Shown here: piece by piece, positions 1-64,000 of the stretch
How positions within the stretch are numbered: position 1 is the first letter of the stretch
How the letters are laid out: every line of letters starts with the position of its first letter
DNA from: Psammoneis japonica
Lineage: Eukaryota
DNA: 64,000 bases
Assembly: GCA_008632985.1 (NCBI GenBank)
Contig: QPGO01000083.1
Coordinates: forward strand, 161,075 to 225,074
Direction: 5' to 3'
Translations under genes and position numbers: made by a program
Notes under the pieces: generated by a model
Seen by the model: the letters and a program-made list of their open reading frames with translations, nothing else
Databases searched by the model: none
What the model was told of the DNA's origin: nothing

Positions 1-1623
1 AACAAGCTTAACGGTACCATCCCAGAGTCTGTCTGCGATTTGACGAAGCTCCTTGCATTTGACATTTCGGGAAACAAAGCCATGCATGGCGAGATTCCTT
101 CATGCCTTGGTACACTTCCTTTGGAAGTTCTCCGAGTCGAGGACGTTGGTCTCGTGGGTGAAGTCCCGCCGGCATTATGTGCTGTGCGCAACATCAATGG
201 ACTCGAACCGAATCGCTATGGGTGCGAGGGTATTGCTTGTCCAGCTGGATACTACGAACCTATTTTGGGGAGAAAGAACAATGCCAATAGCCAGTGCCTC
301 ACATGTGTCGCGCCCTCCAATGTAATTGGGTCGACGAAAAATGCATGCTTTTGGAAGGCAACGATGTCGTAACACAAGCTCCGTCGAGCAGCCCGGCACC
401 AAGCGGTGTTCCATCATTCAGTGCTTCTCCGACCATGAGCTTTTCACCAAGCGCTGTTCCATCTGCGAGTCCTTTACCAACCATCAGCATCATGCCTACT
501 GTGGGTTCTTCAAACACGCCTTCTGGAGTTGAGACTCTTTCTTCAGCGCCAAGCGCTAGTAAGGAAGGTTATTCAGCGAATCCATCTGCGGCTCCCAGCC
601 TGCATCCGTCTTCACCTCCCACGTCAGTCCCAACAATAATTTCGACAGCCCCCTTGACACCCGCTCCATCCCAAGCAGACACTCCAAGCCTGACCAAAGC
701 CAATTCCACAAAACTTCATGAGGTATCTGTAGACTTGATACTCCTCTTTGCGAACATTACAACGAAGCTGACTGACTCAGCCGACAAGGCAGCTTTTAAC
801 CATGCTACCAAGACCTTTTTGAACCATCAGCTGCCGGTGGAGGTACACGTTATTCACGATGTTCTTATTGTTTCGCAGTTTCTGCACGAGCCAGAGAGCG
901 AAAGTGATGGAATTGTGCACTTTACTTTCCGACACCTATCTCAAGCGGCTCTACACATCAAGATCAGAGTCCAGGGAGAAACGAGCGATACTGACAACGC
1001 GTTCAAGATGGCGATTGAGCAGTCCCTGAAAGAACAGTATGGCTCATACATACACAAGCTTTCCAAAGACATTGATTCCTTCGCAACGCCGGTTGGTAGC
1101 CAAGGTGGTGGAAAGGACAACATTAATTGGGCACTGCTTGTTGTAGCTGTAGTCTTGTCTGTCGTGGCAGTTGCAACGCTACTGGTGGTTCGCCAACTTC
1201 ACGGCAGAGACCGCTTTTCAGCAGAGGGGCAAAACGCAGGAGCCCACTGGTCGAAAAAGAAAAATGTACGTCTTGAATCACCACAACGAAGGCATACAAT
1301 GCCGCTTGCTCAGCAGTAATATCCTCACAAGCAGTTTTCATTGAACTTTTCTTTCACAGAAGCGACATTTGTTTAGTTTTGGTGGAAGAGGAAAAGGTCG
1401 TCCACCGGTTGAAGGCGGCTCCTTGTCTGACGAGAGTAGCGCGGGTTGGAGATCAGGCGAAGGGTCAGAGGAAGGTGAATTTGTCAATCCGGTCCGTGAC
1501 AGTGAAAGCATTGAGTCAGCCCAAGAGTGGACCATTGACCCGCTGGACCAAATGACAGAGTACGATGGTGACAACATGTCAAGAACCCCCAGTACCACGG
1601 AACAATCCATTGCTGTTGTATGA
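1..1623 (+). CDS. LRR + Ser/Pro-rich stalk + single transmembrane protein (5' truncated by window)
   Basis: Frame 1 reads NKLNGTIPESVCDLTKL..GEIPSCLG (plant-type LRRs) and a Cys-rich CPAGYY segment. An apparent 1-nt indel in an A run near 340 joins it to ORF 294-1319 (PS/PT-rich stalk, TM WALLVVAVVLSVVAVATLLVV). An in-frame intron 1266-1359 (GTACGT..CACAG) leads to the last exon ending at 1623. Confidence 0.75.
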
Positions 1624-1899
1624 GCAAGCGGCGTCGTGGTTTTCCTAATTCTTCTCGGCAAACATTACAATGAAGAAGACATTGATTCTCTTTTTCCTCC
1701 CAAGAAATGACGCATAAATGCACACATGACTCTTGTTCGAGTCCCACCTTAGAAGACGTAGTAGATCCCCATAAGAACACTTTGCCGCTGTTTCTATAAC
1801 ATGTGAGACTGCAAAAGGTTCAGCAACGACCATCGCATTACGAGCACCAAGTATTCTGCAAAAGTTCCACGACGCACCCTTTTCTTTCCAACAACGGTG

Positions 1900-4480
1900 G
1901 CGAGCAACGAGCTGCGACAAAAGGCAGGCATGGCATGCACACAAGAGAAACTGGTGATCTTCCAACTTCCAATTGCCATCGCGCTGCTGAGACAGGCGGC
2001 CGGGCAGCCAGAACATGAAGTGGGGTGGTTGTTGCAGAGCAACAATCGTTCTCACACCACAACATCACCACTTGCTGGGGTTGCAGCACATGTCAGTGGC
2101 AGCCCTGGAATGAGCTTGTCTTCTTTGAGGATGGTTGAATCTGTCAAGTTAACAACAACACAGGCAGGGTGCTTGCATGGGCCATCCAGACCATCTGGTC
2201 CAAGTTTGTGATCACAAATGACACCCCAATGTTTTTCCCACAATGAAGTTGACAGGCAGCATGACATGAGCAGTGACAGCCAGGGCATCAATGGTGGGCA
2301 GACTGACATTGATTGGCACATGACCTGTGTTGCTGTTGGGACATTGGCGCACAATGTTGATGTGAGCAGCTGGTGGTTTGTTCAGCTGCTGGAGGCATTT
2401 CATCATTGTGATTGGTGTGGTCTGCTTCCAAGCAGGCATGACATGGAGTGCATCTCATTCAAGTGCCACTTGCTCAGCTGATGGCAGGACACTCAGTTGG
2501 CACCACAAGAGAACATCAGCGGCTTTGCAGTTCATGGCATCATTGCACATTTGCGGAATTGTGCCACGATGCTCAAGGTCACTGCCTCATCTCATTTGCT
2601 CTTCAAGAACAATGGCAAGGCTGTGAACAGGAGCATCAGCAAAAAACAACAGTTTGAGAAAGTTTTGAAATGCAATCAGACCACATGCACGTGCTGGCTC
2701 GACTTTCTTTGGAGCCTCTGAGTCAAATGTTGATTTTGTTGTTGCAACAGAAGGAATCTGTCCAAGGCTGCCACAGAAAGCAAAAGCTGGGACACCACCA
2801 CATGGATGATTGCCTGGAGCTGAAGGTGCCACAGGAGTTGCCTTTTTTGCTCTGCCATTGATGGCATTGATGTCAGGGGGTCAACACCATCAGCCAGAGG
2901 AGCTTGTGTCTCCTTTTGAGTTGACAGCCACACAAAGTTGGAAAGACCAGAGTCATGGAATCCTTGTTTGTCAAAAAGGCTTTGGCGTTCTGTGCAGATC
3001 TTGAGCTTCAGTTGGATGGTGGTGGGTGAACTTTCTTGCCAACTGGAATTTTGAAAGTGCACAGATTGGTGGAGCCAATGATGATGATGGCTGTGGTGCT
3101 GGTGGGAGTGGCACCAAGATCACATTCAATGGCACAGGACAATGGCCTCTTGGGCAATGCTTTGCACAGTCTTGATGCAAAAGGTCTTCCCTGTGCCAGG
3201 GTTTTTTGGCACTTTGAGCTGGAGAGACTGATGAGTGTCATCCCCCAATGCTTCTGTCCTTTTCTCTGGGTTGAGCAAGTTCTGCCAGTGCTTGCTGCAG
3301 TTGGATCCCCAGGCATTGCCCATTTGTTGCTGCAATGTTGCAGATGAAATGCTCTTGGAAAGGCAAGATGCAATCATGCTGGGTTTTGCATGCATGTCAA
3401 CAAAATCTCCATGAGAAAAAACAAAATTTTTGGCTTTGACTGGCTGGCTGTGGTTGGCTCAGGTTTGGGTCACTCAGTGTGTTGTGCAATCCTTGCATTT
3501 TCTGACATGCATGAGAGATGAGAGTTCCAGTCATTGACAGAGCATGGCAGGGCTGAAAAACTGCACACACAGTCCAGCCAAGAGTCTGAGAAGCTTCCAA
3601 AACTCAGCACCTCATTCTGTGTCTCAGCTCTTCTGGGTTGCTTGTGCACCACAATGACAATGTTGGCTCAACTTCTCTGGACTCTGGGTGAAAGCTCAAT
3701 GGCAACAGGGAGCTTCCAGGTTCTAAATGGCTTGTGGTGCCACCCAAAAACAACATCCTGCCATCATCTGGCAACTCTGAACAATGCCCTTTTTGTGTGG
3801 CAACAAGTGGTGCATCCCCCCCCCCCCCCCCTGCACCTGCAGGAGGGATCCAATGCAATCACTGGATCTCTCCCTGCAGCAGGAATCACCCTTGACCCAC
3901 AATTGACTTTCAGAAAAGTGTTCTCTCATTGGGTCTTTTCGCTGTCATTCCTGAGAGTCGTGTGCTTGTGTGTGCTTTTCCACCAAAAATGGGAATGGCA
4001 GCAGAACATTGAAGTTGCCCATTGAACGTACAATGTCTGTTGACATTGACGTTCACTTGAGAATTAAACAGCATCATTCTCATTTTGGGTGATGCGTGGA
4101 TTTGCGTGCAAAATTGAGAAGAGGGCTCCAATCTTCTTCTGATCCAGTGCACATGAAAACACCTTTTCCATCTGGAGTGATTCCCACTGTGGGGAGAGAT
4201 CCATGATCACCACATGATTGATCACAGGGCATTGAACTCTGCTCTTTTCCCACTCTCCAACCTGTCATTTTGCATTTGGCGGGCTGGGCTGGTGTGGACT
4301 GGGGTCACCTGGTTCTTCAGAAGTGTGCGGGGCTGCTGGGCAGAGCTGGGTTGAGCAACTCTTGCTGGGGAGTGCTTCAGTGCCTCTTACATCTGCAGTT
4401 GTTCACAAACACTCTCCTCTCAGGAAGCTGACAAATTCGTGTGCAATGTGGTCGATGCGTCAACAACGTCAAATCAAAAC
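1900..4480 (-). mobile_element. Decayed element with PIF1-family helicase remnant (Helitron/Helentron-like), TpA- and CpG-depleted
   Basis: Minus-strand fragments in PIF1 motif order: NPGTGKTF (Walker A, ~3181-3203), ATPTSTTAIIIIGST..TFKIP (APTG..AA..G.T-like), PCGGVPAFAFCGSLGQIPSV (FGG..GD..QLPPV-like), LAVTAHVML, GVICDH..GP..PACVVVNL. Many stops and frameshifts. Confidence 0.65.
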
Positions 4481-4704
4481 CAGCACCTCCAAAAATCTGC
4501 CGCTGCGCCGCGCGCGGCACCAGGCGAGCTATCGATCGCGCGCCCACCATGCGCCCCCGACGCAGTGTTGGTGAGCGGACGAGTGGATGGGCCATGGGCC
4601 GGCCATGCATCAATTCAGGTGACGGGTCTGCCACAAGCTTCGTTGTCGCTGTTCTTGGACAGTCTTTTACTCGTAACGCATTGGATTGTCGGTTTGAGTC
4701 TCGA

Positions 4705-5735
4705 ATGTCCCTGGCAAGATTTCTTGCGACAACAAGCATGGCCCTTTCAACCAACAGAAACGGCGTAGCCATGATTTTGTCCCCGGCAAAAACGTTGGAT
4801 ATGACGCCGCGTGAATCTGGAAATCTGGAATGGACGACGCCAAGCTGCGACGAGGAAAAGACACAGCAAGTTGCCAATGCAATGAAAAAGCAGAGTAAGA
4901 AGGATCTGATGAAATTGTTGGGAATATCAGCCAATCTGGCCGATAAATCTCACTCGGTACGTCGTAAGCAGCTCGATGCCATGTGAGCTACGCTGACCTC
5001 TGCCCATCTGTTGTTCTGACTTACTCGACCTCATTTTTCTTTCTTTCTTTAGTATTGGAGTTATTACGAGTGTAATCAAGCTGATCGAGACGAAACTGGC
5101 AAAAAACCATGCATCTATGCATTCAGCGGAATCGCATATCAGGGTCTCGAGTCGTCGTCGTGTTCCGAAGATGCAATTTCTTATCTTCAGAAAAACCTAC
5201 GAATACTGGATGCTCTTTATGGATCTTTGCTTCCTCTTGATGTTATTCAACCGTACCGGCTAGAGATGGGAACACGAAACGTTTTTGGGGATAAAAAGAA
5301 AATGTCAGATTTTTGGAAAGCATCAGTGACGGCGCAATTAGTCAAGGAACTGTCGCAGCGAGAAGACAAGATACTTGTCAATATAGCAAGTGACGAGTAC
5401 GCCAATGCGGTAGACTTTGTAGAGCTTGAATCCATTGGAACTAAAGTGATCAAGATTGTGTTTTGGGACGAAGGTCGAGTTGTAACAGTGCATGCTAAGC
5501 GAGCACGCGGTTTGATGGCGAGGTACTTGGCACACGAAAACGTTCAAACGATAGAGGACATTCAAAGTTTAATTACGAAGGATATGCCTTTGTGGCTGAA
5601 GAGTCGGATGACAACAAACTTGTGTTTAATCGAAAGAAGCAGAAACCCGCCAGAAAGACGACAAACAAGAGAGCTCAAAAGTCAACAGCAGCTGCTGCCG
5701 CTTCTGAAAACAAGAAACGGACTCGTAAAAAGTAA
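4705..5735 (+). CDS. yaaA: YaaA/UPF0246 (DUF328) peroxide-stress family protein
   Basis: Motifs ILSPAKTLD, LMKLLGIS..LA, AFSGIAYQGL, LRILDALYG.L.PLD.IQPYRLEMG, VNIASDEY, HAKRARGLMARY. In-frame intron 4957-5052. One T missing near 5568 would restore FNYEGYAF..LVFNR, stop at 5733-5735. Confidence 0.85.
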
Positions 5736-5952
5736 GCATTATTTGATGCCTGTTCAGCATTTCAGACCATGTGTAAGATGTGTTCATTTTATGAAAAGGT
5801 TGTTAGATCCTCCATGATCCTGTAATTCATTCTTTGGCTCTTATTCTGTATGCAATGCGTATTCAGGATCGCATCATCTTGTTACTGACGACACTGCATT
5901 AATAATCAAACAAGTAAGCGCCAGCACAACAACAAAGATCCAAGCGTCATTC

Positions 5953-8328
5953 TCAAAGGGATTCACCAATGCTAAACTGTCGAAGTCGCTGAGGTTTCAC
6001 CTTGGAAAAGTATCCAAGATTCTGAATGGCAATTTCTTGGTCATCTTCTTCACTTTCACCATAAATTGTGCCGTAAGCCTCGTGCCCGACATTGACGGTT
6101 TTCTTGGTTTGCACAGGACTAGTAGGCGATCCACTGCTGTCAAACGAGGAACCCGTCGAATGATGCGACTCGTGCGAGGACGCATGGCGTTTCACGGCAA
6201 TGTACTGTTGTGGTTTCATAATGTTTTGCAAGTCCAATAGAGTCTTCTCCAGCATGTGTACATAGCGCCTTGTCTGCCGATGCTTGCTGGAAACAGAATA
6301 TTGGAGACCATTGTCCTTGATAATATATCCAATGCCAAAGCCATCCTATGTTCACGGGAAGTACAAAGAAAGCAAGTGTGAGAGGAGGTAGACACAACTA
6401 ATGACGGAAAAATAGAGAAACGAGGAACGAACCTGCACAACCGGACCAAATCCAAAGAGACGCAAGGCGGGATTGCCACAATTGGATGTGGAAAGGACGG
6501 TATGGTTCAGGGTCATCCACGGTTTCGATTGAAAGAAACAAGGAACGTCCACGTCGTTCCGTTCGGCAATACACTTCAAGGCAAACAAGTGACGGTCAAC
6601 TCCCTTGCCAGCAGCAGATTCCTTGACGAGTCTCGAGTGTTCCTTAGTTGCTTTTCGAAGTGCCTCGAGTTTCGCCGCTTTTGTGGCATTGCTGTCCATC
6701 CACGTACGACAGAATGCAGCTGCCTCAGGCGTTACAGTTCTCATTGCCTCTGTTCGCCCGTGCAAGAATTGCTTGGTCAAGACCGGTTCATAGGTGCACA
6801 CAATCTTTCCGTACAAACGATAGTATGCTAGCAGCATGGACATTTGCACAAACGAGTCGGGGCTAAAGAAAGGAAGAACATAAGATTCAGATTGGCACGA
6901 CAGGTAAAAACTAAATCGATATCACAATGAGGCTCACCTCATGGAATTCGAGACAATAAGATGCTTTCCATACGTCTTGAACTCGAGATTCACGGTATCT
7001 GTGGAAATGATTTGGTCACCCAGCGCGGTCTCGGCAAAGTGAATGCGCTCCAGCACATCGTCGGGGAGTTCGAAAACGAGCTTTTTGGGATTCACATCCA
7101 ACGAAGCATTGCCGTGAGAGTCCAAATGATTGGCAGCTCGCTTGACGGTAGCATGAATGACGTGCGGAATCCGATCCCCGCCATAAATGAGTTTGGTAAT
7201 GGACCGAGCAAAGCACACCACCGTCTCGGCAAAGACATCGGATACAAACCGTAGTGCCGTGTGTCCGTCAATAGCCGAGTGCTCAAAGTTGACTCCGGCA
7301 GTGCCGTCTCCACACACAATGACTTGAAGTTTGTCATACCATCGATTGCAACACGTACCAACTTGTAAATCCTGTAGATTTTCGGTGGTTTCGATCCTGT
7401 ACGTGCCGTGCAGCATGTTGGCTGCGGCCCAATTGATATTGTCTGGAACAAACTCATCCAGAACCAGTACAAACAAGGCCGAATCTACAATTTGCAACGA
7501 CTCGCTGTTGCCTTCACACGCGCTCACCAAGGAAGCACGGGCGGCAGCCCACTCGTTGCGTGGAAGACTCGTAAGCACCCCCAAGGCTTCTTTGCAACTC
7601 TCATCCAGTGCCGTTTCGGCAGAATTGGTTTGAATCGCGGTAAGAATTTCCATAATGTCATGTTCATTGACCGCCACAGTCCCATCCTCGGGCCACAGCG
7701 CTTGAAAGTAATACAATTGATTGCGACTCATGACGGCAACATGAGTGCTTTCCGGAAAGACAGCCACACAATCCTTATTGTCCGTGTGTGGCTGACGACA
7801 ACTCCCAAAGAGCGCCTTGAATTGATCCATACAGAGCGGTGCACCGCGAAAGACATCCGGCTTGAGTGCTTCGTGCTTGAGCAGCGACGCCAACTTGACG
7901 GCTGCCAGTGTAATGCTGGCGGCACGTTTGATTTGATTCTTGGCAATCTTGGCGTCGGGGCCATCCTCTAGAACAAAAAAGGGATTGAGATTGAGAACGA
8001 CACTCTGATCGGGAGCCAAGTACGAATCGTTCCAGAACTCTTCTACATAACTTCCGATCCGTCCAGACTCTCGTCCTTCTTTTTCGTATTCTTCCAAAAG
8101 CACCTGTAGTTTTTCTAAATCGGCTCTGGATTCTTCGATTATGCGTTTTGTTTCTTGTCGTTCCGCTTCGTTTTGTAATGCCGAAACGACTTTTGGGAAT
8201 TTTGTCAAGGTTTCGTCTAGAGTCGGGATGGGAAGTCGTGGAAGATTTTCTTGCGCACCGTAGGTTACACTTGACATGCGTCGAAACGACAAGCGTCTAT
8301 GGCTGACACTGCCATTTTGCTGTGTCAT
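5953..8328 (-). CDS. Choline/carnitine O-acyltransferase family protein (3 exons)
   Basis: Motifs LPRLPIPTLDETL, PLCMDQF, NRWYDK, GVNFEHSAIDG (catalytic His), TYEPVLTKQFLHGRTE, GKGVDRHLFAL, LSTSNCG, FGFGPVV. Introns at about 6865-6938 and 6348-6432. Confidence 0.92.
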
Positions 8329-8645
8329 TGTGATTTTCGAGAATGTTGCCGTAGTCGCTTTGGTTTTTAGAAGGGACAATGCATAAAACAATGGCTCTTG
8401 CAACAACAGCTAAGAGAAGAACAGAATGAAAATGGGATTGCAACGAGATTGGATCTTTATGTATGTGTGTGCGAATCCGAACAGAATGACACCCTGAGCG
8501 AAACGGCCGGCCGGGCGAGCGACGGAAGTTCCCGCACTTTTTGTCGCGCGAAATGCGCGTGACTTCCCTCCGACATGACGTCACGCCACGAAAATGAAAA
8601 AAGCAACGCCAGCATCCAGCATCCCCCAAAAAGCACGCGACGACA

Positions 8646-9353
8646 ATGGCAGCCATCAACGGCAATGCGGGTACTGCTTTGGAACGATCCGAGAGCATTT
8701 GTGCTCACATGAATACGGATCACTCTGTCACGGTACATCAAATGTGTCTCGAATCGCTACCAAAAGAGCAACGCAAGGGGACAACAATTTCCAATTACAA
8801 GCTCAAGTCCGTGTCGCGTTCGGCGTGCACCTTGAGTTTTGTCGTTTGCAATGGCGACTTGTGCGACATGAAAACCACGACACTGCCCTTTGTACCGCCA
8901 TTAAAAGATGAAAGTGAAGTGAAATCACGGCTGATTCAGATTCATCAGCAAGTCATGACACCCAAGGTGCATTGGTTAGTGACGGATCCGCTGGCCTTGC
9001 TGATTCTGGTGGTTTGCACCGGTTTGGGATATGCCACGCTTGTGCTTGGAATTGACAATCTCACAAGCCTCATTGAAGAATCTCCGAGCATCAACAATAT
9101 TTGTACAAGCATCTACGGTTCTGCCGCCACGTTTGGCGTGTGGGTCAAGTGGGCTTGGTGGTTCACCGTGGTGGCTCACGGTGCCGAAGCGTGGTATGTC
9201 GTCTATCAAAGCAAGACTACGTTAAAGCTCAAGACGAAACCGACGTTGCAATGGGCGTTTTTGATTTCGTGTGTTGGGTATCCTGTTTTTACGCGATTTA
9301 CAAAGTTGGTAAAGATGCAAAAGGCTGCGAAAGCAAATAAGAAACAAAAGTAG
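8646..9353 (+). CDS. DUF2470 domain + TMEM254-like membrane protein
   Basis: N-terminal ICAHMNTDH (HMNxDH) motif. C-terminal hydrophobic helices with HGAEAWY. Intact 235-aa ORF with ordinary composition. Confidence 0.7.
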   Translation: MAAINGNAGTALERSESICAHMNTDHSVTVHQMCLESLPKEQRKGTTISNYKLKSVSRSACTLSFVVCNGDLCDMKTTTLPFVPPLKDESEVKSRLIQIHQQVMTPKVHWLVTDPLALLILVVCTGLGYATLVLGIDNLTSLIEESPSINNICTSIYGSAATFGVWVKWAWWFTVVAHGAEAWYVVYQSKTTLKLKTKPTLQWAFLISCVGYPVFTRFTKLVKMQKAAKANKKQK

Positions 9354-9367
9354 AATGAAGAATCTCG

Positions 9368-10874
9368 TCACGTAGATTTGTTCTTTTGCTCCGCCACGAC
9401 ATCTTCCTCTTCTCGATTGATCCATAGCTTTGCATCATCGTCCGTAAATTCATCACACGCGGGAACTATCGACTCGTCTGGTATTTGAGAGTTGAGCCAA
9501 TGTCGAAACTCGTCAAAGGTCTTGTCCACTTGTCCACGTTTGTACTTTGTCCAATCCACACCATGGACATTTATTGGCTTTTCATGGTGCCACTTGCCGT
9601 CTTCATCCTTTTTCGGTAATAGCTCCTTTGGACCGTCGTTCCATTCCATGCGTGATTTCGAATCTAAATGTGGATAATGAACGACAAAGCCACCGCCCAA
9701 TTGTGAAAATTGATACCCGACCCTTCTCATGTGCATGACAGTCTGAAAAAAAAAAAAAAATCATGAGCAATTGGTTCAATCACCATACAGAACACGGATA
9801 TTGACTCCTCACCGTCATTTTGTTCTTGCCATAGCCCGAAAACTCTTCATGAAACGGTGGTAAATCATGACAATACCGAAACACCATGTACGGTTCATAC
9901 CGATTACTTCGTATACAGGGTATATCAATCACATCTGCGGCATGCTGCTTGAACCACGTGGCATACAGCGTCGATCCGTGTCCTCCACGATTGGTAGGAT
10001 CAAAGGGAAACACCTGCTTGTCCTTGACAAGTTGCTTGAGTTGCTCCTTGTTGCGTGGCATTTTGGGAATGTTCTTTTGGGGACATTCCTTCCATTCGCG
10101 GCATTGTCGATTCAATTGAAAGGCCGGAACGACCAAGAGGCGCTTTGGATCCATGGCCAAAGTTTGCTTGACATCGTCGTATTGTAAATACTCGTGCAAG
10201 TCTTCCGACTCCCAAAAGTCCACGTCCGAGTACATGACATGAGTGGTTGTTACCATGGAGAGAGCCTTGTTTCTCAAGACATTGACTGGATAGTCGACTG
10301 CAGCATACAAGTCAGAATTGAGGACTTGAACAGAGAGTGTGTCGGGACTGCAACCCAAGTCTTCCAGCTTTTGTCGGATGTCTTGTTCGGATTGATTGGT
10401 AAAGACCGCGACTGAGATTGGTGAAATCGATCCCCATCGATCACAATGATGCTCCATCATCCATATGCGATCCTCGGATAATTGCGTAACAAGCGTATAC
10501 GTGATGTCCTCTGGTTCCATTTCCGTACAGTCTGGAGCATTGACAGTAAAACGTGTAAAGTCGTGTGGCGGAGTCAAGTCGCGGTGCTGCTGCTGACTAC
10601 TAGTACTGCCCCCGCCGCCAAGCCGTGATTTCTGCTGTTTAGATGTTGTTTTCAAGAGGAAAACAAGCGAGACTCCCACCATGATCAGTACAGTTACAGC
10701 AAGTGACCATATAATGACTTGACGAGAAGCATCCATTCGAGCTTTGCTGCGCAGCCTCGGTTTACGATGTCGTCGTCGAACAATGTGTTGGTGTGTTTCA
10801 GAGGAATGACCGTTTGAATGAACTGGCAGCTCATTGCTGCCTCTTCTTCGCATATTAACATCATGGCCCGACAT
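9368..10874 (-). CDS. Glycosyltransferase family 49 (LARGE/B4GAT1-like), type II membrane protein, 2 exons
   Basis: N-terminal TM, then TLVTQLS.DR, YPVNVLRN, DVDF, LVVPAF, YEPY, FSGYGKNK. Second exon has FVVHYPH. Intron at about 9744-9811. Confidence 0.85.
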
Positions 10875-11124
10875 TGTTATCAGGAAATGCTCTAGCAAGT
10901 AAATAAAAGGCTTGTAAGTAGAGAAGTAGGTGTCGAACAACTGAGGAGTCTTTCAGCATGCGTTCGCCGCCATGGTATGAACATGCGTGGCAAGTGGCAA
11001 AGCCGCAATAAGCTGCAAAGCGTGATTGGTAAATCAAAAATAGGCTCATGTACTCTTCATGACGAACCTTCACGTTACGTTACGTGCGTGCGTGCGTACG
11101 GTACCATACGCCGTACGCGCAAAC

Positions 11125-12080
11125 TGTGGCCACAAGATGCATCAACAAAGCTCACAAAAATGATCATGTTGAAAAGATGTGTGGTTGTGTGCATGCACAC
11201 CAATGTGGTGCAAAAACCTTTGACTTTCCTCCATGAACTTTGCAACCTTCTGGGATTGGCACACGGTGGTGCACAACCATGCACTCAACTGCTGGAGTCT
11301 GTGAGAAAGCAGACACACTGCTGGGTTGCTGGCCAGCTCCAGCTCCATGTGGGACGCGAAACCTGTCAAGCACAATTTTCTGCACAGTTTTTGGCACCAG
11401 AGTATTTTGTTGTTGCCTGCCAGAGCTTGTGCTTTTTGGCATGCAGTGACAACATTGTGCGTGATGCTGTTCTCACACACAAAAGCTGTCATTTTGTCAC
11501 AAAAAGAAAAGTGTGAGGCCATCCTTGAAAGGTGTTTTCATGACACGCAGCATCAGCACTGACTTTTGCATCCACAAACCCATGACCATGTGGGCACACA
11601 GTGCAGCAACAAACTTGTCACAAAGCACACTGCCGCTGCTGTTGTGCAAAGCACTCCCATGCATTTGTCTTTTGCACACAATGCCCTTTGTCATTTTGCA
11701 CCCAAGCAGACACGGCATCTGCAGTGTGTTTGTTTTTGCAAAACACTGGCTCCAAGCAAATTTCTCCATTTCTGGTCACACAAGATTCTGCGCATGTGCC
11801 GCTCATTTGGTGCATGCCTGCACTTGCACACCACCTGACACACGCTGCTTCCAAGACTTCTGGGGGTTGGAATTTTTCCACTTGGCTCATCACATGTTGT
11901 TTGTTGCGGGCTTGAAGGCTGACAAAAAATTCGTTTTGCTGTTGCACTCATGCGTTTCCGGAGCGCCACTGCCCACCCAGAAAAAGAACACTCAGTTGGC
12001 CAGTGAGGGGCTTCTTTTTGAGTCATCTCCTGCTGGCTGGTGCATTTGGAACAAGGCCGTGAATTGGGGTGAACTTGAAA
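11125..12080. other. Unclassified decayed repeat-like block, almost free of TpA and CpG
   Basis: Abrupt switch to TG/CA-rich sequence after ~11120. Cys/His-rich ORFs in all frames, with no recognisable protein. Confidence 0.55.
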
Positions 12081-12764
12081 TTTTCATTGACCACTCAGTG
12101 GTTGGTGATTGCAGACTTTTTCGTGTCGGTCCGGCATTCGGGCAGTCGGGCAGTCGGGGGGTCGGGCAGTTGGGCAGTCGGGTTGTCCGTCTGAATTTGA
12201 AAGTGTGTCCCTCGGATTTTAGAACGGGATGGGTTGTTTAGCACAGATGAATTCTTCGGATTCGTAGAATGATCATTGAGGACATGAGAGGTCATGGGGA
12301 CATCCTAAAAAATCGATAAATTCCCTACGACGGGCACGTGGCACGGTTTTTCAGGAGAGCTCGAAAGTGCTGTAAAATTGGGATTGCCGGCGTGGCATGT
12401 TCAAAAATGTGTTCAGTTGCAAACAAAGACCAATCAATCGTGAATTCTACACGAAACAGTCACATTTCGGAAAACATGTCGAACAATGAGTGAGTTTGTG
12501 CGATGCGCTGTTATGGCGATAAATTGGAAAAAAAGAGTGTCCGTGCACCTCGCTGCAGCCCCAAAAATGGCATGAGACATCAAACAATATGACGGTCATC
12601 CGCGTCACCGGTGCGGTGGCCACGCCACTCAGCCGCCACATGCATGCAATGCGGCCCCGGCGGCAGGGCCCTACGTACGCACAGACAATGCAGCATGCAA
12701 CGGCACACACCCACCCACAAAAGCGAAAGACAAGTGGTCAATGCTCCCCGCAGGCCTGGTTCAG
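12081..12764 (+). mobile_element. Non-autonomous repeat (~684 bp), Helentron-associated (HINE/DINE-1-like) architecture, copy 1 (uninterrupted)
   Basis: Starts with TTTT. Asymmetric inverted repeat CATTGACCACT (12085-12095) / AGTGGTCAATG (12733-12743). 5' hairpin ACCACT-c-AGTGGT and internal (CGGGCAGT)n repeat. Homologous to 42128-42147 + 49064-49203 + 57855-58356. Confidence 0.65.
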
Positions 12765-13015
12765 AAATGCTGGTGATGCAAGCTGGCAGCAGATCTCATC
12801 TGCGAACGGACTGAAAATCTCTACCGTGCACTGACCATCGTACGAAGATTTGTCAATCTGCCACATTCAACTTTGACACCAAAAAACGACGCACCACCAT
12901 GGCACATCAAACTTGGAAGCCTGCCATTCTCTGCAGCTGTGACGATCTGATGCTCGAAACTTGGTGGCATCGTGGAACACTCTCTGTGGTGCTTGTTGAA
13001 TTTTTCTGGTTTGAA

Positions 13016-16000
13016 ATGAGTGGCCGTGAAAGGCAAAAACACAAATCTTTGAGATCATCACACAAATCCTCTAATGTGAAGCGTCGTCGGCATGATGAGC
13101 CTGCGGCAACGGAAACACCCGGTTTTGAATGCTGTGAGTGCAATGGATGGATGCCCGAGAGAGGCAGCGTGTGTTTTACGATTCTCTGCAGGAAAAATCA
13201 TCGACTGTGTGTTGAATGTTTTGCGGGAGTGTGCACCGGTCTTGGACGACACAACCAAATTGCCTGTCCCAAGTGTGGCACCCTTTGCTCCAAGCATCTG
13301 TGCCGTTCTCTGACTTGCTCTCGGCAAGATGGTGTTGTAAAGACGAGATCAAAGACATCTGATCATGAAATGGCTGAACCAAGTGAGAGAAAGGACATGG
13401 TCCGACACTTTCAGACGAATCTCAAGGACCAAACAAATTTTGTCTCGGGCTTTCTTTGGTTGGATGGAAAGAAGATGGAAAACTGGATCTACAGAGCATT
13501 GTTTTCTCAAAAGACAGTCCTTCTGAAATGGGTGACGGAAATCAAAGGAACTTCTTTAGGTTGGTGAAGCGTCTTCATTCCATCATGATTGCCAACGACT
13601 CTGCTGCTGCGCGGCGATGCGACCCGACTGCGCATCCTGCCGAGCGAGCGCTTGCAGAGCTTGCAAAGTCCGACGACAGTTTTCTGTGTGACTTTGTGTT
13701 CTGTCTCTCGCATGGAAGAACAAGAAAAGAAATGGAGGAAGAAAAGGGAGAGGCATTGGAGGGCAGTCGGTGATGGGATCGACTTTTCAAGACCGTGTTT
13801 GTGGTGACGGACATGGTGCGGAGTGCAAGCAGCTCGAATTCGAGTGGCACCATTCAATCCCTGCTCGGTTCACATTTGGCTGCCCAAGCGGTGCCTGACA
13901 ACATTTCATCTCTTCTTGCTGGTTTCGGTCTGGCGACGACAAAACAAACAGTGAGGCGAGGGAACAAGAAACTCGCAGACCAGAGGATTCTGGAAGGATT
14001 TGATTTTGCCAAATCGTCAAAGTGCGACTGTCTCACCGACCAGCAAGACAACTGTGGGCATGAAGTTCGAGGTGGGAAAAAGAACAAAGTTGGACACGTT
14101 CAAACCATGCAACGAGTGACTCCACTGTACGACAACGAGCAAGCTGCCGCAGACGGACTGCATTGCGACCCAAGCAACCCGGGCCGAGAGGTGCCAAGCC
14201 GGGAGCCCGAGCATGATTTGGAAGAGGAACGGCAACACGAGGATTTTGCTGGCTGTGATGGAATAAAAGGAATTTGTCAATCTGACAAGGAACTCCTGGC
14301 AACGATGCAGCTGGGGGCGATCTGGTCCGTGACAGAGTGCGAATCAGAGCAACAATGGCCAAGGGAGCACGACGCGCACGTCATGTTGCATGCTGCAGAA
14401 TTTGATTGGCCAGGCGTTCCACATTGGAATGAAGTCACATCACGGGTGGTTGTTGAAAACTTTGATTCGAAACTTTACTTTGATGAGACGTCCATGACAG
14501 TTGATTGGCAGGATGCCGGGGACGTTGACGACGAAAGTGAAAACTCTGCTCCCAGAGAAACCTCAACTTTCCTTTCAATCAACAAAGCAACCATGCAGCC
14601 ACCACTTGACACCGATTTTGGTGAGGACAGTGCACTCAACAGCATCACAGACATGGGTGAGGAGAAGTGAAATGCAACACTCAAGAATTCCAAACGAGCA
14701 CTTGATTCTGATTGGGTAGAGGCGCAAGAGTCGAAGGGCACAGCACCCCTTCATGAAGATTTTCCGGTCGCGTTTGGTGGGGACGGTGACCCGTGTATAA
14801 ATTTGTTCAAACTGCGCCGTTTAAAGGAGTCATTCCGACTCATGGGGTTGACAATTGTTCTTGGGGGCTTCCATGCAATGCTGACTTGCTGGAAAGCCAT
14901 CGGGCGGCTTTTTGGTGGCGCATTTTTGATTGACATCTTGTCGTTGTGGCGAACATCAGAAGCCCAGCTAAACTGGGTCTTGAATCCTGGTGATCCAGGG
15001 GCCGTCCTACGAGAGACCAACACAATGGTGAATGCCATTCACCTCTCTGCAACACGAAAGTGTGTCGAGAAGAAACGCAGGGCAACCGAAGATGGTGCAG
15101 CCATTGAGATGAGTGCTGTGGATGTTGTTGACCACATGCTTGAGCGAGCGGCAGAGCATCCAATGATTGTTTTGATTCTGGCGTGGCTCCGTCTCTATCA
15201 TGTGATGCAGCTGCTACAATCAGCTGAAGCAACTGCCTCCATTGCAACGTTTCTATTGGCCTTGAAGCTTGTGGCCTCACATGTTGTGCTTTCTCATCAC
15301 ACGGGGTGCGCATCGCCAATTGCTGATTTTTTCACGGACTGGTGGTGCGCCTCACCGGCGAGAAAGAAACTCATTGAGAAAGCGGCTCTGTTTCGAAAGA
15401 CCACATCCGGGAAGTTCATTTATGCCAACAGATTCATGGAATGGATTGTTCGGGACGAACGGCACCATTTTGGCAAATTCGTCAATGGGACCGTCAACAA
15501 CCATCACGTCCAGTGCAGAACGACGGCACTGACACCAAATCAGAATCTGGTGTTAAAGGGTGCAACAAAGCGGCCTGTGGGTGGTCATACGAGGAAACTG
15601 GCCCTCATTGACAAGGTTTTTTGTGAGACGTTACTTTGTGTCAAAGACTTGAATCTGTTTGGGGAGGGCCCAGTCCGGAAAGTCCCATCATTGCCTTGCG
15701 TGGAACGACACCCGAATGGCCAACCTGGTGAATGGGAGCCCGTTTTGGTTGGGGAATGTGTCAGCCCATCTGGCACCCCACTCAACACAGACGCTTGCTT
15801 TGGATTAAGTCGCTCCGAGAACATTGACCGAGATTTTTGTGATTGTTTTTACACAAACGCGGAAGATCTGAATGATCCAAGGCGACCCGAGGGAAAGGAT
15901 GGCGTTGACCTTTCGGTGCTAGATCCACTGAAGAGTGCGGAAAGCACTCAGTTTGATCTTGACAAGAAGCGTTCTGTGTCTGTTGATGAAAATTGTCTGT

Positions 16001-16539
16001 TGGAGAAGGGGGTCTGTTCAGCAGCGGATGCGGTGGGAGAAATTGGAAAGCTCAAGGGGGAGCTCAACGAGTGCTGCAAGGAAGGGAAAATTGACGAAGA
16101 GTTCTGTGAGAGCATCAAGAAATTGAAGAGAGTTTAGAAAGTTGCAGGAGATGGTGCCAAAAAGAAGGTGACTGTGCAGAACAAGACCTTTTTGATTGGT
16201 GTCATTGTCAAGGCTAGAAAGAAGCTCATGGAGCTGGATCCCAACTGGAGTCACAACTGTGTGGCTGCAATCGAGACCAGTCGAGAGAGCTGGGCAAGCA
16301 ACCGCAGCCAAGGGTTTCTCCCCAGTCTGCAAGAAGAGCTGAAGCATGATCTGCACACATTCAAGAGCACTGTGGCAAGGAAGGACTTCAGTGAAAAGAC
16401 AATCCAGTTCAGCTCATCTGAAGGTGTGGACCTTGCCGACGATGTCGGGCTGACACAAACATCCAAGGGATGTTGCACGGGGCTTGTCGCATTTTCTCCT
16501 CAGGGACTGAGCCAGCGGTCTCGACAATTTTTAGCGTGA
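13016..16539 (+). pseudogene. Disrupted putative transposase: RING-like Zn finger + DUF6589-like region
   Basis: Fragments CCECNG..CRKNHRLCVECF..CPKC, IQSLLGSHL....LLAGFGLA, QDN, FGGDGDP, LGGFHAML across ORFs 12899, 13456, 13795, 14803 and 16168. Broken by stops and frameshifts, and Tyr-poor. The domain call is from memory of the motif pattern. Confidence 0.5.
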
Positions 16540-16636
16540 TGCTTTGGCAACAGCATGCCTCACATTTCTGGAGAATGGCGTGCGTAAATTGCCTGGAGCA
16601 TGTTTCATGAAGCTCACCACAACCAGTCAAGGTCAA

Positions 16637-17931
16637 TCAATTCTCCTCGTCTGACGAGTCTTCGTCCGATGCATCGTCCGCCTGGACCTCACCATGCACG
16701 CGAGGCTTTGCTTTCGGCGCTTGGCGCTTGGAATGGTTCTTTCCAACACAGTTTGCAATTTCCGTGCTGAGATTCGAGTCGGGATCCTTCAGCTTGCCAC
16801 CTGCAAACGGAGCAGCAAGAACATGCTTTTCTCTCTCTTCTTGATCAGAAGAATGAAATGCATTGGCGCACGCCCTCATGCACTTCTTTGCTCCCTCCTT
16901 TGATGATGCTGGCATGTGTAAAAATGGCTTTCGAGAGCGATTGTGCGTGGGTTGGCCGCCGTCGGCAGTCGTTTGGCACAACTCACTAAACACGAGATGT
17001 GCAACATGGACACCGGGTTGTCGATCCACTGGGTCAGGATGCCGGACTGTGTCAGTGCACTTCGCCACTCTCTTGAGCGAAGAATGCATCACTCCCATCG
17101 ATGTTTTGTCAACTTGTTGACAAATTGTCTGTGAGTTGGTTCCAGTTTTGTGCTTCTTTTTCCGCTGCTCTTCTTCCTCACTGCCAACAAGCTCTCGTCG
17201 CTTTTCCTCACTGGAAAAAAGACTGACATTCTCATTCATTGCGTGAGCTCGAGAGGGACGTGGGCTGTGCAGTTGGATCAGACTGGGATCGTCGTCTAAA
17301 AAAAAGCCTCATTGAGATCACGCACAAACTTTGCGATTTGTGGCTCGTCACTTTCCTCGTCAGCGGCAGATGAGGCTGCTGCCACTGAGTCTTCTGTAAC
17401 TGTGGCATCTTGTTGAGCTCCATCACTCAATGGGCGACTGGAATTGGTGGGTGGCGGTGTGACAGACCGTGCATGGTGCACTCGTTCAGGCATTGACGAG
17501 CGTGTGTCCGCGCGTGTAACCGTGCCTGTATCTGCATTGCTCAATGAAGTCATTTTCGCTCGGAGAAGTTCTTTTTGCTCCATCAAACTCGTTACATTTT
17601 TCCTATATTCGTCTCTCTCCCAACGCTGTGCATTCTTGAGTTTTTCCCTCTCGAAATCTCGATGCTGTTTGCCGAGCGTGATGCAGTCAATAATTTTCCG
17701 ATCCACGATTCTGAAGTCGCTGGAGCATCCAATGACTGTCTTTGGAAGCGCCACAGTAGCCCCCAACTTTGATATATCGGGATAAAAATTCGACAACGAC
17801 TTGGCATCGTTCAAATCGAGCTTCAACAACTTCGATTGGAGAGAAGTTGAGCATCGGACCGAAAATTCGACCTGCAAATCATCTGTCACTTTGATGGCTC
17901 TACTCATGACAATACTTGGTCGTAAATCCAA
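16637..17931 (-). CDS. Second, convergent gene of the TIR element (coiled-coil, unknown function; probably spliced or disrupted)
   Basis: ORFs 17296-17931 (211 aa) and 16637-17239 (200 aa) have protein-like composition and lie between the TIRs. Confidence 0.5.
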
Positions 17932-18471
17932 AAATGAAGCTACCAGTATATTCTTAGTAGTATCAATAACGACTCAGCAACGTACTGTGAGACAGTTCTT
18001 AATAGTTACAGAGTGGTAGGCTTCCAAGTTTGACACGCCATGGGCGAGGTCATGATTTTTGTGTTTTTTGGAAATTTGGAGATTGACAAATCTTCGTACG
18101 ACGGTCAGTACACGGTAGAGATTTTCAGTCCGTTCGCAGATGAGATCATTGCTGAAAGAGAAAAGTCACGACCGTTGACTTTTCATCTTTTTTTCAATTG
18201 TCGTGGTTTCTGTTGCGATTTTTGATCACTGCCAATCAAGCAACGAGAAACTGATTTGTCATGGTGGGTCTAATCTCACTGCAGGTTGCATTGCACAGGT
18301 TTGAGCGTTGGTGTGTGCAAAATCCACGACAACGGAAGCACTGTATCGTGTTCACGGCCGTTACGGTCGCGGTTGGAGAGCAAGCACAATGACACACGCA
18401 CTGTGCTGCAAAAGATCCAGCAAGCAGCACAGCGAATCATCAGCAGGCCATAATACCAGAAGCTTTGGGTA

Positions 18472-19570
18472 TTGGTGACGAACTTGATCTCCCATGTGCT
18501 TGTGTCCATTGTGCATGAGAGACGACTTCTCTTTGTCACGGTCAATAACGACGCAACAGCGAACAAGAATGTGACCAGCGCTTCTCCAGACAAAGTAGAT
18601 GAAAAGAATGACGATGATCTGCCTACATTTTCAGAGTTGCTCGTCCAAAGTGTGCGTGTGTCGAACGCTTAAAAAGCAGTTAGCCATGCCCCCATCTGTG
18701 CTAGGCCTGCTCATCTTTCTTCAAACTTTCGGAGCAGTCGTGCATCGACGTCACGTTGTCGAGTTCTTATCATTTCTCTCTTACGCTCGTATGTTTTCTT
18801 ACTTTCTCTTCTTCTTACAGCAAAGCGACAAGTATCATCGTCATCACTACGAACGCTTTTATGAAAAATGGTTTGAACCCTGCCGCCGCATCGAAGAGTT
18901 GAAAATGGTGGAGATTGGGGCAGACCAAGGCAAATGTTTGGACTTGTGGAACAATTACTTTACCCATCCCTCTCGTATCATTGGCGTTGCCTACGGCGGC
19001 CCGTCGCAGGGCGTGGAAACCAAGACGGCGTCCATGCAACACATTACGGTCAAAGCAAAAAGGAAACCATGGATCGGATCGCTCGAGAGGGACCCTATCA
19101 CGTCATTCTAGACGATGCGTCTCATGTTCCCGAGCACGAACTGTTTACCATGTTTGCTCTATGGGACAAGAGTGTCTTGCCGGGTGGTATGTACATTATC
19201 GAAGACTTGGAAACACACTATTGGGCACGTGGGGCCAAAGTGTATGGATATCCTCTCAAGGGAAACGGTGTCACGGCCGGCGGGACGCAACGACAAGTCG
19301 GCCTTGCACAAGGTGATTCAGCTTGTGCACGTGTTGAATCGTCATCAGATTAGTGCGTCCGAGTACATGTCCATCATGCCGGGTGACGGCAGTATCTGTT
19401 CAATTGAATTTGCTCAAAACACGTTGGTTCTACGGAAATGTACCAAGGAAGATATGGAAAAAACACCGCAAGGCATGGTGTGGAACAAGCCGATTCATCA
19501 CGACGAAATGAAGGCGTGGGTGGAAGAATCAAAACAATCCAATCCATCACCGGAGGGTGCTGACGTCTAA
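18472..19570 (+). pseudogene. Class I SAM-dependent methyltransferase-like gene with frameshifts
   Basis: In-frame intron 18652-18820. Motifs SDKYHRHHYERFYEKWF, VEIG, VILDDASH, VLPGGMYIIEDLET. Frame changes near 19050 and 19285, and no clear ATG. Confidence 0.7.
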
Positions 19571-20283
19571 TTTTATTATCTCTACCTGGTATGTCCAAAA
19601 AATGCTGACGGAGAAAGGGTGTCATTATTTGTGATTGATTCTCCTGAGGTCAAAGATTGCACACAAGCTACAGTTACAAAACTACTAGCATCCTAAACAA
19701 AAATGGCGGATGGTTTAACGGACGGTTTTACTGCTTTCATGCTACGTTGGTCGTGTCCCTCTTTTCTGCTGAGCTTTCTTGTTTATTGCTGCTAATGTTC
19801 TTTCACTAGATGTTGTAATTGTGAGAAGAGATTGAGAAGATCACTTCAAAGTAGGGAAGGAAACAGCATACTGTAGCTATCGAGTGAACGAACGATCGAT
19901 CGATCGAATGATCGAACACTCTGCAGCCATCGGTTTAATGAACGATCTATAGAACGAACGAAAGCTCACTGAGCATAGCATCTAAGTATGACTGCCTTCT
20001 GCAACCAGGCCCGCATAATTACTAGAACTGATTGTTTGTGAAGCAAATTTCACAGCTACAAAGTATTTCAAAGACACTCGCTTTGCACGTGTTCTTTGAC
20101 TGTAAGCAGCTAAGTATGTAGTAGTAGATTACAACTGAGTGAGGATTGGCCGAAGTAAGGCAATCTTCGACAGGGGGCGCGTAACACAGCTCAACAGACA
20201 CACAAATTTGTGCCATTATCATTATCTATACTCCTGTACTAGGTTTCTACACTCTAGCTAGACTACTAGAAAAACAGAAATGG

Positions 20284-21480
20284 CTACGTAGTAAAACTTT
20301 TCAGATGCTTTTTTTTCTTCTTCTCCTTGTAGTGCTGTATAAATGCCTTTGTCATGATCTTGCCATTCAGGGTAGGAACTTCATAGAATGGGTCAACGTC
20401 AAAAATATAGGGAGCTCCGACCTCAGAAACAATTCCCATCAAATCTGGCAGAGGTAGTACGTAAAACAATTGCTTCATCCCATCTGCATCCACCCTGTCT
20501 GGGTCTTCTTTCACCAAATTCGGAACAGGGAGATTTTCGTCCCATTCATTGAATTTTTCCTTGACCATCCTATCAAACTTTAGTATTCGATTACTGGCAG
20601 CAAACATGTTTCCTTCATAGACCTTGTTCACTTGTTCCAGGGCCTCGGCAGTTGACATCCCTCCAACCATATTGTCGCACACTTCAATCAGGGTGAGGAG
20701 GAGCAAGTCAAATTTATCCGTAATTTCGTACGAGACTGCCTGCTTCTGCGGATCTTTCCAACTAATCGGCAACTTGTGGGACACCAGAGCGTTTGCTTCC
20801 GGTGTTGTGACACACCCCACAGCAACGGGGATAATGCGCAACTTCATGAGATCCGTGTGCAAAGCCACAGCAGCCCGAGAAGATGAGATATCAACAACAA
20901 ATCGGACAAGTTGTGTGTTGTATGACATTGTCTTGCAAAAATGCAATACATTTTTTAGTGCAGCAGGTTTTGCTGACGACTCCACCGATATAACGATGAC
21001 AAGTGCCTTCCCTCTGCTTTTCAAGATCGAAGCGCAGACATCCAGTTCAAAATCTTGATCATATTGTTTCTTCCAGGGATCAAATAATCGTGTCCACCTT
21101 TCATGAAGTTCTTTTGTGGCGGCTGGGCCCTCATCCGCGGCGAGAGTCCACTGCATAACACCCAAGTGCGAAGCCAAGGTTTGCTCAATAGCCGTCGTTT
21201 TCCCAGAGCCACGCTGTCCATAGACAAACACCGTCTTGTAGTCATAATGTTCCAAGGCTTTTTGAAGCGACGCAATCACATCCGGTCTAGCCAATAGATA
21301 GTCGGGCGTTCCGCGGGTGTGTTTGACTTTCGCTCTCGACAAGACGTATGATGCCCGTTTGACTCGAAGAAAGGGTGAAGAGAACAGAGCCGAAAGCACC
21401 ACCACCAAAGATACCAGCGCCACCAGCATCCAGACTATAGATTCCACATTCAAATCTTTAGTCAGCCATGGTAAGACCAA
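20284..21480 (-). CDS. Membrane-anchored P-loop ATPase-domain protein
   Basis: Intact 398-codon ORF with an N-terminal hydrophobic helix and Walker A VYGQRGSGKTT. First ATG is at about 21430. Confidence 0.75.
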   Translation of the reverse strand: MVLPWLTKDLNVESIVWMLVALVSLVVVLSALFSSPFLRVKRASYVLSRAKVKHTRGTPDYLLARPDVIASLQKALEHYDYKTVFVYGQRGSGKTTAIEQTLASHLGVMQWTLAADEGPAATKELHERWTRLFDPWKKQYDQDFELDVCASILKSRGKALVIVISVESSAKPAALKNVLHFCKTMSYNTQLVRFVVDISSSRAAVALHTDLMKLRIIPVAVGCVTTPEANALVSHKLPISWKDPQKQAVSYEITDKFDLLLLTLIEVCDNMVGGMSTAEALEQVNKVYEGNMFAASNRILKFDRMVKEKFNEWDENLPVPNLVKEDPDRVDADGMKQLFYVLPLPDLMGIVSEVGAPYIFDVDPFYEVPTLNGKIMTKAFIQHYKEKKKKKHLKSFTT

Positions 21481-21572
21481 GTTAGATTCGGCTGCAGTGG
21501 TGGAGTGTGGAGTTCATGGGTCGTTCGGTCGGTGTTGTGTGTTGTGGTTACTTCGAAGTACTTGTAGTCTAG

Positions 21573-21898
21573 AGTACTACGAATTGCTGAACAATTGCGC
21601 GATTCACGTGCCCGAACGATGATTGTTGCTTCGGGCACGAAATTCGAGCTTCGCGCACGTAGAAACCGTAGAAAATGTACCAGCATTCGAGAATGTCCGA
21701 TTTGTGTAGATCACGTTGCACAGTACCACGAGGTCATTTGATGAAATTCCCTCGACGACTCATACGACTACAATGAGATTTTCAATACCATGTGCTATAT
21801 AGAATGGACATCTGCGCGAAGGGAGAATGTTGCTTCGGGCAACGATATTCGACCTTCGGGCACGTGAATCGCGCAATTGTTCAGCAATTCGTAGTACT
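21573..21898. mobile_element. MITE-like element with perfect 44-bp inverted repeats
   Basis: 21573-21616 (AGTACTACGAATTGCTGAACAATTGCGCGATTCACGTGCCCGAA) is the exact reverse complement of 21855-21898. Possible TA TSD at 21575-76 / 21895-96. Confidence 0.8.
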
Positions 21899-22069
21899 TG
21901 TGCGCTTGTGCCGGCCACCGTCGTGAGCCTGAGACTGTTCGCTGCACGGGCAATCGACAGACCGCACAGAGGAAGGCGGCGCGCGCGGCGGCGGCGACGG
22001 CGCGGCGCGGGAGACGGAACCGCGGGAGACTACCAGATGGCGAAGTAGGCAGACAGACGGCGTCATTCA

Positions 22070-25000
22070 GATAGATTGATTGGGCGCTTCGATGAACGGC
22101 TGTGTCTCATTGTCTCTTTGTTTGCAAACATCAAGCAAAAACATTGGGTGCTTCAAACAACACCATGACATCATGTTCATTGAAATGTCAGGGAGAGGGA
22201 CACCTGCAATGCTCTTCTGCTTCATTTGGAGACATGCATCGCTGGCAAACCATGAGCTTGTGTGACCTCCGCGCAAGTTTCACAAAATGTCTCATCAGCA
22301 TCGTCTTCATCATGTGCCTTTCTGATCAACTTGATGATGGTGCTGGCAGCCCACAAATGGTCGGGTGCAACAGGTGGAGAGTGCACAAGAACATGGCGGC
22401 ACAATGCATCACATCATCAGCAACATGCTCCATCTTGTGCTGCTTGTTTTGTCTTTGTGCATTGTCACCCAATTTTTGATTGACAAAGCTGAAGATGTGG
22501 TTTGGTGGTGTTTTCATTTGTTGTGATCAGACAAGTCCTGACAGGCCAGCCATTCTCCTCTGGATCTTTGTCATTTTTGTGACTGACTCTCATGGCAACA
22601 TCTGAAAGTCGAGAACCTTTTGATCTGCCAGCAATCTGTTCCCCATGTCCTTGTTCAGGTGCCCAGAGAATTGGACCTTGTTGTCCCTGTCCACAACCAC
22701 AAGCTGAACAATGTTGTCTGCTGAAGTGCCAGTCATTTGAGTGCAAAGAGAGGCTTCTTTTTGTTCAACGTGGAGGCCACTTTGCCTCAGAGAGTCTGAT
22801 TGTCAACAACTTTGACTGCAGAGATGAACTGAGTTTATGTGGTTCTGTCCAGATTGACAACAAGAAAAGGACTTTATCTTGGGAAGAAGCTTGATGGCAG
22901 GAAAACAAAGGGCATGTCACATTGGCATTGAGGGAGCTCCTGGAGAAGAGGAAGGCTCCAAGAAGAAGGCTGTCAGGCTCCAGCTGCAAATGACCATGCA
23001 AGGCAACACAACCAAAGATTGCAATCATCAGACAATGATTTTTAACAATGCAGCAACAATCCAGGCTTGCATCATGTGATTGTCCTTGTCAGGCACAGAA
23101 ATGAGGCAGTTGAGCAAGTTGTTTGTTCTCACGATCTCCGGTCACAATGGTGTCACGCGCGCACATGGTGACCCTGTGCGCAGGATGTGGTGCCAATCTG
23201 TTGTGCACCAAATCTCTCTGTGCATTTCTGCATGGTCATGATGTCTCACAAATCCAATGGCCTGGAGCCAACAAATGTCACAGCACTGTCATTTTTCAGT
23301 CACAATGCAATGGCACTTGCATCACACTGCAATCGTCACGGCACCGTTGTCAATTGTAAAATCTAAACAAAAGGAAGAAAGGCAGAGTGTGAAGAAACTC
23401 CATTGTCGCACACTGTAAAATCCAAACAAAAGGAAGAAAGACAGAGCACAAAGAAACAATGTTGTTTTGCACTTTCATTCAGTTCAAACTTTCAGCTCTT
23501 CTCATTCTCCATTGACTGCAGATGCGGCTGGCTCACCTGCAACTTTCCCTCCAAGAATTCTTTGTTGAGGGACTTTGTTTTGTCCAGCTCTTTCTCAGTT
23601 TCTGCCAATGCCACCTTGAGATCTGCAGCTGTCTGCACTGCAATTGCAATGTTCTTCATCATTTCGTCTCACAGTTTTTCAACAAAAGCAGGGGTCTCAC
23701 AGTTGCACTTCCTCAACACCACAAGTTCTAACTGCATCTTTCATTTCTGTTTCAAAAAGAACCGGGTTTAAGCAATGAGAACAAAGATGACTGAAATGAT
23801 GAAAAGATGCAAAAATTGCAGCTGCGTGACTCACCTCATCAAACACATTTTGAAAGAACGGGGTCATTTTTGCATGGTGTTGACAGCTGAGTTTGTGTTG
23901 TGTGCTTTTCTGATGAAAGCTTTCAATGCAAGGCATTCCTGCAACAAAGTTGCACCCGAAGGCTCCGATGCTCCCCGAGTGGCTTTGCAATCCTCTCATG
24001 CACGCACCGCTCATCTGCATGGTCCTCAGCAACACTCTCTCCTTTGTGCCACTCTGCAGAGTCCAGACAACTCAAGCTTTGCTCATGAATGGGCTCCAAT
24101 GTCATTTTGCCATGGAAGTTGTCAACATCTGCAAACACCACAGTGCAGTTGAAAGCATCATCATGTTGTCTTTTCGTGGATGCTTTTTGTCAACTGTGGT
24201 TTCTGATCAACACACTGTTTTTGCATGTTCCTTTGCTCTTTTGGGTTCCTTTCTGCAGCCACTGGTCATCCCAAAGCATTTCTGCTGGCCACTGCCCATT
24301 GCCAATGCCTCCCTTGTCTTCATCGGAAACCACCACTCCTGTTGCGTCCTCACCCATGGAGAAATGCTGGCAAAAATCTCACACAGTGCAAACCCGTGTT
24401 TTTTGTTTAAATCTTTGATCTCCACTTGCCCCATTTCAACTGCTGATGCTTCGGCATGTCTTGAGTCATCTCCTTGAAAGGGGCAAGTGGAGGCCATTGG
24501 CTGGTTCTCTGGGATGGCATTTCATCCGACGGTGCTCATCATGGTTGTCGGCGTTTTTTGTTTTGTGCTCTTTGTCCTTTTGCAGGCTAAATTTTTTGAT
24601 GGAGGGAGATTGCTGCCGACACAAGATTGCACAATTTGTCCCACAGATGTCGTGCCATGCAAAACATCTGCAGGCACAGAAAAGGCTCTGCTGGGTGTGC
24701 ACATGGTCCATTCCAAAAAAAGGCTGTGTGGTTTGAAAGCAAGCACGCGCAAAAAGCACAAAATCCAAAAATCCATCATCTCAACGGGAAAAAGTCATCC
24801 ATCACATCCATGGATTGAGGGCACAAAAAAAGACAAAAGCAACTGGCCTTCAAACATTTAATGCAAATGACCTCAAAACAGAAAACAGCCAATTGATTGG
24901 CCAGGAGTCAATGGCATCCCAACCCAAAAATGACCAAGGCAATGTGAGGTTGCGAATGTTTTGTGTCAGTGAACCAAGCATTTTTTATGAAATCCCGAAC

Positions 25001-28000
25001 CATGCAAAAGTCATTGCACTCTATTTCGTGTGCAAACATCGCTTGCAAATTTGGTCATTCTGAAAGTGGTCAGCCCCAAACCCCAACTTTGTCTTGCCCA
25101 TCTGTCTCCGGTCCGTTTGGGGTCAGGGCAGGGGGGGGGGACACAGATGGATTGCTCGCTTTGATGGAAGAGCACTCCCCACCACTCTGCATGAGGGAGG
25201 AAAACATGCACGGGGAGCTTTCCCTGCAAATGGGATGACTTTCACAGAGCACCTTGTGAAAATGAACGCAAAAATGGTGGTCATGCAGAGACAATGCTGC
25301 AGTGCACACAAGTGCCAAAGCTGGTGCATCTCTTGTGTGCACAAAGCTGCAATGCTCAGAGGCATTGCCCCCATGCACCAGCAACAAGCGTGCCATGCAA
25401 TGCATGCAAAAAAAGAAAAAAAGAGTCATCATCTCATTGCTGCACCCTTGGCATCATTGACCATGCAATGCCACCACACCACAGTCGTCATTCATCTGCA
25501 ACACTGGAGTGCACATGAGCACTGTTCAATTGTGTCAGGCAGTGATGGCAGCATCAATGGTCATCAGATCAGACAGGTGCAGGGTGCTGCCACTGCAAGC
25601 AATGCAGTGACAAGACTCTGCAATGTTTGTCACCAAGGAAAGGGCAAACTTCCATCCAGTGATGTGCGTTTGGTGGAAATCGAAGGCAACAATCTTGACA
25701 ACAAATTCGTCTTGCATTGCATGTGGTGCTCTTCTGCACCAATGCCTTCTCAATTTGATGAAAACTTGCAGCAAACCAGCACTGGAAGTGGGGATGCAGT
25801 GGTGAAACTGTTGCTTGAAGGCATCAATGTTGGAGAAGCACATTGGAGAGATTTTGACAGAAATTTGAGGCAAGTTCTTAGATCATGAAGACTTTGCAAA
25901 TCTCTGAATTGATGAAGTGCCAGCATGGTGGACTTGGTTGCAACCCCACTTTGTGACAGAGTGCACATGGCATCACTTCTCTCTTGGGGTGACTTCACAT
26001 TCAGAGAAAGCACAATGATCCGGCCACTGCACTGCAACAATGGCAGAGCAAGATCAAAGATGGCAATGACAAAGCTCCCTTTGCTGACTGTGTGTCTGCC
26101 ACTGACCTGAATCATGTTCTTAGAAGGCTCACAAAAGATTCCCGAGTTGATGACATGAGCCGGGGTGGAAAGCTGCAACAATGGTGCTGGCTGGCTCTCA
26201 CACATGAAACTGTGTTGGACATGGTGGGGAAGTCAAGCACTGGGACTGCAGAGAGTGGATGTGGCACCCCATGTTTGAGGTGCTTCTTGACATTGCTGGA
26301 TGGACTGAGCTTGAGAATCCAGCAGAGCATGCCACACCCATTTGCCAAGCAAGTTGGAACACTGTTGTGACTTCCATCATGTGATGGGTTCATTTCGGGC
26401 TGTTGGTGGCCCACTCTGCTCTGGAGCTGACAGAGCTGCCATGGCTGACTTTGTCTTTCCCAATGAGCCATGTGCAGGGGTTGTGAGTCCCAAAATGGGG
26501 TTTGGGCCAATTTCTGGCACACAAAACTCACGTAGAATGTCTTCTTTGCCATGCTTTTCCCGTGCTTTGCAAAAAACAGGCCACAACCTCAAGGAATTGA
26601 TTTCAGTTATGATGGTTGACACTTTGCGAACTTGCTTTTTGATGACAAACATGACTGTCCACTGTTCAGCAAAATTCCATCATTGGAAAATGTTCGCCCC
26701 CTCAGTGGGACTGCAGTGAAGAGTTGATCAAATTTCTGAAAATGGAATTTTGAAGCATTGATGCACAGAATCATGTTGCTCATGTAAAAGTCATCATGTA
26801 AAGTGTCAATGGTTTCAGGGGAAAACGATTCCTTGAGGCGTCGGTGGAGCCGAGAAGCACGAGAAAAAAATCAGCCCAAACCCTGATTCATGATTTTTTC
26901 TGCATAAAAATTCTGCGTGATTTTTGTGCCAGTGCACATGGCTTGTCTCCATGTTGAGGATGCAACTGTCACTGAAAAATTGATGTCAGAAATCCATGGC
27001 CCACATGACAGGGGTCATCCACATCTCAGCTGAGAATGTGCAGAAATCTGTCACTGTTTGATGTGTGTGGTTGCTTGGGTTGTGCATCATCAGGCATGTC
27101 TCTTGACTGCTGTGATGACAAGTTGTTGATTGTGCATGGGCTTCATGGTGGAAAAACTCTTGCTGGCTGCACAAATGTAAAAATGGAGATGCAAAGGTGC
27201 CATGCCTTGAGTGCTTGGGGTTCCACACAACTGATGCTGTGAACTCCCCAATTGAAAAGCTGTTTGTCATTTCTGTCAGCAAGTTTCTGCTCAGCGGGGC
27301 TTTGCACATGGTTCTCAGGATGTGCATGGCTTCTCTTGTCATGCACCATGTCAGCATCATGAGGGACTTTGGCACATCAAATGCAGTTGCAACAAAGATG
27401 CAAGAGGCAGCTGGAAGTGTCAACATGCAGGATGCCAGGTGCCATGCAAAGATGCCAGAGTCACTTTTGGATGACTGGTCCAAGATTGCACCATCTGATT
27501 TTTGGGACCAAAATCCAGAGACAGCACAAGAAACACCTGAGATGCTGCAAATGTCCAAAACAATGAACCAGCAAACCAGCCACTGTTCTAACATGAGTGT
27601 GTGACATGGTGTCTAACATGAAGAATGACAGTGTGAATGCACTTCAGTGAATGGTGTCACAAGAAGCTGCAACTGCAAGTGTCATGGAGGAAAACGCCAC
27701 TTTGCATTTGGACTTGGGGAAAAATTTGTGATCAGCACTCAACAACGCATCAGCAATTGGACTGTGCAAACCAAAAACTGGAGAAGTGTTTGACATGCCA
27801 CCTCCCTGCCAGCATCATCCTAGAGAAGGCAACAGTGAGGACGAAGGCAGGCCTGGTGGAAACAAGAGCCTCAGAATTGATGACAGTGATCCAAGTCAAG
27901 GACAGGCAATGACTTGGCACTGTGTCCACTTCCGCCAGAAACAGAGAATGACAATCCTGGCACCCCAACAGGCAACACCAGCATCTGAGACATGTTCTCC

Positions 28001-31000
28001 CTTCAACTTGACCAACTGCAGTCACAACACTTCACACTCATCTTTGTTGCAGCATGCATCACATTTGTTGCATCATGCAGTTTGCTGAAGAAGCAGTGGA
28101 AGAGCAGCAGAGAGCACAATGACAATGGCTGCAGAGGTCACTGCACAGTGGCAGCAGCAATGGTGTGGTGGCAACAGCAGCGGCAATCTTTGAACCAACA
28201 CAAAAGAGCTGTTGACTTGCCCACCCCATCAGAGCATGAGCCATCAACCCATGAGCAGGAACAACAAACTTGTCATCCCATCCAATGTCTGAGCATCCAG
28301 CAGTGTGGTGGATTGTTCAGGCAACACAGCAGTCAAGCCTGACAGTTGCTTGACAGTCACTTGACATGCTTGACAACCAGAAAACCCACACTCACAATGC
28401 TTGGGACCCAAATTCATGTTCCTTGGGACTTTCCAGAATGTGTCAGGTTTTGAGCTCTTCCCTCTGTTGAGAACAAACCAAAACTGCAATGCAAGCATGA
28501 GAAACATGTGAGAATTGCAGCAGATGATCAGAGCACAGGTGCTTGCCATTCTTCCATTGTTGCTCACCTCTCCTTTCATGCATGCATGCAACACAGCAAC
28601 TTGTGATGTGTTCTCCATTGATGCTGTTGTCCAGCAGCATGTCAGCACAAGAATGAGCACCGGCCTTTGCTGATGTTGTGATGGTCGGTGTTGTGTGTGC
28701 TTGGTGCTTTGCCAAAAATGTGAAGTTGTGCAAATTAACTTGCTGTTTGGACACAGACAATGCACGCACCACCAATGGTGAAACGTTTTTCCATTTGCTG
28801 TTTTTCAGATGTGTGGGATCTGTGCAGATCCCAGCCACACGAAATGTGGTGGTGACCATTTTTGTGTGTCTGTCTGCCCTTCAGGCAGGGTCAGTTTTGT
28901 GCCTCCAGTGCAAAAATGACAAATCTTCCACCCTCAACTCACACCTCCCAGCAACAGCAACACTTTTTTCAGTGTCAACACCACCATGACAGATGATTCT
29001 AGCAACACAACAATCAAACTTGTCATCTCACCTTCCTTTTGTTGCAGATCTGCCACTGCAACTTTCCTGGTCAAATTCCTTCTTGATCTGGCCAAGACAT
29101 CATGGCATGCAGTGCTGTGGTGTGTGCTTTTTTGTTGTGTTGTCTATTTCACACCCTCTGTGCTCCTGCACATCTTGCTTCAGGGACTCTTTTGCCAAAC
29201 TTTGAACTCTGCTGTGCTCTCCCTTTGCAGAATGACCATTTGCTGTGACATGAGTGTGTTTTGTTGTTGTTTTGTGGGGCTTTTTTGTGTGGTGAAGCAA
29301 GAGAGGGTCCACCTCCAGGTGCTGCTTTTAAAGACTGCAAGAGTGCACCAACTTTGAGGCCACCATGAAGGATGCTGGCTTGGCAACAATGTCTCCATTG
29401 CTGCTTTGCAGGGTTGCAGGGACAGCAGACAAGCGGCTGCACTTGAGAGTCTAAGAAGATGAGAGGCATCACCAGCTCAGTCATTGTTGAGTTTTCCATG
29501 GACAACTCAAGGTGACTTCACATTTTGTGCTGTTTTTCCCACAGCAAAGTCAAACTTCTGAGGAGCTGAAGATCTTTTTGATCATGATGACAAGGATGAT
29601 GTTGTGCAACAGAATTGCAACAGCTTGTGGATGCAGAAGCAGGAGATGAGACAAGAGTCTCTGAGAGAGAATGAATGGATTGATGGTTGCAAATGAGCCT
29701 GGGCACTGGCGCTTGCATGATGAGTGCCGGCCAAGATGCCACTCTCTCTGCACACACACACACAAGTCAAATCCTCATCAGTTGTCTTGCTGTTGGTGAC
29801 TGTGATGCAGGCAGAACAACTGTGGTTTGTAGAAGCCAGCCATGAGAATTAGGTTGAGTGCTGCCTGGCAACAATGATGGCATTGCAAATGACTTGGTGT
29901 CCACAATTGAACCACCAGCTGCATTTCCAAAGTCAAAAGGAGCACCCAGCTCTGTCAGCACAACCAACTTGGTCAAGCTGGTTCCAACTTCCAATTGGGC
30001 TGGGCACAACTGTGTGTCATTGCTGGCAGAGTTGTCTGCATTTGTTTCATTGCTTTTGGTGTCATCTGTTTTGTCAATTTTGGTGCTGTCTCTTTTGTCT
30101 TGTTTTTTTTTCTCTGTTTTAGCTTTGGCATGTTGAACACAGGTGTTCTCATCTGTGGGGATGCACATGAGCCATCCGGCATCATCATCCAGCACTTGAG
30201 TGTGACAGGTGGTGCAATCACCAGCAGGCCATTGGGGGGCATGGAACCAAGAACAAAACTCAAACCTAATTTTGGGTGCTGTTGCACCTTTGCCCAGCAA
30301 TGCCAGTGCAGGCTAACCCACATTTCCAGTGCACCTCACTGGGGTGTGGCAGAAGTTCATGTGACCAGTCACTTGGTGCACCACTTTGCAGTGGCACACA
30401 CTGGAGACACCTGGTTGAGATGAAATTGCACAGAAATGAGATTGCTGCATTCTTTTGGAGAGGATGCAGAGCACCCAAACTGCCACAGCAACACTGCTCA
30501 GAGCAGCAAGGTTGGCAGGCCAGCAGGGCAAAGAGGGGGTGTTCAGGACTTGCAGGCATGAAACAGGGAGCCTTGTTGATGTGACAAGAAGGACGTTGGA
30601 AGAAACATCATTCTCATGCAGAGTTGAGGCTGAATCTTGCTTAGAAATGCCAACCTGTGCAGCAAATGGACAGTCCTCAAGCAAGGCTGATGGTTCAACC
30701 AAACAGACACTTGCAAGTGCCACAGGAGCAGGGACAGAACTTTCACCACATCAGGTGAAGGACTTGAGTGGCCAGCGGGAGAAAAAGAAATTGTTGTGGG
30801 CTGATGGGTGTGGATGGAAGGTGATCACATCAAAGACATTGTGATCATTGGTGGGCATTTCTGAAGTGTGTGGAATTTGCACTAGATCCTGTGTAGAAAA
30901 TGCACCGAATCTGCAAAAATTGCCAAATGAGACAACAAGCATGTGAGCCACAAGGCATCAATGCCAGTCATCATCCACTGCAAATTGTTGTGGGTCATGC

Positions 31001-34000
31001 TGAAATGAGGGCACACCAATGACAGAAGTGGCCAAAAGAGTGTCGGGGGGCCCAACGAAATGCTGTCTGAAAAGGGCAACATGAGCATCAGTGTGAGAGC
31101 ATGCACAGAAACACACACAGGGGCTGCCAGTGGGCAGCTGATGTCGGGAAGTGGGGGGTGCAGAACCAGTGGCTCATCACCTTGCCCATCCACCATTCAT
31201 CCAGATCCTCACCCACCTTGATTTGCACTGGCATCCCTCCATGGCAAATCTCAGAGGTTCGGTCAATGGCAAGGCTTGATCACACATTGGGTGAGTGCCG
31301 AGGCCCCAGGCATGTTGGAGCATTTGTTCCAAAAAGGATCCCAACCAAGAGCAGAGCAAATCATCATTGATCAATTCCAAGGCCTTGTCCCAAATCAATG
31401 TTTTCTTGCTGTTTCCATTGCTGCTGTTGCTGTTGTTGTCATTTTCATTCACAACATCTTTTTTTTCATGTTCTCCCTTGTTGTTGCTGACTTGCAGCTC
31501 TGGCAAGAGCAGGCAAATCAGTCACTCCAAGACATTGCACTCTGTGGAACATGAGCTTGTTTGGCAGATGTGTGGGACACAGCCTCATCAAACAAGCTTT
31601 GGAAATGATGGCACGCAGGTGGACCACAACAAACCAGCTCAGCTGCATCTCCGCTTCCAATGAGGCACTGGGCCGAGCAATGGCCTCATCTTCCCAACAC
31701 ATGTTTTTGCTGTTGTTGCTGTTTCTTGCTGTTTTGCTGCTGTTTTTGATGATTTGTTGTGGCTGGCCTGTTGTTGTCTCATGCATGCAGTTTGCGGTCG
31801 TTGGACTGTGCAGGTGTGCACGTGTCTGTGCACTGCAGGTAGAACATGCACAAAGTCACTGGTGAGTGAATCGACATGCAGTGGATTTTTGCTGGCACAC
31901 AATCTTCACAGTCTGCAGGGAAGATAAATTTGTGCATCATGTTCCTAAAGCTTTTAAACGCAATTTAATTTTGTTTGTGTTCGGATTGTTGGGTTGAATT
32001 CAAAAAAGTGCAGAAGACCCCGAAAGAACTGTGGAATCTGCGTGAGAAAAATTTTCATTTAACGGTCTGAACAGAGCTGTCATGAAGTGCTTCTCAAAAA
32101 ATCTTTAGGTTGAGTGCAGCAAAGAATCTGCTGTTGCCAAAACAGATCTGCTGTCGGCAAACCAGGTGCCCATCCTTTGCACACAAACAACGGCAGCACA
32201 ACCATTGCCCAACAACCACCATTCACTGATCTGCCAGCTGGCATTTCAAGACAAGATGAAAGCAATTGGACAATGTTTGTGCACCATGTTCATGGGTCAA
32301 GTTGGGTTTCTTGTTGTTGCTTGTTGTCATGTCATTTTACAATGTTTTGACCCATGCCATTTTCTTCTCTGAAACTTCTGCTCACAAGCCATCCACCAGC
32401 AGCTTTTCCTGCAGGGTGTGGCCAGTTGCACAATCACATCAAACCCAAACATGCACAACCAACTGACCCCACCCTGGCCAACTCATGTTGTGCACATGTG
32501 GAACAAACAAATGAAAGCTGCAGACCTGCACACACCTTTTTTCTTGACCTTGGCTGGCTCTGCGGAGTTTGTGAGTAAAACTTGTGGGCATCATCCAGCT
32601 GTTGTGGATCTTTAGCTGCCAAACAACATTTGTTGAAGGCCAGAGCACTGAGGCCCTCACTGTGCAATTGATCTGCACTGTGCATCCACACTCCAGACAA
32701 CTGCACTGATTTCTTTGGGCTTCTCTGAACAAAGCAGCAAACATCACAGTGAAAACTTGAGAGTGAAAAACAGAAGAGGCCATTGCTTGAGAAAGACAGG
32801 CATGAAAGAGTGTGGAGTGTGGCCGTGCCCTGCACCGCATCCAGTGGTGCTGTCATTGGAGTGAAAAATGGTGGAAGAAAAGGAGGAAATGACCAAAAAG
32901 GCTTGATGCAAAGGTCAAACACAAACCCAATGAAGAGCCAACAATGGCTGGTGCTGTTGAGCCATCAGAAGCCAAAAAGGTTGCCTTTCCAGAGCTCAGT
33001 GACACCTTGTTTAATGTGGATGATGACCCACATTTGCTGAGGAAGCATTTCTCCACAAAAAGTGAGTGCACACCACTGCAACATTTTTGGTCTGTCTTGT
33101 GACTGTCACAGGACACAATGGTTGCAACGACACAAGGTTTGGGCAGTCTTCTCCAACAAATGCCAGGTGCTGCTGCCACCACCACCAATTTTGACAATGA
33201 CTCATCTGCTGCCACCCATGGCATGTCAGCAATGATGACAAATGATGATCAGTGCAGCAACAATGACCCAACCTCAATGACCCCACTGCAATCCTGCTGC
33301 ACTTGATGTGCACGACATCATCTCTGCAACAATGCACACAATCAGCAGCCACCACAGCCCAGGCAGCCATGCCCACAGATCACCAAGTTCATCTTCTGAC
33401 CCTGCAGCAATGACAAAGACAGCCATGGGCCATCATCCAGTCACAATGAGCAGCAACGATGATGAGTGACAACCACTGTGGCAAAAAGATGAGTGATCAA
33501 CAGACACCAGAGACTGCAGTGGGTCAAAAAGAGCAGGGCTTCTCTTTGTCTTGAGGGCTGAAGCATCTTTGAACCCACCATTGCAGCCACAACTGAGCTG
33601 ACAAGAGCAATGAATGCTGCTGCGCATGGCTTGGATGCACGGGCTTGGAGAATGGCTTGATGTGACGGCTTGATGACAGCTGTGGATTCTGCACAATTCA
33701 CAATCCAGGAATGGAGGGGCATGGTTGAAGCAGGCTGGAATTGCCCGCCGGCTGACATCTGAGATCCCCCATGCCTCATGCAGCATCAACACATGTTTGC
33801 AACAGTGCAATCTTTCTGAACTGGCATCAATGTGACTGTTCCGGGAAATGCACCCCCTCTGTTGGGGCAATCCACCTGCTCAGGAGAATGGCAAGCCAGA
33901 TAAAACCAGTTTTTTGCACATGTTTCACCTGCATGGTCATCTGGAGAAAATCCCATTTTGCCCAAAATGACATCAGCAACACAGAGAAGGGTGAAGCAAC

Positions 34001-34190
34001 ACACATCATTGGCTGTGAGCCACCTCCAATGGCTTTTGGGGGAGCAGCTTGTGGTGGGAATCGTCGTGAGCCACTTCAAACAGCTCATGGCTGGAAATGA
34101 CTTGTGTTTTGTGTCTTCAAACAAGTGAACAATCGGTTTCCAAATGAGACAATTTCCAAACAAATTCTGGCACGTCCAACAGATGACACC
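22070..34190. other. 12-kb block of heavily decayed repeats, depleted of TpA and CpG
   Basis: TG/CA-dominated sequence with only scattered TA. Dense overlapping Cys/His/Gln-rich, almost Tyr-free ORFs. No element could be confidently classified. Confidence 0.7.
23355..23457 (+). repeat. 44-bp direct duplication (period 59)
   Basis: TGTAAAATCTAAACAAAAGGAAGAAAGGCAGAGTGTGAAGAAAC versus TGTAAAATCCAAACAAAAGGAAGAAAGACAGAGCACAAAGAAAC. Confidence 0.85.
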
Positions 34191-34646
34191 TCATAGACGG
34201 AAGAAAGCACACATGCCCATGTCTGATTTGCGCGCCCGCCACGTCGTCGGTTACAATCTTTGACTCATTCGACTGTTATGATCTTGCGCCGCTCACAAAA
34301 TAAATCGCACCTCTTTGTCTTTGCCGCCTCTCTTCCCGCGCATTGAACGGCATCGTCACTTGTGCGTTATAAGATTGAAATTGCATCCGGTGAATCCTAT
34401 GCCGTTGCTTGGGAGCGAGAGAAACAACTTGATCACAAGTATTAGAGACCTCCAATATCATAGTAGTTACGGAACAAAGAGGTGAGGGGAGAGATCTCGT
34501 TTTCGTCTGAAATCTGCGACCCCGAAACATGCTTTTCCGCGCTTCTTTATTTTTTTGCCACGACCGTTTTTGTTCGTATATAAACGCTTTTACCTAATCC
34601 TGAGTCCTGCATCTTGTTGTGCCCTTTAGCTCATTACATATTACAA

Positions 34647-37028
34647 ATGAAACAAGAAAAGGAAGAAAGTTATGCCGTTAGGTGGTTGCAACGGAACAAC
34701 CGCAACAGCGACAACAAGGCCTCCCCAAAGGTTCTCGACGGGACTCCACTCGACTGGCCAGATGACATCGATTCGACAGGTGGTACCCGAGACGAACAAT
34801 CTGCAGAAGTAGCATCCGAAGCAGCGTCGTCCGTTTTGCTTGGTGCTGACATTACATTGCCAAGTTCGGACAAAACTGCTGCAACTTCAAAGGAAGAATC
34901 ATCCGAAGCAGCAGCGTCCTCCGTTTTGTACGGGGCTAATATTTCGTTGCCAAGCAATGCGGACAAAACAACAGCAACCAAAGATGCGGGAGGAGAGTCA
35001 TCCGAAGCAGAGTCGTCCGTTTTGTTTGGGGCTAACATTACATTGCCGAGTTCGGACAAAACATCAAAAGAGACAACAGTGTCGTCCAAATTGTATGGGG
35101 CTGATATTACGTTGCCCAGTTCCGACAAACAATCAGAGACATCAAAGGATGCAGAATTATCTTCACCTGGAGAAGTGGAAGTCTTTGTAGATCAGAAGAC
35201 AGGCCTGGATGATTCTCGTGAAGAATCCGGTTTGAATGTGGTTATTCAACAGCTGTCAACGACTGACAAGGCCACTGAAAGCGCCCCCCATTCTGACAGG
35301 GCCGTCCCTTCTCCTATGCGATCTCCTCATCGTGGATACAAATCATCGGGTTCCTCTAGAGTACCTCCTGAAATGATTGCTATACCTGTTCTTGATGAAA
35401 GTGGCGAACCCGTGAACGAGTGCGCGAGCCGTCGAGACGATGTTTCGGCAATCACAAACCCAACAGCTGTTCGAACTGTCAGTAGTCTCGCTCCGTGGAT
35501 GAGACCAATAGGGGAATACGATGAGTTAGACGAGGAAGAAGAGGACTGGCATACATGGAAACGAAACAGAAGAATTATATGCTGTGTAAGTAGTGTGGTG
35601 GTCATTTTCATTGTGGTGGCCTGCATATTTGGCATACTTGCCTCCGTGGGTGTGTTTGAACAGAGTTCATCACAGAGAAGTACTACCAGTTCCGGACCAG
35701 TAACAAACCCACCGTCCACGCCCGTCCCTACAATACTCGTACCACCCTCTCCTCCACCCGAGACGGCGTCGCCGACTTTGTCACCCACCATGAGTACGGG
35801 TGAACCGACATTGCCACCCACCATGAACACCGGTGAGCCGACATTGCCACCCACAACAACCCCTACTGTTCAACCGTCTTTGCCGCCCACCATAACCCCA
35901 ACTGTTCAACCGACTTTGCCGCCTTCTACATTCCCGCCTACAGCTGACTTGAGTCTCTCTGGCGCTCGAGTGTCCTTAGCAAGTAACGCCGGCATTCTTG
36001 GCGTGGGTCTCAACATTGGTTCTGTACGGACATATCGCGTTGACCAAGGCTCTCTGTTTGCGTTGAACCAACCGACGATATCTCTTGCTGGTGAATTGGC
36101 CATTGTGGTGTCTGGAGACGGATCTAGAATGGTGTTGGGCGCAGAAGACGAAGGTCTGAGTGGTCAAGCTCAGGTTTGGACACGAGATGTGAGCGGCCCT
36201 GACGGTGGCCCGTGGTCTCTTTTGGGCGGCGATCTAGTTGGCGAAGTGCCGGGAGGTCAATTTGGTCAAGCGGTAGCCATATCCGCGGATGGTTCGACTG
36301 TTGCTGTTGGAGCTCCAGGAGCAAATGGAGCGACTGGTCAAGTCACGTGTTTTCGACGTTTGAACGACAGCGGACCGTGGACTACTGTTGCAAGTGCCAA
36401 TGGCGTTAATCCGGGAGATGCATTCGGTACGAGCGTGTCCCTTTCGAATGATGGTTCAACTTTAGCCGTTGGTGCACCGCAGCGCAGCGTTGCCTGGGGA
36501 AAAGGCTATGTTCAAATGTACACGCTTGAAGAATCTGCCTTGGAGCCGTCGGGAGGACCGATTGAAGGTGAAGGCATCGGTGACCGTTTTGGTAGTTCAG
36601 TATCTGTGGCAGACAATCTGTCTGCAGTTGCTGTCGGAGCTTGGGGTAACGATGTTAATGGAGAAGACTCTGGTCATGCTCGTGTCTTTGCTAGAAGTGG
36701 CACTACGTGGGGACCAGTTGGAGATCCCGTCAGGGGCGATGCTCCCGGAGATGCTTTCGGTTACTCTGCTTCCCTCAGTGCGGATGGAGCGACCTTGGCA
36801 ATCGGTGCACCTCAGTCATTCACCTCGAGGACGGGCTACATCCGTGTCTTTAGATTTGCCGGTGGGACGTGGGCGACTGCAGAGACTTATCAGGGCGATC
36901 CTGGTCGGCAGCTCGGATTTTCTATATCGCTTGGCCAGGATTCAAGATTCATTAGTGTTGCATGGGGCTCGGCTCTTCTAGCTGATGGAACTGCGAGGTT
37001 TGGATACTATTCCCTTAGCAGTCAGTGA
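34647..37028 (+). CDS. Type II membrane protein with Pro/Thr stalk and FG-GAP (integrin-alpha-like) beta-propeller
   Basis: Four N-terminal SSVL.GA.ITLPSSDK repeats, TM IICCVSSVVVIFIVVACIFGILASVGV, PTLPPT stalk, repeated FGxxVS/AISADGSTVAVGAP motifs. Confidence 0.88.
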   Translation: MKQEKEESYAVRWLQRNNRNSDNKASPKVLDGTPLDWPDDIDSTGGTRDEQSAEVASEAASSVLLGADITLPSSDKTAATSKEESSEAAASSVLYGANISLPSNADKTTATKDAGGESSEAESSVLFGANITLPSSDKTSKETTVSSKLYGADITLPSSDKQSETSKDAELSSPGEVEVFVDQKTGLDDSREESGLNVVIQQLSTTDKATESAPHSDRAVPSPMRSPHRGYKSSGSSRVPPEMIAIPVLDESGEPVNECASRRDDVSAITNPTAVRTVSSLAPWMRPIGEYDELDEEEEDWHTWKRNRRIICCVSSVVVIFIVVACIFGILASVGVFEQSSSQRSTTSSGPVTNPPSTPVPTILVPPSPPPETASPTLSPTMSTGEPTLPPTMNTGEPTLPPTTTPTVQPSLPPTITPTVQPTLPPSTFPPTADLSLSGARVSLASNAGILGVGLNIGSVRTYRVDQGSLFALNQPTISLAGELAIVVSGDGSRMVLGAEDEGLSGQAQVWTRDVSGPDGGPWSLLGGDLVGEVPGGQFGQAVAISADGSTVAVGAPGANGATGQVTCFRRLNDSGPWTTVASANGVNPGDAFGTSVSLSNDGSTLAVGAPQRSVAWGKGYVQMYTLEESALEPSGGPIEGEGIGDRFGSSVSVADNLSAVAVGAWGNDVNGEDSGHARVFARSGTTWGPVGDPVRGDAPGDAFGYSASLSADGATLAIGAPQSFTSRTGYIRVFRFAGGTWATAETYQGDPGRQLGFSISLGQDSRFISVAWGSALLADGTARFGYYSLSSQ

Positions 37029-37759
37029 GTATGTGTCAACATGCGCGGCTGGATCGAGACTCGATACTCGCGGATTGGCTAAGCACCTTGGGTTTGCTTA
37101 CATGATTTTACTGTATGCGGGCGTCTCAAATCCGGTTACAATCGTGCGTAGTTTCGGACTTCTAAGGAATGAATCGACTCAACTATTTGAATTACGAACC
37201 AAGTAGAGTCTCTCCCTCGCTCGCTGCAAATTTTTGTCATTGTATTGCATCCTTTTACTAGCGAGGGGTTCCAACCAATGTTTTCCCGGATTGTTCGCTA
37301 TTTCTCTCGTTCGCATCGTCTAACTTTTGCGTTTCGGCAAAAATTTCCGACATCTTCGACACAGATGTGGCCTGCCTCGCTGTACCAGAATCTGCTGCCT
37401 CCGCACCAAGCTTTCCACTGCCCACATCCATCAGTTGCCTGTGAGTGCTAACGACGGTGCCAGACGTTGTCAAAATGTTGACAGCATCTTCCATTTCATC
37501 CCCACCATAAATAATTTCTAGTACTTCCGCTTCGCCGTTCATAATGCCACTGCAAGTGAAGTAAACACAGCGAAGAACTTAGCTAATGTGGAATGACAAT
37601 AAGCAATAGAGGAGTTGACAGCGCTGGCGACTGTTGCCAGGAAGGTCCTTCCAAGAACTCGTGGAAGCCAAGCACACCTTGAAGTGCCTACGCGTGCACC
37701 CTCCAAGCCGTTCCATCCCAGGGCTGAACGGCCACGCCCCATGTTCTTGGGAATTGTTG

Positions 37760-40215
37760 AGACTGCACCGAGGCCATGTTGGATTTTGCTGTCCCGCTGC
37801 AAGGAGCATCACATCACAACCCAGTGACACTGCATGGACCAGTCACCGCGGCATCCAGTCACGACCTTCCAACGGCCATCATCACACACTGTCGGGCACA
37901 AGGAGCTGCAGACAAAGGCCAGATTCAAGTCACTCATTGTGTGTCAACCCATCCCATGACTGTGGTGGGACCGGCTCAGCCCTGGGACAACAAAACCTGG
38001 ACCATTGCAAGAGATCTCACGCGTGGACAGTTTGCGCTCATGGAATTTGGGGACAATGCTTTTGCCCTCACCAATCAGGGACCATGAGTTCCCACACTCA
38101 CGACACGCCACAAATGCACATCACAGCAGCACCCAATGGGCTCCACCCTCACATTTCAGCAAACTCACCCAAAGCAGTTAAAGTGAGAACCTGAAATGTC
38201 ATGTGTGTGTGTCTCAAGTTTGTCCGTCGCCTCCTGCCAACACCGCTGCAACCCAAGGATGCATGCACACAGACTCACAGGGCAGCCATTGCCACATGTG
38301 TGCAGATTCATGGGGCTGCCATTGCCGCCAATGAAGTCACTGCTGTCACCCCTTTGTTGGGTTGTTTGCATGTTGCTTGCTGTGCCACACAGAACTCCCA
38401 ACTTCAGTCAGCCATGGCACAAGCTTGGCTTGCCATGGCTTGGCCTCCAAACAAAGCACTTGCTCATTTCATTGATTTTAAAGTAGAGCACAACATCCCA
38501 GGTTGCAGCGGGCATGTGCAGTTCACTGGCCAGCAGTTCCAGCCCATCGTCATAGTGATCGAAGAACTCATGGTGGAGCAGCATCAACAATGGCAAGATG
38601 CCAACAAAAGAGCATGCACCTCAACACACGGAAAAGCACTCAGCAAGTTCTGGGGGGATTTTGGAGTCACCAAGATTCTGTGCTTGTGTCAAGTTTACAA
38701 CAAAGCCACCCTGCCACCATTCTGGGCAGCACTCACCTCAGCACAGAAGACCAGCTGACTGTTGGTCATTCAGAATGCAATTGATGAGCAGCGACAAGTC
38801 TTTGCCATGCACTTTGACTCACCCGTCACCGTCAACCTTATCACCAAGCTTGTGCAGCTGGATTTTTCTGGTTGCAATCAAGAAAAACCAACCCAGGGGA
38901 GCCAAGAGCTCTTTTCTGCATTGGCCAACTAGCCAGCGCAGCCACAACCCCCAGTTGTGGAGAGTTCAAAATGGCGGTGCATCCACCCTACAAATTGTGG
39001 ACAGGATGTTGCTGCTGCCATTTGCAATGACAAACCTGGTGAGCATGTAAAAATGACACCGTTGTTTTGCATTGTGAAGGACTCAGTTACCCTGCACATT
39101 GTCACAGCGGCAGAGGTGATTGGAGTTGACTCCTCAGGAGCCAACAACATCCCAGGCATTGTTCACTTTGCACCTGCAAGCACCAATGAGCCCCCATCAC
39201 CGTCGCCAACAAGCCATGGATGTGTGCTGAGCCAGACACCAATCCAAATGCAAGCACATCAAGCTTTTGCAAATGACGCAGCTGACATGGTTGAAAAAGG
39301 CTTCTGGACCGTTGTCCCATGCTCCAAAGTGCAAGACACCCCAGGCCTTGGGTTGAGCCCGACTGGCATGGTTCTGCAACATGGCTGCCAATCGTGCCCC
39401 ATCATGGGCTGCACCTTTTGTGGTCTCAACCCTGCAACACAACCAAACACCACCATGGAATCCATGCAATTTGGCCAAGCCTTCAATTGCGTGTCATGCC
39501 ATGTCCTCCTTGCCAACCCCAGCAAAGGCAAAGTCTGCCTCATGAAGACAGACATCTCACTGACAGATGCCACAGGATGCATCTGGCTCTGGATGGAGCA
39601 CCTGTCCTGGGGGTGATTTTCCTTGGCTTGCCAGGAGAGCCAACAATTTTGACATTGTGTGCAATGCCCAAGCACTGCCACATCCGCTTGAACCTTTGCT
39701 TCAGAGCAGACCCAAAAAGCACCAGGCAACAACAACACCTGATCCGACACACTCTGTCCCCATCCCGGCCCATCCCAACCCGCACCTGCAGCACCGCCAT
39801 CGCCGCCATCTCCTGCACATGTGGACACACATGTTGACAACTTTGTTGGAGCATTGCAGGGTTCATGCCGGGCATGCCAAAACATCCATCGCATCATCTC
39901 ACACGTGCTGGGGCTGGATGACATCTTTCTGACACTCAACTCTGCTGACCCGGCCACCCGCAAGGAGCCTGCATCATCAGTTGAAAAGCTCTGCCAGTGT
40001 GATGCCACATGGTCTGCGCACAGAAAGAAGTGCTGGGATGGATCATTGACACTCAATCAATGACCATCAGACTCACGCTGCACCGGCGTGAGTGCCTTCT
40101 TGCTGCGCTGCACAAGGATTTTCCCCTTGCACTCAAAGACGTGCCACCGCCACTGACTTCCACAAGCTCTTGGGTGAATTGCGCTCTCTCGGCATTGCAG
40201 TTCCCGGGCTCACGC
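37760..40215 (+). mobile_element. Decayed, 3'-truncated Ngaro/DIRS-type retrotransposon (gag-like + RT)
   Basis: DMVEKGFWTVVPC..LSPTGMV..MQFGQAF..LLANP..VCLMKTDI, then HVDNFVG (YVDD site, 39830-39841), RKEPAS..KL..DATWS, LGWIIDT, LLGELRSL.IAVPG. These match the pattern of diatom tyrosine-recombinase retroelement RTs. No recombinase gene seen. Confidence 0.75.
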
Positions 40216-40568
40216 AGTTGACACTCAGAGCTTCAAAAGAACCTCCAGCACACCAACATGAGGCCGCCCGGCGAAGAAGAAGATGGCGACGGTGCGACCG
40301 TGCGCACAAGCCCGTCTTTTCCTACATGCAGTAATCCCTAGCCCTTTCGCAATGCGGAGGTCTGCCAATCCACGACTCTATTCTTCGTATTCCAGCTATT
40401 CGCGTCGTCGCTAAATACTACTCAACAACCCAAACATATAGCACAGGGCGTATCTTTTAATGCTCTTAACAGCTACGACTAGCGTAGAGTTGAAGGAAAG
40501 AATGTGCCACTGAATCGCCTGGCTCTGCTTGTTGCACCAACCTGCGGTGGTTTTCATCCACAGCTTCA

Positions 40569-41992
40569 TCATAGCTCACAAATATCCAACGCGTCATCTG
40601 AATCTCCATCCTTTGCTACCGTGTATTGGGCCTTAACTTTTCTCGGATTGGGCCAGAATTCTTCATCGTAATAGGGGCCCATCACTTCCACCACCTCCTC
40701 ACCATCACCTTCGTTGTACTCATCGTACCGTTCACGGTGTAGCTTTCGCATCATTTCAACGTGCTTCTTGTATGCTTTCTCGTATTGTTGGTGGGCCTGC
40801 TCACCCAAGACAGGAGAATGTTTAATAATGTGGCCACAAAAGGACAACATGTCCTGGGTGGTGTGATTGCGCGTGATTGGGCGCCCGCACAAGGTGAGAT
40901 CCTCAAACACACAACGAGGGAATAGCAAAGGAGACGGATCGTATTTACCTGGTGATAGCGTTCTGGAAAGGAAAGATGGGCATTCCAGACTTCGTCGATC
41001 GCCTTCGACGGGGAATACTTCTCTGAGTTCCAATCCTTGGCCTCCGTTTTTATCGCTAGAAACATTTGATAGTTTTTGACAGCACGTTGGGCCCACTCCA
41101 TTCCGAGGTCTGGGAACCGGGCAGCCATCAAGTTGGTCAATGCACCCCAATCTGGTTCCGTGTCTCCACCCATGCGAATATTCATCGCAGTCGGGGAATT
41201 CTCCGAAAGAACAGTGTATAACTTTATCTTGTAGTCTGCTCTCCATGTAAGTTTATGAGAAAGCTCAAATTGACTATCCGTGTCGCAATCATGGAAGGAC
41301 ATGGCAGAGGCGTTAGCTTGGCCGCGAGCATAGACAACCAACACCCCACCAGCATTCTCCTCCCAATCATTGAGACGTCTAACACATGCTCTTCGTTCGA
41401 GAGGATCACGAGGAAATGCCTCGAACGGGAAGTATTCTCGGACTTCCCCCGCATCTAAGTCCTCCGGGTACTTCTCGCGTCGGGGTCGATCAGATCTGAC
41501 AAGCGACGCGCACACATTGTTCCAAACAGTGTTTACTTGGAGGTGGTAGTCCAACTTGAAGTTGTCAATGGGAGAATTGGCATCTGGCCTGTTGAACGAG
41601 GCGGTTAACTCCTCAGCATAGTCTCCCTTTTTGACAACCGCAACGTCGCGGATCGAATCAGAAATGCCATCGTCCCGTTGTCCGTCATTCATAACGTCGT
41701 GATTGGGATCAGCGAAGAGGACTCTGTTAAAAGTTGCCTTTCCCTTCACATTGGTAGTGCCTGCTGCCAACGTAAAGCGCCCCGTAATTGGATCTTGGAG
41801 CATGGGAACTTGCAATGTGCCCACCATACCGCCCTCTGGAATCAGTTGCGTTTTGCAGCTCCGAAACTTGAACTCTACGGTGACGCGGTTAAGATCACCT
41901 TGAGCCCGTCTCACACGTTTTATAGCGGGTCCATCTCTTTTCCCCGTCCGTTTAGCTCCGGCTGAGCTAACAGTCTCGGGAAGTCTTGACAT
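40569..41992 (-). CDS. Protein with C-terminal GRDP/DUF1399-like domain, 2 exons
   Basis: AVKNYQMFL..SPSKAIDEVWNAHL..PERY. In-frame intron 40854-40948, then DMLSFCGHIIKHSP..YDEEFWP. Confidence 0.72.
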
Positions 41993-42147
41993 GGCCGCGT
42001 TTTTCAATGCGGTGTTAGTCGTTAGTCGCTTCTTATCAACAGTAGCCTATGGTTGTTGTAATGGCGGTATGGGTGTCGCCACTTGGCATTCGCAGAACAA
42101 AGGCGGGTGAAAGGCACGACGATTTGATTTTCATTGACCACTTAGTG

Positions 42148-42323
42148 TGAAGAATTTACCATGTGGTTTTATCGGAAATAGTGTTTAGAACTGTATATTT
42201 GGCGATTCGGAACGGGAAGACTCCATCCGAGATCTACTCACAATCTTAGAAATAGTAGCACGATGTTACAACGATTTTCTATAACTTTACTCTCTAGCAA
42301 GCGACTACGGGGTAATTTATTCA
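42148..42323 (+). repeat. 5' LTR (retains 18 TpA)
   Basis: Ungapped match to 48888-49063 with 21 substitutions. Confidence 0.95.
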
Positions 42324-42989
42324 CTTTATCAGAGCCATCGACGTATGTAACGACAGTGGTAATGATTGCTACGCTTGCGAACGATTCGCAATACGACCAT
42401 TCGTTCCAACTTGTCAGAGATGACATGAAAACATCGACGAACGTGAGACGACGTTCGTGCTTGACGAGTATGTAACTCCCAGGGCTAGTTCGGCCGTAAT
42501 ACTTATGGATAACAAAAGTATCGACTGTCCTGATGTGTTTTATGAGCGTAAATACGCGGACACAGAGCGCAAAATTGGATCTGGGACGCCATTTCCATAC
42601 CGAAGTTATCTCGGAGGCAACTGCGTGGCGATTTGAAATCGCCGAGTGAGCATATAAACGCGATATAATTGATAAATTATATATATTTAACCTCACTATT
42701 GGTCAATGTAGACCAGGGAACGAGCACGTTGCCGATGATCGGCACATGCATTATACGATCACGTAGATTGTAACAGTAGCCGTTGTATCTGAATTCCCAT
42801 ACAGATATTTTAATCCACGTCGATTAAATATAAACAGCTATCTGTAGACACGTTGATCGTAGTTATAACGATTACTTTTATGCAACGGTGGAAAAGCGAT
42901 ACGAAGTTCGCGCACCTCACTCACTTTCCGTACACAACCACACAAAAGTTTGCGAGAACATCAAATTACACCGTTCGTAACCACAAACC

Positions 42990-44479
42990 ATGGCGGCAGT
43001 CGCTGCAGCGATGCGTGCTGCCCACACCCGACTGGGGTTTACCACACAAGCAGCCGCGGCTTTAACGATGAGCAGGGAATCGACTCAGTCGATGAACTGC
43101 GTCACCTCGACGACCATGAGGTCGAGACCTCATGCAAGGTCATTCGTCGCCCAGGAGGGGCTGCGGCAGGGAATCCGCCAGCAGGAGGGAACGCCCAACC
43201 CAACCTAGGGATGTCAGTCCCGTTGTGAGCCGAGACGAATCTCAAGCTCGCCGCGCATGCGGCTCGTCACTGCGAGCGCATGTCGCGGACGTTGCGAGCT
43301 GTCGACATCAACCTTGCACCAGTGCGAGGCTGCCGACACTTCCGTGCCACAGAGGAGACCTGCGCACTGCCCAAAACGCTGCCAACGATCATCGAGAAGG
43401 ACTGGCCGAAGACGATCGAGTCGATTCAGGAGCATCTGCGGGCATGCCGAGGCGAGACGAAAACACCGCCAGCGCACGTCATCCGTGACAACCAGGAAGT
43501 GACTCCCAAGGCCGATGATCCAGCCACCAACTGCGACAATCCCATCGAGGAGATGATCGCAAGGGCCCCGCATTTTGCTGCTGGGAACGACCCTCAACCT
43601 GCCGAAACGTTCACGGCCGACAACATCAAAGTGTGGGAAATCATTGCAGGCATTGCGCGAGAACACACGAGTTGGGCCTGTGTCAAGTCGGCCCAGAGGA
43701 GTCAGGATGGCAGGACAGCCCACCTGAACCTGTGCAACCATTTCTTGGGCCCCAACAATGCAGATGACATGGCAAACGCCGCTGAAAAGCGCCTTGCCAG
43801 TTTGTCCTGCCACGGGGAAAAGCGCAATTGGAACTTCGAGCGCTGCGTGTGAGTTCATGTCGAACAACACGCGATTCTGGATGGCTTGACCCAGCATGGT
43901 TATGCCGGGATCGACGCACAATCCAAGGTCCACCATCTCCTTGCAAGTGTCAAGGACTCGTCGCTTGACTCAGTCAAGACGCAGATCATGTCTAGCGCAA
44001 CGTTGCGCAACGACTTTGATGCTTGCGTCATTCTGTTCAAGGACTTCATCAAGCAGTCCAAGCCGGACAATGACGCGAAACGTCTTCGTGTTGCGGCTCT
44101 CAAGGCTGGGAAGCGTAGACGAGAGGCTGTCATTCATGCCGATGACGTGGAGGACAAGTGCCACCCTCCCAAAGAGCACAGCAAGCTGTCTCCCCAGGCT
44201 GGGAAGAAGCTCAAGTCGCTGCGCAACACACATGGTGACACGAAAACCGGCAAGGCCACGGCGGCCGGTGACGCCAAACAGATCAAGGCTCTGACCAAGA
44301 CGGTCACTGCCATTTCAGCTCAGACAGACGATTCATCCAATGAAGGCAGCAGTGAATCTGAAACTGAAGAGCCAATGAAGCCTCCGGCCACCAAGCAGGA
44401 TCGAAACCGCGGCAACAAGGCGTTGATTCGCAAGGCTGCTCGCAAGCACATCCCCAAGGCTGGACATTGCAAGGAGTGA
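42990..44479 (+). pseudogene. gag: Copia gag, disrupted
   Basis: MAAVAAAMRAA..RLGFT, a frameshift near 43063, then EQGIDSVDEL..VIRRPGG and GEKRNWNFE. In-frame TGA at 43226 and 43850, compatible with CGA>TGA. Confidence 0.8.
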
Positions 44480-44485
44480 CTGCCA

Positions 44486-47400
44486 ATGGTGGCTGTCATG
44501 CGGCTCAGTCCGCTGCAGACTTTGCGCTCAACCCAGACAAAGGTCAAGGGACCATCGAACGAAGAGTCTCGCACGGACATCGACAGTCATGCAGACACAA
44601 GCGCACCAGGCAAGCACGCTTTAATTTTACTTGACCATGATGGGCCAGCAGACACAGAAGGGTGCGACCCGACATCAGGTGCCAGCAAGTGTCTGTGCAC
44701 CGTCAGTGGAGCTGTTGCTTGTGCCGATCCTCAGACGGGCCACCCACACGTCTTGGTTGTCCACCAAGCAGTCCATGTGCCACACCTTGAGCATGGCTTG
44801 CTGTGTCCAATGCACTTGTGGCTGAATGACGTGGAACTTTCATTAAAACCGAAGTTTCCACTGACAAAGCCCAATGACAAGGAACATGCGATTGTCGCCA
44901 AGGATGCAAATGGCACTTCATTGACCACACCTTTGGACCTGGAGGGAGTCTCGAGCTGCTTCCCCTCCAGTGTCCCGACTTTATCTCAATGCGAGGATGC
45001 GGCCCAAGAAGGGAGCGTGTGTGAACTCATGCATGAGTCCCCGGAATGGGACCCCACCTCCTCTGATTTCCACGCTGGGGAAGATGCCATGACCGATGCT
45101 CTTGGCAGAGTGCATGAGACCGGGGACGACACGCGTCCTCATGTGCACATTATGAGCACGAAGCTCTCACGCACTGCAGCTCAAGAGACCTCAGACTCTC
45201 TGGGGAATCAGCCGTTGCGTGACATTTCCAATGCATGCGATGACCGTTTGCTGCTGGCATCCATGAAACTGTCTTCGCTCAAGACAACGAAGCGCGGCTT
45301 CAAGGTTGACGCTGAACGTTTGGCCGAGAATTGGTCCATCAGCCTCAAGGATGCTCAGAACACTCTCAAGGTTACGACACAGTGTGGAGCTAGGACGGTT
45401 CTACATCCTGCGCTGTCGCGACGTTTCCGCACCAATGATCGACAACTGCAATGCAGGCGTGTCTCAAAGGAGATGCACTCCAATGCCATGTTCTCCTCTG
45501 TCAAGTCTAGGCGAGGGAATGTGTGCGCGCAAGTGTTCGCAATGTCCAATGGATGGGCACGCGCTCATCCATTGAAGTCAAAACGTCCAGCGCACGAGGC
45601 GTTGTCATTGCTCTTCGTGCAAGAAGGCGTGCCCCATGCTGTGCCAGTGGACGGGGCGAGAGAAGAGACAATGGGGCAGTTTAGCAAGAAAGCCAGGGAG
45701 GCTGATTGCCATGTGAGACAAACTGAACCATGTGCCCCTTGGTCCAACACCGCAGAGGGCACAATTCGTGAACTCAAGCGAGGTGTTGGGCGCAAGATGG
45801 TTAAGTCACAGGCCCCAAAATGCCCATGGGATGATTGCCTGGAACTGGAAGGCCTTGTTGGGTCTAACACCGCTCGAAGCATCTATGAGCTTGACGGTGA
45901 AGTCCCGGAAACTGTTGTGTCCGGTCAGACGGCTGACATCTCGCACACATGCGAACTAGGCTGGTACGACTGGGTCATGTTTCGAGACACGGCAGTCTCA
46001 TTTCCCGAGGACAAGGAAGTCCTGGGGCGACATCTAGGTCCGAGCAGGGATGTGGGCCCAGCTGTGATGGCCAAGACACTCAAGGAGAACGGACAGGCAG
46101 TCCATCGCTCATCTTGTGGGGCACTGACTCCCGAGGAGCAGGGACACAAGACGCACATGGCGTCACGTGAAAAGTTTGATAGGTTGACAGAGGTCAAGCT
46201 AGGCCCTGGTGTGACCGTCGGGGACTTTGACGACCCTGACGCAATTACTCCCACCTTCGAACCGTACGAGGATGACGAGGAACAGGATGTTCCGTCTAGT
46301 GCCTCCGATGAGGATGACATGCCAGACGAAGCCTGCGATCAACATGTCAACGCAGAAGCACTGCCACCTCACGGGGACATGGAACAGACTGGGACAGTGA
46401 AGCGACGTAAGCTCAATCCGGACGGCACACCTGCCGGACGGGCTAACCCAAACCCAATGCTTGACACTCGTGTGCATGAGGTCGAGTTTCCTGATGGACA
46501 GGAAGCAGAATTCGCGGCGAATGTCATCGCTGAGAACATGTTCGCACAGTGTGACAATGAAGGCAACCAGCACTTGTTGCTAGATGCAATTGTTGATCAC
46601 AAGACTGACGGGCATGCTGTCAAGAAGGAGGACGCCTTCATCCAAGACAGTCGAGGACGTCGATCCATGCGCAAGACTGCCAAAGGCTGGCATCTTTGCG
46701 TGCAATGGAAAGACGGACCCACATCTTGGGAACGACTGTCCGACTTGAAGGAATCTAACCCAGTAGAAACAGCAGAGTATGCCAGGGCTAGATCTATAGA
46801 GGATGAACCCGCATTCGCATGGTGGGTTCCCTTTACCTTCAAGAAACGTCAGCAAATCACAGCCGCTGTGAACAAGCGATGTCACAAGCGCACTCACAAG
46901 TGCGGGATGCGCATTCCCAAGACCCATGAAGAGGCAGTCGAGATCGACAAGGCTAACGGCGACCGCTTGTGGCAGGACACCGTAGACAAGGAGATCGAAG
47001 TCGTTACGAAAGCCTTTGAGATTATCGACGATGACGATGAGCTTGTGGGTTACCAGCATGTCCGCTGCCACTTGGCCTTTGATGTCAAACTACAAGACTT
47101 CAAGCGGAAGGCTCGCCATGTCGCAGGGGGACATGCCACTGAACCTCCAGCGACCCTGACGTACGCAAGCGTCGTCTCCCGTGAAAGTGTGAGGATTGCC
47201 TTCGCTCTGGCGGCTCTAAATGACTTGGAGGTTAAGGCTGCGGACATTGAGAATGCCCATGTCACCGCACCTAACAGCGAGAAGATCACTGCAACTCTAG
47301 GACCTGAGTTTGGACCCAATGCTGGGAAGCGTGCCACAGTTGAGCGCGCATTGTACGGATTGAAGAGTGCAGGTGCATCCTTCAGGAACCACTTGGCATC

Positions 47401-48619
47401 GTGCATGCGTCATCTTGGTTGGGAACCATGTCTGGCTGATCCCGATGTGTGGATGAAGGCACAAGTTCGACCAGATGATGGGTTCCGTTGCTGTGCCTGT
47501 GCACTGTTGCATGTCGACGACGTGCTTGTGGCACACCACGACGCTACGTCAGCGCTCAAGGAATTGGACCGATGCTTCAAGATGAAACCCGGATCCATCG
47601 GTGACCCTGAGATGCACCTCGGGGCGAAGATCCGTGAAGTGCAAATGCCGAACGGTGTCTGCGCGTGGAGCATGAGCTCTGGCAAGTGCATCCAACAGGC
47701 CATTGGAAATGTCGAGGGGCACCCAGATGAGTCCACTCCCGGATGGACGTCACCACGCAAGGCAACGGCTCCGTTTCCACGCGACTGTCGACCGGAGCTC
47801 GACATTGCGCCAAAGCTCGATGCAGAGCGGGCTCGATTTTACCAGTCGCAGGTGGGAGTCCTGCACTGGACAGTGGAACTCGGACGAGTCGACCTCACAG
47901 CAGAGGTGTCCAAGCTTGCCTCATTCCTTGCCATGCCTGGAGAAGGTCATCTCGGCGCAGTCCCACATGTGCATGGGTGCCTTGAGAATGGACACAATGC
48001 CACGTCAGCGTTCGATCCGACGTGCCCGGATGTCGACATGTCTGACTTTAAGGAATGTGATTGGCAGGCGTTCTGCAGGGACGTTAAGGAGGCAATTCCG
48101 CCGAATGCACCAGAAGCTCTGGGCAAGGACATTGATCTGCGTCTGTTTGTAGATTCAGATCATGCGAATGACAAAGTGACGAGACGCTCTCGCACTGGTC
48201 ATTTCATCCATTTGAACATGGCATTGATTGCCTGGTTCTCCAAGCACCAGAGCACCATCGAGACTTCAGTCTTTGGTGCTGAGTTTGTGGCTGTGAAGCA
48301 GGGCATGGAAGCTTTGCGAGGCCCAAGGTGCAAACTCAGGATGATGGGAGTCCCGCTCAGCGGACCATCACACATTTGTGGGGACAACATGTCAGTTGTC
48401 CACAACACCCAAAGCCCAGAGTTGACTTTGAAGAAGAAGTCTAACTCCACATGCCACCATGCCGTTGGGGAGTCGGCAGCCATGGGTGAGTCCCTTGCAG
48501 GACACATTAGATCGGAATGCAATCCGGCTGATCTTGCGACTAAGATCATGTGCGGTGGCATCAAGCGAGATGGCCTCGTTGGTGTGATGCTACACGACAC
48601 ATGTGATGATCAAGGATGA
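44486..48619 (+). pseudogene. pol: Copia pol (protease-integrase-RT-RNase H): open frame but missense-riddled
   Basis: IDSHADT, VDGAREE, KARHVAGGH, ADIENAH, ALYGLKSAG, LLHVDD, FVDSDHA..RRSRTG, GDN, NPADLATK. Many expected Tyr read as Cys or His. Confidence 0.93.
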
Positions 48620-48887
48620 ATGAAGAATGAACAGTCGCTTCCTCGACTGACTCTTTTTCTGTTTCTCCTTGCATCCAGCAAGCATGTCAGCTTGCACTGG
48701 CGGGCATGTTGGCTCGCATTCCTTCCATGTGCTTCTTGGAAGGGCACAGTTTTAGACTGGCACCCTTTCCCAATTTGGGTTTCAGCAGGTTGTCAGGGTT
48801 TCCTTGTCACTTGGTTGTGGCTAAATGCTGTCGGAGTGCAAATTGGATCAAGCTGATTCAGTGTCTGCTTCAACGACTTGAGGGGAC

Positions 48888-49063
48888 TGAAGAATTTGCC
48901 ATGTGGTTTTGTCGGAAATGGTGTTTGGAACTGTGTGTTTGGCGATTCGGAACGGGAAGACTCCATCCAAGATCTGCTCACAATCTTGGAAATGGTGGCA
49001 CGATGTTGCAACGATTTTCTGTGACTTTGCTCTCTGGCAAGCGACTGCGGGGCAACCCATTCA
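48888..49063 (+). repeat. 3' LTR (0 TpA)
   Basis: Follows the PPT, ends TTCA and is followed by the AGTG TSD. Confidence 0.95.
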
Positions 49064-49203
49064 AGTGGTTGGTGATTGCAGACTTTTTCGTGTCGGTCCG
49101 GCAGTCGGGCAGTCGGGCAGTCGGGCAGTTTGTCCGAATTTGAAAGTGTGTCCCTTGCATGGATTTTGAAAGGGCATGGGTTGTTCAGCACAGATGAATT
49201 CTT

Positions 49204-52200
49204 GGCAATTTTTTCATGTTCGTGGCCGGTTAAAGGAAAAGAGAAAAAAAGAGGGGAATCAACCGTTGAACACACACACACAATTGACCATGCAACCATG
49301 GCCAGAGTTGCACTGGCTTCTTTTGATCCAGGGTGGTTGCTGCAGGTGCAAAGAGTGGGGCACATTGCAGTTGCAGGAGGGTGACAATGTGGCACTGAGT
49401 GTGTGCCACCAGGCTGAGCAGCCCAGCTTGGGTGTCAGCCAAGCCCTGCCAGGCCAGCTGCCCTGGCTCCAGCTGCTCTTCCCAGTGTGCGTGAGTTGTT
49501 GAAGGAGCACCACATTGACTCAAAGGCTGTGTTTTAAGTGGGGCAGAGAGAAAAAACTGTTGTCTTGGCTGGTGCTTGCTTCAGACCCTGCATCATGAGC
49601 GCAAGCTCCTCTTGAGAAATGAGCGAGAATGGCCATTTTTGGCGCCTCTCTTTGGTTGCCCACTTGGCATTGCCAACAAATCTTGAACCAAACTTCACTC
49701 ACAGTTTCTTCACTCTTCAACCACAAAACCAGGTTCAACTTTTTGTTGGCTTCTTTGTGGCTGGGGTCACTGTTGCAGGCACAAATGGTGGGCACATGCC
49801 ATGTGGCTGCTTGGCAACAAGAGTGTGATGCCAAGCATGTGCTGCACACCAAGGAGCCAAGCAGCCCAGCCCAGCTTTGAATGGAGCCCCAGGACAGCAG
49901 CCAACTCTGGGTGATCTCAGCATGGTGTGCTTGTTTGGGCTGTGCTGCACTCACCCCACAGTGCTCTGTGTTGTGGTGGCTTGTTGTGCAAGCCGTGTGG
50001 CTGAAGAGCCAGCAGCCAGCCAGGGCCCATCTTGCAAAGGCCACAAATGTTGACCCTGTGCAAAGCTGTGTGAGGGGGCAGGCACAGGGATTTGCAATGA
50101 TGGCTTCACAGCCATTGGCCCCAAGTTGGCATTTGATTGGGATCCAGTGCTGAGGGGCTGTGAAGTGTGGGGTTGGGAGCCCAGCCAGCTCGCACTCTCT
50201 TTGTTGTCACAAAGTGCTGCCACAGCTGTCTTTGCATTGCAGCCAGCCAGGTGCGGTTGACCCCAAGTTGGCACTTGATTTGGAGTGACTGCCAAGGAGC
50301 TGTGAAGTGTGGGGTTGGGCAGTCCAGCCAGCTCACACTCTTTGCTGACAGCAGAAAGCACTGTCGCAGCTGTCCTTGCGCACACATGGCCAGAGCAGCC
50401 TTGGCACATCCTGCTGACAAAACTGACAAAGACAGCGACTCTTGTGGTTGAGCCACTCAGCACGCAGGAGATCTGGGCACACTCCTGGGAAGTCAAACAG
50501 GAAGGAGGGCTGAGCATTGCCGCCAGTGCCAGGCACAAATGTCAGCTTGTCTTGAGAGAGATTCGAGCCCACACAGCCCCGCGTTGGGCATCTTTGCTGG
50601 CAAAATGGAAAGCATTCTTGAGCACATTCTGGCATGTGGGCAGCACTGTCACCAAGAGGGCTGCTCTGCAGAGGAAGAGGGAAATGGGCAACAACATTTT
50701 GCAAGAACTGTTTTGTGTCAATGGTCGGGTGGGATGTGGCAGCATCATCTGGACTTTGATGGAGCATTTGGCGGACAAAGCTTGAGCACAGAGAGTTGTC
50801 CACTCAAGCTCCACAAGTGGCACTTTCCAAAGGTGACACCACACATGGGCCATGTGTTCATGCATCAACATGCCTCAAGCTGCAAGTCACACAAAAAAAC
50901 CACCACCAACCTTTCAGCCAACCACCATCATGGACAGAACAGGTCAAGAGGTTCAAAACAAGAGCGATTCATTGACTCTCTTCTGGTTCCATGCATTCAA
51001 GAGCTTCTTGTCCTTCTCAAATGTTTGTTGTGCATTGTTGTCTCTTTTAATTCAAGTGCAAAGAGGAGTCACTTTTCTTGTTTCCATCTCTTGAGATGTT
51101 GTTGGTTGTTGAGTGATGCAACTTTTGTTGTCACATTTTTGGAAATGTTGGCAAACCCGATCACTGCTTGATTGTCAACCCATTTGCTGTTTTAAGTCTC
51201 CATGGCATAAAATGCCATAATTCCAGAGCCCTCAATTGTTTCATCAAACGCAGTGCTTTGAAACACGTCCAACATCAACTCGACTCAGTTGAAATCCCAG
51301 TTTGTGGGCGATGAAAAATCACGAATGTCAAACAAATGGCTACTTTCGACATCAAGATCCCCGAGTTCAATCCAAATGTGACGGTACGCCTCACAGCTTA
51401 TGGCCATGACACATACAAGCATGCCTCATTGTCATCGCGTCGAGCACTCGTATCGAAAATGCCGATAGATCAAAGTTCAGGAAAAGGATGGAATACAAAT
51501 TCATTTGTGAATTCATTAGTGGCATTGGCGTAATGATATTTACGGCAGAAGCAATCTAAAATCCTTATTCATCATTGACATTTCTGTATTGCTCAGATTT
51601 TGAAATCTGACCACTACCGTTAAGCATTTAGCTGTCTTTGTATGGAAGTGGAAATGACACTTAACGATTTACACTAACCATTTAGCTTTCTTTGTGTCGA
51701 AGTGGAAATGACACTTAACGATTTACACTAACCATTTAGCTTACTTTGGCTCGAAGTCAGACAAAGAGATTGGGCTATGGGCTTGTCGTTAACCAGCCAC
51801 GAGCATGAAATCTTTACCGGTGGCGGCAATTTTTTCATGTTCGTGGCCGGTTAAAGGAAAAGAGAAAAAAAGAGGGGAATCAACCGTTGAACACACACAC
51901 ACAATTGACCATGCAACCATGGCCAGAGTTGCACTGGCTTCTTTTGATCCAGGGTGGTTGCTGCAGGTGCAAAGAGTGGGGCACATTGCAGTTGCAGGAG
52001 GGTGACAATGTGGCACTGAGTGTGTGCCACCAGGCTGAGCAGCCCAGCTTGGGTGTCAGCCAAGCCCTGCCAGGCCAGCTGCCCTGGCTCCAGCTGCTCT
52101 TCCCAGTGTGCGTGAGTTGTTGAAGGAGCACCACATTGACTCAAAGGCTGTGTTTTAAGTGGGGCAGAGAGAAAAAACTGTTGTCTTGGCTGGTGCTTGC

Positions 52201-55200
52201 TTCAGACCCTGCATCATGAGCGCAAGCTCCTCTTGAGAAATGAGCGAGAATGGCCATTTTTGGCGCCTCTCTTTGGTTGCCCACTTGGCATTGCCAACAA
52301 ATCTTGAACCAAACTTCACTCACAGTTTCTTCACTCTTCAACCACAAAACCAGGTTCAACTTTTTGTTGGCTTCTTTGTGGCTGGGGTCACTGTTGCAGG
52401 CACAAATGGTGGGCACATGCCATGTGGCTGCTTGGCAACAAGAGTGTGATGCCAAGCATGTGCTGCACACCAAGGAGCCAAGCAGCCCAGCCCAGCTTTG
52501 AATGGAGCCCCAGGACAGCAGCCAACTCTGGGTGATCTCAGCATGGTGTGCTTGTTTGGGCTGTGCTGCACTCACCCCACAGTGCTCTGTGTTGTGGTGG
52601 CTTGTTGTGCAAGCCGTGTGGCTGAAGAGCCAGCAGCCAGCCAGGGCCCATCTTGCAAAGGCCACAAATGTTGACCCTGTGCAAAGCTGTGTGAGGGGCA
52701 GGCACAGGGATTTGCAATGATGGCTTCACAGCCATTGGCCCCAAGTTGGCATTTGATTGGGATCCAGTGCTGAGGGGCTGTGAAGTGTGGGGTTGGGAGC
52801 CCAGCCAGCTCGCACTCTCTTTGTTGTCACAAAGTGCTGCCACAGCTGTCTTTGCATTGCAGCCAGCCAGGTGCGGTTGACCCCAAGTTGGCACTTGATT
52901 TGGAGTGACTGCCAAGGAGCTGTGAAGTGTGGGGTTGGGCAGTCCAGCCAGCTCACACTCTTTGCTGACAGCAGAAAGCACTGTCGCAGCTGTCCTTGCG
53001 CACACATGGCCAGAGCAGCCTTGGCACATCCTGCTGACAAAACTGACAAAGACAGCGACTCTTGTGGTTGAGCCACTCAGCACGCAGGAGATCTGGGCAC
53101 ACTCCTGGGAAGTCAAACAGGAAGGAGGGCTGAGCATTGCCGCCAGTGCCAGGCACAAATGTCAGCTTGTCTTGAGAGAGATTCGAGCCCACACAGCCCC
53201 GCGTTGGGCATCTTTGCTGGCAAAATGGAAAGCATTCTTGAGCACATTCTGGCATGTGGGCAGCACTGTCACCAAGAGGGCTGCTCTGCAGAGGAAGAGG
53301 GAAATGGGCAACAACATTTTGCAAGAACTGTTTTGTGTCAATGGTCGGGTGGGATGTGGCAGCATCATCTGGACTTTGATGGAGCATTTGGCGGACAAAG
53401 CTTGAGCACAGAGAGTTGTCCACTCAAGCTCCACAAGTGGCACTTTCCAAAGGTGACACCACACATGGGCCATGTGTTCATGCATCAACATGCCTCAAGC
53501 TGCAAGTCACACAAAAAAACCACCACCAACCTTTCAGCCAACCACCATCATGGACAGAACAGGTCAAGAGGTTCAAAACAAGAGCGATTCATTGACTCTC
53601 TTCTGGTTCCATGCATTCAAGAGCTTCTTGTCCTTCTCAAATGTTTGTTGTGCATTGTTGTCTCTTTTAATTCAAGTGCAAAGAGGAGTCACTTTTCTTG
53701 TTTCCATCTCTTGAGATGTTGTGGTTGTTGAGTGATGCAACTTTTGTTGTCACATTTTTGGAAATGTTGGCAAACCCGATCACTGCTTGATTGTCAACCC
53801 ATTTGCTGTTTTAAGTCTCCATGGCATAAAATGCCATAATTCCAGAGCCCTCAATTGTTTCATCAAACGCAGTGCTTTGAAACACGTCCAACATCAACTC
53901 GACTCAGTTGAAATCCCAGTTTGTGGGCGATGAAAAATCACGAATGTCAAACAAATGGCTACTTTCGACATCAAGATCCCCGAGTTCAATCCAAATGTGA
54001 CGGTACGCCTCACAGCTTATGGCCATGACACATACAAGCATGCCTCATTGTCATCGCGTCGAGCACTCGTATCGAAAATGCCGATAGATCAAAGTTCAGG
54101 AAAAGGATGGAATACAAATTCATTTGTGAATTCATTAGTGGCATTGGCGTAATGATATTTACGGCAGAAGCAATCTAAAATCCTTATTCATCATTGACAT
54201 TTCTGTATTGCTCAGATTTTGAAATCTGACCACTACCGTTAAGCATTTAGCTGTCTTTGTATGGAAGTGGAAATGACACTTAACGATTTACACTAACCAT
54301 TTAGCTTTCTTTGTGTCGAAGTGGAAATGACACTTAACGATTTACACTAACCATTTAGCTTACTTTGGCTCGAAGTCAGACAAAGAGATTGGGCTATGGG
54401 CTTGTGGTTAACCAGCCACGAGCATGAAATCTTTACCGGTGGCGGCAATTTTTTCATGTTCGTGGCCGGTTAAAGGAAAAGAGAAAAAAAGAGGGGAATC
54501 AACCGTTGAACACACACACACAATTGACCATGCAACCATGGCCAGAGTTGCACTGGCTTCTTTTGATCCAGGGTGGTTGCTGCAGGTGCAAAGAGTGGGG
54601 CACATTGCAGTTGCAGGAGGGTGACAATGTGGCACTGAGTGTGTGCCACCAGGCTGAGCAGCCCAGCTTGGGTGTCAGCCAAGCCCTGCCAGGCCAGCTG
54701 CCCTGGCTCCAGCTGCTCTTCCCAGTGTGCGTGAGTTATTGAAGGAGCACCACATTGACTCAAAGGCTGTGTTTTAAGTGGGGCAGAGAGAAAAAACTGT
54801 TGTCTTGGCTGGTGCTTGCTTCAGACCCTGCATCATGAGCGCAAGCTCCTCTTGAGAAATGAGCGAGAATGGCCATTTTTGGCGCCTCTCTTTGGTTGCC
54901 CACTTGGCATTGCCAACAAATCTTGAACCAAACTTCACTCACAGTTTCTTCACTCTTCAACCACAAAACCAGGTTCAACTTTTTGTTGGCTTCTTTGTGG
55001 CTGGGGTCACTGTTGCAGGCACAAATGGTGGGCACATGCCATGTGGCTGCTTGGCAACAAGAGTGTGATGCCAAGCATGTGCTGCACACCAAGGAGCCAA
55101 GCAGCCCAGCCCAGCTTTGAATGGAGCCCCAGGACAGCAGCCAACTCTGGGTGATCTCAGCATGGTCAATTGTGTGTGTGTGTTCAACGGTTGATTCCCC

Positions 55201-57854
55201 TCTTTTTTTCTCTTTTCCTTTAACCGGCCACGAACATGAAAAAATTGCCGCCACCGGTAAAGATTTCATGCTCGTGGCTGGTTAACGACAAGCCCATAGC
55301 CCAATCTCTTTGTCTGACTTCGAGCCAAAGTAAGCTAAATGGCCAGTGTAAATCGTTAAGTGTCATTTCCACTTCGACACAAAGAAAGCTAAATGGTCAG
55401 TGTAAATCGTTAAGTGTCGTTTCCACTTCGACACAAAGAAAGCTAAATGCTTGACGGTGGTGGTCAGATTTCAAATTCTGAGCAATACAGAAATGTCAAT
55501 GATGAACAAGGATTTTTGATCGCTTCTGCCGTAAATGTCATTACGCCAATGCCACTCTAGTGAATGCACAAATGAATTTGCATTCCATCCTTTTCCTGAA
55601 CTTTGATCTATCGGCATTTTCGATACGAGCATACGCGATGACAACAATGAGGCATGCTTGTATGTGTCATGGCCATAAGCTGTGAGGCGCACCGTCACAT
55701 TTGGATTGAACTCGGGGATCTTGATGTCGAAAGCAGCCATTTGTTTGACATTCGTGATTTTTCATCGCCCACAAACTGGGATTTCAACTGAGTCGAGTTG
55801 ATGTTGGACGTGTTTCAAAGCACTGCGTTTGATGAAACAATTGAGGGCTCTGGAATTATGGCATTTTATGCCATGGAGACTTAAAACAGTAAATGGGTTG
55901 ACAGTCAAGCAGTGATCGGGTTTGCCAACATTTCCAAAAATGTGACAAGCAACAAAAATTGCATCACTCAACAACCAACAACATCTCAAGAGACAGAAAC
56001 AAGAAAAGTGACTCCTCTTTGCACTTAAATTAAAAGAGACAACAATGCACAACAAACATTTGAAAAGGACAAGAACAAGCTCTTGAATGCATGAAACAAG
56101 AAGAGAGTCAATGAAGCAATCACTCTTGTTTCGAACCTCTTGACCTGTTCTGTCCATGATGGTGGTTGGTTGAGAAAGGTTGGTGGTGGTTTTTTTGTGA
56201 CTTGCAGCTTGAGGCATGTTGATGCATGAACACATTGGTGTCACCTTTGAAATGTGCCACTTGTGGAGCTTGAGTGGACAGCTCTCTGTGCTCAAGCTTT
56301 GTCCACCAAATGCTCCGTCAAAGTCCAGATGCTGCCCGCCCCCCATCCCACCCGACCATTGACACAAAACAGTTCTTGCAAAATGTTGTTGCCTGTTTCC
56401 CTCTTCCTCTGCAGAGCAGCTCTCTTGGTGACAGTGCTGCCCACATCCCAGAATGTGCTCAAGAATGCTTTCTAACTTGCCAGCCAAGACACCCAACTCG
56501 GGGCTGTGTGGGCTCAAATCTCTCTCAAGACAAGCTGACATTTGTGCCTGGCACTGGCGGCAATGCTGCACCCTCCTTCCCATTTGACTTCCCAGGAGTG
56601 TGCCCAGACCTCCTGCATGCCAGGTGGCTCAACCACAAGAGTCGCCATCTTTGCCAGCTTTGTCAGCAGGATGTGCCAAGGCTGCTCTGGCCATGTGTGC
56701 ACCTGGCTGGCACCACAATGCAAGGACAGCTGCGACAGCACTTTCTGCTGTCAGCAAAGAGTGTGAGCTGGCTGGACTGCCCAACCCCACACTTCACAGC
56801 TCCTTGGCAGTCACTCTAAATCACGTGCCAACTTGGGGTCAACCACACCTGGCTGGCTGCAATGCAAAGACAGCTGTGGCAGTGCTTTGTGGCAGAGTGT
56901 GAGCTCCTGGCTGGGCTCCCAACCCCACACTTCACAGCCCCTCAGCAATGGCTCCCAACCAAATGACAACTTGGACCAATGGCTGTGAAGTGCCATTGTT
57001 TCAATTCCTGTGCCTGGCCCCTCACACAGCTTTGCACAGGGTCAACATGTGTGTGTGGCCTTTGCAAGATGGGCCCCTGGCTGGCTGCTGACTCAGCCAC
57101 GGCTTGCAACAAGAAGCCACCACAACACAGAGCATTGTGGGGTGAGTGCAGCACAGCTTGAACAAGCAAACCATGCTGAGATCACCCAGAGTTGGCTGCT
57201 GTCCTGGGGCTCCATTCAAAGCTGAGCTGGGCTGCTTGGCTCCTTGGTGTGCAGCACATGCTTGGCATCACATTCTTGTTGCCAAGCAGCCACATGGCAT
57301 GTGCCCACCATTTGTGTCTGCAACAGCGACCCCAGCCACAAAGAAAAAGTTGAACCTGGTTTTGTGGTTGAAGAGTGAAGAAACTGTGAGTGAAGTTGGG
57401 TTCAAGATTTGTTGGCAATGCCAAGTGGGCAGCCAAAGAGAGGCACCAAAAATGGCTGTTCTTGCTCATTTCTCAAGAGGAGCTTGCACTCATGATGCAG
57501 GGTCTGAAGCAAGCACCAGTCAAGATGACAGTTTTTTCTCTCTGCCCCACTTGAAACACAGCCTTTGAGTCAATGTGGTGCTCCTTCAACAATTCGCACA
57601 CACACTGGGATGAGCAGAGCTGGAGCCAGGGCAGCTGGCCTGGCAGGGCTTGGCTGACACCCAAGCTGGGCTGCTCAGCTTGGTGGCACACACTCAGTGT
57701 CACATCTCTTTGCACCTGCAGCAACCACCCTGGACCAAAAGAAGCCAGTGCAACTCTGGCCCTGGTTGCATGGTCAATTGTGTGTGTGTTCAATGGTCGA
57801 ATCCCCTCTTTTTTTCTCTTTTCCTTCAACCGGCCACGAACATGAAAAATTGCC
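49204..57854. mobile_element. Composite array of a ~2.6-kb TIR element (Merlin-like termini): two tandem units, a partial unit, an inversion and a diverged inverted unit
   Basis: 8-bp TSD GAATTCTT (49196-49203 / 57855-57862). Units at 49204-51818, 51825-54437, 54444-55166 (partial), inverted 55160-55249 and inverted 55256-57854. TIRs GGCAATTTTTTCATGTTCGTGGCCGGTTAA / GGTAAAGATTTCATGCTCGTGGCTGGTTAA. No transposase could be confidently read. Confidence 0.85.
51625..51757 (+). repeat. Subterminal 54-bp tandem repeat (~2.5 copies), also present in the other full units
   Basis: CATTTAGCT..GAAGTGGAAATGACACTTAACGATTTACACTAAC starting at 51625, 51679 and 51733. Confidence 0.9.
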
Positions 57855-58819
57855 GAATTCTTCGGATTCTTGGAATTGTCATTGAGGACATGAGAGGTTG
57901 TGGGGACATCCTAAAAAATCGATAAATTCCCTGCGACGGGTGCGTGGCACGGTTTTTCAGGAGAGCTCGAAAGTTCTGAAAAATTGGGATTGCCGGCGTG
58001 GCATGTTCAAAAATGCATTCAGTTGCACACAAAGACAATTTGTCGTGAATTCTACACGAAAAAGTCACACTGGGGAAAACACATCAAACAACAAGTGAGT
58101 TTGTGTGATGCGCTGTCATGGCGATAAATTGGAAAAAAGAGTGTCCGAGCACCTCGCCACAGCCCCAAAAATGGCATGAGACATCAAACACAACGGTCAT
58201 CCGCGTCACTGGTGCGGCGGCCATGCTGCTCAGCCGCCACAATGCCAGCCCGGCGGCAGGGCCCTGTGCACGTACAGGCAATGCAGCATGCAACAGCACA
58301 CACCCACACCCACAAAGAAAGACAAGTGGTCAATGCTCCCCGCAGGCCTGGTTCAGGATTTTCTGCTGTGCGAGAAACGCACACTGGCAGTGCGACACGC
58401 GCCTCATTCAATCATTGCCAAAAAGCGGCGACATGGTGGTGGTGCATTGTTGCAGCGATGGCAATGACAGTGCACTCCCCAGCATTCGGGAGTGAAGCAA
58501 GAGGTCTGCACATGTCATGTGGACAATTTTGTGTTGTGCAGATGTCTGCACAATCAGTGCGTTGCATGCATTTCTGCGCAACATCTCTTGCACTACAAAT
58601 TCGGAAACAATTGCGCGATTTCTCGCCCAAAGCAATGATTGGAGCTTTGCGCAGATGTCCATTGAAGCAAAAGAGGGGAAGGAAAGACACCAGCAAACAC
58701 CACAGCCTTGAACGGATCGAGCGCCAATGGCGGCGTTCTTCGCTGCAGCTCGTCGCCGCCTGCCGAGGCTGCAGCAGCTGCTGCAATTTTGAACAAAGAG
58801 CAACACATGCCTGCACTGC

Positions 58820-59660
58820 CACCAGCATGGCTGCCACCCCTCCTGGTGGTGCCATGGGTGCCAGTGCACCTCCAGCACCCCCAAAAACCTGTCAAGAAAA
58901 ATGGACAGCTGACAGCGACCACCTTGGCAGGGCATGTTCCGAGCTCCTGCCACCAATGCCACAACCCCGTTGGACTCAGACGCCACTCTGGATCATGTGC
59001 TGGCACCCAGCAACGTCATGCCCAAAGCATTTTTGGCTCTGGCCAACGACAGCGCCGGTGGGTTGCAAGTCACCTGCCTGCACCGCCCTTCAGCCTGCAC
59101 CCATGACCCATTTGCCACGTCACCCTGGGGTGGAGGAGTCTTCTGCTTCCAAGGGAGTGCACCACCCGGGAACTTCATCAGTGTCCCCAGCGTGCCTGAT
59201 GACCCCTTTGAGATGGCAGGACCACAAGCAGTTCCAACAGTTGCCAACATGGCGGCGTTGGAAGGGGCGCTTCTCAACAAAGAGGATTTGACCCCCCCCT
59301 CAAACTGACAGCGCACCCCGGACACCGAGACTGCCATGGTTCGAACCATGGCTCAATCCCCACACACTTGCATGTGTCTGGTGCTCACCCACAATCTGAC
59401 CCCTCTGCAAGCCTGGAGAGAGCCAGGGGGCACCATTCAGAATGACGGCAGAGCCAGGAACCTGGCGCCACTCATCGACTGGTTGCAAGTTGCCCTCACC
59501 TCCAACACAGCCGCTGCGCTTGATCCTGTCCACTGCATGGATGATCGAGTTGCCACCTTGCCACCATTGGCAGTGGATGCTGGGTTGCAAGAACATTGGT
59601 GGAAAATCCTCCAACAAGACCTGCCAGCCTTGGACACTTGCTGCGAGTTCTGCATGTGAA
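58820..59660 (+). mobile_element. Decayed gag-like fragment, probably Ngaro/DIRS-type
   Basis: PKAFLALA..LQVTCLHRPS....SPWGGGVFCFQG..LAPLIDWLQVA resembles the 37900-38400 region (IQVTHCVS..QPWDNK) upstream of the Ngaro-type RT. Confidence 0.4.
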
Positions 59661-62600
59661 TGTGAGCTTGTCAAAATGCACAGTTTTGCGCACCCAAACA
59701 AATTTTCCTCCACATGCACGTGAAGGTCTGCAGAAAAGTGAGCAAACACACTGAAAACATTTTCAATGCTGACAAAAAAAATGGCTGTTTGATGGCTCGA
59801 ACAGGCAACTGCCGAAGTGCTTCTCAAAAGTGGTCCAGATTGCATGATCCACAGATGCACACTGTCAATCAACATGAGTGCACTGTTGAGTGAACAGAGC
59901 TTGCCATCCAACAAATGGAGTCGCTGTGCACAAAATGGAACACTCCATCTGTGCCACATTGTCTGCATGGGTTTGTGCACTTTCAGTCATGTCTCGCACA
60001 CAAAAAAGTGGGTGCCCGCCAAAGCAAGCTCTTTTGCCTCAAAAATGTGTTGAGATGATGGGGATCTTGCCATTTGCTTCCACACTTGTGGCCCTCTTTC
60101 TTTGCTGTCTGTCCTGAATGGCATCCCACTCAAACAGAGCTCCATCAGCAAAGGAAGTTGACGACACATTGCTGGAGAAGGTGCACTCTTTTTTGTCAGA
60201 ATGGCAACACTTTCTGGCTCCTGGTAACTTTGTTCTGTGTTGGAGGTCTCTGACTGGCTGTTGGGGAGACCATTTTGAAAAATGGGTGCAGCCCACCAAT
60301 GGGGCATTGCAAGATGAATCCCGCTGTCTGCTGGCATGTTCAATTGCACCTTCAGAGCCAGCTGCCACTTCTGCTGCCAGTGGAGCATCACACTGTGTTT
60401 TAAAGAGAATGAACAAAACAAGACGCCATTGCAAAGAACACACGAGCAAGGCTGTTCCTGAGCTTGTGGTGATGTGCAACTTGGAGCACCCTGGGCAAAA
60501 ACAGGGTCGTCCTTTTCAGGCCAGACACAGCTGTCACAGCTGTTGCCTTCCCAAGCAATGCAGAAAATCTTGGTCCTGATTTCTTGCCATGCCCACCTGG
60601 TTGGTCTCTCTTCCACAATTTCATCCAACTTCAGTTGTCATGGACTGACCCTCATTGTGATTTCAAATCCACCAAACTTGTCCACTGCAAGTTGCACGGC
60701 CAGGTGCACTGTGACAAATTGGCCGGGTGGTTGTTCAGGTGGCTTGGCTTTGGGTGATTCACAGTCCTCCTTCATGTCTTGGAGGCATGATGAAAGTGTT
60801 GCTCAAGAGAAAATAAAGAATGCACCCTTGTCAGGAATGTCTTGCATGAACTTGATGATTTTGGGAGCAAACTTGGGTGGAGTCAATGTGTGCTTCACCC
60901 TGTCACTCAGCAGCTGGACCAGTCATTTGCAGACAGTGTTGGAGTCACATCACACTCACATCGGCACAAAAAGCTCATCTCCCCCACTTGCATTCAAAAG
61001 AGAGTTTGCAGCTTGCCTTCTGGTCCTTGATGGTCCATGTGAAAGTTGGCAAACAGAAGGTCGAGGGCAAGTGTGTGGTTGACAACCTTCTGCTCCACAA
61101 ATTCACAGAGCTCTTTGTTGTCCATTGGAGCTGCTGCATCATCATGTCCCTGTCTTTTCACTTGCTGCTGGACTTAAAACAACATCCTGGACTGTTCCAA
61201 GATGGCGTCAATGATCAAAAAGCAGATTTTTCCAAGAGCACAAGACACAGAATGTGGCAGCCATGGAGGCTGCCCATCTTCAGCTCTGCCAGAATCCAAG
61301 CCAGCCATTCACAGAGAATGAAGTGGAGCTCATTGAGTTTCTCTTTGCATTCTTTGTTGGTGGTTTCTTCCAACAGCTCATCAAGGTGCATCTTGATTTG
61401 CATGTTCTTGATGATTCTTGGACTGAAAGACAGTGAGGCATTTTGGCCTGCTTGCAGTCACACTCCCCAGACACAATCGCAATGATTTGCGGAACATGTG
61501 CTCTGCTTCATTTTGAGTTCACACCATCAGCAGGGAAATGAACAGCACTGCATCAGCAGCTGATGGCGAACATGCTGGTGGCCCTCATCAACAGCCCTGA
61601 TGTGGTGCTTGACTTGCCCCTTGGAGTGGACTTTTGCACCAGGCTCCAGCTGGACCACCTTGCTTGTGCCCCATGCCTGGTGCAATGTGTGTCCCTGGAT
61701 CACAATGGTCCAGAAGCTGGGCCCCTGGCTTTGGATTGTGCTGCTGAATCCAGCCAGCAGCTTGATCAGCATCCCAAGCAGGGTTCCTTGGCAGGACTCA
61801 CCTCACAGGTGTGCCAGCTTGGGTCCGTTTTTGCTGAGTTGGATGCCGGGCGGGTCAAGCCAGGCCAGGTTCAAGGCATCAACATTGACCGGCCGCTTGC
61901 TGCCATTGTCGATCGCACCGCACATGATGATGGCGATGACAGTGCACTCCCCAGCGTTTGGGAGTGAAGAGGTCTCCACAACATGCAGACAATTTTACAT
62001 TGCGCAGAAATCTGCGCGCAATCAGTGGGCAGCATGTTTCTGCGCAATGTCTCTCGTAACTTCCGACCCAACTCCCTGAATGAAGGGAGAAAGAGTTCAG
62101 ATGCAATGCTCAGGTCTGCTCTCTAGCTGCCAGAGAGCAGGCATGTAGACCTCGGTGTCAAGAGGGCGCGGTCCAGAGATCGCCTGGTGCACTTTTTGTG
62201 CAGAAACTGCACAAGAGCCAAGCACGTGCATTCCCACACAGATGCAGCACAAAAACACAAAGCGGCGCTCCATCACGACTCCTCGCGACACACCACCTGA
62301 CAACAATCCATCAAAATGGCGCCATCCACATCTTTCTGCAGCTCCTCTTTCACTTGCCCCGATTTCTCCAAAAGGGCCCAGGGGCAGCTCGCACACTTGT
62401 GTCATGACAGAACAGTGCAAACACAAGTTGTTTTTTCATTCCAAAATCTCAGAATGGTGCAGTGCAACAGGGGTTGTCAAAGCAAACTCGCATGTTGGCT
62501 GCATCAGCCAAATCAACACCTTGTTTGCTGTTCACTCTGGAGCAACAACAGAGATGCAGCACCCTGACAAAATGCGCTCTGCACTCGACAAATTGCGAAG

Positions 62601-63390
62601 CTCAAAATTCTTGTTGGAAGACACTCTGGATCTGCTTTAGAGACTTGACACAATGACTCATTTGTCCTGTCATTCACCCTCTTAATTTGTTGCATTGGCC
62701 AACAACTGGGGTGAGTGAGTCACATTTTCCAGGTCACAAACTGCAGCACAGCCAAAAGAAGCAATCTGTGCCTTTGGAACCATCATGATGCACTGGTCTG
62801 CCAAACAAAACTCCGCATCACCACCCAAAGATGGGGGGAGAACTCTTGTCAAAAGTGTGCAATGATGTGTTTGATCTGTTGAGAGCTTGCCCAGCTTAAG
62901 ACATCACAGCTCCAAGTTGCCACATTTGTTGTGAACTCTTCCTGATGCTGTGTCTGTGGCTTGGCTTCGTTGTTGAATTGCCGTGGCCATCGCACTTCAG
63001 AAATGACACTTGACAAGAAAAAGTGTCTCTGGGACACCTCACGACAACGGAGACCCTGCAGAACAAAAGAACAATGCAGAAAGAGAAAACACATGCAAGT
63101 TGGATGGTNNNNNNNNNNNNNNNNNNNNNNNNNNNNNNNNNNNNNNNNNNNNNNNNNNNNNNNNNNNNNNNNNNNNNNNNNNNNNNNNNNNNNNNNNNNN
63201 NNNNNNNNNNNNNNNNNNNNNNNNNNNNNNNNNNNNNNNNNNNNNNNNNNNNNNNNNNNNNNNNNNNNNNNNNNNNNNNNNNNNNNNNNNNNNNNNNNNN
63301 NNNNNNNNNNNNNNNNNNNNNNNNNNNNNNNNNNNNNNNNNNNNNNNNNNNNNNNNNNNNNNNNNNNNNNNNNNNNNNNNNNNNNNNNNN

Positions 63391-63425
<35 letters not shown>

Positions 63426-64000
63426 GCCTCAATGAAACACACAGCATGAGTGCATGAATGTGGCAATGCATGAGGTCGGTTGTGATGCAACAAAAGCAAT
63501 GTTGACAATGCGAACCTCCAGCAAGAATTTTCACCATCAGCTGCCCACATGAACCTGTGCGCTCTCAAGCTTGTCACACACCTTGTGCTGTGGCGTGCGA
63601 TGTTCCGTTGAGAGTGCACTGCAAAGTGCCTCAGAAACAACCACATTTTTGAAATCGGCAAAACGCCATTGTTCGTGTCATTTTGCGTGTTGTTTTGCGT
63701 TGAGAGCCAGAAAACACTCCCAAAATCTGTTCTGCAGGAAAAATGCACTGAACCCTCACAGATTTGGGTTGCACCAGGCCACGTGGAAAATGAGCGGGCC
63801 GAGAACTGTGGCGCACCCACTCAAATTTTATGCACATGAAGCTCACCAGTGTCTGAGCATTTTCTTTCTTCCGAATGCTGGGGAGTGGATGACAGTGACA
63901 TGTCTCGCTCAGAATCTTTTGTCATCACAAGAAAACCAGATCTGTGTTTAAAGTGCTGTCACTCCATTGCCAGCCAGGCCGGCACCGGCCGCCAACCCAC
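59660..64000. other. Further TpA/CpG-depleted decayed repeat block containing an assembly gap (N, 63109-63390)
   Basis: TG/CA-rich composition with Tyr-free spurious ORFs and a run of N. Confidence 0.65.
63391..63423. repeat. (AC)n microsatellite abutting the gap
   Basis: About 16 AC units directly after the N run. Confidence 0.95.

Follow-up and report, generated by a model that had tools for sequence, protein, structure and literature searches.

A region of the Psammoneis japonica nuclear genome, analysed here as a 64-kb stretch of contig QPGO01000083.1 (hereafter the window), raises the question of how long tracts of DNA could have lost nearly all of their TpA steps beside genes that have kept them. 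The probable answer, in our assessment, is a targeted hypermutation acting at the DNA level on mobile and repeated DNA and turning TA into TG or CA.

Two compositional states in the window

Over the whole window the observed/expected (o/e) ratios are 0.26 for TA, 0.60 for CG, 1.55 for TG and 1.56 for CA. A two-state hidden Markov model (HMM) on TA positions separated depleted from normal DNA and assigned 63% of the window to the depleted state (1853-4667, 11115-17516, 22073-34193, 37608-40322, 43064-45801, 47355-51192, 51853-53811 and 56032-64000), with a TA o/e of 0.02-0.12 per stretch. The segmentation recovered the TpA-poor domains that a sequence-only reading had placed at 1.9-4.5, 11.1-17.4, 22.1-34.2, 37.8-40.3 and 43.1-64 kb, and resolved four TA-richer patches within the last of these (45802-47354, 51193-51852 and two inside 53812-56031). 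In the pooled depleted state (40.5 kb) the ratios are TA 0.07, CG 0.40, TG 1.74 and CA 1.73, as against 0.55, 0.98, 1.22 and 1.25 in the normal state (23.4 kb); the same reading's claims that genes and repeats differ in TpA and that gene regions have normal CG both hold. In absolute terms, 165 TA remain in 40,275 bp of depleted DNA, i.e., 4.1 per kb, whereas the gene islands have 39.6; about 93% of the expected TA is gone, and the longest run without any extends over 1631 bp. By an eye count from the bin table, 32 of the 64 one-kb bins lie within the thresholds published for Bigelowiella (TpA o/e ≤ 0.43 with CpA+TpG ≥ 1.52).

The losses and gains balance. Relative to normal DNA, depleted DNA has 35.5 fewer TA and 33.6 fewer CG per kb, and 33.7 more TG and 33.9 more CA, with GC content roughly unchanged. 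As the sum of the four dinucleotides is the same across both states (246.3 versus 247.8 per kb), the lost TA and CG match the gained TG and CA one for one, in agreement with the earlier proposal that both losses converge on TG/CA. Decay of 5-methylcytosine by deamination likewise converts CpG to TpG/CpA, and does so in the same domains, but of the 69.1 TG/CA gained per kb it accounts for just 33.6, roughly half; it causes no TpA loss and runs more slowly here than the loss of TpA. Methylation of transposons is described as established in diatoms in the available text of PMC9998398.

CpG loss is graded: o/e is 0.84 and 0.73 in the two elements that can be identified and look young, and 0.15-0.44 in the other depleted stretches, so that the oldest-looking parts are also CpG-poor, as had been noted from the sequence. 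Since TA o/e is already 0.11-0.12 where CG still stands at 0.73-0.84, TpA loss precedes CpG loss. This order bears on an explanation that we regard as very improbable, in which error-prone repair of deaminated 5-methylcytosine would recruit a polymerase-eta-like enzyme making errors at A after A or T. Polymerase eta prefers WA, and the depleted domains are the CpG-decaying, presumably methylated ones; however, near-complete TA loss comes before CpG decay and not after it, and AA/TT steps are undepleted (o/e 1.19/1.23 in depleted versus 1.13/1.18 in normal DNA).

Transitions between the two states are as sharp as first described, with domain borders resolved to less than 20 bp. Up to the border at 11114, TA steps lie 5-25 bp apart, and the next one is at 11403; at the right border 40322/40323, the listed 700 bp before it contain no TA and the following 165 bp contain 17. 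Borders this sharp argue against a diffuse chromatin gradient. The first depleted domain (1853-4667; TA o/e 0.03, CG 0.28) consists of unclassified old repeat DNA whose open reading frames (ORFs) have no Pfam match, and is followed by a gene island with normal dinucleotides (4668-11114) carrying a YaaA-like gene, a carnitine acyltransferase, a DUF2470 gene and a GT49 gene. Self-comparison and segmentation define depleted repeat DNA at 11115-12786. The largest and oldest-looking domain (22073-34193; TA 0.06, CG 0.19, TG 1.86, CA 1.87) is unclassified and its ORFs belong to no Pfam family; it is followed by a gene island encoding an FG-GAP repeat protein on the plus strand (34194-37607, normal dinucleotides by segmentation) and by a depleted domain between two genes (37608-40322; TA 0.08, CG 0.39). 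Depleted repeat DNA (56032-64000; TA 0.05, CG 0.34) continues to the window end, with a 282-N gap at 63109-63390.

Pfam scans of the depleted domains covered 253 ORFs free of stops, made up of 103 of the 113 with 110 aa or more and 150 of the 157 with 65-109 aa, and returned no PIF1 helicase, tyrosine recombinase or second reverse transcriptase. Ten near-identical ORFs of a second tandem copy at 51854-55281 were left out of the scan. Heavy mutation could mask PIF1, tyrosine recombinase or reverse transcriptase domains in searches of this kind.

Mutation after integration, and its reach across two unrelated elements

The most informative feature is a Copia-type LTR retrotransposon on the plus strand (42148-49063), identified by its RVT_2 domain, with a gag ATG at 42990 and a polyprotein ORF at 44480-48619 whose homologues are 57-65% identical across residues 780-1379. 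The element has TG...CA termini and AGTG on both flanks. A contig of run X1 lacks the element and links 42147 with 49066, suggesting a recent insertion, which may be polymorphic in the sequenced sample. The 5' LTR (42148-42323, 18 TA) and the leader with the first gag codons (42324-43063) are unmutated, and the one-kb bin 42001-43000, which also includes the 5' LTR, has a TA o/e of 0.98 and a CG o/e of 1.58. The body (43064-48887) is hypermutated, with a TA o/e of 0.11, then 0.41 in the patch 45802-47354, then 0.06, and the 3' LTR (48888-49063) is saturated, with no TA left. The unmutated 5' end could also have been restored from an intact copy by gene conversion or recombination.

The two LTRs differ at 21 of 176 positions, all by transitions and none by transversions, so that their purine/pyrimidine code is identical. 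Written as 5' versus 3' LTR, the differences comprise 16 TA to TG, 2 TA to CA, 1 CG to CA and 2 T to C changes adjoining a hit; along the 3' LTR, the 18 ancestral TA now read as 16 TG followed by 2 CA. With 18 TA in one LTR, none in the other and transitions only, the change took place in DNA after insertion. Its direction is TA to TG/CA, its context almost exclusively TpA and its extent close to saturation. Polymerase error rates fall far short of converting 18 of 18 sites in a 176-bp LTR that carries no background change, which counts further against error-prone repair.

The polyprotein records the same process. At 25 columns with Tyr in at least 80% of 60 homologues, it now has 6 Tyr, 13 Cys (TGY) and 6 His (CAY), and its YVDD box reads HVDD; other conserved residues are kept (His 15/15, Cys 8/8, Trp 17/18). 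Further changes turn Ile into Thr (ACA) or Met (ATG), Val into Ala (GCA) and Leu into Pro (CCA), and overall Tyr content is 0.58% compared with 3.07-5.0% in 78 homologues. The mutated frame has probably stayed open only because TA loss removes TAA and TAG. Against the consensus of 60 relatives we counted 77 transitions in pol, 46 at TpA and 17 at CpG, in a classification that favours the TpA path when several fit; the same comparison gives 34 apparent transversions, which indicates that the consensus is not the true ancestor. In the body the hits are interleaved between the strands (27 sense, 19 antisense; 28 runs versus 23.3 expected), and in the old domains TG and CA are unclustered; one-strand tracts are seen only in the 3' LTR, where 16 of the 18 hits are A to G, consecutive and on one strand.

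These observations make it extremely unlikely that the pattern arose without a mutator, whether biologically, from a bias in composition or from selection acting against UpA in the element's RNA, or technically, from systematic errors of base calling or assembly where bases are modified. In favour of such a view, RNAs widely avoid UpA, TA o/e is just 0.55 even in the normal state, and the only runs found are probably those behind the assembly. Selection, however, would not destroy conserved residues, with 19 of 25 Tyr and the YVDD box lost, and non-coding LTR DNA is hit at all 18 sites. Copia relatives at 80 metagenome loci from other diatoms have a TA o/e of 0.45-0.92, and tracts of fewer than 14 TA per 1 kb are absent from these loci, so that the depletion is not intrinsic to the family. 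An artefact, for its part, would produce neither TG or CA placed cleanly at specific sites nor CpG decay and exactly matching losses and gains.

A second affected element is probably a DNA transposon (12787-18154, plus strand), judging from its terminal inverted repeats (TIRs) of ~80-150 bp (12787-12930 versus the reverse complement of 18010-18154). Its ORF of ~1000 aa (13444-16431) has the homologue P0246 (tblastn E 2.7e-90) and a weak DUF6589 match as a family lead. TpA depletion of the element runs through 12787-17516, where CpG is retained, and stops short of the right end (17517-18154), which is unmutated. None of its 8 conserved Tyr columns is kept; 4 are now His and 2 Cys. The process has thus acted after integration and on at least two unrelated element families. 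Of the four transposable element classes that the sequence-only reading listed as affected, Copia and the TIR-flanked element stand, and the PIF1-bearing and Ngaro elements were not confirmed in the Pfam scans.

We consider it improbable that retrotransposition intermediates were edited, either as RNA by an ADAR- or ADAT-like enzyme or as single-stranded cDNA by an APOBEC3-like enzyme acting on adenine, so that the copy arrived mutated. The Copia element is heavily mutated despite an apparently recent insertion, and 16 of the 18 hits in its 3' LTR lie on one strand. Edited retroviral cDNA shows gradients of single-strandedness, which the spared 5' end and uneven density resemble. RNA editing, however, predicts identical LTRs, and minus-strand cDNA editing should leave plus-strand T to C changes in the 3' LTR, where 16 of 18 are A to G. 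The non-retro TIR element and unclassified repeats are equally affected, and one arm of an inverted duplication made in place has gained additional hits (see below). The earlier claim that targeting is not tied to a retroelement intermediate is therefore upheld by the LTR difference, the Tyr to His/Cys changes of the TIR element and the extra losses of that arm.

A composite repeat and its inverted arms

Self-comparison identified an element X at 12097-12766 and a second copy split into 49064-49203 and 57854-58358 by a multi-copy composite of 8.65 kb (49204-57853), which is TpA-depleted apart from islands. Within the composite, a unit of 2621 bp is repeated in tandem at 99.9% identity, and an inverted arm is 91% identical. 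An island with normal TA and CpG (51193-51852) has twins at ~53812-54450 and 55250-56031; the inverted-arm twin has lost 10 further TA and none has been lost in the reverse direction, so this loss followed the duplication. There are 13 sites at which the arms are discordant between TG and CA. Most sites common to both arms carry the identical TG or CA state, and much of the mutation was therefore already present in an ancestor copy rather than acquired independently at this locus. The arms rise to 95.6% identity when transitions are ignored, and the suggestion that the process erases homology was overstated.

Contigs of other copies, which derive from a single sample that probably also gave the assembly and are not independent of it, differ from the window by 439 transitions and 95 transversions, with repeated adjacent double changes between CA and TG. 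The mutated families have summed depths of 500-7900 compared with ~60 for unique DNA; as they are still multi-copy, mutated DNA has kept spreading. Two elements keep an unmutated end of 640-920 bp that is, by depth, as multi-copy as the mutated part, which argues against copy number alone, where the sequence-only reading had proposed a dependence on chromatin or repeat status.

Target context, candidate agent and precedents

The surviving TA steps (n = 165) include TTAA (31), CTAA (21) and TTAG (16), compared with ATAT (1), ATAC (1), ATAG (1) and GTAT (2). TAA is a poor target, and ATAT, GTAT and ATAC are almost wiped out. The base 3' of the mutated A (n = 64) is C in 24 cases, T in 21, G in 18 and A in 1, a count biased by Tyr codons (TAY). 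In the mechanism that we favour, the A:T pair of the palindromic 5'-TA-3' would become G:C, a hit on the top-strand A giving TG and one on the bottom-strand A giving CA, and a slower second process would convert CpG of methylated DNA to TpG/CpA, so that both losses end as TG/CA. The agent would be a DNA-acting enzyme that is drawn to DNA marked as silenced or foreign. Most likely it would be an adenine deaminase, whose product inosine is read as G, of the ADAT2/TadA type of tRNA deaminase, or else a different protein with the deaminase fold. The 16 consecutive hits in the 3' LTR, the youngest tract, suggest that it may act tract-wise on a single strand at a time; in old DNA, successive rounds would have mixed the strands at random. 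If so, its role would be irreversible transposon inactivation, with the Copia Tyr residues, including those of the catalytic YVDD box, destroyed.

An unlikely variant is that the same TE-targeted TpA process acts through modified thymine, a TET/JBP-type dioxygenase producing 5-hydroxymethyluracil (5hmU) and mispairing or faulty repair giving T to C. Because TA is palindromic, all sequence results, including the flank effect, fit [not T]-T-A with a mutated T equally well. In dinoflagellates, also a SAR lineage, the available text of PMC11572971 describes 5hmU as enriched at repeats, helping to silence transposons and preferring the T of TA and TC; it presents 5hmU as an epigenetic mark and not as a mutator. 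In the diatom, TC steps are untouched (o/e 0.98 in depleted versus 1.09 in normal DNA), 5hmU and a TET/JBP gene are putative, and 5hmU would have to drive a near-complete T to C conversion.

For a targeted DNA-level hypermutation, the literature available to us suggests that a TpA mutator has so far been described once, in an unrelated alga, and our search returned no report of such TpA hypermutation in diatoms. This closest precedent is a preprint on Bigelowiella natans (Mettrop et al., 2026; bioRxiv 10.64898/2026.01.13.699255), which, in the text available, reports hypermutation in mutation-accumulation lines that is confined to TpA (A>G or T>C) and falls in giant-virus and virophage DNA integrated into the genome, and an enrichment of reverse transcriptase and DDE domains among TpA-poor coding sequences. 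On that text, the two systems share TpA-only A>G/T>C changes to TpG/CpA in foreign or mobile DNA beside a normally mutating genome, a SAR host and a long-term trace of TpA-poor, CpA+TpG-rich clusters. In B. natans the process was seen live, with a rate of ~6e-7 per site and generation, on viral inserts that are single-copy and still retain many TpA (o/e 0.45), whereas here we see the end state only, near saturation and on transposons and repeats. Base-pair-sharp borders, spared ends, the TAA-avoiding flank rule and later CpG decay are features of the diatom that the available B. natans text does not contain.

The same preprint text states that ADAR favours U before the edited A. ADAR and APOBEC3 acting on animal retroelements also leave clustered, strand-coherent transitions fixed in genomic copies, there made by deaminases, but they depend on an intermediate of RNA or cDNA and produce matching LTRs; APOBEC changes C and not A, and the ADAR context is loose, whereas that of the diatom is essentially absolute for T. 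Fungal RIP is similar in being irreversible, transition-only and context-specific, in working in place on repeats, killing transposons and sparing adjoining genes, and it too can act on one strand per event. RIP, which depends on duplication and on a RID/DNMT4-type enzyme, however, changes C:G to T:A, mostly CpA to TpA, raising TpA and lowering GC, whereas the diatom process destroys TpA at about constant GC and spares parts of multi-copy elements.

Composition of the depleted domains

Over the whole window the observed/expected (o/e) ratio was 0.26 for TpA and 0.60 for CpG, with 1.55 for TpG and 1.56 for CpA, and across most of its length 250-bp bins held 0-3 TA where 12-20 were expected. A two-state HMM run on TA positions assigned the segments 1853-4667, 11115-17516, 22073-34193, 37608-40322, 43064-45801, 47355-51192, 51853-53811 and 56032-64000 to the depleted state, very close to the TpA-poor domains claimed by a sequence-only reading, whose sharp borders and normal gene islands were also confirmed. 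Pooled depleted DNA (40.5 kb) gave o/e values of 0.07 for TA, 0.40 for CG, 1.74 for TG and 1.73 for CA, whereas normal DNA (23.4 kb) gave 0.55, 0.98, 1.22 and 1.25, respectively; the o/e of the remaining dinucleotides differed between the two by at most 0.16. The domain borders are <20 bp wide. At 11114, TA occurs each 5-25 bp up to the border and next only at 11403, and at 40322 no TA is listed in the preceding 700 bp, followed by 17 TA in 165 bp; the longest stretch of the window without TA measures 1631 bp. Comparison of the segmentation with the Pfam-identified genes placed the Pfam-recognisable host genes in normal segments. A carnitine acetyltransferase gene (6352-8409, minus strand), with diatoms as its best named relatives at 48-69% identity, marks the window as nuclear diatom DNA. 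These and the following results are based on the 64-kb window, fetched relatives and the contigs of one sequencing sample. A (TG)n/(CA)n microsatellite borders the 282-N assembly gap at 63109-63390 (region 63000-63500).

Expressed per kb, depleted DNA contains 4.1 TA, 25.6 CG, 107.1 TG and 109.5 CA, compared with 39.6, 59.2, 73.4 and 75.6 in gene islands, and the sum of the four is 246.3 versus 247.8. A combined loss of 69.1 per kb (TA 35.5, CG 33.6) is balanced by a gain of 67.6 in TG and CA, i.e., the missing TA and CG equal the surplus TG and CA, and the CG deficit, the signature of CpG decay, is matched within this mass balance. As the TA and CG conversions shift GC content in opposite directions, it stays nearly constant. 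That both losses converge on TG/CA, as the sequence-only reading had put it, is therefore largely right.

Direction of change in two mobile elements

Composition cannot separate TA->TG from TG->TA (RIP-like) change, and we therefore turned to coding sequence. The Copia retrotransposon (42148-49063, plus strand) carries an RVT_2 domain in a gag-pol polyprotein and 176-bp direct LTRs with TG...CA ends (42148-42323 and 48888-49063, plus strand), a purine run ahead of the 3' LTR and AGTG on either flank of the element. Its ORF (44480-48619; PF07727, E 1.6e-10) is 57-65% identical to 120 listed relatives over residues 780-1379, Fragilaria crotonensis being among the source organisms, and tblastn of four intact homologues against the window found a single copy only. 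In an alignment with 60 full-length homologues, scored at columns of at least 80% agreement, Tyr was kept in 6/25 conserved columns, with 13 now Cys (TGY) and 6 now His (CAY); conserved His (15/15), Cys (8/8), Trp (17/18) and Gly (50/52) were kept. The catalytic box reads HVDD in place of YVDD. The protein contains 0.58% Tyr versus 3.07-5.0% in 78 homologues, along with 3.12% Cys (homologue maximum 2.35%) and 4.64% His (homologue maximum 3.96%). Other recurrent changes were Ile->Thr (ACA) or Met (ATG), Val->Ala (GCA), Leu->Pro (CCA), Thr->Ala, Arg->Gly and Met->Val, as expected of TA-containing codons or codon junctions, and at CGN codons Arg was replaced by Gln, Cys, Trp or His, the mark of CpG decay.

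When changes in pol were assigned to single-step paths, with ties going to the TpA path, 46 of 77 inferred transitions fell at TpA (27 sense, 19 on the other strand), 17 at CpG and 14 elsewhere. A>G or T>C changes made up 55 of the 77, 46 of them at TpA, and 17 of the remaining 22 represent CpG decay; a further 34 inferred transversions are mostly due to the difference between a consensus of relatives and the real ancestor. What keeps the reading frame open is solely that the loss of TA deletes TAA and TAG and cannot make a new in-frame stop. Fungal RIP converts C:G to T:A and CpA to TpA, so that TpA rises; the direction in the window is the opposite, an A:T-directed mirror image.

A second element, a probable DNA transposon at 12787-18154 (plus strand), has terminal inverted repeats (TIRs) whose outer ~80 bp match except for two transitions and two short gaps. 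Its ORF of ~1000 aa has an N-terminal Cys-rich finger and is matched by tblastn over 13444-16431 (plus strand) with E 2.7e-90; its relatives form a metagenome protein family with 24 representatives found, where a word-indexed search gave one. No Pfam family was found in 11 homologues, a profile search against PDB sequences returned zinc-finger noise only (E at least 0.11), and a weak, sub-threshold Atlas lead pointed to DUF6589 (0.84), so that the family may be an undescribed transposase family. In the window, tblastn of five homologues found a single copy only, one of them (P0241) being without a match at E 1e-3. None of eight conserved Tyr columns was kept (4 His, 2 Cys, 1 Met, 1 Phe). As this element is damaged in the same way as Copia, the process extends beyond retroelements. 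The sequence-only reading had named four classes of transposable element, of which Copia and the TIR-flanked element stood. PIF1 and Ngaro found no support in Pfam, which recognised Copia RVT_2 as the only TE domain among 34 long ORFs and 253 further stop-free ORFs of the depleted domains (103 of at least 110 aa, and 150 of the 157 with 65-109 aa), although the mutation itself may hide PIF1 and Ngaro domains.

A further repeat, a composite of 8.65 kb (49204-57853), is inserted in element X (12097-12766 matches 49064-49203 plus 57854-58358) and consists of a tandemly repeated 2621-bp unit (99.9% identity) and an inverted arm (91%). No protein domain was recognisable in it, and a summed contig depth of 1000-7900 makes it a very high-copy family.

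TpA conversion in DNA after insertion

In one contig of sequencing run X1, position 42147 is followed after two letters by 49066; its depth is 24.9, versus ~62 in the unique flanks. This contig resembles an element-free allele, so the Copia insertion seems recent, and the sample may be heterozygous or polymorphic for it. The two LTRs of a retrotransposon are identical at integration. Here the pair differs at 21/176 positions (12%): 16 are TA in one LTR and TG in the other, two TA and CA, one CG and CA, and two are T>C beside a hit. Transitions account for all 21, A>G or T>C for 20, and with no transversions the pair is 100% identical in purine/pyrimidine code. The 5' LTR contains 18 TA and the 3' LTR none, i.e., 18/18 sites were converted, the first 16 as an unbroken plus-strand series of A>G that takes in all nine sites with strand-neutral flanks, before the last two switch strand. 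Editing of the retroelement as RNA or cDNA before integration fails on these data. RNA editing before reverse transcription predicts equal LTRs, not 18 versus 0 TA; minus-strand cDNA editing predicts plus-strand T>C in the 3' LTR, where 16 A>G were found; and the non-retro TIR element is affected as well. The window likewise departs from ADAR/APOBEC3-type editing on both of its marks, the same edits in both LTRs and a restriction to retroelements, and the earlier view that targeting does not depend on one replication intermediate is borne out in large part by the same two observations. Selection or artefact fails too, since conserved residues were destroyed, non-coding LTR DNA was converted at 18/18 sites and gain and loss of dinucleotides balance.

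The composite gives the same picture: its inverted arm lost 10 TA (7->TG, 3->CA) where the other arm keeps TA, with none in reverse, and at 13 other sites one arm has TG and the other CA. Between the window and contigs of other genomic copies there are 439 transitions and 95 transversions, with repeated adjacent double changes between CA and TG. TpA conversion occurred in DNA, after insertion. In the Copia body, hits on both strands are interleaved, and in six of seven domains TG versus CA showed no significant strand clustering (z -0.4 to -1.3), the exception being 43064-45801 with z +2.9; if tracts are single-stranded, many rounds have overlapped. One contig joins 48947 to 42216, with a mutated start resembling the 3' LTR and an unmutated continuation resembling the 5' LTR; another Copia copy appears to have an LTR mutated over part of its length only.

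Some parts of the elements are unmutated. In Copia they comprise the 5' LTR, the leader and the initial ~70 bp of gag (42148-43063), with a TA o/e of 0.98 and CG of 1.58 in the bin 42001-43000; in the TIR element, the rightmost 640 bp (17517-18154); and in the composite, one 660-bp island per unit (51193-51852 and its twins). Within the composite islands, 54-bp tandem repeats lie at 51605-51757, 54224-54376 and 55317-55469, with normal TA and CpG. Summed contig depth was 3783 over the composite island; over Copia, spared end included, it was 475-900. Fungal RIP responds to duplication and acts across the duplicated segment; here all mutated DNA is multi-copy, and because spared 42148-43063 and 51193-51852 are equally so, copy number alone probably does not set the target. 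The spared ends of Copia and of the TIR element each face a gene island, that of Copia being promoter-proximal, positions that would suit protection by open or unmethylated chromatin; their sharp edges would suit tract-wise action or later gene conversion equally well.

Both identifiable elements have a TA o/e of 0.11-0.12 while CpG stands at 0.73-0.84, and the unclassifiable domains have CpG at 0.15-0.44. TA is thus nearly gone while CpG persists, suggesting that the TpA process is fast and CpG decay slow, as does the LTR pair, with 18 TpA hits, three other transitions and no transversions in 176 bp. Errors of polymerase-eta-type repair fail as an explanation, given unaffected AA steps and a loss of TA that comes earlier than that of CpG. 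The 165 TA surviving in depleted DNA are mostly TTAA (31), CTAA (21) and TTAG (16); ATAT, ATAC, ATAG and GTAT together account for five, compared with 53, 51, 40 and 61, respectively, in gene islands. At 64 sites with an inferred ancestor, a count subject to Tyr-codon bias, the base 3' of the mutated A was C in 24, T in 21, G in 18 and A in one; the survivor count is free of this bias. Together the two counts define the target as T-A-(not A), or (not T)-T-A on the other strand.

We compared these values with 80 metagenome loci carrying Copia relatives, which showed a TA o/e of 0.45-0.92 (median 0.72), no 1-kb stretch with <14 TA and no TA-free run >285 bp, in a sample that selection by tblastn score biased to well-preserved copies. 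In several loci only CpG decay is seen: in L072, L045 and L042 the CpG o/e is 0.01-0.10 while TA is still 0.45-0.79 (L072: CG 0.01, TA 0.47). In the organisms of these three loci CpG decay proceeds without the TpA process, and TpA depletion is probably neither inherent to the Copia family nor universal in diatoms.

Candidate enzymes and related systems

Altogether, mobile or repeated DNA of the window, and no other part of it, has undergone TpA-specific A:T->G:C conversion at the DNA level, with CpG decay as a later step. An enzyme would perform the TpA conversion, the simplest candidate being an adenine deaminase that produces inosine. The tRNA deaminases ADAT2 and TadA have the target context U33-A34, which is matched by the T preceding the target A. 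For Bigelowiella natans, ADAT2 has been proposed (Mettrop et al. 2026, bioRxiv 10.64898/2026.01.13.699255), and DNA deamination is reported for an amphioxus ADAT2 (PMC10354150). Stramenopile-only deaminases with fused SAM and Tudor domains, and other deaminases that have a Rossmann domain, are listed by Iyer et al. 2011 (PMC3239186) and are further candidates. Thymine modification would be a different, less likely route: 5hmU at TA, as described for dinoflagellate repeats (PMC11572971), would fit all sequence results because TA is palindromic, but TC steps are untouched. Two further candidates were set aside. A TA-cutting nuclease with mutagenic repair was considered and dropped, as was 6mA at TpA as the target (AT o/e 0.87 versus 0.94). 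Eukaryotic 6mA is located at ApT and near active genes.

We lean towards the view that this diatom lineage has an enzymatic defence that rewrites essentially every TpA of silenced mobile elements to TpG or CpA, in place and soon after insertion, in tracts with base-pair-sharp ends that leave one element end untouched, in Copia the LTR-promoter end. The closest precedent is B. natans, as described in the preprint cited above. In its mutation-accumulation lines, two regions of integrated viral DNA received 231/302 new mutations, every A>G or T>C change in them lying at TpA; TpA-poor, CpA+TpG-rich clusters also occur, and TpA-poor coding sequences are enriched for reverse transcriptase and DDE domains. 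As in Bigelowiella, changes in the diatom are almost only A>G or T>C, from TpA to TpG or CpA, and depletion is confined to foreign or mobile DNA with normal host genes adjoining. The long-term trace, runs of windows with TpA o/e <=0.43 and CpA+TpG >=1.52, is also shared: in our bin table 32/64 one-kb bins satisfy both values, including a run of 12. Unlike in Bigelowiella, the DNA is that of a stramenopile, the targets are transposons and the change has reached saturation. To judge by these likenesses, the window records the same kind of very recently described process. Saturation, sharp borders, spared ends, TAA avoidance and the order relative to CpG decay are new details, the flank rule being absent from the part of the Bigelowiella text available. 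TpA loss in diatom repeats had no description in the literature covered, which included a 2025 diatom TE preprint and excluded most subscription journals.

If true, a defence principle with a single report to date, the 2026 preprint on a rhizarian alga, would extend to diatoms, major marine primary producers, and from integrated viruses to ordinary transposons. Taken with Bigelowiella, a TA-specific DNA adenine (or thymine) mutator would then be ancestral to the SAR supergroup or have arisen repeatedly, and would constitute a natural DNA base editor with dinucleotide specificity. The enzyme, possibly a natural TA-specific DNA adenine deaminase or thymine modifier, would be of interest for base editing, and since this diatom is saturated while the 80 Copia relatives from other diatoms are without the mark, a comparison of gene content could single it out.

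Divergence-based LTR dating would be badly wrong in such genomes, as Copia LTRs 12% apart with no transversions illustrate. Because TA loss deletes TAA and TAG, dead repeats bear long open frames in all six frames. Counted on both strands, depleted DNA has 52.3 stop triplets per kb and normal DNA 70.5; TAA plus TAG amount to 2.9 versus 17.8 per kb, leaving TGA as almost the sole stop. In the window, 81 stop-to-stop ORFs are 150 aa or longer, and spurious long ORFs of this kind would lead gene and repeat finders to mis-annotate such genomes. A 91-aa ORF at 61530-61802 (minus strand), in fully TpA-depleted DNA, matches Pfam DUF4437 (E 5.8e-7; 29.4 bits versus a cut-off of 24) and could be a piece of a host gene that was captured or has decayed.

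Follow-up and report, generated by a model that had tools for sequence, protein, structure and literature searches.

A Copia-type retrotransposon of the diatom Psammoneis japonica has undergone a near-saturating loss of TpA dinucleotides that stops abruptly inside the element, and its spared end is the one that lies next to a host gene. The element is found in a window of 64,000 nucleotides, the whole stretch of DNA analyzed here (assembly GCA_008632985.1, contig QPGO01000083.1, positions 161,075 to 225,074). The loss is a directional, post-insertion mutation of TpA to TpG or CpA, and homology was insufficient to direct it. We tentatively interpret the step as a domain edge set by chromosomal position, in which case a young Copia element near a promoter would have been mutated after insertion except for its gene-side 0.9 kb.

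The element spans positions 42148-49063 and is bounded by a pair of direct 176-bp LTRs (TG...CA), with a 4-bp AGTG target duplication on both flanks, shorter than the 5 bp that are usual for Ty1/Copia elements. Both flanks are contiguous in an alignment with an uninterrupted copy of the host repeat (copy 1). A Pfam search finds an RVT_2 domain (PF07727, E 1.6e-10), as in Ty1/Copia elements (diatom CoDi-like), and the reverse transcriptase motif is HVDD. There are 1618 protein relatives at E<=1e-3, several of them named from Fragilaria crotonensis; the best shares 64% identity, and gag-pol identity to relatives is 54-66%. Other copies carry an extra C behind position 43065 that fuses the frame of the ATG with the polyprotein frame. 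The motif TATCAGAGCC after the 5' LTR presumably resembles an initiator tRNA-Met primer site; a tRNA scan found no tRNA gene in the window, an Rfam scan of the window was likewise empty, and the motif is present in none of 72 related loci. The features of the locus are summarized in the table.

Table. Features of the Copia-type element and its surroundings, in window coordinates (o/e, observed/expected).
Feature	Position	Strand	Details
Host-repeat copy 1, uninterrupted insertion-site reference	12081..12764	+	Repeat alignments
Divergent host gene, conserved, no family assigned	40751..41992	-	ORF, 413 aa from ATG 41992
130-bp gap from ATG to host-repeat end, presumed core promoter and 5' UTR	41993..42122		TA 7, CG 11; copy 1 homology stops at about 42123
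Host-repeat stub (repeat terminus), including AGTG at 42144-42147	42123..42147	+	Matches 12081-12100
5' LTR, unmutated state	42148..42323	+	Repeat and alignment; TA 18 (o/e 1.05), CG 9 (o/e 1.46)
Leader, unmutated	42324..42989	+	TA 54 (o/e 1.00), CG 53 (o/e 1.73)
Putative primer-binding site TATCAGAGCC	42327..42336	+	3 nt past the 5' LTR
Start of gag (ATG 42990), unmutated state	42990..43063	+	TA at 43040 and 43063
Mutation-boundary interval	43064..43256	+	Dense TA run ends with the TA at 43063; earliest mutation marks beyond
Hypermutated gag-pol, single frame	43064..48619	+	TGA stops at 43226, 43850 and 44477; 1-bp frameshift near 43065
Polypurine tract GAGGGGA	48880..48886	+	Ends 1 nt ahead of the 3' LTR; sequence reading
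3' LTR, fully mutated	48888..49063	+	TA 0, CG 8
Host repeat resumes, mutated; AGTG duplicate at 49064-49067	49064..49203	+	Matches 12097-12256; TA 0 in 140 bp

A first-pass annotation had described the 5' LTR and leader as rich in TA and CG, with TA disappearing in gag, and the counts bear this out. The 842 bp of 5' LTR and leader hold 72 TpA (o/e 1.01) and 62 CpG (o/e 1.69), against 60 TpA (o/e 0.20) in the remaining 6074 bp of the element (Fisher p = 1.7e-32 for TA density). Of these 60, gag (42990-44479) contributes 6 (o/e 0.09; CG 116, o/e 0.93), pol (44480-48619) 52 (o/e 0.25) and the 3' UTR (48620-48887) the last 2. In 100-bp bins, TA counts are 4-13 as far as 42978 and 0-2 from there on. 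The step lies between 43041 and 43256, just within gag. Mutation marks begin at 43117, with a T in place of the C of other copies (CpG to TpG), followed by a TGA at 43226 in place of CGA and a Tyr to His change at 43256. There is no gradient of TA loss near the edge, which counts against an edge set by position: gag, which adjoins it, is more depleted than mid-pol. CpG o/e declines with distance from the gene, from 1.7 in the leader to 1.1-0.8 and then to 0.6 and 0.4. The step lies within about 100 bp of the start of gag, where base composition shifts too, a coincidence that also tells against an edge set by position. The spared TpAs do not lie in refractory contexts: 21 of the 72 have the RTAY context, which is the most mutable one and nearly eliminated elsewhere. 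With the same exposure as the mutated blocks, the 5' region would be expected to keep about 8.5 of its 72 TpAs.

The two LTRs of a retrotransposon are identical at integration, and their comparison thus dates the change. Over 176 aligned positions they differ at 21: 16 TA to TG, 2 TA to CA, 2 T to C beside one of the TA to CA sites, and 1 CG to CA. Every one of the 18 TpAs of the 5' LTR is changed in the 3' LTR (16 to TpG, 2 to CpA), all of these differences being A to G or T to C, and the GC content rises from 0.375 in the 5' to 0.483 in the 3' copy. Outside TpA and CpG, only 2 of about 122 positions differ, and the comparison puts the rate of mutation at TpA above background by a factor of tens or more. 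As the LTRs began identical and the host repeat alongside has been mutated as well, the mutation took place after insertion. The 3' LTR has 16 TG to 2 CA, although tests for strand tracts were negative: over-dispersion of TG/CA at 200 bp is alike in mutated and unmutated DNA (chi2/df 1.56 versus 1.31), and a runs test on the Cys/His footprints in gag-pol gave P = 0.17. We thus find no evidence for long one-strand tracts.

The polyprotein provides an independent record of the lost TpAs. At 50 conserved Tyr columns of gag-pol, the element has Cys 20 times, His 15, Tyr 9, Phe 5 and Leu once; a count over 26 conserved Tyr columns gives Cys or His at 20, and in gag at 9 of 11. Because conserved Tyr columns read Cys or His, codon usage is ruled out as the cause of the TA loss, which is mutational. 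Tyr makes up 0.6% of the element's protein, compared with 3.7% on average among 40 relatives, and none of 120 related proteins falls below 2.27%. Coding TA o/e ranges from 0.44 to 0.91 in 72 related metagenome elements, with none of these loci below 0.44, compared with the values for gag and pol given above. TG-versus-CA double differences between repeat copies, found at 8 and 13 sites, likewise indicate ancestral TA or CG.

The spared end of the element is its gene-proximal end. It had been placed about 150 bp from the ATG of the divergent gene, and we measure 156 bp from the start of the LTR (42148 - 41992). This minus-strand gene has 87 homologues at E<=1e-3 and 50 at E<=1e-10 (best 54% identity, E 2.6e-95); a Pfam search of its product returned no match, and in a protein atlas search it scored below 0.8, and a host acyltransferase pointed to no informative taxon there. 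Its dinucleotides are normal (TA o/e 0.55, CG o/e 0.95). The stub of host repeat between gene and LTR had also been cited as having escaped mutation. The difference on which this rested, CTTAGTG versus CTCAGTG in copy 1, is real, and yet the stub proves little, because it offers one informative site, TTAG often survives in mutated blocks, and other copies also read C. Homology of positions 41960-42122 to copy 1 was not convincing.

The LTRs, identical in origin and 6.7 kb apart, have had 0 of 18 TpAs mutated at the 5' end and 18 of 18 at the 3' end. Since the 3' LTR is fully mutated and its identical partner spared, homology alone did not decide targeting. The first-pass annotation had claimed that a repeat partner is insufficient for mutation, unlike in RIP; the insufficiency stands, and the contrast with RIP is weaker than claimed. 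RIP mutates both duplicated partners but needs duplications longer than a 176-bp LTR, which makes this pair a weak test. From the sequence, chromosomal position rather than sequence seems to decide targeting. The window contains nine sharp edges of mutated blocks at 160-1072 bp from ORF ends, and their unmutated sides carry CpG-dense patches. Mutated blocks (TA o/e 0-0.15, CA/TG o/e 1.5-2.5) alternate with genic DNA (TA o/e about 0.5), and those other than at the Copia edge stop 160-670 bp short of an ORF, although these other edges may simply be transposon ends. A Pfam search of 48 ORFs and of 7 more from mutated blocks found no credible family. Protection by a promoter or open chromatin is plausible. 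Gene proximity is not the sole route to escape, however, because TA-rich islands of 0.7-0.8 kb, at 51.1-51.9, 53.8-54.6 and 55.2-56.0 kb, persist in a mutated tandem repeat although no recognized gene adjoins them.

We compared the window with contigs. The X1 contig over the gene (4575 nt, depth 62) covers 40500-42177 and shows 0 differences from the window over these 1678 nt, a sign of the accuracy of the X1 contigs, which also contain the mutated letters of the window. Summed contig depth over the leader is 672-1235, compared with 62 for the gene, and the leader thus belongs to a multi-copy family. The left flanks of the host-repeat terminus are of three kinds, those at the 42123 locus, at copy 1 and in an X1 loose-end consensus. 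A contig joint from 42147 to 49066 (depth 24.9) may represent an empty allele or another copy of the host repeat, and a joint from 48947 to 42216 may represent a half-mutated LTR elsewhere.

These contigs bear on two histories that would produce the step without a domain edge. It is unlikely, although the strongest of the alternatives, that the whole element was once mutated and its 5' ~0.9 kb later overwritten by an unmutated family member through gene conversion or recombination. Unmutated copies do appear to be present: the gene-side X1 unitig stops exactly 30 nt into the LTR, which points to other LTR copies in the TA state, as possible conversion donors or a source of assembler confusion, and an X2 contig has a TA-state LTR end beside a different flank. 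The sharp, gradient-free step would fit the end of a conversion tract, and with LTRs that differ by signature changes alone, a near-identical donor is plausible. In such a history, however, the mutated domain would have come to about 130 bp from the ATG, nearer than the other edges (160-670 bp), the stub retains its TA (at a weakly informative site), and direct traces of a tract, for example variants specific to a donor, are not seen. Slightly less probable is an assembly error, in which the mutated interior private to another copy would have been attached to the gene flank and a shared unmutated LTR and leader, somewhere in the ~50 nt at 43065-43116, which hold no diagnostic site. The assembly is a draft with 282 N at 63109-63390 and perfectly identical 2.6-kb tandem copies in the window. 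Among the contigs listed, none spans 42177-43100 or links the unmutated 5' segment with the mutated interior, and at several interior positions the window letter differs from every matched contig. Yet the outer junctions, with the AGTG duplication and flanks contiguous in copy 1, agree with one insertion event, X1 contains letters private to the window at depths of about 30-90 (10 listed positions, e.g. 43117 and 43226), and a chimera would require two elements inserted at one and the same position of the host repeat.

It is improbable that escape is intrinsic to the element, its AT-rich, CpG-rich 5' promoter region resisting the mutator, or the silencing by which the mutator is recruited, irrespective of the gene. 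The other spared islands are AT-rich too (GC about 0.42), similar in size and without a known gene adjoining, and the step is near the compositional shift between leader and gag. Against this, the identical 3' LTR is fully mutated, and a leader piece of another copy (42441-42611, individual letters not displayed) differs at 22 of 171 positions, which suggests that the leader is probably mutable elsewhere. A reading without TpA mutation appears very improbable. The 5' end could have been changed from TG/CA to TA by a reverse, RIP-like process, or bases modified in methylated domains could have been systematically miscalled, as the LTR pair alone gives no direction and the sequencing platform is unstated. 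The Tyr to Cys/His changes at conserved columns and the TA baseline of relatives lead us to reject the reverse direction; a natural 176-bp LTR with zero TA is unlikely, the accurate X1 contigs carry the mutated letters, and copies differ chiefly by transitions (475 versus 79 transversions). We give hardly any credence to ADAR- or APOBEC-like editing that would have acted on the RNA or cDNA ahead of integration and left a gradient along the intermediate of reverse transcription. The signature does recall the 5' U preference of ADAR, which is discussed in the available part of a recent preprint (bioRxiv 10.64898/2026.01.13.699255). One template for both LTRs predicts that they match, but all 18 TpAs differ, an asymmetry that contradicts editing before integration, and flanking host DNA is mutated too.

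In our preferred reading of a position-set edge, a young Copia-type element would have landed in an older repeat, 25 bp from its end, that had been mutated before and abuts the gene promoter. A DNA-level process would then have mutated it from about 43.1 kb rightwards into the flanking repeat. The change from TpA to TpG or CpA corresponds to A to G on either strand, for which adenine deamination would be the simplest route, by a putative enzyme that favors T-A-pyrimidine. The gene-nearest 0.9 kb (stub, 5' LTR, leader and the first ~75 bp of gag) would have been spared, and the step would mark the limit of a chromosomal domain subject both to the mutator and to a slower CpG decay. This edge would be fixed by position, about 1.07 kb from the gene ATG, and most likely set by active or unmethylated chromatin at the gene promoter.

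So far a single report, a 2026 preprint about a rhizarian alga, has described TpA-directed hypermutation in foreign DNA, and a literature search found none in diatoms. In this chlorarachniophyte, Bigelowiella natans, integrated viral DNA has undergone TpA-only A/T to G/C hypermutation in a single-copy region of 186 kb that reaches past the viral insert, and the part of the preprint available to us puts forward an ADAT2-like adenosine deaminase as a hypothetical effector (Mettrop et al., bioRxiv 10.64898/2026.01.13.699255). As far as that text goes, the two systems share A to G/T to C changes at TpA, confined to foreign or repeated DNA, GC-ward, on integrated DNA and with no need for repeats, and TpA depletion paired with CpA and TpG enrichment in blocks. 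The signature lies on a single-copy region there, and the idea that it does not depend on pairing is thus not new. Our host is instead a diatom (Stramenopiles) and the targets are retrotransposons and unclassified repeats; loss is near-saturating at 0-3 TA per 500 bp, unlike the NCLDV region of B. natans, which according to the same text keeps 3.3% TpA. CpG decay co-occurs here, T-A-Y is preferred and the edge is sharp within one element, none of which we found in the available text of the preprint. That text also describes an ongoing elevated de novo rate in B. natans mutation-accumulation lines, whereas the present case is known from one assembly and the contigs of one sample.

RIP in ascomycete fungi similarly kills repeats by dense, context-specific transitions and leaves sharp mutated blocks beside intact genes, but it changes C to T mostly at CpA and makes TpA and AT-richness, whereas TpA is destroyed here and GC rises. 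Diatom transposons are CpG-methylated, according to the part of the report available to us (Hoguin et al. 2023, PMC9998398). As in CpG decay by 5-methylcytosine deamination, CpG is lost to TpG/CpA in the same blocks, and the unmutated edges are CpG-dense like unmethylated islands, but that reaction does not explain TpA loss. The two processes run at different speeds, because the young Copia keeps about 80% of its CpG with TpA mostly gone. APOBEC3 and ADAR also cause deaminase-type, context-specific hypermutation of retroelements, ADAR with a preference for 5' U, but their substrate is RNA or cDNA prior to integration, and the two LTRs stay alike, whereas the present change was made after integration and includes flanking DNA.

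It is conceivable, at a lower level of confidence than the domain edge itself, that a diatom DNA-adenine-editing defense erases TpA (T-A-pyrimidine preferred) over silenced transposon domains faster than CpG decay. Such a defense would be limited at roughly nucleosome resolution by the chromatin boundaries of active genes, not by repeat recognition, and a single copy could thus be edited over 6 kb with its gene-side promoter end pristine and possibly active. The locus is a natural experiment, in which once-identical LTRs bear on the direction, post-integration timing, rate and position dependence of the mutation. Should the edge turn out to be a chromatin boundary, the targeting mechanism would become testable, the safety of genes embedded in transposon-rich DNA would be explained, and transposon ends that adjoin genes would retain intact promoters.

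Judged from sequence comparison, the TA deficit of the Copia element is the result of mutation, and its direction is from TpA to TpG or CpA. The two LTRs differ at 21 of 176 aligned positions, with 16 TA>TG, two TA>CA, two T>C beside one TA>CA, and one CG>CA. All 18 TpAs of the 5' LTR are altered in the 3' LTR, and the sites that lie outside TpA and CpG (~122) show just 2 differences. The 3' LTR changes are mostly one-stranded, and the Cys:His footprints in gag-pol stand at 20:15. A TTTA>CCCA run in the 3' LTR suggests occasional spill-over to adjacent bases. We next to this compared the polyprotein with 40 relatives (matches longer than 1250 aa within the first 60 of 120 listed). Its tyrosine content is 0.6%, against a mean of 3.7%, and none of the 120 related proteins among the matches listed falls below 2.27%. 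Of the 26 columns in which at least 80% of the relatives carry Tyr, 13 are Cys and 7 are His in Copia; other conserved residue types are mostly changed at 6-17% of columns, with Ile (41%) and Arg (30%) as exceptions. The 11 conserved Tyr columns of gag (27 of 72 fetched loci alignable) read His 5, Cys 4, Phe 1 and Tyr 1 in Copia, and pooling Tyr columns at a 60% threshold (n = 50) gave Cys 20, His 15, Tyr 9, Phe 5 and Leu 1. Since TAY>TGY produces Cys and TAY>CAY produces His, these are the replacements expected. The catalytic motif YVDD is likewise HVDD. Coding TA observed/expected (o/e) ratios in related elements from 72 metagenome loci are 0.44-0.91, with none below. Codon usage as the cause of the deficit, and a RIP-like reverse direction, are both ruled out by the LTR pair, the Tyr>Cys/His columns and the relatives' TA o/e. 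Other repeats of the window, compared copy against copy, have 8 and 13 sites with TG in one and CA in the other, as expected with a common TA or CG ancestor.

Features of the window that bear on the mutated and spared DNA
Feature	Position	Strand	Basis or counts
TA-poor blocks (five)	1900-4500, 11115-17500, 22073-34190, 37690-40320, 43064-64000		dinucleotide counts
Conserved gene adjoining Copia	40751-41992	-	87 homologues at E<=1e-3
Copia-type LTR retrotransposon	42148-49063	+	RVT_2 domain, E 1.6e-10
LTRs (TG...CA), 176 bp each	42148-42323 and 48888-49063	+	direct repeat alignment
5' LTR and leader	42148-42989 (842 bp)	+	TpA 72 (o/e 1.01), CpG 62 (o/e 1.69)
Remaining Copia	42990-49063 (6074 bp)	+	TpA 60 (o/e 0.20), CpG 370 (o/e 0.80)
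Polypurine tract GAGGGGA	end 1 nt before 3' LTR	+	read from sequence

The window is diatom DNA. The best matches of a host carnitine acyltransferase ORF (6934-8409) are diatom only (top identity 69%), the best named one being the araphid pennate diatom Synedropsis cf. recta (63%). Copia itself has 1618 protein relatives, the best at 64% identity, with several named Fragilaria crotonensis among the matches listed. A motif 3 nt past its 5' LTR may be the primer-binding site; a tRNA scan of the window and a motif search in 72 related loci brought no confirmation. The element is flanked by a 4-bp target duplication (AGTG) and lies in a host repeat whose copy 1 (12081-12764) is uninterrupted; both Copia flanks are contiguous there, and the two element ends thus belong to one insertion. 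The host repeat ends at about 42123 and has three distinct left flanks, one at this locus, one in copy 1 and one in further copies seen in X1, a run whose assembled contigs and depths were compared with the window. This gives the order of events: the host repeat arrived next to the minus-strand gene, 130 bp off its ATG (41992), and Copia then inserted 25 bp inside the repeat. The gene is real and conserved (best homologue 54% identity, E 2.6e-95) and stands at single-copy depth in X1, and a Pfam search found no family for it. Its ATG, placed about 150 bp from Copia by the first-pass annotation, is 156 bp away. On a larger scale, an unclassified mobile repeat of ~5 kb, with long stop-free frames yet no Pfam match, has two copies, one at 12081-17400 and one at 42123-42147, 49064-49203 and 57855-~63000, the latter broken by Copia and also by a tandem/inverted structure of 8.65 kb (49204-57854). 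The scaffold is a draft, and the window includes an assembly gap of 282 N (63109-63390).

Both LTRs of a fresh insertion are copies of a single template. Here they are unlike at every TpA, and the flanking host repeat (49064-49203) contains no TA; the mutation therefore postdates integration. RNA or cDNA editing before integration is rejected, as it could yield neither unlike LTRs nor a TA-less flank.

The gene-side end of Copia had been described as keeping TA and CG, with TA lost in gag, and our counts confirm this observation and its coordinates (Fisher p = 1.7e-32 for TA density, 5' 842 bp versus the other 6074 bp). Of the remaining parts, gag has a TA o/e of 0.09 and pol one of 0.25, and TA is absent from the 3' LTR. 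Bins of 100 bp hold 4-13 TAs as far as 42978 and 0-2 beyond. TpAs in highly mutable contexts are all unchanged as far as 42931, and those at 42967, 42978, 43040 and 43063 would have a joint survival probability of ~0.002 if exposed, by the context survival ratios of mutated blocks. Rightward, the earliest mutation marks are T 43117 (C in other copies), TGA 43226 (CGA in others) and a Tyr>His at 43256. The intact TpAs to 43063 and these marks place the step between 43041 and 43256, ~1.07 kb from the gene ATG and 50-270 bp into gag. The gag ATG (42990) is out of frame with the polyprotein, and an extra C behind 43065 in other copies unites both frames. TA loss shows no gradient approaching the step, gag being depleted more than mid-pol, where 7 of the 9 conserved tyrosines that Copia retains are found. 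Along the element, CpG o/e drops with distance from the gene: 1.7 at first, then 1.1-0.8, 0.6 and finally 0.4. In the host-repeat stub left of Copia, the reported difference from copy 1 (CTTAGTG versus CTCAGTG) is real but carries little weight, as it is a single site in an often-surviving context and other copies also have C.

The whole window alternates genic DNA (TA o/e about 0.5, CG about 1.0) with TA-poor blocks (TA o/e 0-0.15, CA/TG o/e 1.5-2.5). CpG is nearly gone as well from most of the five blocks. Each block edge is sharp on a scale of about 100 bp, and the nearest ORF end is always 160-670 bp away; all other mutated blocks likewise end short of a gene. CpG-dense, partly microsatellite-like patches (CG runs, ACGT-type repeats) border several edges on their unmutated side (4500-4560, 11060-11118, 17497-17521, 21977-22097, 34230-34250, 40265-40313). 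TpA is gone and CpG kept at 12500-17500 and in Copia at 43064-48200, CpG is lost too at 22100-34100 and 49200-51000, and no block of the window has lost CpG and kept TpA. TpA loss thus appears to outpace CpG decay, or to proceed independently.

Sequence context was analyzed in 39.7 kb of mutated versus 18.2 kb of unmutated blocks, excluding the Copia 5' end, TA-rich islands and the N gap. Surviving TpAs in mutated blocks are mainly YTAR (TTAA, CTAA, CTAG, TTAG), with TTAA at 0.69 and CTAA at 0.43 of unmutated density, and RTAY is nearly absent (ATAT 0.01, ATAC 0.011, GTAT 0.025). These ratios suggest a mutator that would prefer T-A-pyrimidine on either acted-on strand. Of the 72 spared TpAs at the 5' end of Copia, 21 are RTAY, and exposure should have left about 8.5 of the 72 intact; context does not account for the escape.

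Position of some kind decided which DNA mutated. The two LTRs, one spared and the other mutated, provide an internal control and uphold the earlier claim that a perfect partner sequence is insufficient for mutation. Because the spared end faces the gene, other blocks stop short of genes and CpG o/e declines along the element, the most economical reading is a domain edge. The mutated domain would be held back by active, unmethylated chromatin of the gene promoter, and the gene-side Copia end would thereby escape. We hold this full chain tentatively, at somewhat less than an even chance, and the promoter interpretation of the first-pass annotation is thus partly supported. Room for doubt comes from the coincidence of the step with the leader/gag shift in base composition, and from TA-rich, AT-rich islands of 0.7-0.8 kb that persist within mutated repeat (51100-51900, 53800-54600, 55200-56000) with no gene adjoining. 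The remaining block edges could also be mere transposon ends, another point against promoter chromatin. The islands carry 54-bp tandem repeats and a short ORF; their 2.62-kb unit is present in 2.2 tandem copies (99.9-100% identical) and one inverted copy (91%), whose island has a few TA>TG and TA>CA changes in the alignment.

Gene conversion of the Copia 5' end from an unmutated copy is rather unlikely in our judgement, even though such copies seem to exist: an X1 unitig coming from the gene stops exactly 30 nt into the LTR, the behaviour expected where a repeat is common to other loci. Assembly mis-threading through a shared Copia 5' end is unlikely as well. Among the contigs listed none bridges 42177-43100, and a ~50-nt stretch (43065-43116) is without a diagnostic site, but both outer Copia junctions are consistent with one insertion, and window-private letters are present in X1 at ten listed positions at a depth of about 30-90. 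An intrinsic property of Copia's own promoter end is improbable; a leader contig of another copy carries 22 differences over 171 positions, suggesting that the leader can mutate at other loci. A base-calling artefact and a reverse direction of mutation are, even jointly, very improbable, given that the X1 contigs are accurate and bear the mutated letters. Two further X1 contigs contain joints. One runs straight from left to right flank (42147/49066, depth 24.9) and may represent either an allele lacking the insertion or a further copy of the host repeat; in the other (48947/42216) the 3'-LTR state turns into the 5'-LTR state inside the LTR, perhaps because it derives from a second half-mutated copy at another locus.

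A full-text literature search for a TpA signature in diatoms found none, the sole matching report being a 2026 preprint on Bigelowiella natans (Mettrop et al., bioRxiv 10.64898/2026.01.13.699255). According to its main text, two integrated viral regions mutate about 1000x faster than the remaining genome in mutation-accumulation lines, and 230 of the 231 changes seen there are A>G or T>C, every one of them at a TpA. Of the two regions, the large one is single-copy and reaches about 21 kb past the annotated virus, and an ADAT2-like deaminase is the proposed, undemonstrated effector. A term search of that main text returned no 'diatom', 'CpG', 'trinucleotide', 'context' or 'boundar'; other than TpA itself, no sequence context for the changes came up in it. 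Phaeodactylum transposons are documented to carry CpG methylation (PMC9998398), and the CpG decay seen here is thus ordinary. The hypermutation is a very recently described phenomenon, in a variant form and now in a new lineage, and the half-mutated Copia offers a good starting point for studying the targeting of the mutator.

Follow-up and report, generated by a model that had tools for sequence, protein, structure and literature searches.

In the 64-kb window, i.e. the whole stretch of Psammoneis japonica DNA that was analysed, a conserved host gene (87 homologues at E<=0.001, 13 at E<=1e-30) lies next to an LTR retrotransposon, the 5' LTR of which begins 156 bp ahead of the first Met codon of this divergently oriented gene, on its upstream side (Table 1). 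Judged by its sequence, the element is a Ty1/copia LTR retrotransposon of the diatom CoDi-like kind: it possesses direct LTRs with TG..CA ends, a 4-nt duplication (AGTG) and a polypurine tract, and its polyprotein matches diatom copia polyproteins with 54-62% identity (best 62%) at 99-100% coverage of the query region. A Pfam search of the polyprotein returned RVT_2 at 41.4 bits (cut-off 31.6). With AGTG at both flanks and a purine tract before the 3' LTR, the LTR pair looks like a single insertion, and the PBS-like stretch after the 5' LTR is presumably the PBS of the copia element. The evidence base comprises this window and contigs of one run (X1).

Table 1: Position of the retrotransposon features, the host gene and the TpA-poor blocks in the window.
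Feature	Position	Strand	Basis or remark
TpA-free, CpG-poor block	1853..4387	.	dinucleotide maps
TpA-depleted block, CpG mostly intact	11115..17296	.	three long consecutive ORFs, 12815-16134, + strand
12-kb block without TpA and CpG	22073..34193	.	dinucleotide maps
TpA-free block	37690..40322	.	ends ~250 bp before host gene region
Conserved host gene, TpA normal (rho 0.55-0.6)	40751..42046	-	5' end faces spared 5' LTR
Left target-site duplication AGTG	42144..42147	+	identical 4 nt after 3' LTR, 49064-49067
5' LTR, unmutated state, 18 TpA and 9 CpG	42148..42323	+	LTR alignment
PBS-like stretch, leader, gag start	42324..43063	+	TpA-rich (rho ~1.0), CpG-rich (rho ~1.65)
gag-pol reading frame, Ty1/copia	42869..48619	+	three in-frame TGA: 43226, 43850, 44477
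Mutated body of element	43064..48887	+	rho(TpA) 0.20, 58 TpA left
Reverse transcriptase domain, Pfam RVT_2	47087..47635	+	E = 1.6e-10, residues 870-1052
RT catalytic motif HVDD; homologues YVDD (TAY>CAY)	47510..47521	+	homologue consensus
Polypurine tract directly before 3' LTR	48880..48886	+	position and composition only
3' LTR, fully converted, 0 TpA	48888..49063	+	16 + strand hits, 2 - strand hits, one CpG lost
Right target-site duplication AGTG	49064..49067	+	matches 42144..42147
TpA-free repeat array	49068..63828	.	continuous with 3' LTR; 2.6-kb tandem unit and inverted copy

Results

Divergence of the LTR pair

The two LTRs align without gaps over 176 columns and differ at 21 sites. Every one of the 18 TpA of the 5' LTR is replaced in the 3' LTR, 16 by TG (A>G) and two by CA (T>C, LTR positions 166 and 171); the three remaining differences are two T>C adjoining the last hit (TTTA>CCCA) and one G>A at CpG, exactly as counted in an earlier reading of the sequence alone (hereafter the sequence-only reading). 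From the 5' to the 3' LTR, counts increase for TG (7 to 23) and CA (8 to 11), and GC content increases as well (37.5% to 48.3%). Differences were found at 18/36 TpA nucleotides versus 3/140 others (Fisher p = 5e-12), and by class of site the changes amount to 18/18 for TpA, 1/9 for CpG and 2/122 for other sites. Comparison of the first with the last of these fractions would put the TpA rate, per adenine, at no less than about 40-60 times. Each of the 21 differences can be assigned to the 3' LTR. Since reverse transcription leaves both LTRs identical, they arose post-integration, and the assumption of the sequence-only reading that mutation followed reverse transcription was borne out by LTRs that differ despite their common target-site duplication.

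Direction of change

Polarity was retraced by means of conserved Tyr columns, defined as Tyr in >=80% of 60 diatom homologues. Among 25 such columns the element retains Tyr in six, while 13 are now Cys and six are now His; conserved His (15/15) and conserved Cys (8/8) are unchanged in the element, and the result held on a repeat with 119 homologues as reference. The Tyr share of the element polyprotein is 0.58% versus 3.88 +/- 0.41% in 120 homologues. At the nucleotide level, TpA density in the mutated body is 12.6 per kb, compared with a mean of 43.4 and a minimum of 28.1 in 41 reference ORFs, against which the mass balance reads -30.8 per kb for TpA and +30.9 per kb for TpG and CpA together. 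The rho(TpA) of 0.20 in the element body compares with 0.48-0.91 in 80 related loci; that the signature was found in 0/80 related copia loci from metagenomes is a point against the explanation proposed below. In-frame stops in the body are TGA only, with neither TAA nor TAG among them.

Further evidence stems from sites with more than one derived state. One LTR site displays three states: the 5' LTR has TA, the 3' LTR has CA, and a further genomic copy has TG. In two other repeat pairs, 13/24 and 8/13 double differences are adjacent TG-versus-CA doubles, and four further doubles of this kind were detected against other genomic copies. Polarity from TA to TG/CA, which the sequence-only reading had assumed, is therefore supported by the loss of Tyr to Cys and His, by the three-state site and by the doubles; the condition which it had named as refuting, a family state of TG/CA, was put to four tests and the polarity stood.

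Sequence context, strand and type of change

At conserved columns 45 A:T>G:C replacements were inferred, 40 of them at TpA (five of the 40 with an alternative ancestral codon), and in only two was the A>G change preceded by A. Changes of Tyr codons are transitions throughout (19/19, transversions none), and in the LTRs A>G and T>C make up 20/21 differences. A context-specific and saturating A:T>G:C mutator, as proposed earlier, agrees with the complete loss of LTR TpA and the transitions at conserved Tyr. Among surviving TpA, a purine follows the A on both strands in 50% and 45% of cases, the reference figure being 18.5% (chi-square p = 8e-10 and 1e-17), and ATAT and ATAC are almost gone; the order of preference is T-A-T, then T-A-C, then T-A-R.

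Both strands are targeted, with TpG and CpA as products. The split is uneven in the LTR (16:2, binomial p = 0.0013) and not significant at Tyr codons (13:6), CA-type hits, in which the antisense adenine changed, accounting for 6/19 Tyr codons and 14/40 replacements in the ORF. In the mass balance CA gained 19.7 and TG 11.2 per kb, which is inside the reference spread, and no significant result came from a runs test of the 58 hits that were polarised (p = 0.28). Conversion of TpA to TpG or CpA cannot create stop codons, so that genes are disabled via missense changes, e.g. Tyr to Cys or His, as in the catalytic motif (YVDD to HVDD).

Boundary inside the element

The switch from a TpA-rich to a TpA-poor state is located at ~42980-43060 in a 100-bp map, ~0.9 kb into the element, and is completed within ~100 bp. 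There are 72 TpA in 42148-43000, and the first CpG-decay difference, among those listed, is at 43117; the leader and gag start escaped both decay processes. The element family is multi-copy over its full length (summed depth 400-1300 versus 62 for the unique flank), including the 0.9 kb which escaped, so that the label "repeat-targeted" of the sequence-only reading would go beyond the data. This suggests that position or chromatin, not repetition, decides. Diatom repeats are described as CpG-methylated in blocks of up to 30 kb, with repeats just upstream of genes hypomethylated (PMC5124317). Alternatively, the 5' kilobase could owe its TpA-rich state to gene conversion at a later time, with an unmutated copy as donor.

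Extent across the window and relation to CpG decay

In total the window holds 1053 TpA versus 4055 expected from base composition. Rho(TpA) is below 0.2 in 75/127 windows of 500 bp (59% of the window), rho falls to ~0.03 at saturation, TpA-free runs reach 1.6 kb, and 13 TpA-free gaps exceed 800 bp, where random placement gives 0.001 on average; host gene regions are TpA-normal (rho ~0.5). The TpA-free state of the 3' LTR extends unbroken into the unrelated repeats that flank it (48823-51047). The array downstream of the element, with a summed contig depth of 4800-6200 (unique flank: 62), is broken up by islands that are AT-rich and normal in TpA (~51048-51852, 53668-54471 and 55221-56031). A tandem duplicate with 99.9% identity has two differences, one of which is TA against TG. 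None of 118 ORFs from the blocks at 1.8-4.4, 11-17, 22-34 and 37.7-40.3 kb had a Pfam match above cut-off; the Pfam search of the 12-kb block returned nothing at cut-off, and the three consecutive ORFs at 12815-16134 gave zero Pfam matches and a single weak homologue.

None of 37 TpA-normal windows is CpG-poor, whereas 13/75 TpA-poor windows have rho(CpG) >= 0.7. TpA loss outpaces CpG decay in this window: it is the faster process, since in the LTR all TpA and only one of nine CpG were changed, and since 13 TpA-poor windows remain CpG-normal and the reverse never occurs. The process is confined to repeat blocks also bearing methyl-CpG-type decay, a selfish nature being established for the copia element and the repeats at 49-58 kb only.

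Discussion

Proposed mechanism

With direction, dinucleotide context, post-integration timing, domain-like extent and context order taken from the observations above, the locus is probably best explained by a DNA-level TpA mutator of the kind reported from Bigelowiella natans, acting after insertion by adenine deamination in silenced chromatin. The element would have inserted upstream of the diatom gene with two identical, TpA-rich LTRs; thereafter the mutator would have turned TpA into TpG where the adenine of the + strand was hit, or into CpA where that of the - strand was hit, covering the element from ~0.9 kb inside it to its 3' end and then the neighbouring repeats, and the LTR and leader adjoining the 5' end of the gene would have escaped. 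DNA adenine deamination is our best guess for the chemistry, i.e. adenine in DNA would be deaminated to hypoxanthine by a putative polynucleotide deaminase (ADAT2/TadA-like), which may be recruited to silenced, methylated chromatin and not by sequence repetition as such.

Alternative explanations

Error-prone or aberrant repair in methylated chromatin, by Pol-eta at WA or by a glycosylase-initiated futile base-excision cycle, could convert TpA in place of a dedicated deaminase and has a small chance of being correct. TpA loss and CpG decay do occupy common domains with a common boundary, as such a process would have it. The WA motif of Pol-eta comprises A after A or T, and the enzyme generates transversions as well as transitions; ApA should thus have been hit too, but A>G after A is just 2/45, and only transitions were found at Tyr codons, with 20/21 LTR differences A>G or T>C. 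Hence the Pol-eta-like repair put forward in the sequence-only reading fits poorly. Zero TpA over 1.6 kb is also hard to obtain from a side reaction of repair. Aberrant TDG-initiated repair is reported to give context-specific T:A>C:G changes (PMC4041421), but the published effect acts at TpG/CpA with CpG as product and is therefore different.

A second possibility, which we regard as quite unlikely, is that the element was TpA-free at insertion, as a trans-mobilised copy of a hypermutated master, and that gene conversion from a TpA-rich copy afterwards replaced its 5' LTR and leader; the difference between the LTRs would then stem from conversion and not from mutation in situ. The abruptness of the switch (~100 bp) would suit this, as would the many genomic copies having a TpA-rich 5' kilobase (summed depth 500-900, few differences). 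However, the TpA-free state does not stop at the 3' LTR but runs on into unrelated repeats, an element with an HVDD reverse transcriptase is improbable as a master copy, and the same mutator would still be required. Moreover, other copies differ in their derived state (TG against CA) at the same sites, so that mutation takes place in situ and separately in each copy.

A-to-I editing of the retrotransposon RNA by an ADAR-/ADAT-like enzyme before reverse transcription is very unlikely. The upstream-U preference of ADAR, cited in the discussion of a preprint (10.64898/2026.01.13.699255), and the sense excess in the LTR, with the trend at Tyr codons, are in its favour. The 21 LTR differences are nevertheless post-integration, antisense hits are common, and the blocks cross element borders and extend through non-coding repeats. 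ADARs prefer a 3' G, and T-A-G is the opposite, among the slowest contexts. As sole cause RNA editing is contradicted by the LTR differences and the antisense hits, though a contribution could remain.

A sequencing or assembly artefact, in which a modified base at heterochromatic TpA is systematically miscalled, is more improbable still. Read support, named as a check in the sequence-only reading, is partial: contigs of run X1 span 30/30 bins, but the unique-flank contig enters the 5' LTR for only 30 nt, and X1, the sole run containing the region, may come from the very sample that was assembled. Contigs at k-mer depths from 62 to 2400 nonetheless give TpA-free stretches, two of these contigs (records 4 and 8) with 0 differences, and among the 40 contig-versus-assembly entries listed (238 more exist) none is a difference in either LTR. 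Strand-dependent miscalls predict conflicting TG/CA at a site instead of states that are stable and specific to a copy; the signal comes together with CpG decay, with TGA stops in frame and with ordinary divergence, and the same signature was obtained from Illumina reads in B. natans.

Finally, classical RIP-like C>T change at CpA/TpG with the 5' LTR as derived copy, which might be entertained because two sequences alone cannot polarise changes and because rho(TpA) of the 5' kilobase (~1.0) exceeds the gene background (~0.5), has next to no chance and is refuted by conserved Tyr turning into Cys or His and never the reverse, by TG-versus-CA doubles, which require a TA ancestor, and by the rho(TpA) of relatives, and is further disfavoured because the ancestral LTR would carry 0 TpA in 176 nt and by in-frame stops that are all TGA.

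Comparison with known systems

For a DNA-level TpA mutator, one earlier report of such hypermutation was found, in the unrelated alga B. natans, so that the statement in the sequence-only reading that no such system had been described is out of date. In that 2026 preprint (Mettrop et al., 10.64898/2026.01.13.699255) a signature of TpA>TpG/CpA only was measured directly in mutation-accumulation lines: 230/231 mutations in two viral regions were A>G or T>C, all at TpA, the rate reached ~1000 times background in living lines, with activity in some lines only, and an ADAT2-like deaminase was proposed. Both cases have in common that A>G and T>C occur almost exclusively, at TpA, with the strand deciding between TpG and CpA, and that foreign or selfish DNA only is affected, in TpA-poor, CpA- and TpG-rich clusters, the rest being ordinary. 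They differ in host (a diatom, Stramenopiles, versus a chlorarachniophyte, Rhizaria), in targets (an LTR retrotransposon and unclassified repeats here, giant-virus and virophage inserts there), in degree (rho ~0.03 and 1.6-kb TpA-free runs versus rho 0.45 in a viral insert) and in evidence, which is a fossil record here and a measured rate there. As the host is a diatom with the same signature, it represents a second lineage of this just-described kind, and it adds the co-location with CpG decay, the boundary inside one element and the order T-A-T > T-A-C > T-A-R. The process is not general to diatoms, given that a mutation-accumulation study of Phaeodactylum reports an ordinary, GC>AT-biased spectrum (PMC6604790).

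Ascomycete RIP likewise consists of dense, dinucleotide-specific transitions that act post-integration and regionally on repeated or selfish DNA and disable transposons. Direction and chemistry are opposite, however: RIP changes C:G to T:A at CpA and creates TpA (RIPCAL, PMC2621366), thereby lowering GC and making stops, whereas A:T>G:C change here destroys TpA, raises GC and makes none. Repetition alone furthermore falls short as an explanation of the targets here, given that the 5' kilobase is just as repeated and was spared. APOBEC/AID enzymes share the context-specific transition hypermutation of retroelements, and the 16 same-strand hits in the 3' LTR resemble deaminase tracts; APOBEC is described as converting C to U, mostly on cDNA during reverse transcription (PMC4866542), while here adenine is targeted, post-integration and on both strands. 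Methyl-CpG decay resembles the process in its products TpG and CpA, its palindromic YpR start and its location in the same blocks, and differs in substrate dinucleotide and base.

A wider reading, which we offer tentatively and would not yet rate as likely, is an old SAR-wide defence common to diatoms and chlorarachniophytes, in which a DNA adenine deaminase directed to silenced chromatin would turn T-A-Y into T-G-Y on both strands alike, would outpace methyl-CpG decay and, as a mirror image of RIP, would create no stops, with TpA-free blocks as its saturated end state and the order T-A-T > T-A-C > T-A-R as its footprint.

Implications

Mutated elements evade Pfam and repeat annotation (0/118 ORFs in the other blocks matched) and mimic coding sequence, since TAA and TAG stops vanish, and dating by LTR divergence is invalid for them. 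Leads for finding the enzyme are the boundary inside the element at the 5' end of a gene, the nesting of CpG decay in TpA loss and the extended motif; a context-defined DNA adenine deaminase would also be of interest for base editing. A:T>G:C hypermutation directed at selfish DNA would join RIP and APOBEC editing as a new class of defence, for which the 2026 preprint on B. natans is so far the sole published evidence. The saturated signature on ordinary retrotransposons of a diatom suggests a wide distribution of the system across the SAR supergroup, where it may strongly shape repeat composition by raising GC, by removing Tyr codons and by leaving dead elements with long ORFs free of stops.

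Divergence of the LTR pair

The two LTRs of the Ty1/copia element could be aligned over 176 columns without a gap and differed at 21 sites, namely 16 A>G changes, every one preceded by T, two T>C changes with A as the next base, two further T>C changes adjoining the last TpA change (TTTA>CCCA), and one G>A change inside a CpG. The 5′ LTR contains 18 TpA and the 3′ LTR none, and the 3′ copy has 23 TG against 7 in the 5′ copy, and 11 CA against 8. Overall, 18 of 36 TpA nucleotides differ as against 3 of 140 other nucleotides (p = 5e-12). The pair stems from a single insertion: the LTRs end in TG..CA, AGTG is found on both flanks, a purine tract lies just before the 3′ LTR, and between the LTRs runs a polyprotein frame of Ty1/copia type, which includes an RVT_2 domain (41.4 bits; cut-off 31.6) and shares 54-62% identity with copia polyproteins of diatoms. 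Within the window these two LTR copies are the only ones, and a scan of metagenome contigs with the 30-nt invariant LTR core for outgroup copies gave no match. One contig from the sequencing run X1, with a depth of 24.9 compared with 62 for the flank, joins 42147 to 49066 with two extra letters; it may hint at an empty-site allele, its shorter side measuring 21 letters, which is below the criterion applied, and if such an allele is real, the insertion would be polymorphic and young.

Direction of change

A comparison of two LTRs cannot show which copy changed, and repeat-induced point mutation (RIP) read backwards gives the same picture. Five tests on sequence data agree in marking the TpA-free state as the derived one. 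In 25 alignment columns with Tyr (codon TAY) in at least 80% of 60 homologues, the element has 6 Tyr, 13 Cys (TGY) and 6 His (CAY), and none of the 15 conserved His or the 8 conserved Cys is lost; the shift from Tyr to Cys or His was reproduced with 119 homologues as reference. The catalytic motif of the reverse transcriptase reads HVDD as compared with YVDD in the homologue consensus, and Tyr makes up 0.58% of the element's protein versus 3.88 ± 0.41% in 120 homologues. Among 103 replaced conserved columns, 40 correspond to one TpA>TpG/CpA step (five of these with an alternative ancestral codon), 5 to A:T>G:C in another context, 17 to C>T or G>A, 28 to transversions and 13 to multiple steps.

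At the nucleotide level, the element carries 12.6 TpA per kb, compared with 43.4 in 41 near-full-length metagenome reference ORFs (minimum 28.1), and against these ORFs its gain in TpG and CpA (30.9 per kb) matches its loss of TpA (30.8 per kb). The rho(TpA) of the element body is 0.20, versus 0.48-0.91 in 80 of 80 related loci, where TpA-free runs never exceed 322 bp. In two other repeat pairs of the window, of 2.7 kb and 0.5 kb, adjacent TG-versus-CA mismatches predominate, making up 13 of 24 and 8 of 13 double differences, respectively; they favour a TA ancestor, from which one step per copy is enough, whereas two coordinated steps would be required from TG or CA. At one LTR site TA stands in the 5′ LTR, CA in the 3′ LTR and TG in contigs from other genomic copies. 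The opposite polarity, as in RIP, demands an ancestral LTR of 176 nt without any TpA. As the tests agree, all 21 LTR differences, the lost CpG included, can be assigned to the 3′ LTR. Our recount coincides with the sequence-only reading in the 21 differences among 176 sites and the loss of all 18 TpA, and the polarity proposed there (TpA ancestral, TG/CA derived) is borne out by Tyr codons, reference ORFs and repeat doubles.

Distribution within the element and across the window

The first 0.9 kb of the element, comprising LTR, leader and the start of gag with 72 TpA, is untouched, and depletion sets in abruptly thereafter at varying degree (see table). The sequence-only reading had called the process repeat-targeted, which requires amendment: the element family is multi-copy over its full length (summed contig depth 400-1300 versus 62 on the unique flank), the spared 5′ part included, so that repetition by itself cannot account for the choice of the part that changed. 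What escaped is the portion closest to the 5′ end of a divergently oriented, genuine gene with 87 homologues, and 156 bp separate the first Met codon of this gene from the LTR.

In the whole window 1053 TpA were observed, while 4055 were expected from base composition. There are 13 TpA-free gaps of more than 800 bp, and the longest measures about 1630 bp. When as many TpA were placed at random in 2000 trials, gaps above 800 bp averaged 0.001 in number, and the largest gap of all was 978 bp. In 75 of 127 windows of 500 bp rho(TpA) was below 0.2, and rho of TpG and CpA was roughly 1.5-2.5 in these. The blocks are separated by ordinary genes, whose rho(TpA) is about 0.5 and which code for a carnitine acyltransferase, a GT49 glycosyltransferase, a YaaA-family protein and an FG-GAP protein, besides the gene at 40751-42046. 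The carnitine acyltransferase has its best matches among diatom proteins (at most 69% identity), the closest named one being fragilariophycean; by its sequence the host is a diatom and not Bigelowiella. For 118 ORFs of the other TpA-free blocks no Pfam match above the cut-off was obtained, four matches being weak and sub-threshold. The longest of three successive ORFs upstream has one weak homologue in the protein searches (P0242, 29% identity), and this region may represent an unclassified second element that was hit recently. A tandem unit with 38 remaining TpA follows the element, and only two substitutions, one of them TA versus TG, were found in the alignment of its copies. Outside its AT-rich islands this unit is TpA-free; the islands contain 54-bp internal repeats of their own and may have been inserted later or represent a class of sequence that was spared.

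Features of the element and of the TpA-depleted blocks in the window
Feature	Coordinates	Strand	Observation
Three successive long ORFs	12815-16134	+	250, 298 and 488 aa; TpA-depleted, CpG near-normal, without Pfam family
488-aa ORF	14671-16134	+	
Ty1/copia element	42148-49063	+	
5′ LTR	42148-42323		
Spared part	42148-43000		compared with host genes CpG-rich (rho 1.5-1.65) and TpG/CpA-poor (rho ~0.9-1.1)
Onset of TpA loss	between ~42980 and 43060		
Nearly TpA-free	43.2-44.6 kb		
Partial depletion	44.6-48.1 kb		
Element body	43200-48887		58 surviving TpA
Open frame	44480-48619		1379 codons
3′ LTR	48888-49063		
Through 3′ LTR into unrelated repeats	48.8 kb to 51047		just two isolated TpA
GGCAGTC repeat	49099-49128		7-nt unit, four times, just downstream of 3′ LTR
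Tandem unit of 2.6 kb	49204-52547 vs 51825-55166		99.88% identity, ~2.3 units
AT-rich islands in tandem unit	~51048-51852, 53668-54471, 55221-56031		TpA-normal, GC 0.41-0.42
Inverted copy of 2.6-kb unit	57863-55160		91% identical
Segment scanned for Atlas scores	58128-59288		no Atlas score of at least 0.9
Assembly gap	63109-63390		282 N, within last TpA-free block

Loss of CpG follows the same geography as loss of TpA within the element. When differences from other genomic copies were classified for the 40 best-supported positions (238 further ones lie outside this count), 15 had TpG or CpA in this copy and CpG in the others, beginning at 43117, 8 formed four TG-versus-CA doubles, and 4 retained a TpA here that was converted in other copies. 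Across the window, loss of CpG falls within the area of TpA loss, rho(CpG) being below 0.5 in none of 37 TpA-normal windows and at least 0.7 in 13 of 75 TpA-poor ones. In the LTR, all 18 TpA changed compared with one of 9 CpG. TpA conversion is hence faster than CpG decay in the same domains. For all 18 TpA to be hit at p ≥ 0.05, at least 1.88 changes per TpA must be expected, and 2 of 122 LTR sites outside TpA and CpG had changed; from both we infer that the rate per adenine is at least about 40-60 times as high.

Context and strand of the changes

The changes are transitions only and affect both strands. A purine follows A on both strands (CTAG, CTAA/TTAG, TTAA) in 50% of the TpA surviving in the copia body and in 45% of those surviving in the other blocks, compared with 18.5% of the TpA in 80 reference loci, and among survivors ATAT occurs at 0-0.07 times and ATAC/GTAT at 0.11-0.22 times the reference frequency (p = 8e-10 in the copia body, 1e-17 in the other blocks). 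These contexts give a target order of T-A-T, then T-A-C, then T-A-R, which back-mutations among the survivors may blur and would not produce. An A stood 3′ of the changed adenine in one of 58 cases, a count biased by Tyr codons; the survivor analysis is more reliable on this point.

With regard to strand, 16 of 18 TpA changes in the 3′ LTR are on the plus strand (p = 0.0013) and 5 of 14 tie-free sites changed on the strand disfavoured by the context order, so that a local same-strand tract is present. Strand counts free of bias come from two sources only, the LTR with 16:2 and the Tyr codons with 13:6 (not significant); neither the Tyr codons nor mass balance established a global strand bias, and a runs test for strand coordination on 58 polarised changes was not significant (p = 0.28). 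A sense-strand count of 42:16 carries no weight as evidence: it is inflated by a detection bias, since a T>C change in the third position of a codon leaves the amino acid the same. A TpA>TpG/CpA process cannot generate a stop codon, and dead elements hence retain very long open frames, as in the table; the in-frame stops of the element body are all TGA, in contexts which fit CpG decay.

Possible mechanism

The process acts on DNA after integration, is a TpA-specific A:T>G:C change and is confined to blocks also decaying at CpG. As rival explanations, RIP polarity, an artefact, RNA editing, repair-based mutagenesis and gene conversion at the 5′ end of the element were weighed and rated as less likely. 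The adenine may be enzymatically deaminated to hypoxanthine, a step which we regard as about equally likely to be right or wrong; hypoxanthine pairs as G, so that only transitions would arise, on either strand. tRNA adenosine deaminases target A34, directly after the universal U33, from which a built-in preference for T-A would follow. The agent would be recruited by silent, methylated chromatin, as suggested by the boundary common with CpG decay and by published diatom methylomes: there, CpG methylation covers repeats in blocks as long as 30 kb, and repeats that immediately precede genes show hypomethylation (PMC5124317).

Comparison with known systems

In the literature covered, most subscription-journal papers being outside its scope, no report of TpA hypermutation in diatoms or other stramenopiles was found; mutation accumulation in Phaeodactylum shows an ordinary GC>AT bias, transposable elements and hotspots being unmentioned in the available parts of the paper (PMC6604790). 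In mutation-accumulation lines of Bigelowiella natans, according to the accessible text of a preprint (10.64898/2026.01.13.699255), 231 of 302 nuclear mutations fell in integrated giant-virus and virophage regions, and 230 of these 231 were A>G or T>C, all at TpA, with a TpA mutation rate about 1000 times background and activity in some lines only. The same text describes TpA-poor CDS enriched for reverse-transcriptase and DDE-endonuclease domains and proposes an ADAT2-like protein as candidate enzyme (10.64898/2026.01.13.699255). The signature is identical, so the diatom case belongs to this just-described kind, and the sequence-only reading, otherwise supported except for the term repeat-targeted, cannot be upheld in its claim that such a system was not described. 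This assessment covers one 64-kb window, with read support from run X1, which is possibly not independent of the assembly, and with most other blocks lacking a family match.

In contrast to B. natans, the diatom belongs to another supergroup lineage, the process acts on retrotransposons and other repeats, and saturation is reached in the window; structural detail is added here which is absent from the accessible preprint text. The homologous protein P0075 is a copia polyprotein from a different family and an unrelated source; of its 23 conserved Tyr positions, 7 are changed, here too exclusively to Cys (six) or His (one), and its composition is 2.27% Tyr and 6.6% Cys plus His. P0075 may be a partly hypermutated element of another organism, and as such it is a lead towards the process in additional organisms. 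The signature of TpA loss was absent from the other 119 homologues and from 80 related loci.

Follow-up and report, generated by a model that had tools for sequence, protein, structure and literature searches.

Several processes are known that damage mobile DNA or its transcripts through clustered base transitions. Fungal RIP, which duplication triggers, makes C>T changes at CpA; these generate TpA and stop codons and reduce GC content. APOBEC3 causes C>T and G>A changes, and ADAR edits RNA, where it disfavours a 5′ G and, like fungal mRNA editing, prefers a 3′ G. The sole process found in print that matches the pattern described below is the subject of a 2026 preprint on Bigelowiella natans, in whose accessible text the new A>G and T>C mutations recorded in integrated viral DNA fall almost exclusively at TpA, and whose authors likewise suggest an ADAT-like DNA adenine deaminase (10.64898/2026.01.13.699255). 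A full-text literature search found no report of TpA hypermutation in a diatom. The available part of one source relates the diatom enzyme DNMT4 to the RIP factor RID, a kinship that concerns cytosine and not adenine (PMC9998398), and the accessible portion of Maumus et al. 2009 gives a 4-bp target-site duplication for the diatom element Blackbeard (PMC2806351).

The locus analysed here lies at 42148-49063 of a 64-kb window, the whole stretch of DNA under study, in a diatom nuclear genome. It is probably a dead copy of a Ty1/copia (CoDi-like) LTR retrotransposon, and the explanation that best accounts for its state, in which we have good though incomplete confidence, is post-integration TpA hypermutation acting on DNA, on both strands, in tracts of repeats.

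Anatomy of the element and its reading frames

The features of the element are as follows.

42144-42147, + strand: target-site duplication AGTG, 4 bp, 5′ copy; AGTG abuts both LTRs
42148-42323, + strand: 5′ LTR, 176 bp, TG...CA, unmutated, with 18 TA and 9 CG (self-BLAST pair, alignment, counts)
42324-42337, + strand: primer-binding-site-like CTTTATCAGAGCCA, immediately 3′ of the 5′ LTR (sequence inspection)
42990-44479, + strand: gag (ORF1), broken (frame-2 tblastn matches; terminal TGA at 44477-44479)
43101-49063, unstranded: hypermutated part of the element (TA counts, HMM segmentation)
44480-48619, + strand: pol ORF, 1379 codons, open, with many missense changes by the TA route
47504-47521, + strand: LLHVDD, the reverse-transcriptase YVDD box with Y1011H (TAY>CAY)
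48880-48887, + strand: polypurine tract GAGGGGAC, immediately 5′ of the 3′ LTR (sequence inspection)
48888-49063, + strand: 3′ LTR, fully converted, with 0 TA and 8 CG
49064-49067, + strand: target-site duplication AGTG, 3′ copy

The sequence CTTTATCAGAGCCA presumably resembles the site at which initiator tRNA-Met primes copia elements; no tRNA genes or Rfam families were found in the 64-kb window. A paralogous site at 12080-12110 lacks the insertion (...CACTCAGTGGTTGG...). One contig of run X1 (depth 24.9) bridges 42147 and 49066, which two letters separate in it, and may represent either the allele without the insertion or a paralogous copy of the repeat that flanks the element.

The pol frame was originally predicted as 1377 codons from the ATG at 44486, and this count is exact, with 1379 sense codons from stop to stop. 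It matches 1498 database proteins at E ≤ 0.001, the best with 61% identity over the full length, so that the frame is coding and not a chance one. Identity to diatom proteins, some of them named from Fragilaria crotonensis and Nitzschia inconspicua, is 53-61%. Pfam RVT_2 is matched with 41.4 bits (cut-off 31.6), compared with 56-67 bits in three relatives. For integrase, one of these three relatives gives a weak rve match (E 0.023, residues 327-390, upstream of the reverse transcriptase), and rve finds no match in the pol copy of the window. Full-length alignment to diatom copia proteins supports an integrase placed upstream of the reverse transcriptase, and the domain order PR-IN-RT-RH is proposed from these relatives. 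All eight peptides quoted in the original prediction are present in the frame. LLHVDD among them had been placed at 47510, which is the codon of its His; the whole peptide begins six nucleotides earlier, as listed above. The other seven are on the + strand.

47489-47512, + strand: CCACALLH
47609-47629, + strand: EMHLGAK
48014-48031, + strand: DPTCPD
48314-48349, + strand: LRGPRCKLRMMG
48362-48388, + strand: GPSHICGDN
48443-48466, + strand: NSTCHHAV
48590-48610, + strand: LHDTCDD

The corresponding consensus of 38 relatives reads YAYxLLYVDD, YLGAK, DPTYP, LRGLRYKLRMMG, GPSYIYGDN, NSICYHAVRE and LYDIxD.

Upstream, the frame-2 translation of gag gives 37 HSPs with gag regions of related loci (tblastn, best E 9e-98). 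It is interrupted by TGA stops at 43226-43228 and 43850-43852, where the relatives have sense residues (L 12, R 6, I 5 and others at the first; T 18, A 5 and others at the second), and all four stops in the gag frame are TGA. The first of the two possibly arose through CGA>TGA. The frame may also have lost one base near 43065, as other copies in run X1 have an extra C behind this point, with roughly half the depth; the site lies in a homopolymer, where an assembly error is conceivable. The idea that the dead element still looks intact is thus true of pol, which is open, and fails for gag with its two secondary in-frame TGA stops. The argument behind it, that loss of TA rarely creates stops, was too weak: TA>TG/CA can never make a stop from a sense codon, and this is why the pol frame is still open. 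In simulations on the pol ORFs of 19 relatives, the frame survived conversion of 75% of the TAs in 200 of 200 trials each. With as many transitions placed at random it survived in 0-9.5% of trials, and with changes of the RIP direction it was closed in 200/200 trials for each of the 19 ORFs.

Direction, context and extent of TA loss

The direction of change is fixed independently by the LTR pair. Both LTRs of a retroelement are identical at integration; here, both 176 bp long, they are 88% identical by self-BLAST. Their alignment has 21 differences in 175 columns and no transversions: 16 TA>TG, 2 TA>CA, 2 T>C adjoining a converted TA and 1 CG>CA, with the TA or CG state always in the 5′ LTR. 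All 18 TAs of the 5′ LTR are converted in the 3′ LTR, compared with 1/9 CpGs and 2/122 non-target positions. Conversion would have been no less than some 100 times as fast as ordinary substitution, and would also have outpaced CpG decay. Since the LTRs were identical at integration and non-retroelement DNA is mutated too, the damage took place after integration and at the DNA level. Strict post-insertion dating holds for the LTR changes only, and some of the changes in pol may be older than the insertion.

The missense pattern of pol gives the same direction. Conserved columns were defined by the same residue in ≥80% of 70 relatives (604 columns), and the window pol deviates at 95 of them, Y>C (13) and Y>H (6) being the commonest exchanges, in agreement with the excess that had been anticipated from an alignment with intact proteins. 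Conserved Tyr is kept in 6/25 columns, and each other residue type in at least 55%. None of the 70 relatives carries Cys or His at these columns in place of Tyr, and 97% of them have Tyr at the YVDD-box column, where the window has His. A codon-context test on 845 columns undid each dinucleotide change and scored the restoration of the consensus at non-synonymous opportunities. Restoration was highest by the TA routes (TG>TA 34/173, CA>TA 25/128; together 59/301, about 19.5%), followed by 15/142 and 7/121 for the CpG routes and 0-6.8% for the other 12 contexts. The claims that TA is ancestral and that both strands are affected are thereby borne out, the 34 TG and 25 CA changes being interleaved along pol. 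A host gene from the window taken through the same pipeline keeps 5/5 Tyr and gives 1/46 for TG>TA and 0/23 for CA>TA. A second TA-depleted element, at 12.6-17.5 kb, has the same sign, weakly (conserved Tyr kept 0/3, TG>TA 3/32, CA>TA 3/19); its family shows a sub-threshold likeness to DUF6589. With HVDD in place of YVDD and changes at 9 of 141 invariant columns, Pol was probably inactivated by missense, as had been proposed.

The process depends on the bases that flank TA. Against 19 intact relatives, TA survival in pol is 0.09 for RTAY, 0.25 for mixed sites and 0.76 for YTAR (chi-square p=7e-8); between mutated and normal blocks of the window the figures are 0.027, 0.095 and 0.372 (p=3e-25). 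With a single rate for each strand, a model gives 0.262 and 0.100 for the mixed class, where 0.25 and 0.095 are observed, and at mixed sites it is the TAY strand that was converted in 20/28 (p=0.036). The preferred motif is 5′-T-A-Y-3′ with the A mutated, equivalent to R-T-A with the T mutated on the opposite strand. Strand choice is coherent in the 3′ LTR, where 16 consecutive TA>TG are followed by the 2 TA>CA and 2 adjacent T>C (≤2 runs among 18 sites, chance 1.4e-4). No clustering of the TG/CA order was found in pol (33 runs, p=0.83), nor in 9 mutated blocks (z −1.3 to +2.0) or 5 normal blocks (overall z −2.0 to +2.0). Such coherence is expected of a processive single-strand deaminase, and its restriction to the 3′ LTR counts against one.

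The original view was centred on the element, which is indeed mutated; the process is not specific to it, since about 64% of the window is affected. HMM segmentation divides the 64 kb into 41.0 kb mutated and 23.0 kb normal. TA observed/expected (o/e) is 0.08 in the mutated part, with TG/CA enriched. Relative to normal blocks, TA is changed by a factor of 0.13, CG by 0.39 and TG/CA by 1.4-1.5; AA and TT are unchanged (1.04-1.05), so that depletion is confined to TA and CG. The boundaries are sharp: the number of TA per 200 bp is 12-19 at 42000-42999, then 0-6 from 43000 on. The 5′ LTR sits in a block of normal composition (TA o/e 0.98 at 42001-43000), and the tract runs past the 3′ LTR into the flank, to about 51200, with milder patches at 45801-46300 and 46701-47300. 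All five host genes recognised by Pfam matches, in a scan that covered 102/117 ORFs of ≥130 aa in this one 64-kb window, fall in normal blocks. A 2.6-kb repeat occurs three times, and each copy contains a 700-bp island of normal composition. The spared 5′ LTR and this island indicate that a tract is not set by repetition alone or by the identity of the element alone. As for the relatives, TA o/e is 0.25 in the window's pol ORF and 0.47-0.90 across all 80 related metagenome loci, in which 0/1283 500-bp windows fall below 0.15, the locus search having required an intact RYKLRMM motif and being therefore biased against mutated copies.

Candidate agents and competing explanations

In the explanation we favour, the element integrated, and a DNA-level process then converted TpA into TpG or CpA (A:T>G:C transitions) on both strands, striking from about 43100 through the 3′ LTR into the flank and sparing the 5′ LTR and leader. 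Most of the DNA in the window that derives from repeats was altered in the same way, within tracts that have sharp borders, with host genes spared, and Pol lost Tyr, Ile, Val and Leu by missense, the YVDD tyrosine included, while its frame stayed open. As to the agent, a candidate DNA adenine deaminase of the TadA/ADAT kind (A>inosine>G) is an evenly balanced proposition. Such an enzyme might have silenced chromatin with methylated cytosine as its target, in a genome defence like fungal RIP with opposite chemistry, CpG depletion being the one observation that points to methylation. The fullest version, of a T-A-Y-specific, chromatin-directed diatom deaminase acting as a 'reverse RIP', homologous to the activity proposed in Bigelowiella and part of an old stramenopile-rhizarian defence that, being unable to make stops, kills elements by missense and leaves behind kilobases of open frame resembling protein genes, is put forward tentatively, as a conjecture less probable than its negation.

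A lesion of thymine would be a different agent with the same footprint. An oxidase of the TET/JBP kind would turn the T of R-T-A in silenced DNA into 5-hydroxymethyl- or 5-formyl-uracil, which would mispair with G and fix T>C. TA being self-complementary, with T-A-Y opposite R-T-A, the motif data fit A or T equally, and in dinoflagellates 5-hydroxymethyluracil replaces thymine preferentially at TpA. However, this base has A as its usual partner and little mutagenic effect, no report of it in diatoms was found, and near-complete conversion (18/18 in the LTR) demands an efficiently miscoding lesion, for which inosine qualifies. We regard the thymine route as unlikely.

The CpG depletion of the mutated blocks, to 0.39 of normal, would also suit error-prone repair in methylated heterochromatin, in which a polymerase-eta-like activity makes WA>WG errors after 5mC-derived mismatches, a spectrum known from somatic hypermutation. 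A WA signature should erode AA, yet AA and TT stand at 1.04 and 1.05; moreover, TA is nearly gone from the young element at a CG o/e still of 0.83, with a single LTR CpG changed, so that TA loss does not come in the wake of CpG damage. Repair as the source is thus very unlikely.

Another rival is editing before integration. The summed depth of the family in run X1 contigs is about 800, against 62 for the unique flank, and 630 of 763 variant places among these contigs are transitions. A family of many copies that differ mainly by transitions is what A-to-I editing of element RNA by an ADAR- or ADAT-like enzyme, fixed by reverse transcription, would leave, and RNA editing typically gives A>G clusters in which a 5′ U is favoured. 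But both LTRs derive from the same template, so edits should appear in both, and all 18 TA sites differ between them; the coding strand of pol has T>C (25) as well as A>G (34), and flanks and non-retroelement DNA are equally depleted. The LTR asymmetry largely refutes this route, to which we give scarcely any credence. At 44389/90, 44449/50, 44676/7, 46164/5 and 48329/30 the window and other copies carry opposite products, CA in one and TG in the other, and these variants suggest that the hits arose independently in each copy.

An artefact of sequencing would mean that long-read base calling gave G or C for a modified base at TpA in heterochromatin. The two copies of a tandem repeat do differ by homopolymer indels in their alignment, as is typical of such assemblies. 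Against it, run X1 contigs contain 59% of sampled 31-letter words from 42000-46000 exactly, and its unique-flank contig has 0 differences over 678 bases, although X1 possibly stems from the same sample as the window assembly and its platform is not on record. Misreading would moreover not yield a fixed TG here and a fixed CA there, nor would it follow the 3′ base of each strand in a dose-like way, and it is hardly credible. Ordinary composition or selection, finally, is next to impossible despite the under-representation of TA in normal host DNA too (o/e about 0.5-0.6), and codon bias, selection through UpA avoidance in RNA and GC-biased gene conversion are rejected, because invariant residues are destroyed, the LTR twin retains its TAs, the related loci show nothing comparable and biased gene conversion lacks TA specificity.

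Comparison with known systems

Some consequences follow for how such DNA is read. Criteria based on open frames would call dead elements intact. LTR-divergence dating fails for a pair that is 12% diverged with all but two differences at TA or CpG. In the tracts TAA and TAG are 4-6 times rarer, so that gene finders will encounter long frames that are spurious. If the process is real genome-wide, diatoms possess a mutational genome defence not described for them in the literature found, where the one counterpart concerns a distantly related alga, and one may ask whether the SAR supergroup has an ancient defence that edits DNA at adenine. The T-A-Y motif is a biochemical fingerprint for testing candidate deaminases, and base editing could profit from a DNA adenine editor that occurs in nature and has a defined context.

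Among described elements, those of the CoDi group share with the locus the LTRs, the order of ORF1 (gag) and then an ORF2 polyprotein, separated by one stop or by none, and a 4-bp duplication as in Blackbeard, according to the accessible text (PMC2806351); the window copy differs in being dead. With APOBEC3 and ADAR it has in common clustered transitions of the deaminase type that inactivate retroelements, and the run of 16 in the 3′ LTR is similar. These enzymes act on replication intermediates, which leaves the unequal LTRs and the mutated non-retroelement flanks unexplained, and where ADAR and fungal mRNA editing have their 3′ G, the process in the window has a 3′ pyrimidine.

The likeness to RIP lies in transition hypermutation of DNA after integration, in tracts of repeats and transposons, with genes spared and elements killed without deletion. 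Its chemistry and direction are opposite, TA being lost here and TG/CA gained, and RIP itself is ruled out on this ground. Furthermore, RIP responds to duplication, whereas here one LTR was struck and its twin spared, and the thrice-repeated 700-bp island is untouched.

The resemblance to Bigelowiella natans goes further. There too, in the accessible text of the preprint, foreign DNA is targeted and mutation elsewhere in the genome is normal, and the TpA-depleted, CpA- and TpG-enriched clusters that form the long-term footprint are enriched in reverse-transcriptase and DDE-endonuclease domains (10.64898/2026.01.13.699255). Taking A>G and T>C changes limited to TpA as the mark of that process, 18 of the 21 LTR differences lie at TA. 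The host is a rhizarian in one case and a diatom (stramenopile) in the other. The preprint text reports an integrated giant virus and a virophage as observed targets, compared with an LTR retrotransposon and repeat blocks here. Depletion is modest in the Bigelowiella giant-virus region, with a Rho TpA of 0.45 in that text, and near saturation in the window (0.02-0.1), where CpG is lost as well. The 3′-pyrimidine preference found here is not stated in the main text available for Bigelowiella, whose supplementary tables may hold it. In Bigelowiella, as that text describes it, the process was watched in mutation-accumulation lines, and here it is reconstructed from one 64-kb sequence.

The retrotransposon and its insertion site

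The open frame originally predicted to be a pol inactivated by missense changes at TA extends over 1379 codons (44480-48619, +) and contains 8/8 of the peptides quoted for it. It is of copia type (Pfam RVT_2, 41.4 bits), with 1498 related database proteins at E<=0.001, the best being 61% identical across the full length; the named relatives are diatom proteins, from Fragilaria crotonensis and Nitzschia inconspicua. A host carnitine acyltransferase in the window likewise matches diatom proteins best, and the source organism is therefore a diatom. The remaining parts of the element are as follows.

42148-42323 and 48888-49063: LTR pair of 176 bp (by self-comparison), each starting with TG and ending with CA
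Flanking both LTRs: 4-bp target-site duplication, AGTG
Directly after the 5' LTR: primer-binding-like site
Directly before the 3' LTR: purine tract
42990 (ATG) to 44477 (TGA): gag, with 37 HSPs to the homologous regions of related loci

Both the single gag/pol stop and the 4-bp target duplication have been reported for diatom CoDi elements (PMC2806351), which the element resembles. Its gag is interrupted by two TGA stops at columns with sense residues in relatives, and may also carry a 1-bp deletion near 43065 or, alternatively, a homopolymer assembly error.

An uninterrupted paralogue of the insertion target is found at 12080-12110, and its comparison with 42120-42147 and 49064-49100 shows that the element inserted at the margin of a dispersed repeat; the paralogue reads CTCAGTG and the 5' flank CTTAGTG, a further TA/CA difference. 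In X1, a public sequencing run, a contig of depth 24.9 (unique flank, 62) joins 42147 to 49066 with two extra letters and without the element, which may represent an empty allele, the insertion then being heterozygous, or a paralogue of the flanking repeat. Upstream, the insertion adjoins an open frame of 431 codons (40754-42046, -) whose composition is normal and which matches no Pfam family; it is presumably a host gene, and the element is situated between it and the repeat block.

Direction and post-integration timing of TA conversion

The two LTRs of one element are identical at integration, and conversion therefore occurred later, in DNA. The 5' LTR contains 18 TA, the 3' LTR 0. Aligned over 175 columns, the pair shows 21 differences: 16 consecutive TA>TG, then two TA>CA with two adjacent T>C, and one CG>CA, with no transversions and with the TA or CG state always on the 5' side. 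Outside TA and CG (122 positions) the sole changes are the two T>C adjacent to conversions; TA conversion is much faster than ordinary substitution and, with 1/9 LTR CpGs changed, also faster than CpG decay. On its left side the converted tract begins abruptly, with 12-19 TA per 200 bp before 43000 and 0-6 after.

The same direction emerges from pol, aligned with 70 relatives, where 604 columns are conserved (same residue in >=80%). As anticipated, exchanges of tyrosine lead the 95 conserved columns that differ (Y>C, 13; Y>H, 6), Tyr being kept at 6/25 conserved Tyr columns; the changed columns include the YVDD tyrosine (Y1011H), 9/141 invariant columns and 29/284 of those conserved at >=97%. 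A codon-context test then asked which single transition, per dinucleotide context, restores the family residue.

Reversals restoring the consensus residue in 845 pol columns
TG>TA: 34/173
CA>TA: 25/128
CA>CG: 15/142
TG>CG: 7/121
Remaining 12 contexts: 0-6.8%

The TA route accounts for 59 of 186 pol mismatches and the CpG route for 22. In a control, a host acyltransferase passed through the same pipeline kept Tyr at 5/5 columns, with TG>TA at 1/46 and CA>TA at 0/23.

The X1 contigs contain 59% of sampled words from 42000-46000; in them the element family is covered many times more deeply than the unique flank, and 630/763 variant places are transitions. Several dinucleotides read CA in the window but TG in other X1 copies, or vice versa, as expected from independent hits on one ancestral TA; X1 is possibly the window's own sample and thus gives no independent support for the biology. 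Among 80 related metagenome loci, TA o/e is 0.47-0.90 and 0/1283 of their 500-bp windows fall below 0.15, in a search biased against mutated copies by a pattern requiring intact RYKLRMM. One of these copia relatives (4250 bases) has CG o/e 0.01 beside TA o/e 0.47, showing that CpG can decay strongly in another diatom while TA is not lost.

Open-frame preservation, tract structure and gene sparing

The possible conversions are TAN to TGN or CAN, NTA to NTG or NCA, and NNT|ANN to NNC|ANN or NNT|GNN. The only stop they yield is TGA from TAA, already a stop, so that the frame stays open; the original prediction that TA loss rarely creates stops was too weak, since conversion of a sense codon to a stop is impossible. 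With 75% of TA converted in the pol ORFs of 19 intact relatives, the simulated frame was open in 200/200 trials each, while the same number of transitions placed at random kept it open in 0-9.5%; RIP-direction changes always closed it, in which respect the process is unlike fungal RIP. Stop triplets change in frequency inside the tracts, TAA and TAG dropping 4-6-fold and TGA gaining somewhat, and the mean stop-to-stop distance rises modestly, from 26.8 to 35.7 codons. That dead elements look intact holds for pol but not for gag, with its two TGA stops.

Two-state segmentation assigns 41.0 kb of the window to mutated and 23.0 kb to normal blocks. Relative to the latter, mutated blocks have TA x0.13, CG x0.39, TG and CA x1.4-1.5, and unchanged AA and TT; conversion is not element-specific. 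All recognisable host genes (102/117 ORFs >=130 aa scanned) are in normal blocks.

4432-5814: YaaA-like gene
5956-8409: acyltransferase, specifically a carnitine acyltransferase at 6937-8409 (-), best matches from diatoms at <=69% identity
8598-9350: DUF2470 gene
9783-10952: GT49 gene
34584-37025: FG-GAP protein gene

CpG is also depleted in old mutated blocks (0.15-0.4) and the young element retains CG at 0.83; TA loss therefore precedes CpG loss. Targeting is uneven: one LTR is saturated and its twin untouched, and a 700-bp island is normal in three repeat copies.

These islands (51201-51900, 53801-54500 and 55201-55900; TA o/e ~0.5, CG ~0.95, GC 0.41) lie inside a 2.6-kb repeat, one in each copy; the rest of the repeat is depleted in TA and CG. 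A 54-bp tandem repeat (51621-51757) lies within the island. The only differences between the tandem copies (49204-52547 vs 51825-55166) are two indels in homopolymers, a C/G difference and a TG/TA difference, and the inverted third copy (55160-57863) is ~91-95% identical, with ordinary substitutions (40 transversions of 136); most TA loss is thus older than the duplication. The homopolymer indels suggest long-read assembly, and all results depend on a single 64-kb window whose assembly shows signs of long-read error.

A second young-looking target at 12601-17500 (TA o/e 0.12, CG still 0.76) is probably another mobile element; its consecutive ORFs (12815-13564, 13774-14667, 14671-16134 and 16138-16536, all +) are pieces of a ~1100-aa protein family with 254 relatives at E<=0.001 and a sub-threshold likeness to DUF6589. 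The 12-kb block at 22101-34200 (TA o/e 0.06, CG 0.18), with no Pfam match in any ORF >=130 aa, probably consists of old repeats that have decayed completely. An assembly gap of 282 N occupies 63109-63390; over the final kilobase, GC is 0.35 and TG/CA is very high.

Extended motif and candidate agent

Survival of TA depends non-randomly on the flanking bases, both in pol against the 19 intact relatives (chi-square, p=7e-8) and in mutated against normal blocks (p=3e-25).

TA survival by context (pol; window)
RTAY: 0.09; 0.027
Mixed: 0.25; 0.095
YTAR: 0.76; 0.372

A model in which A is hit independently on each strand, fast in T-A-Y and slowly in T-A-R, predicts 0.262 (pol) and 0.100 (window) for the mixed class. 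Of 28 mixed sites in pol, 20 had been hit on the strand bearing T-A-Y (p=0.036).

The proposed agent is an adenine deaminase that acts on DNA and would be directed to silenced chromatin carrying methylation; attack on A and attack on T are equally compatible with the sequence. The natural substrate context of TadA is U-A-C and ADAR prefers a 3' G; by this analogy, the T-A-Y motif fits TadA better than ADAR. No report of TpA hypermutation in diatoms was found in the full-text literature searched, which covers part of the field, and the words dinucleotide, hypermutat-, deaminat- and RIP are all absent from a 2025 preprint on transposons of diatoms. The sole match found for the pattern is described in a preprint on Bigelowiella natans, where A>G and T>C mutations arise de novo exclusively at TpA in integrated viral DNA and the authors propose an ADAT-like DNA deaminase (10.64898/2026.01.13.699255).
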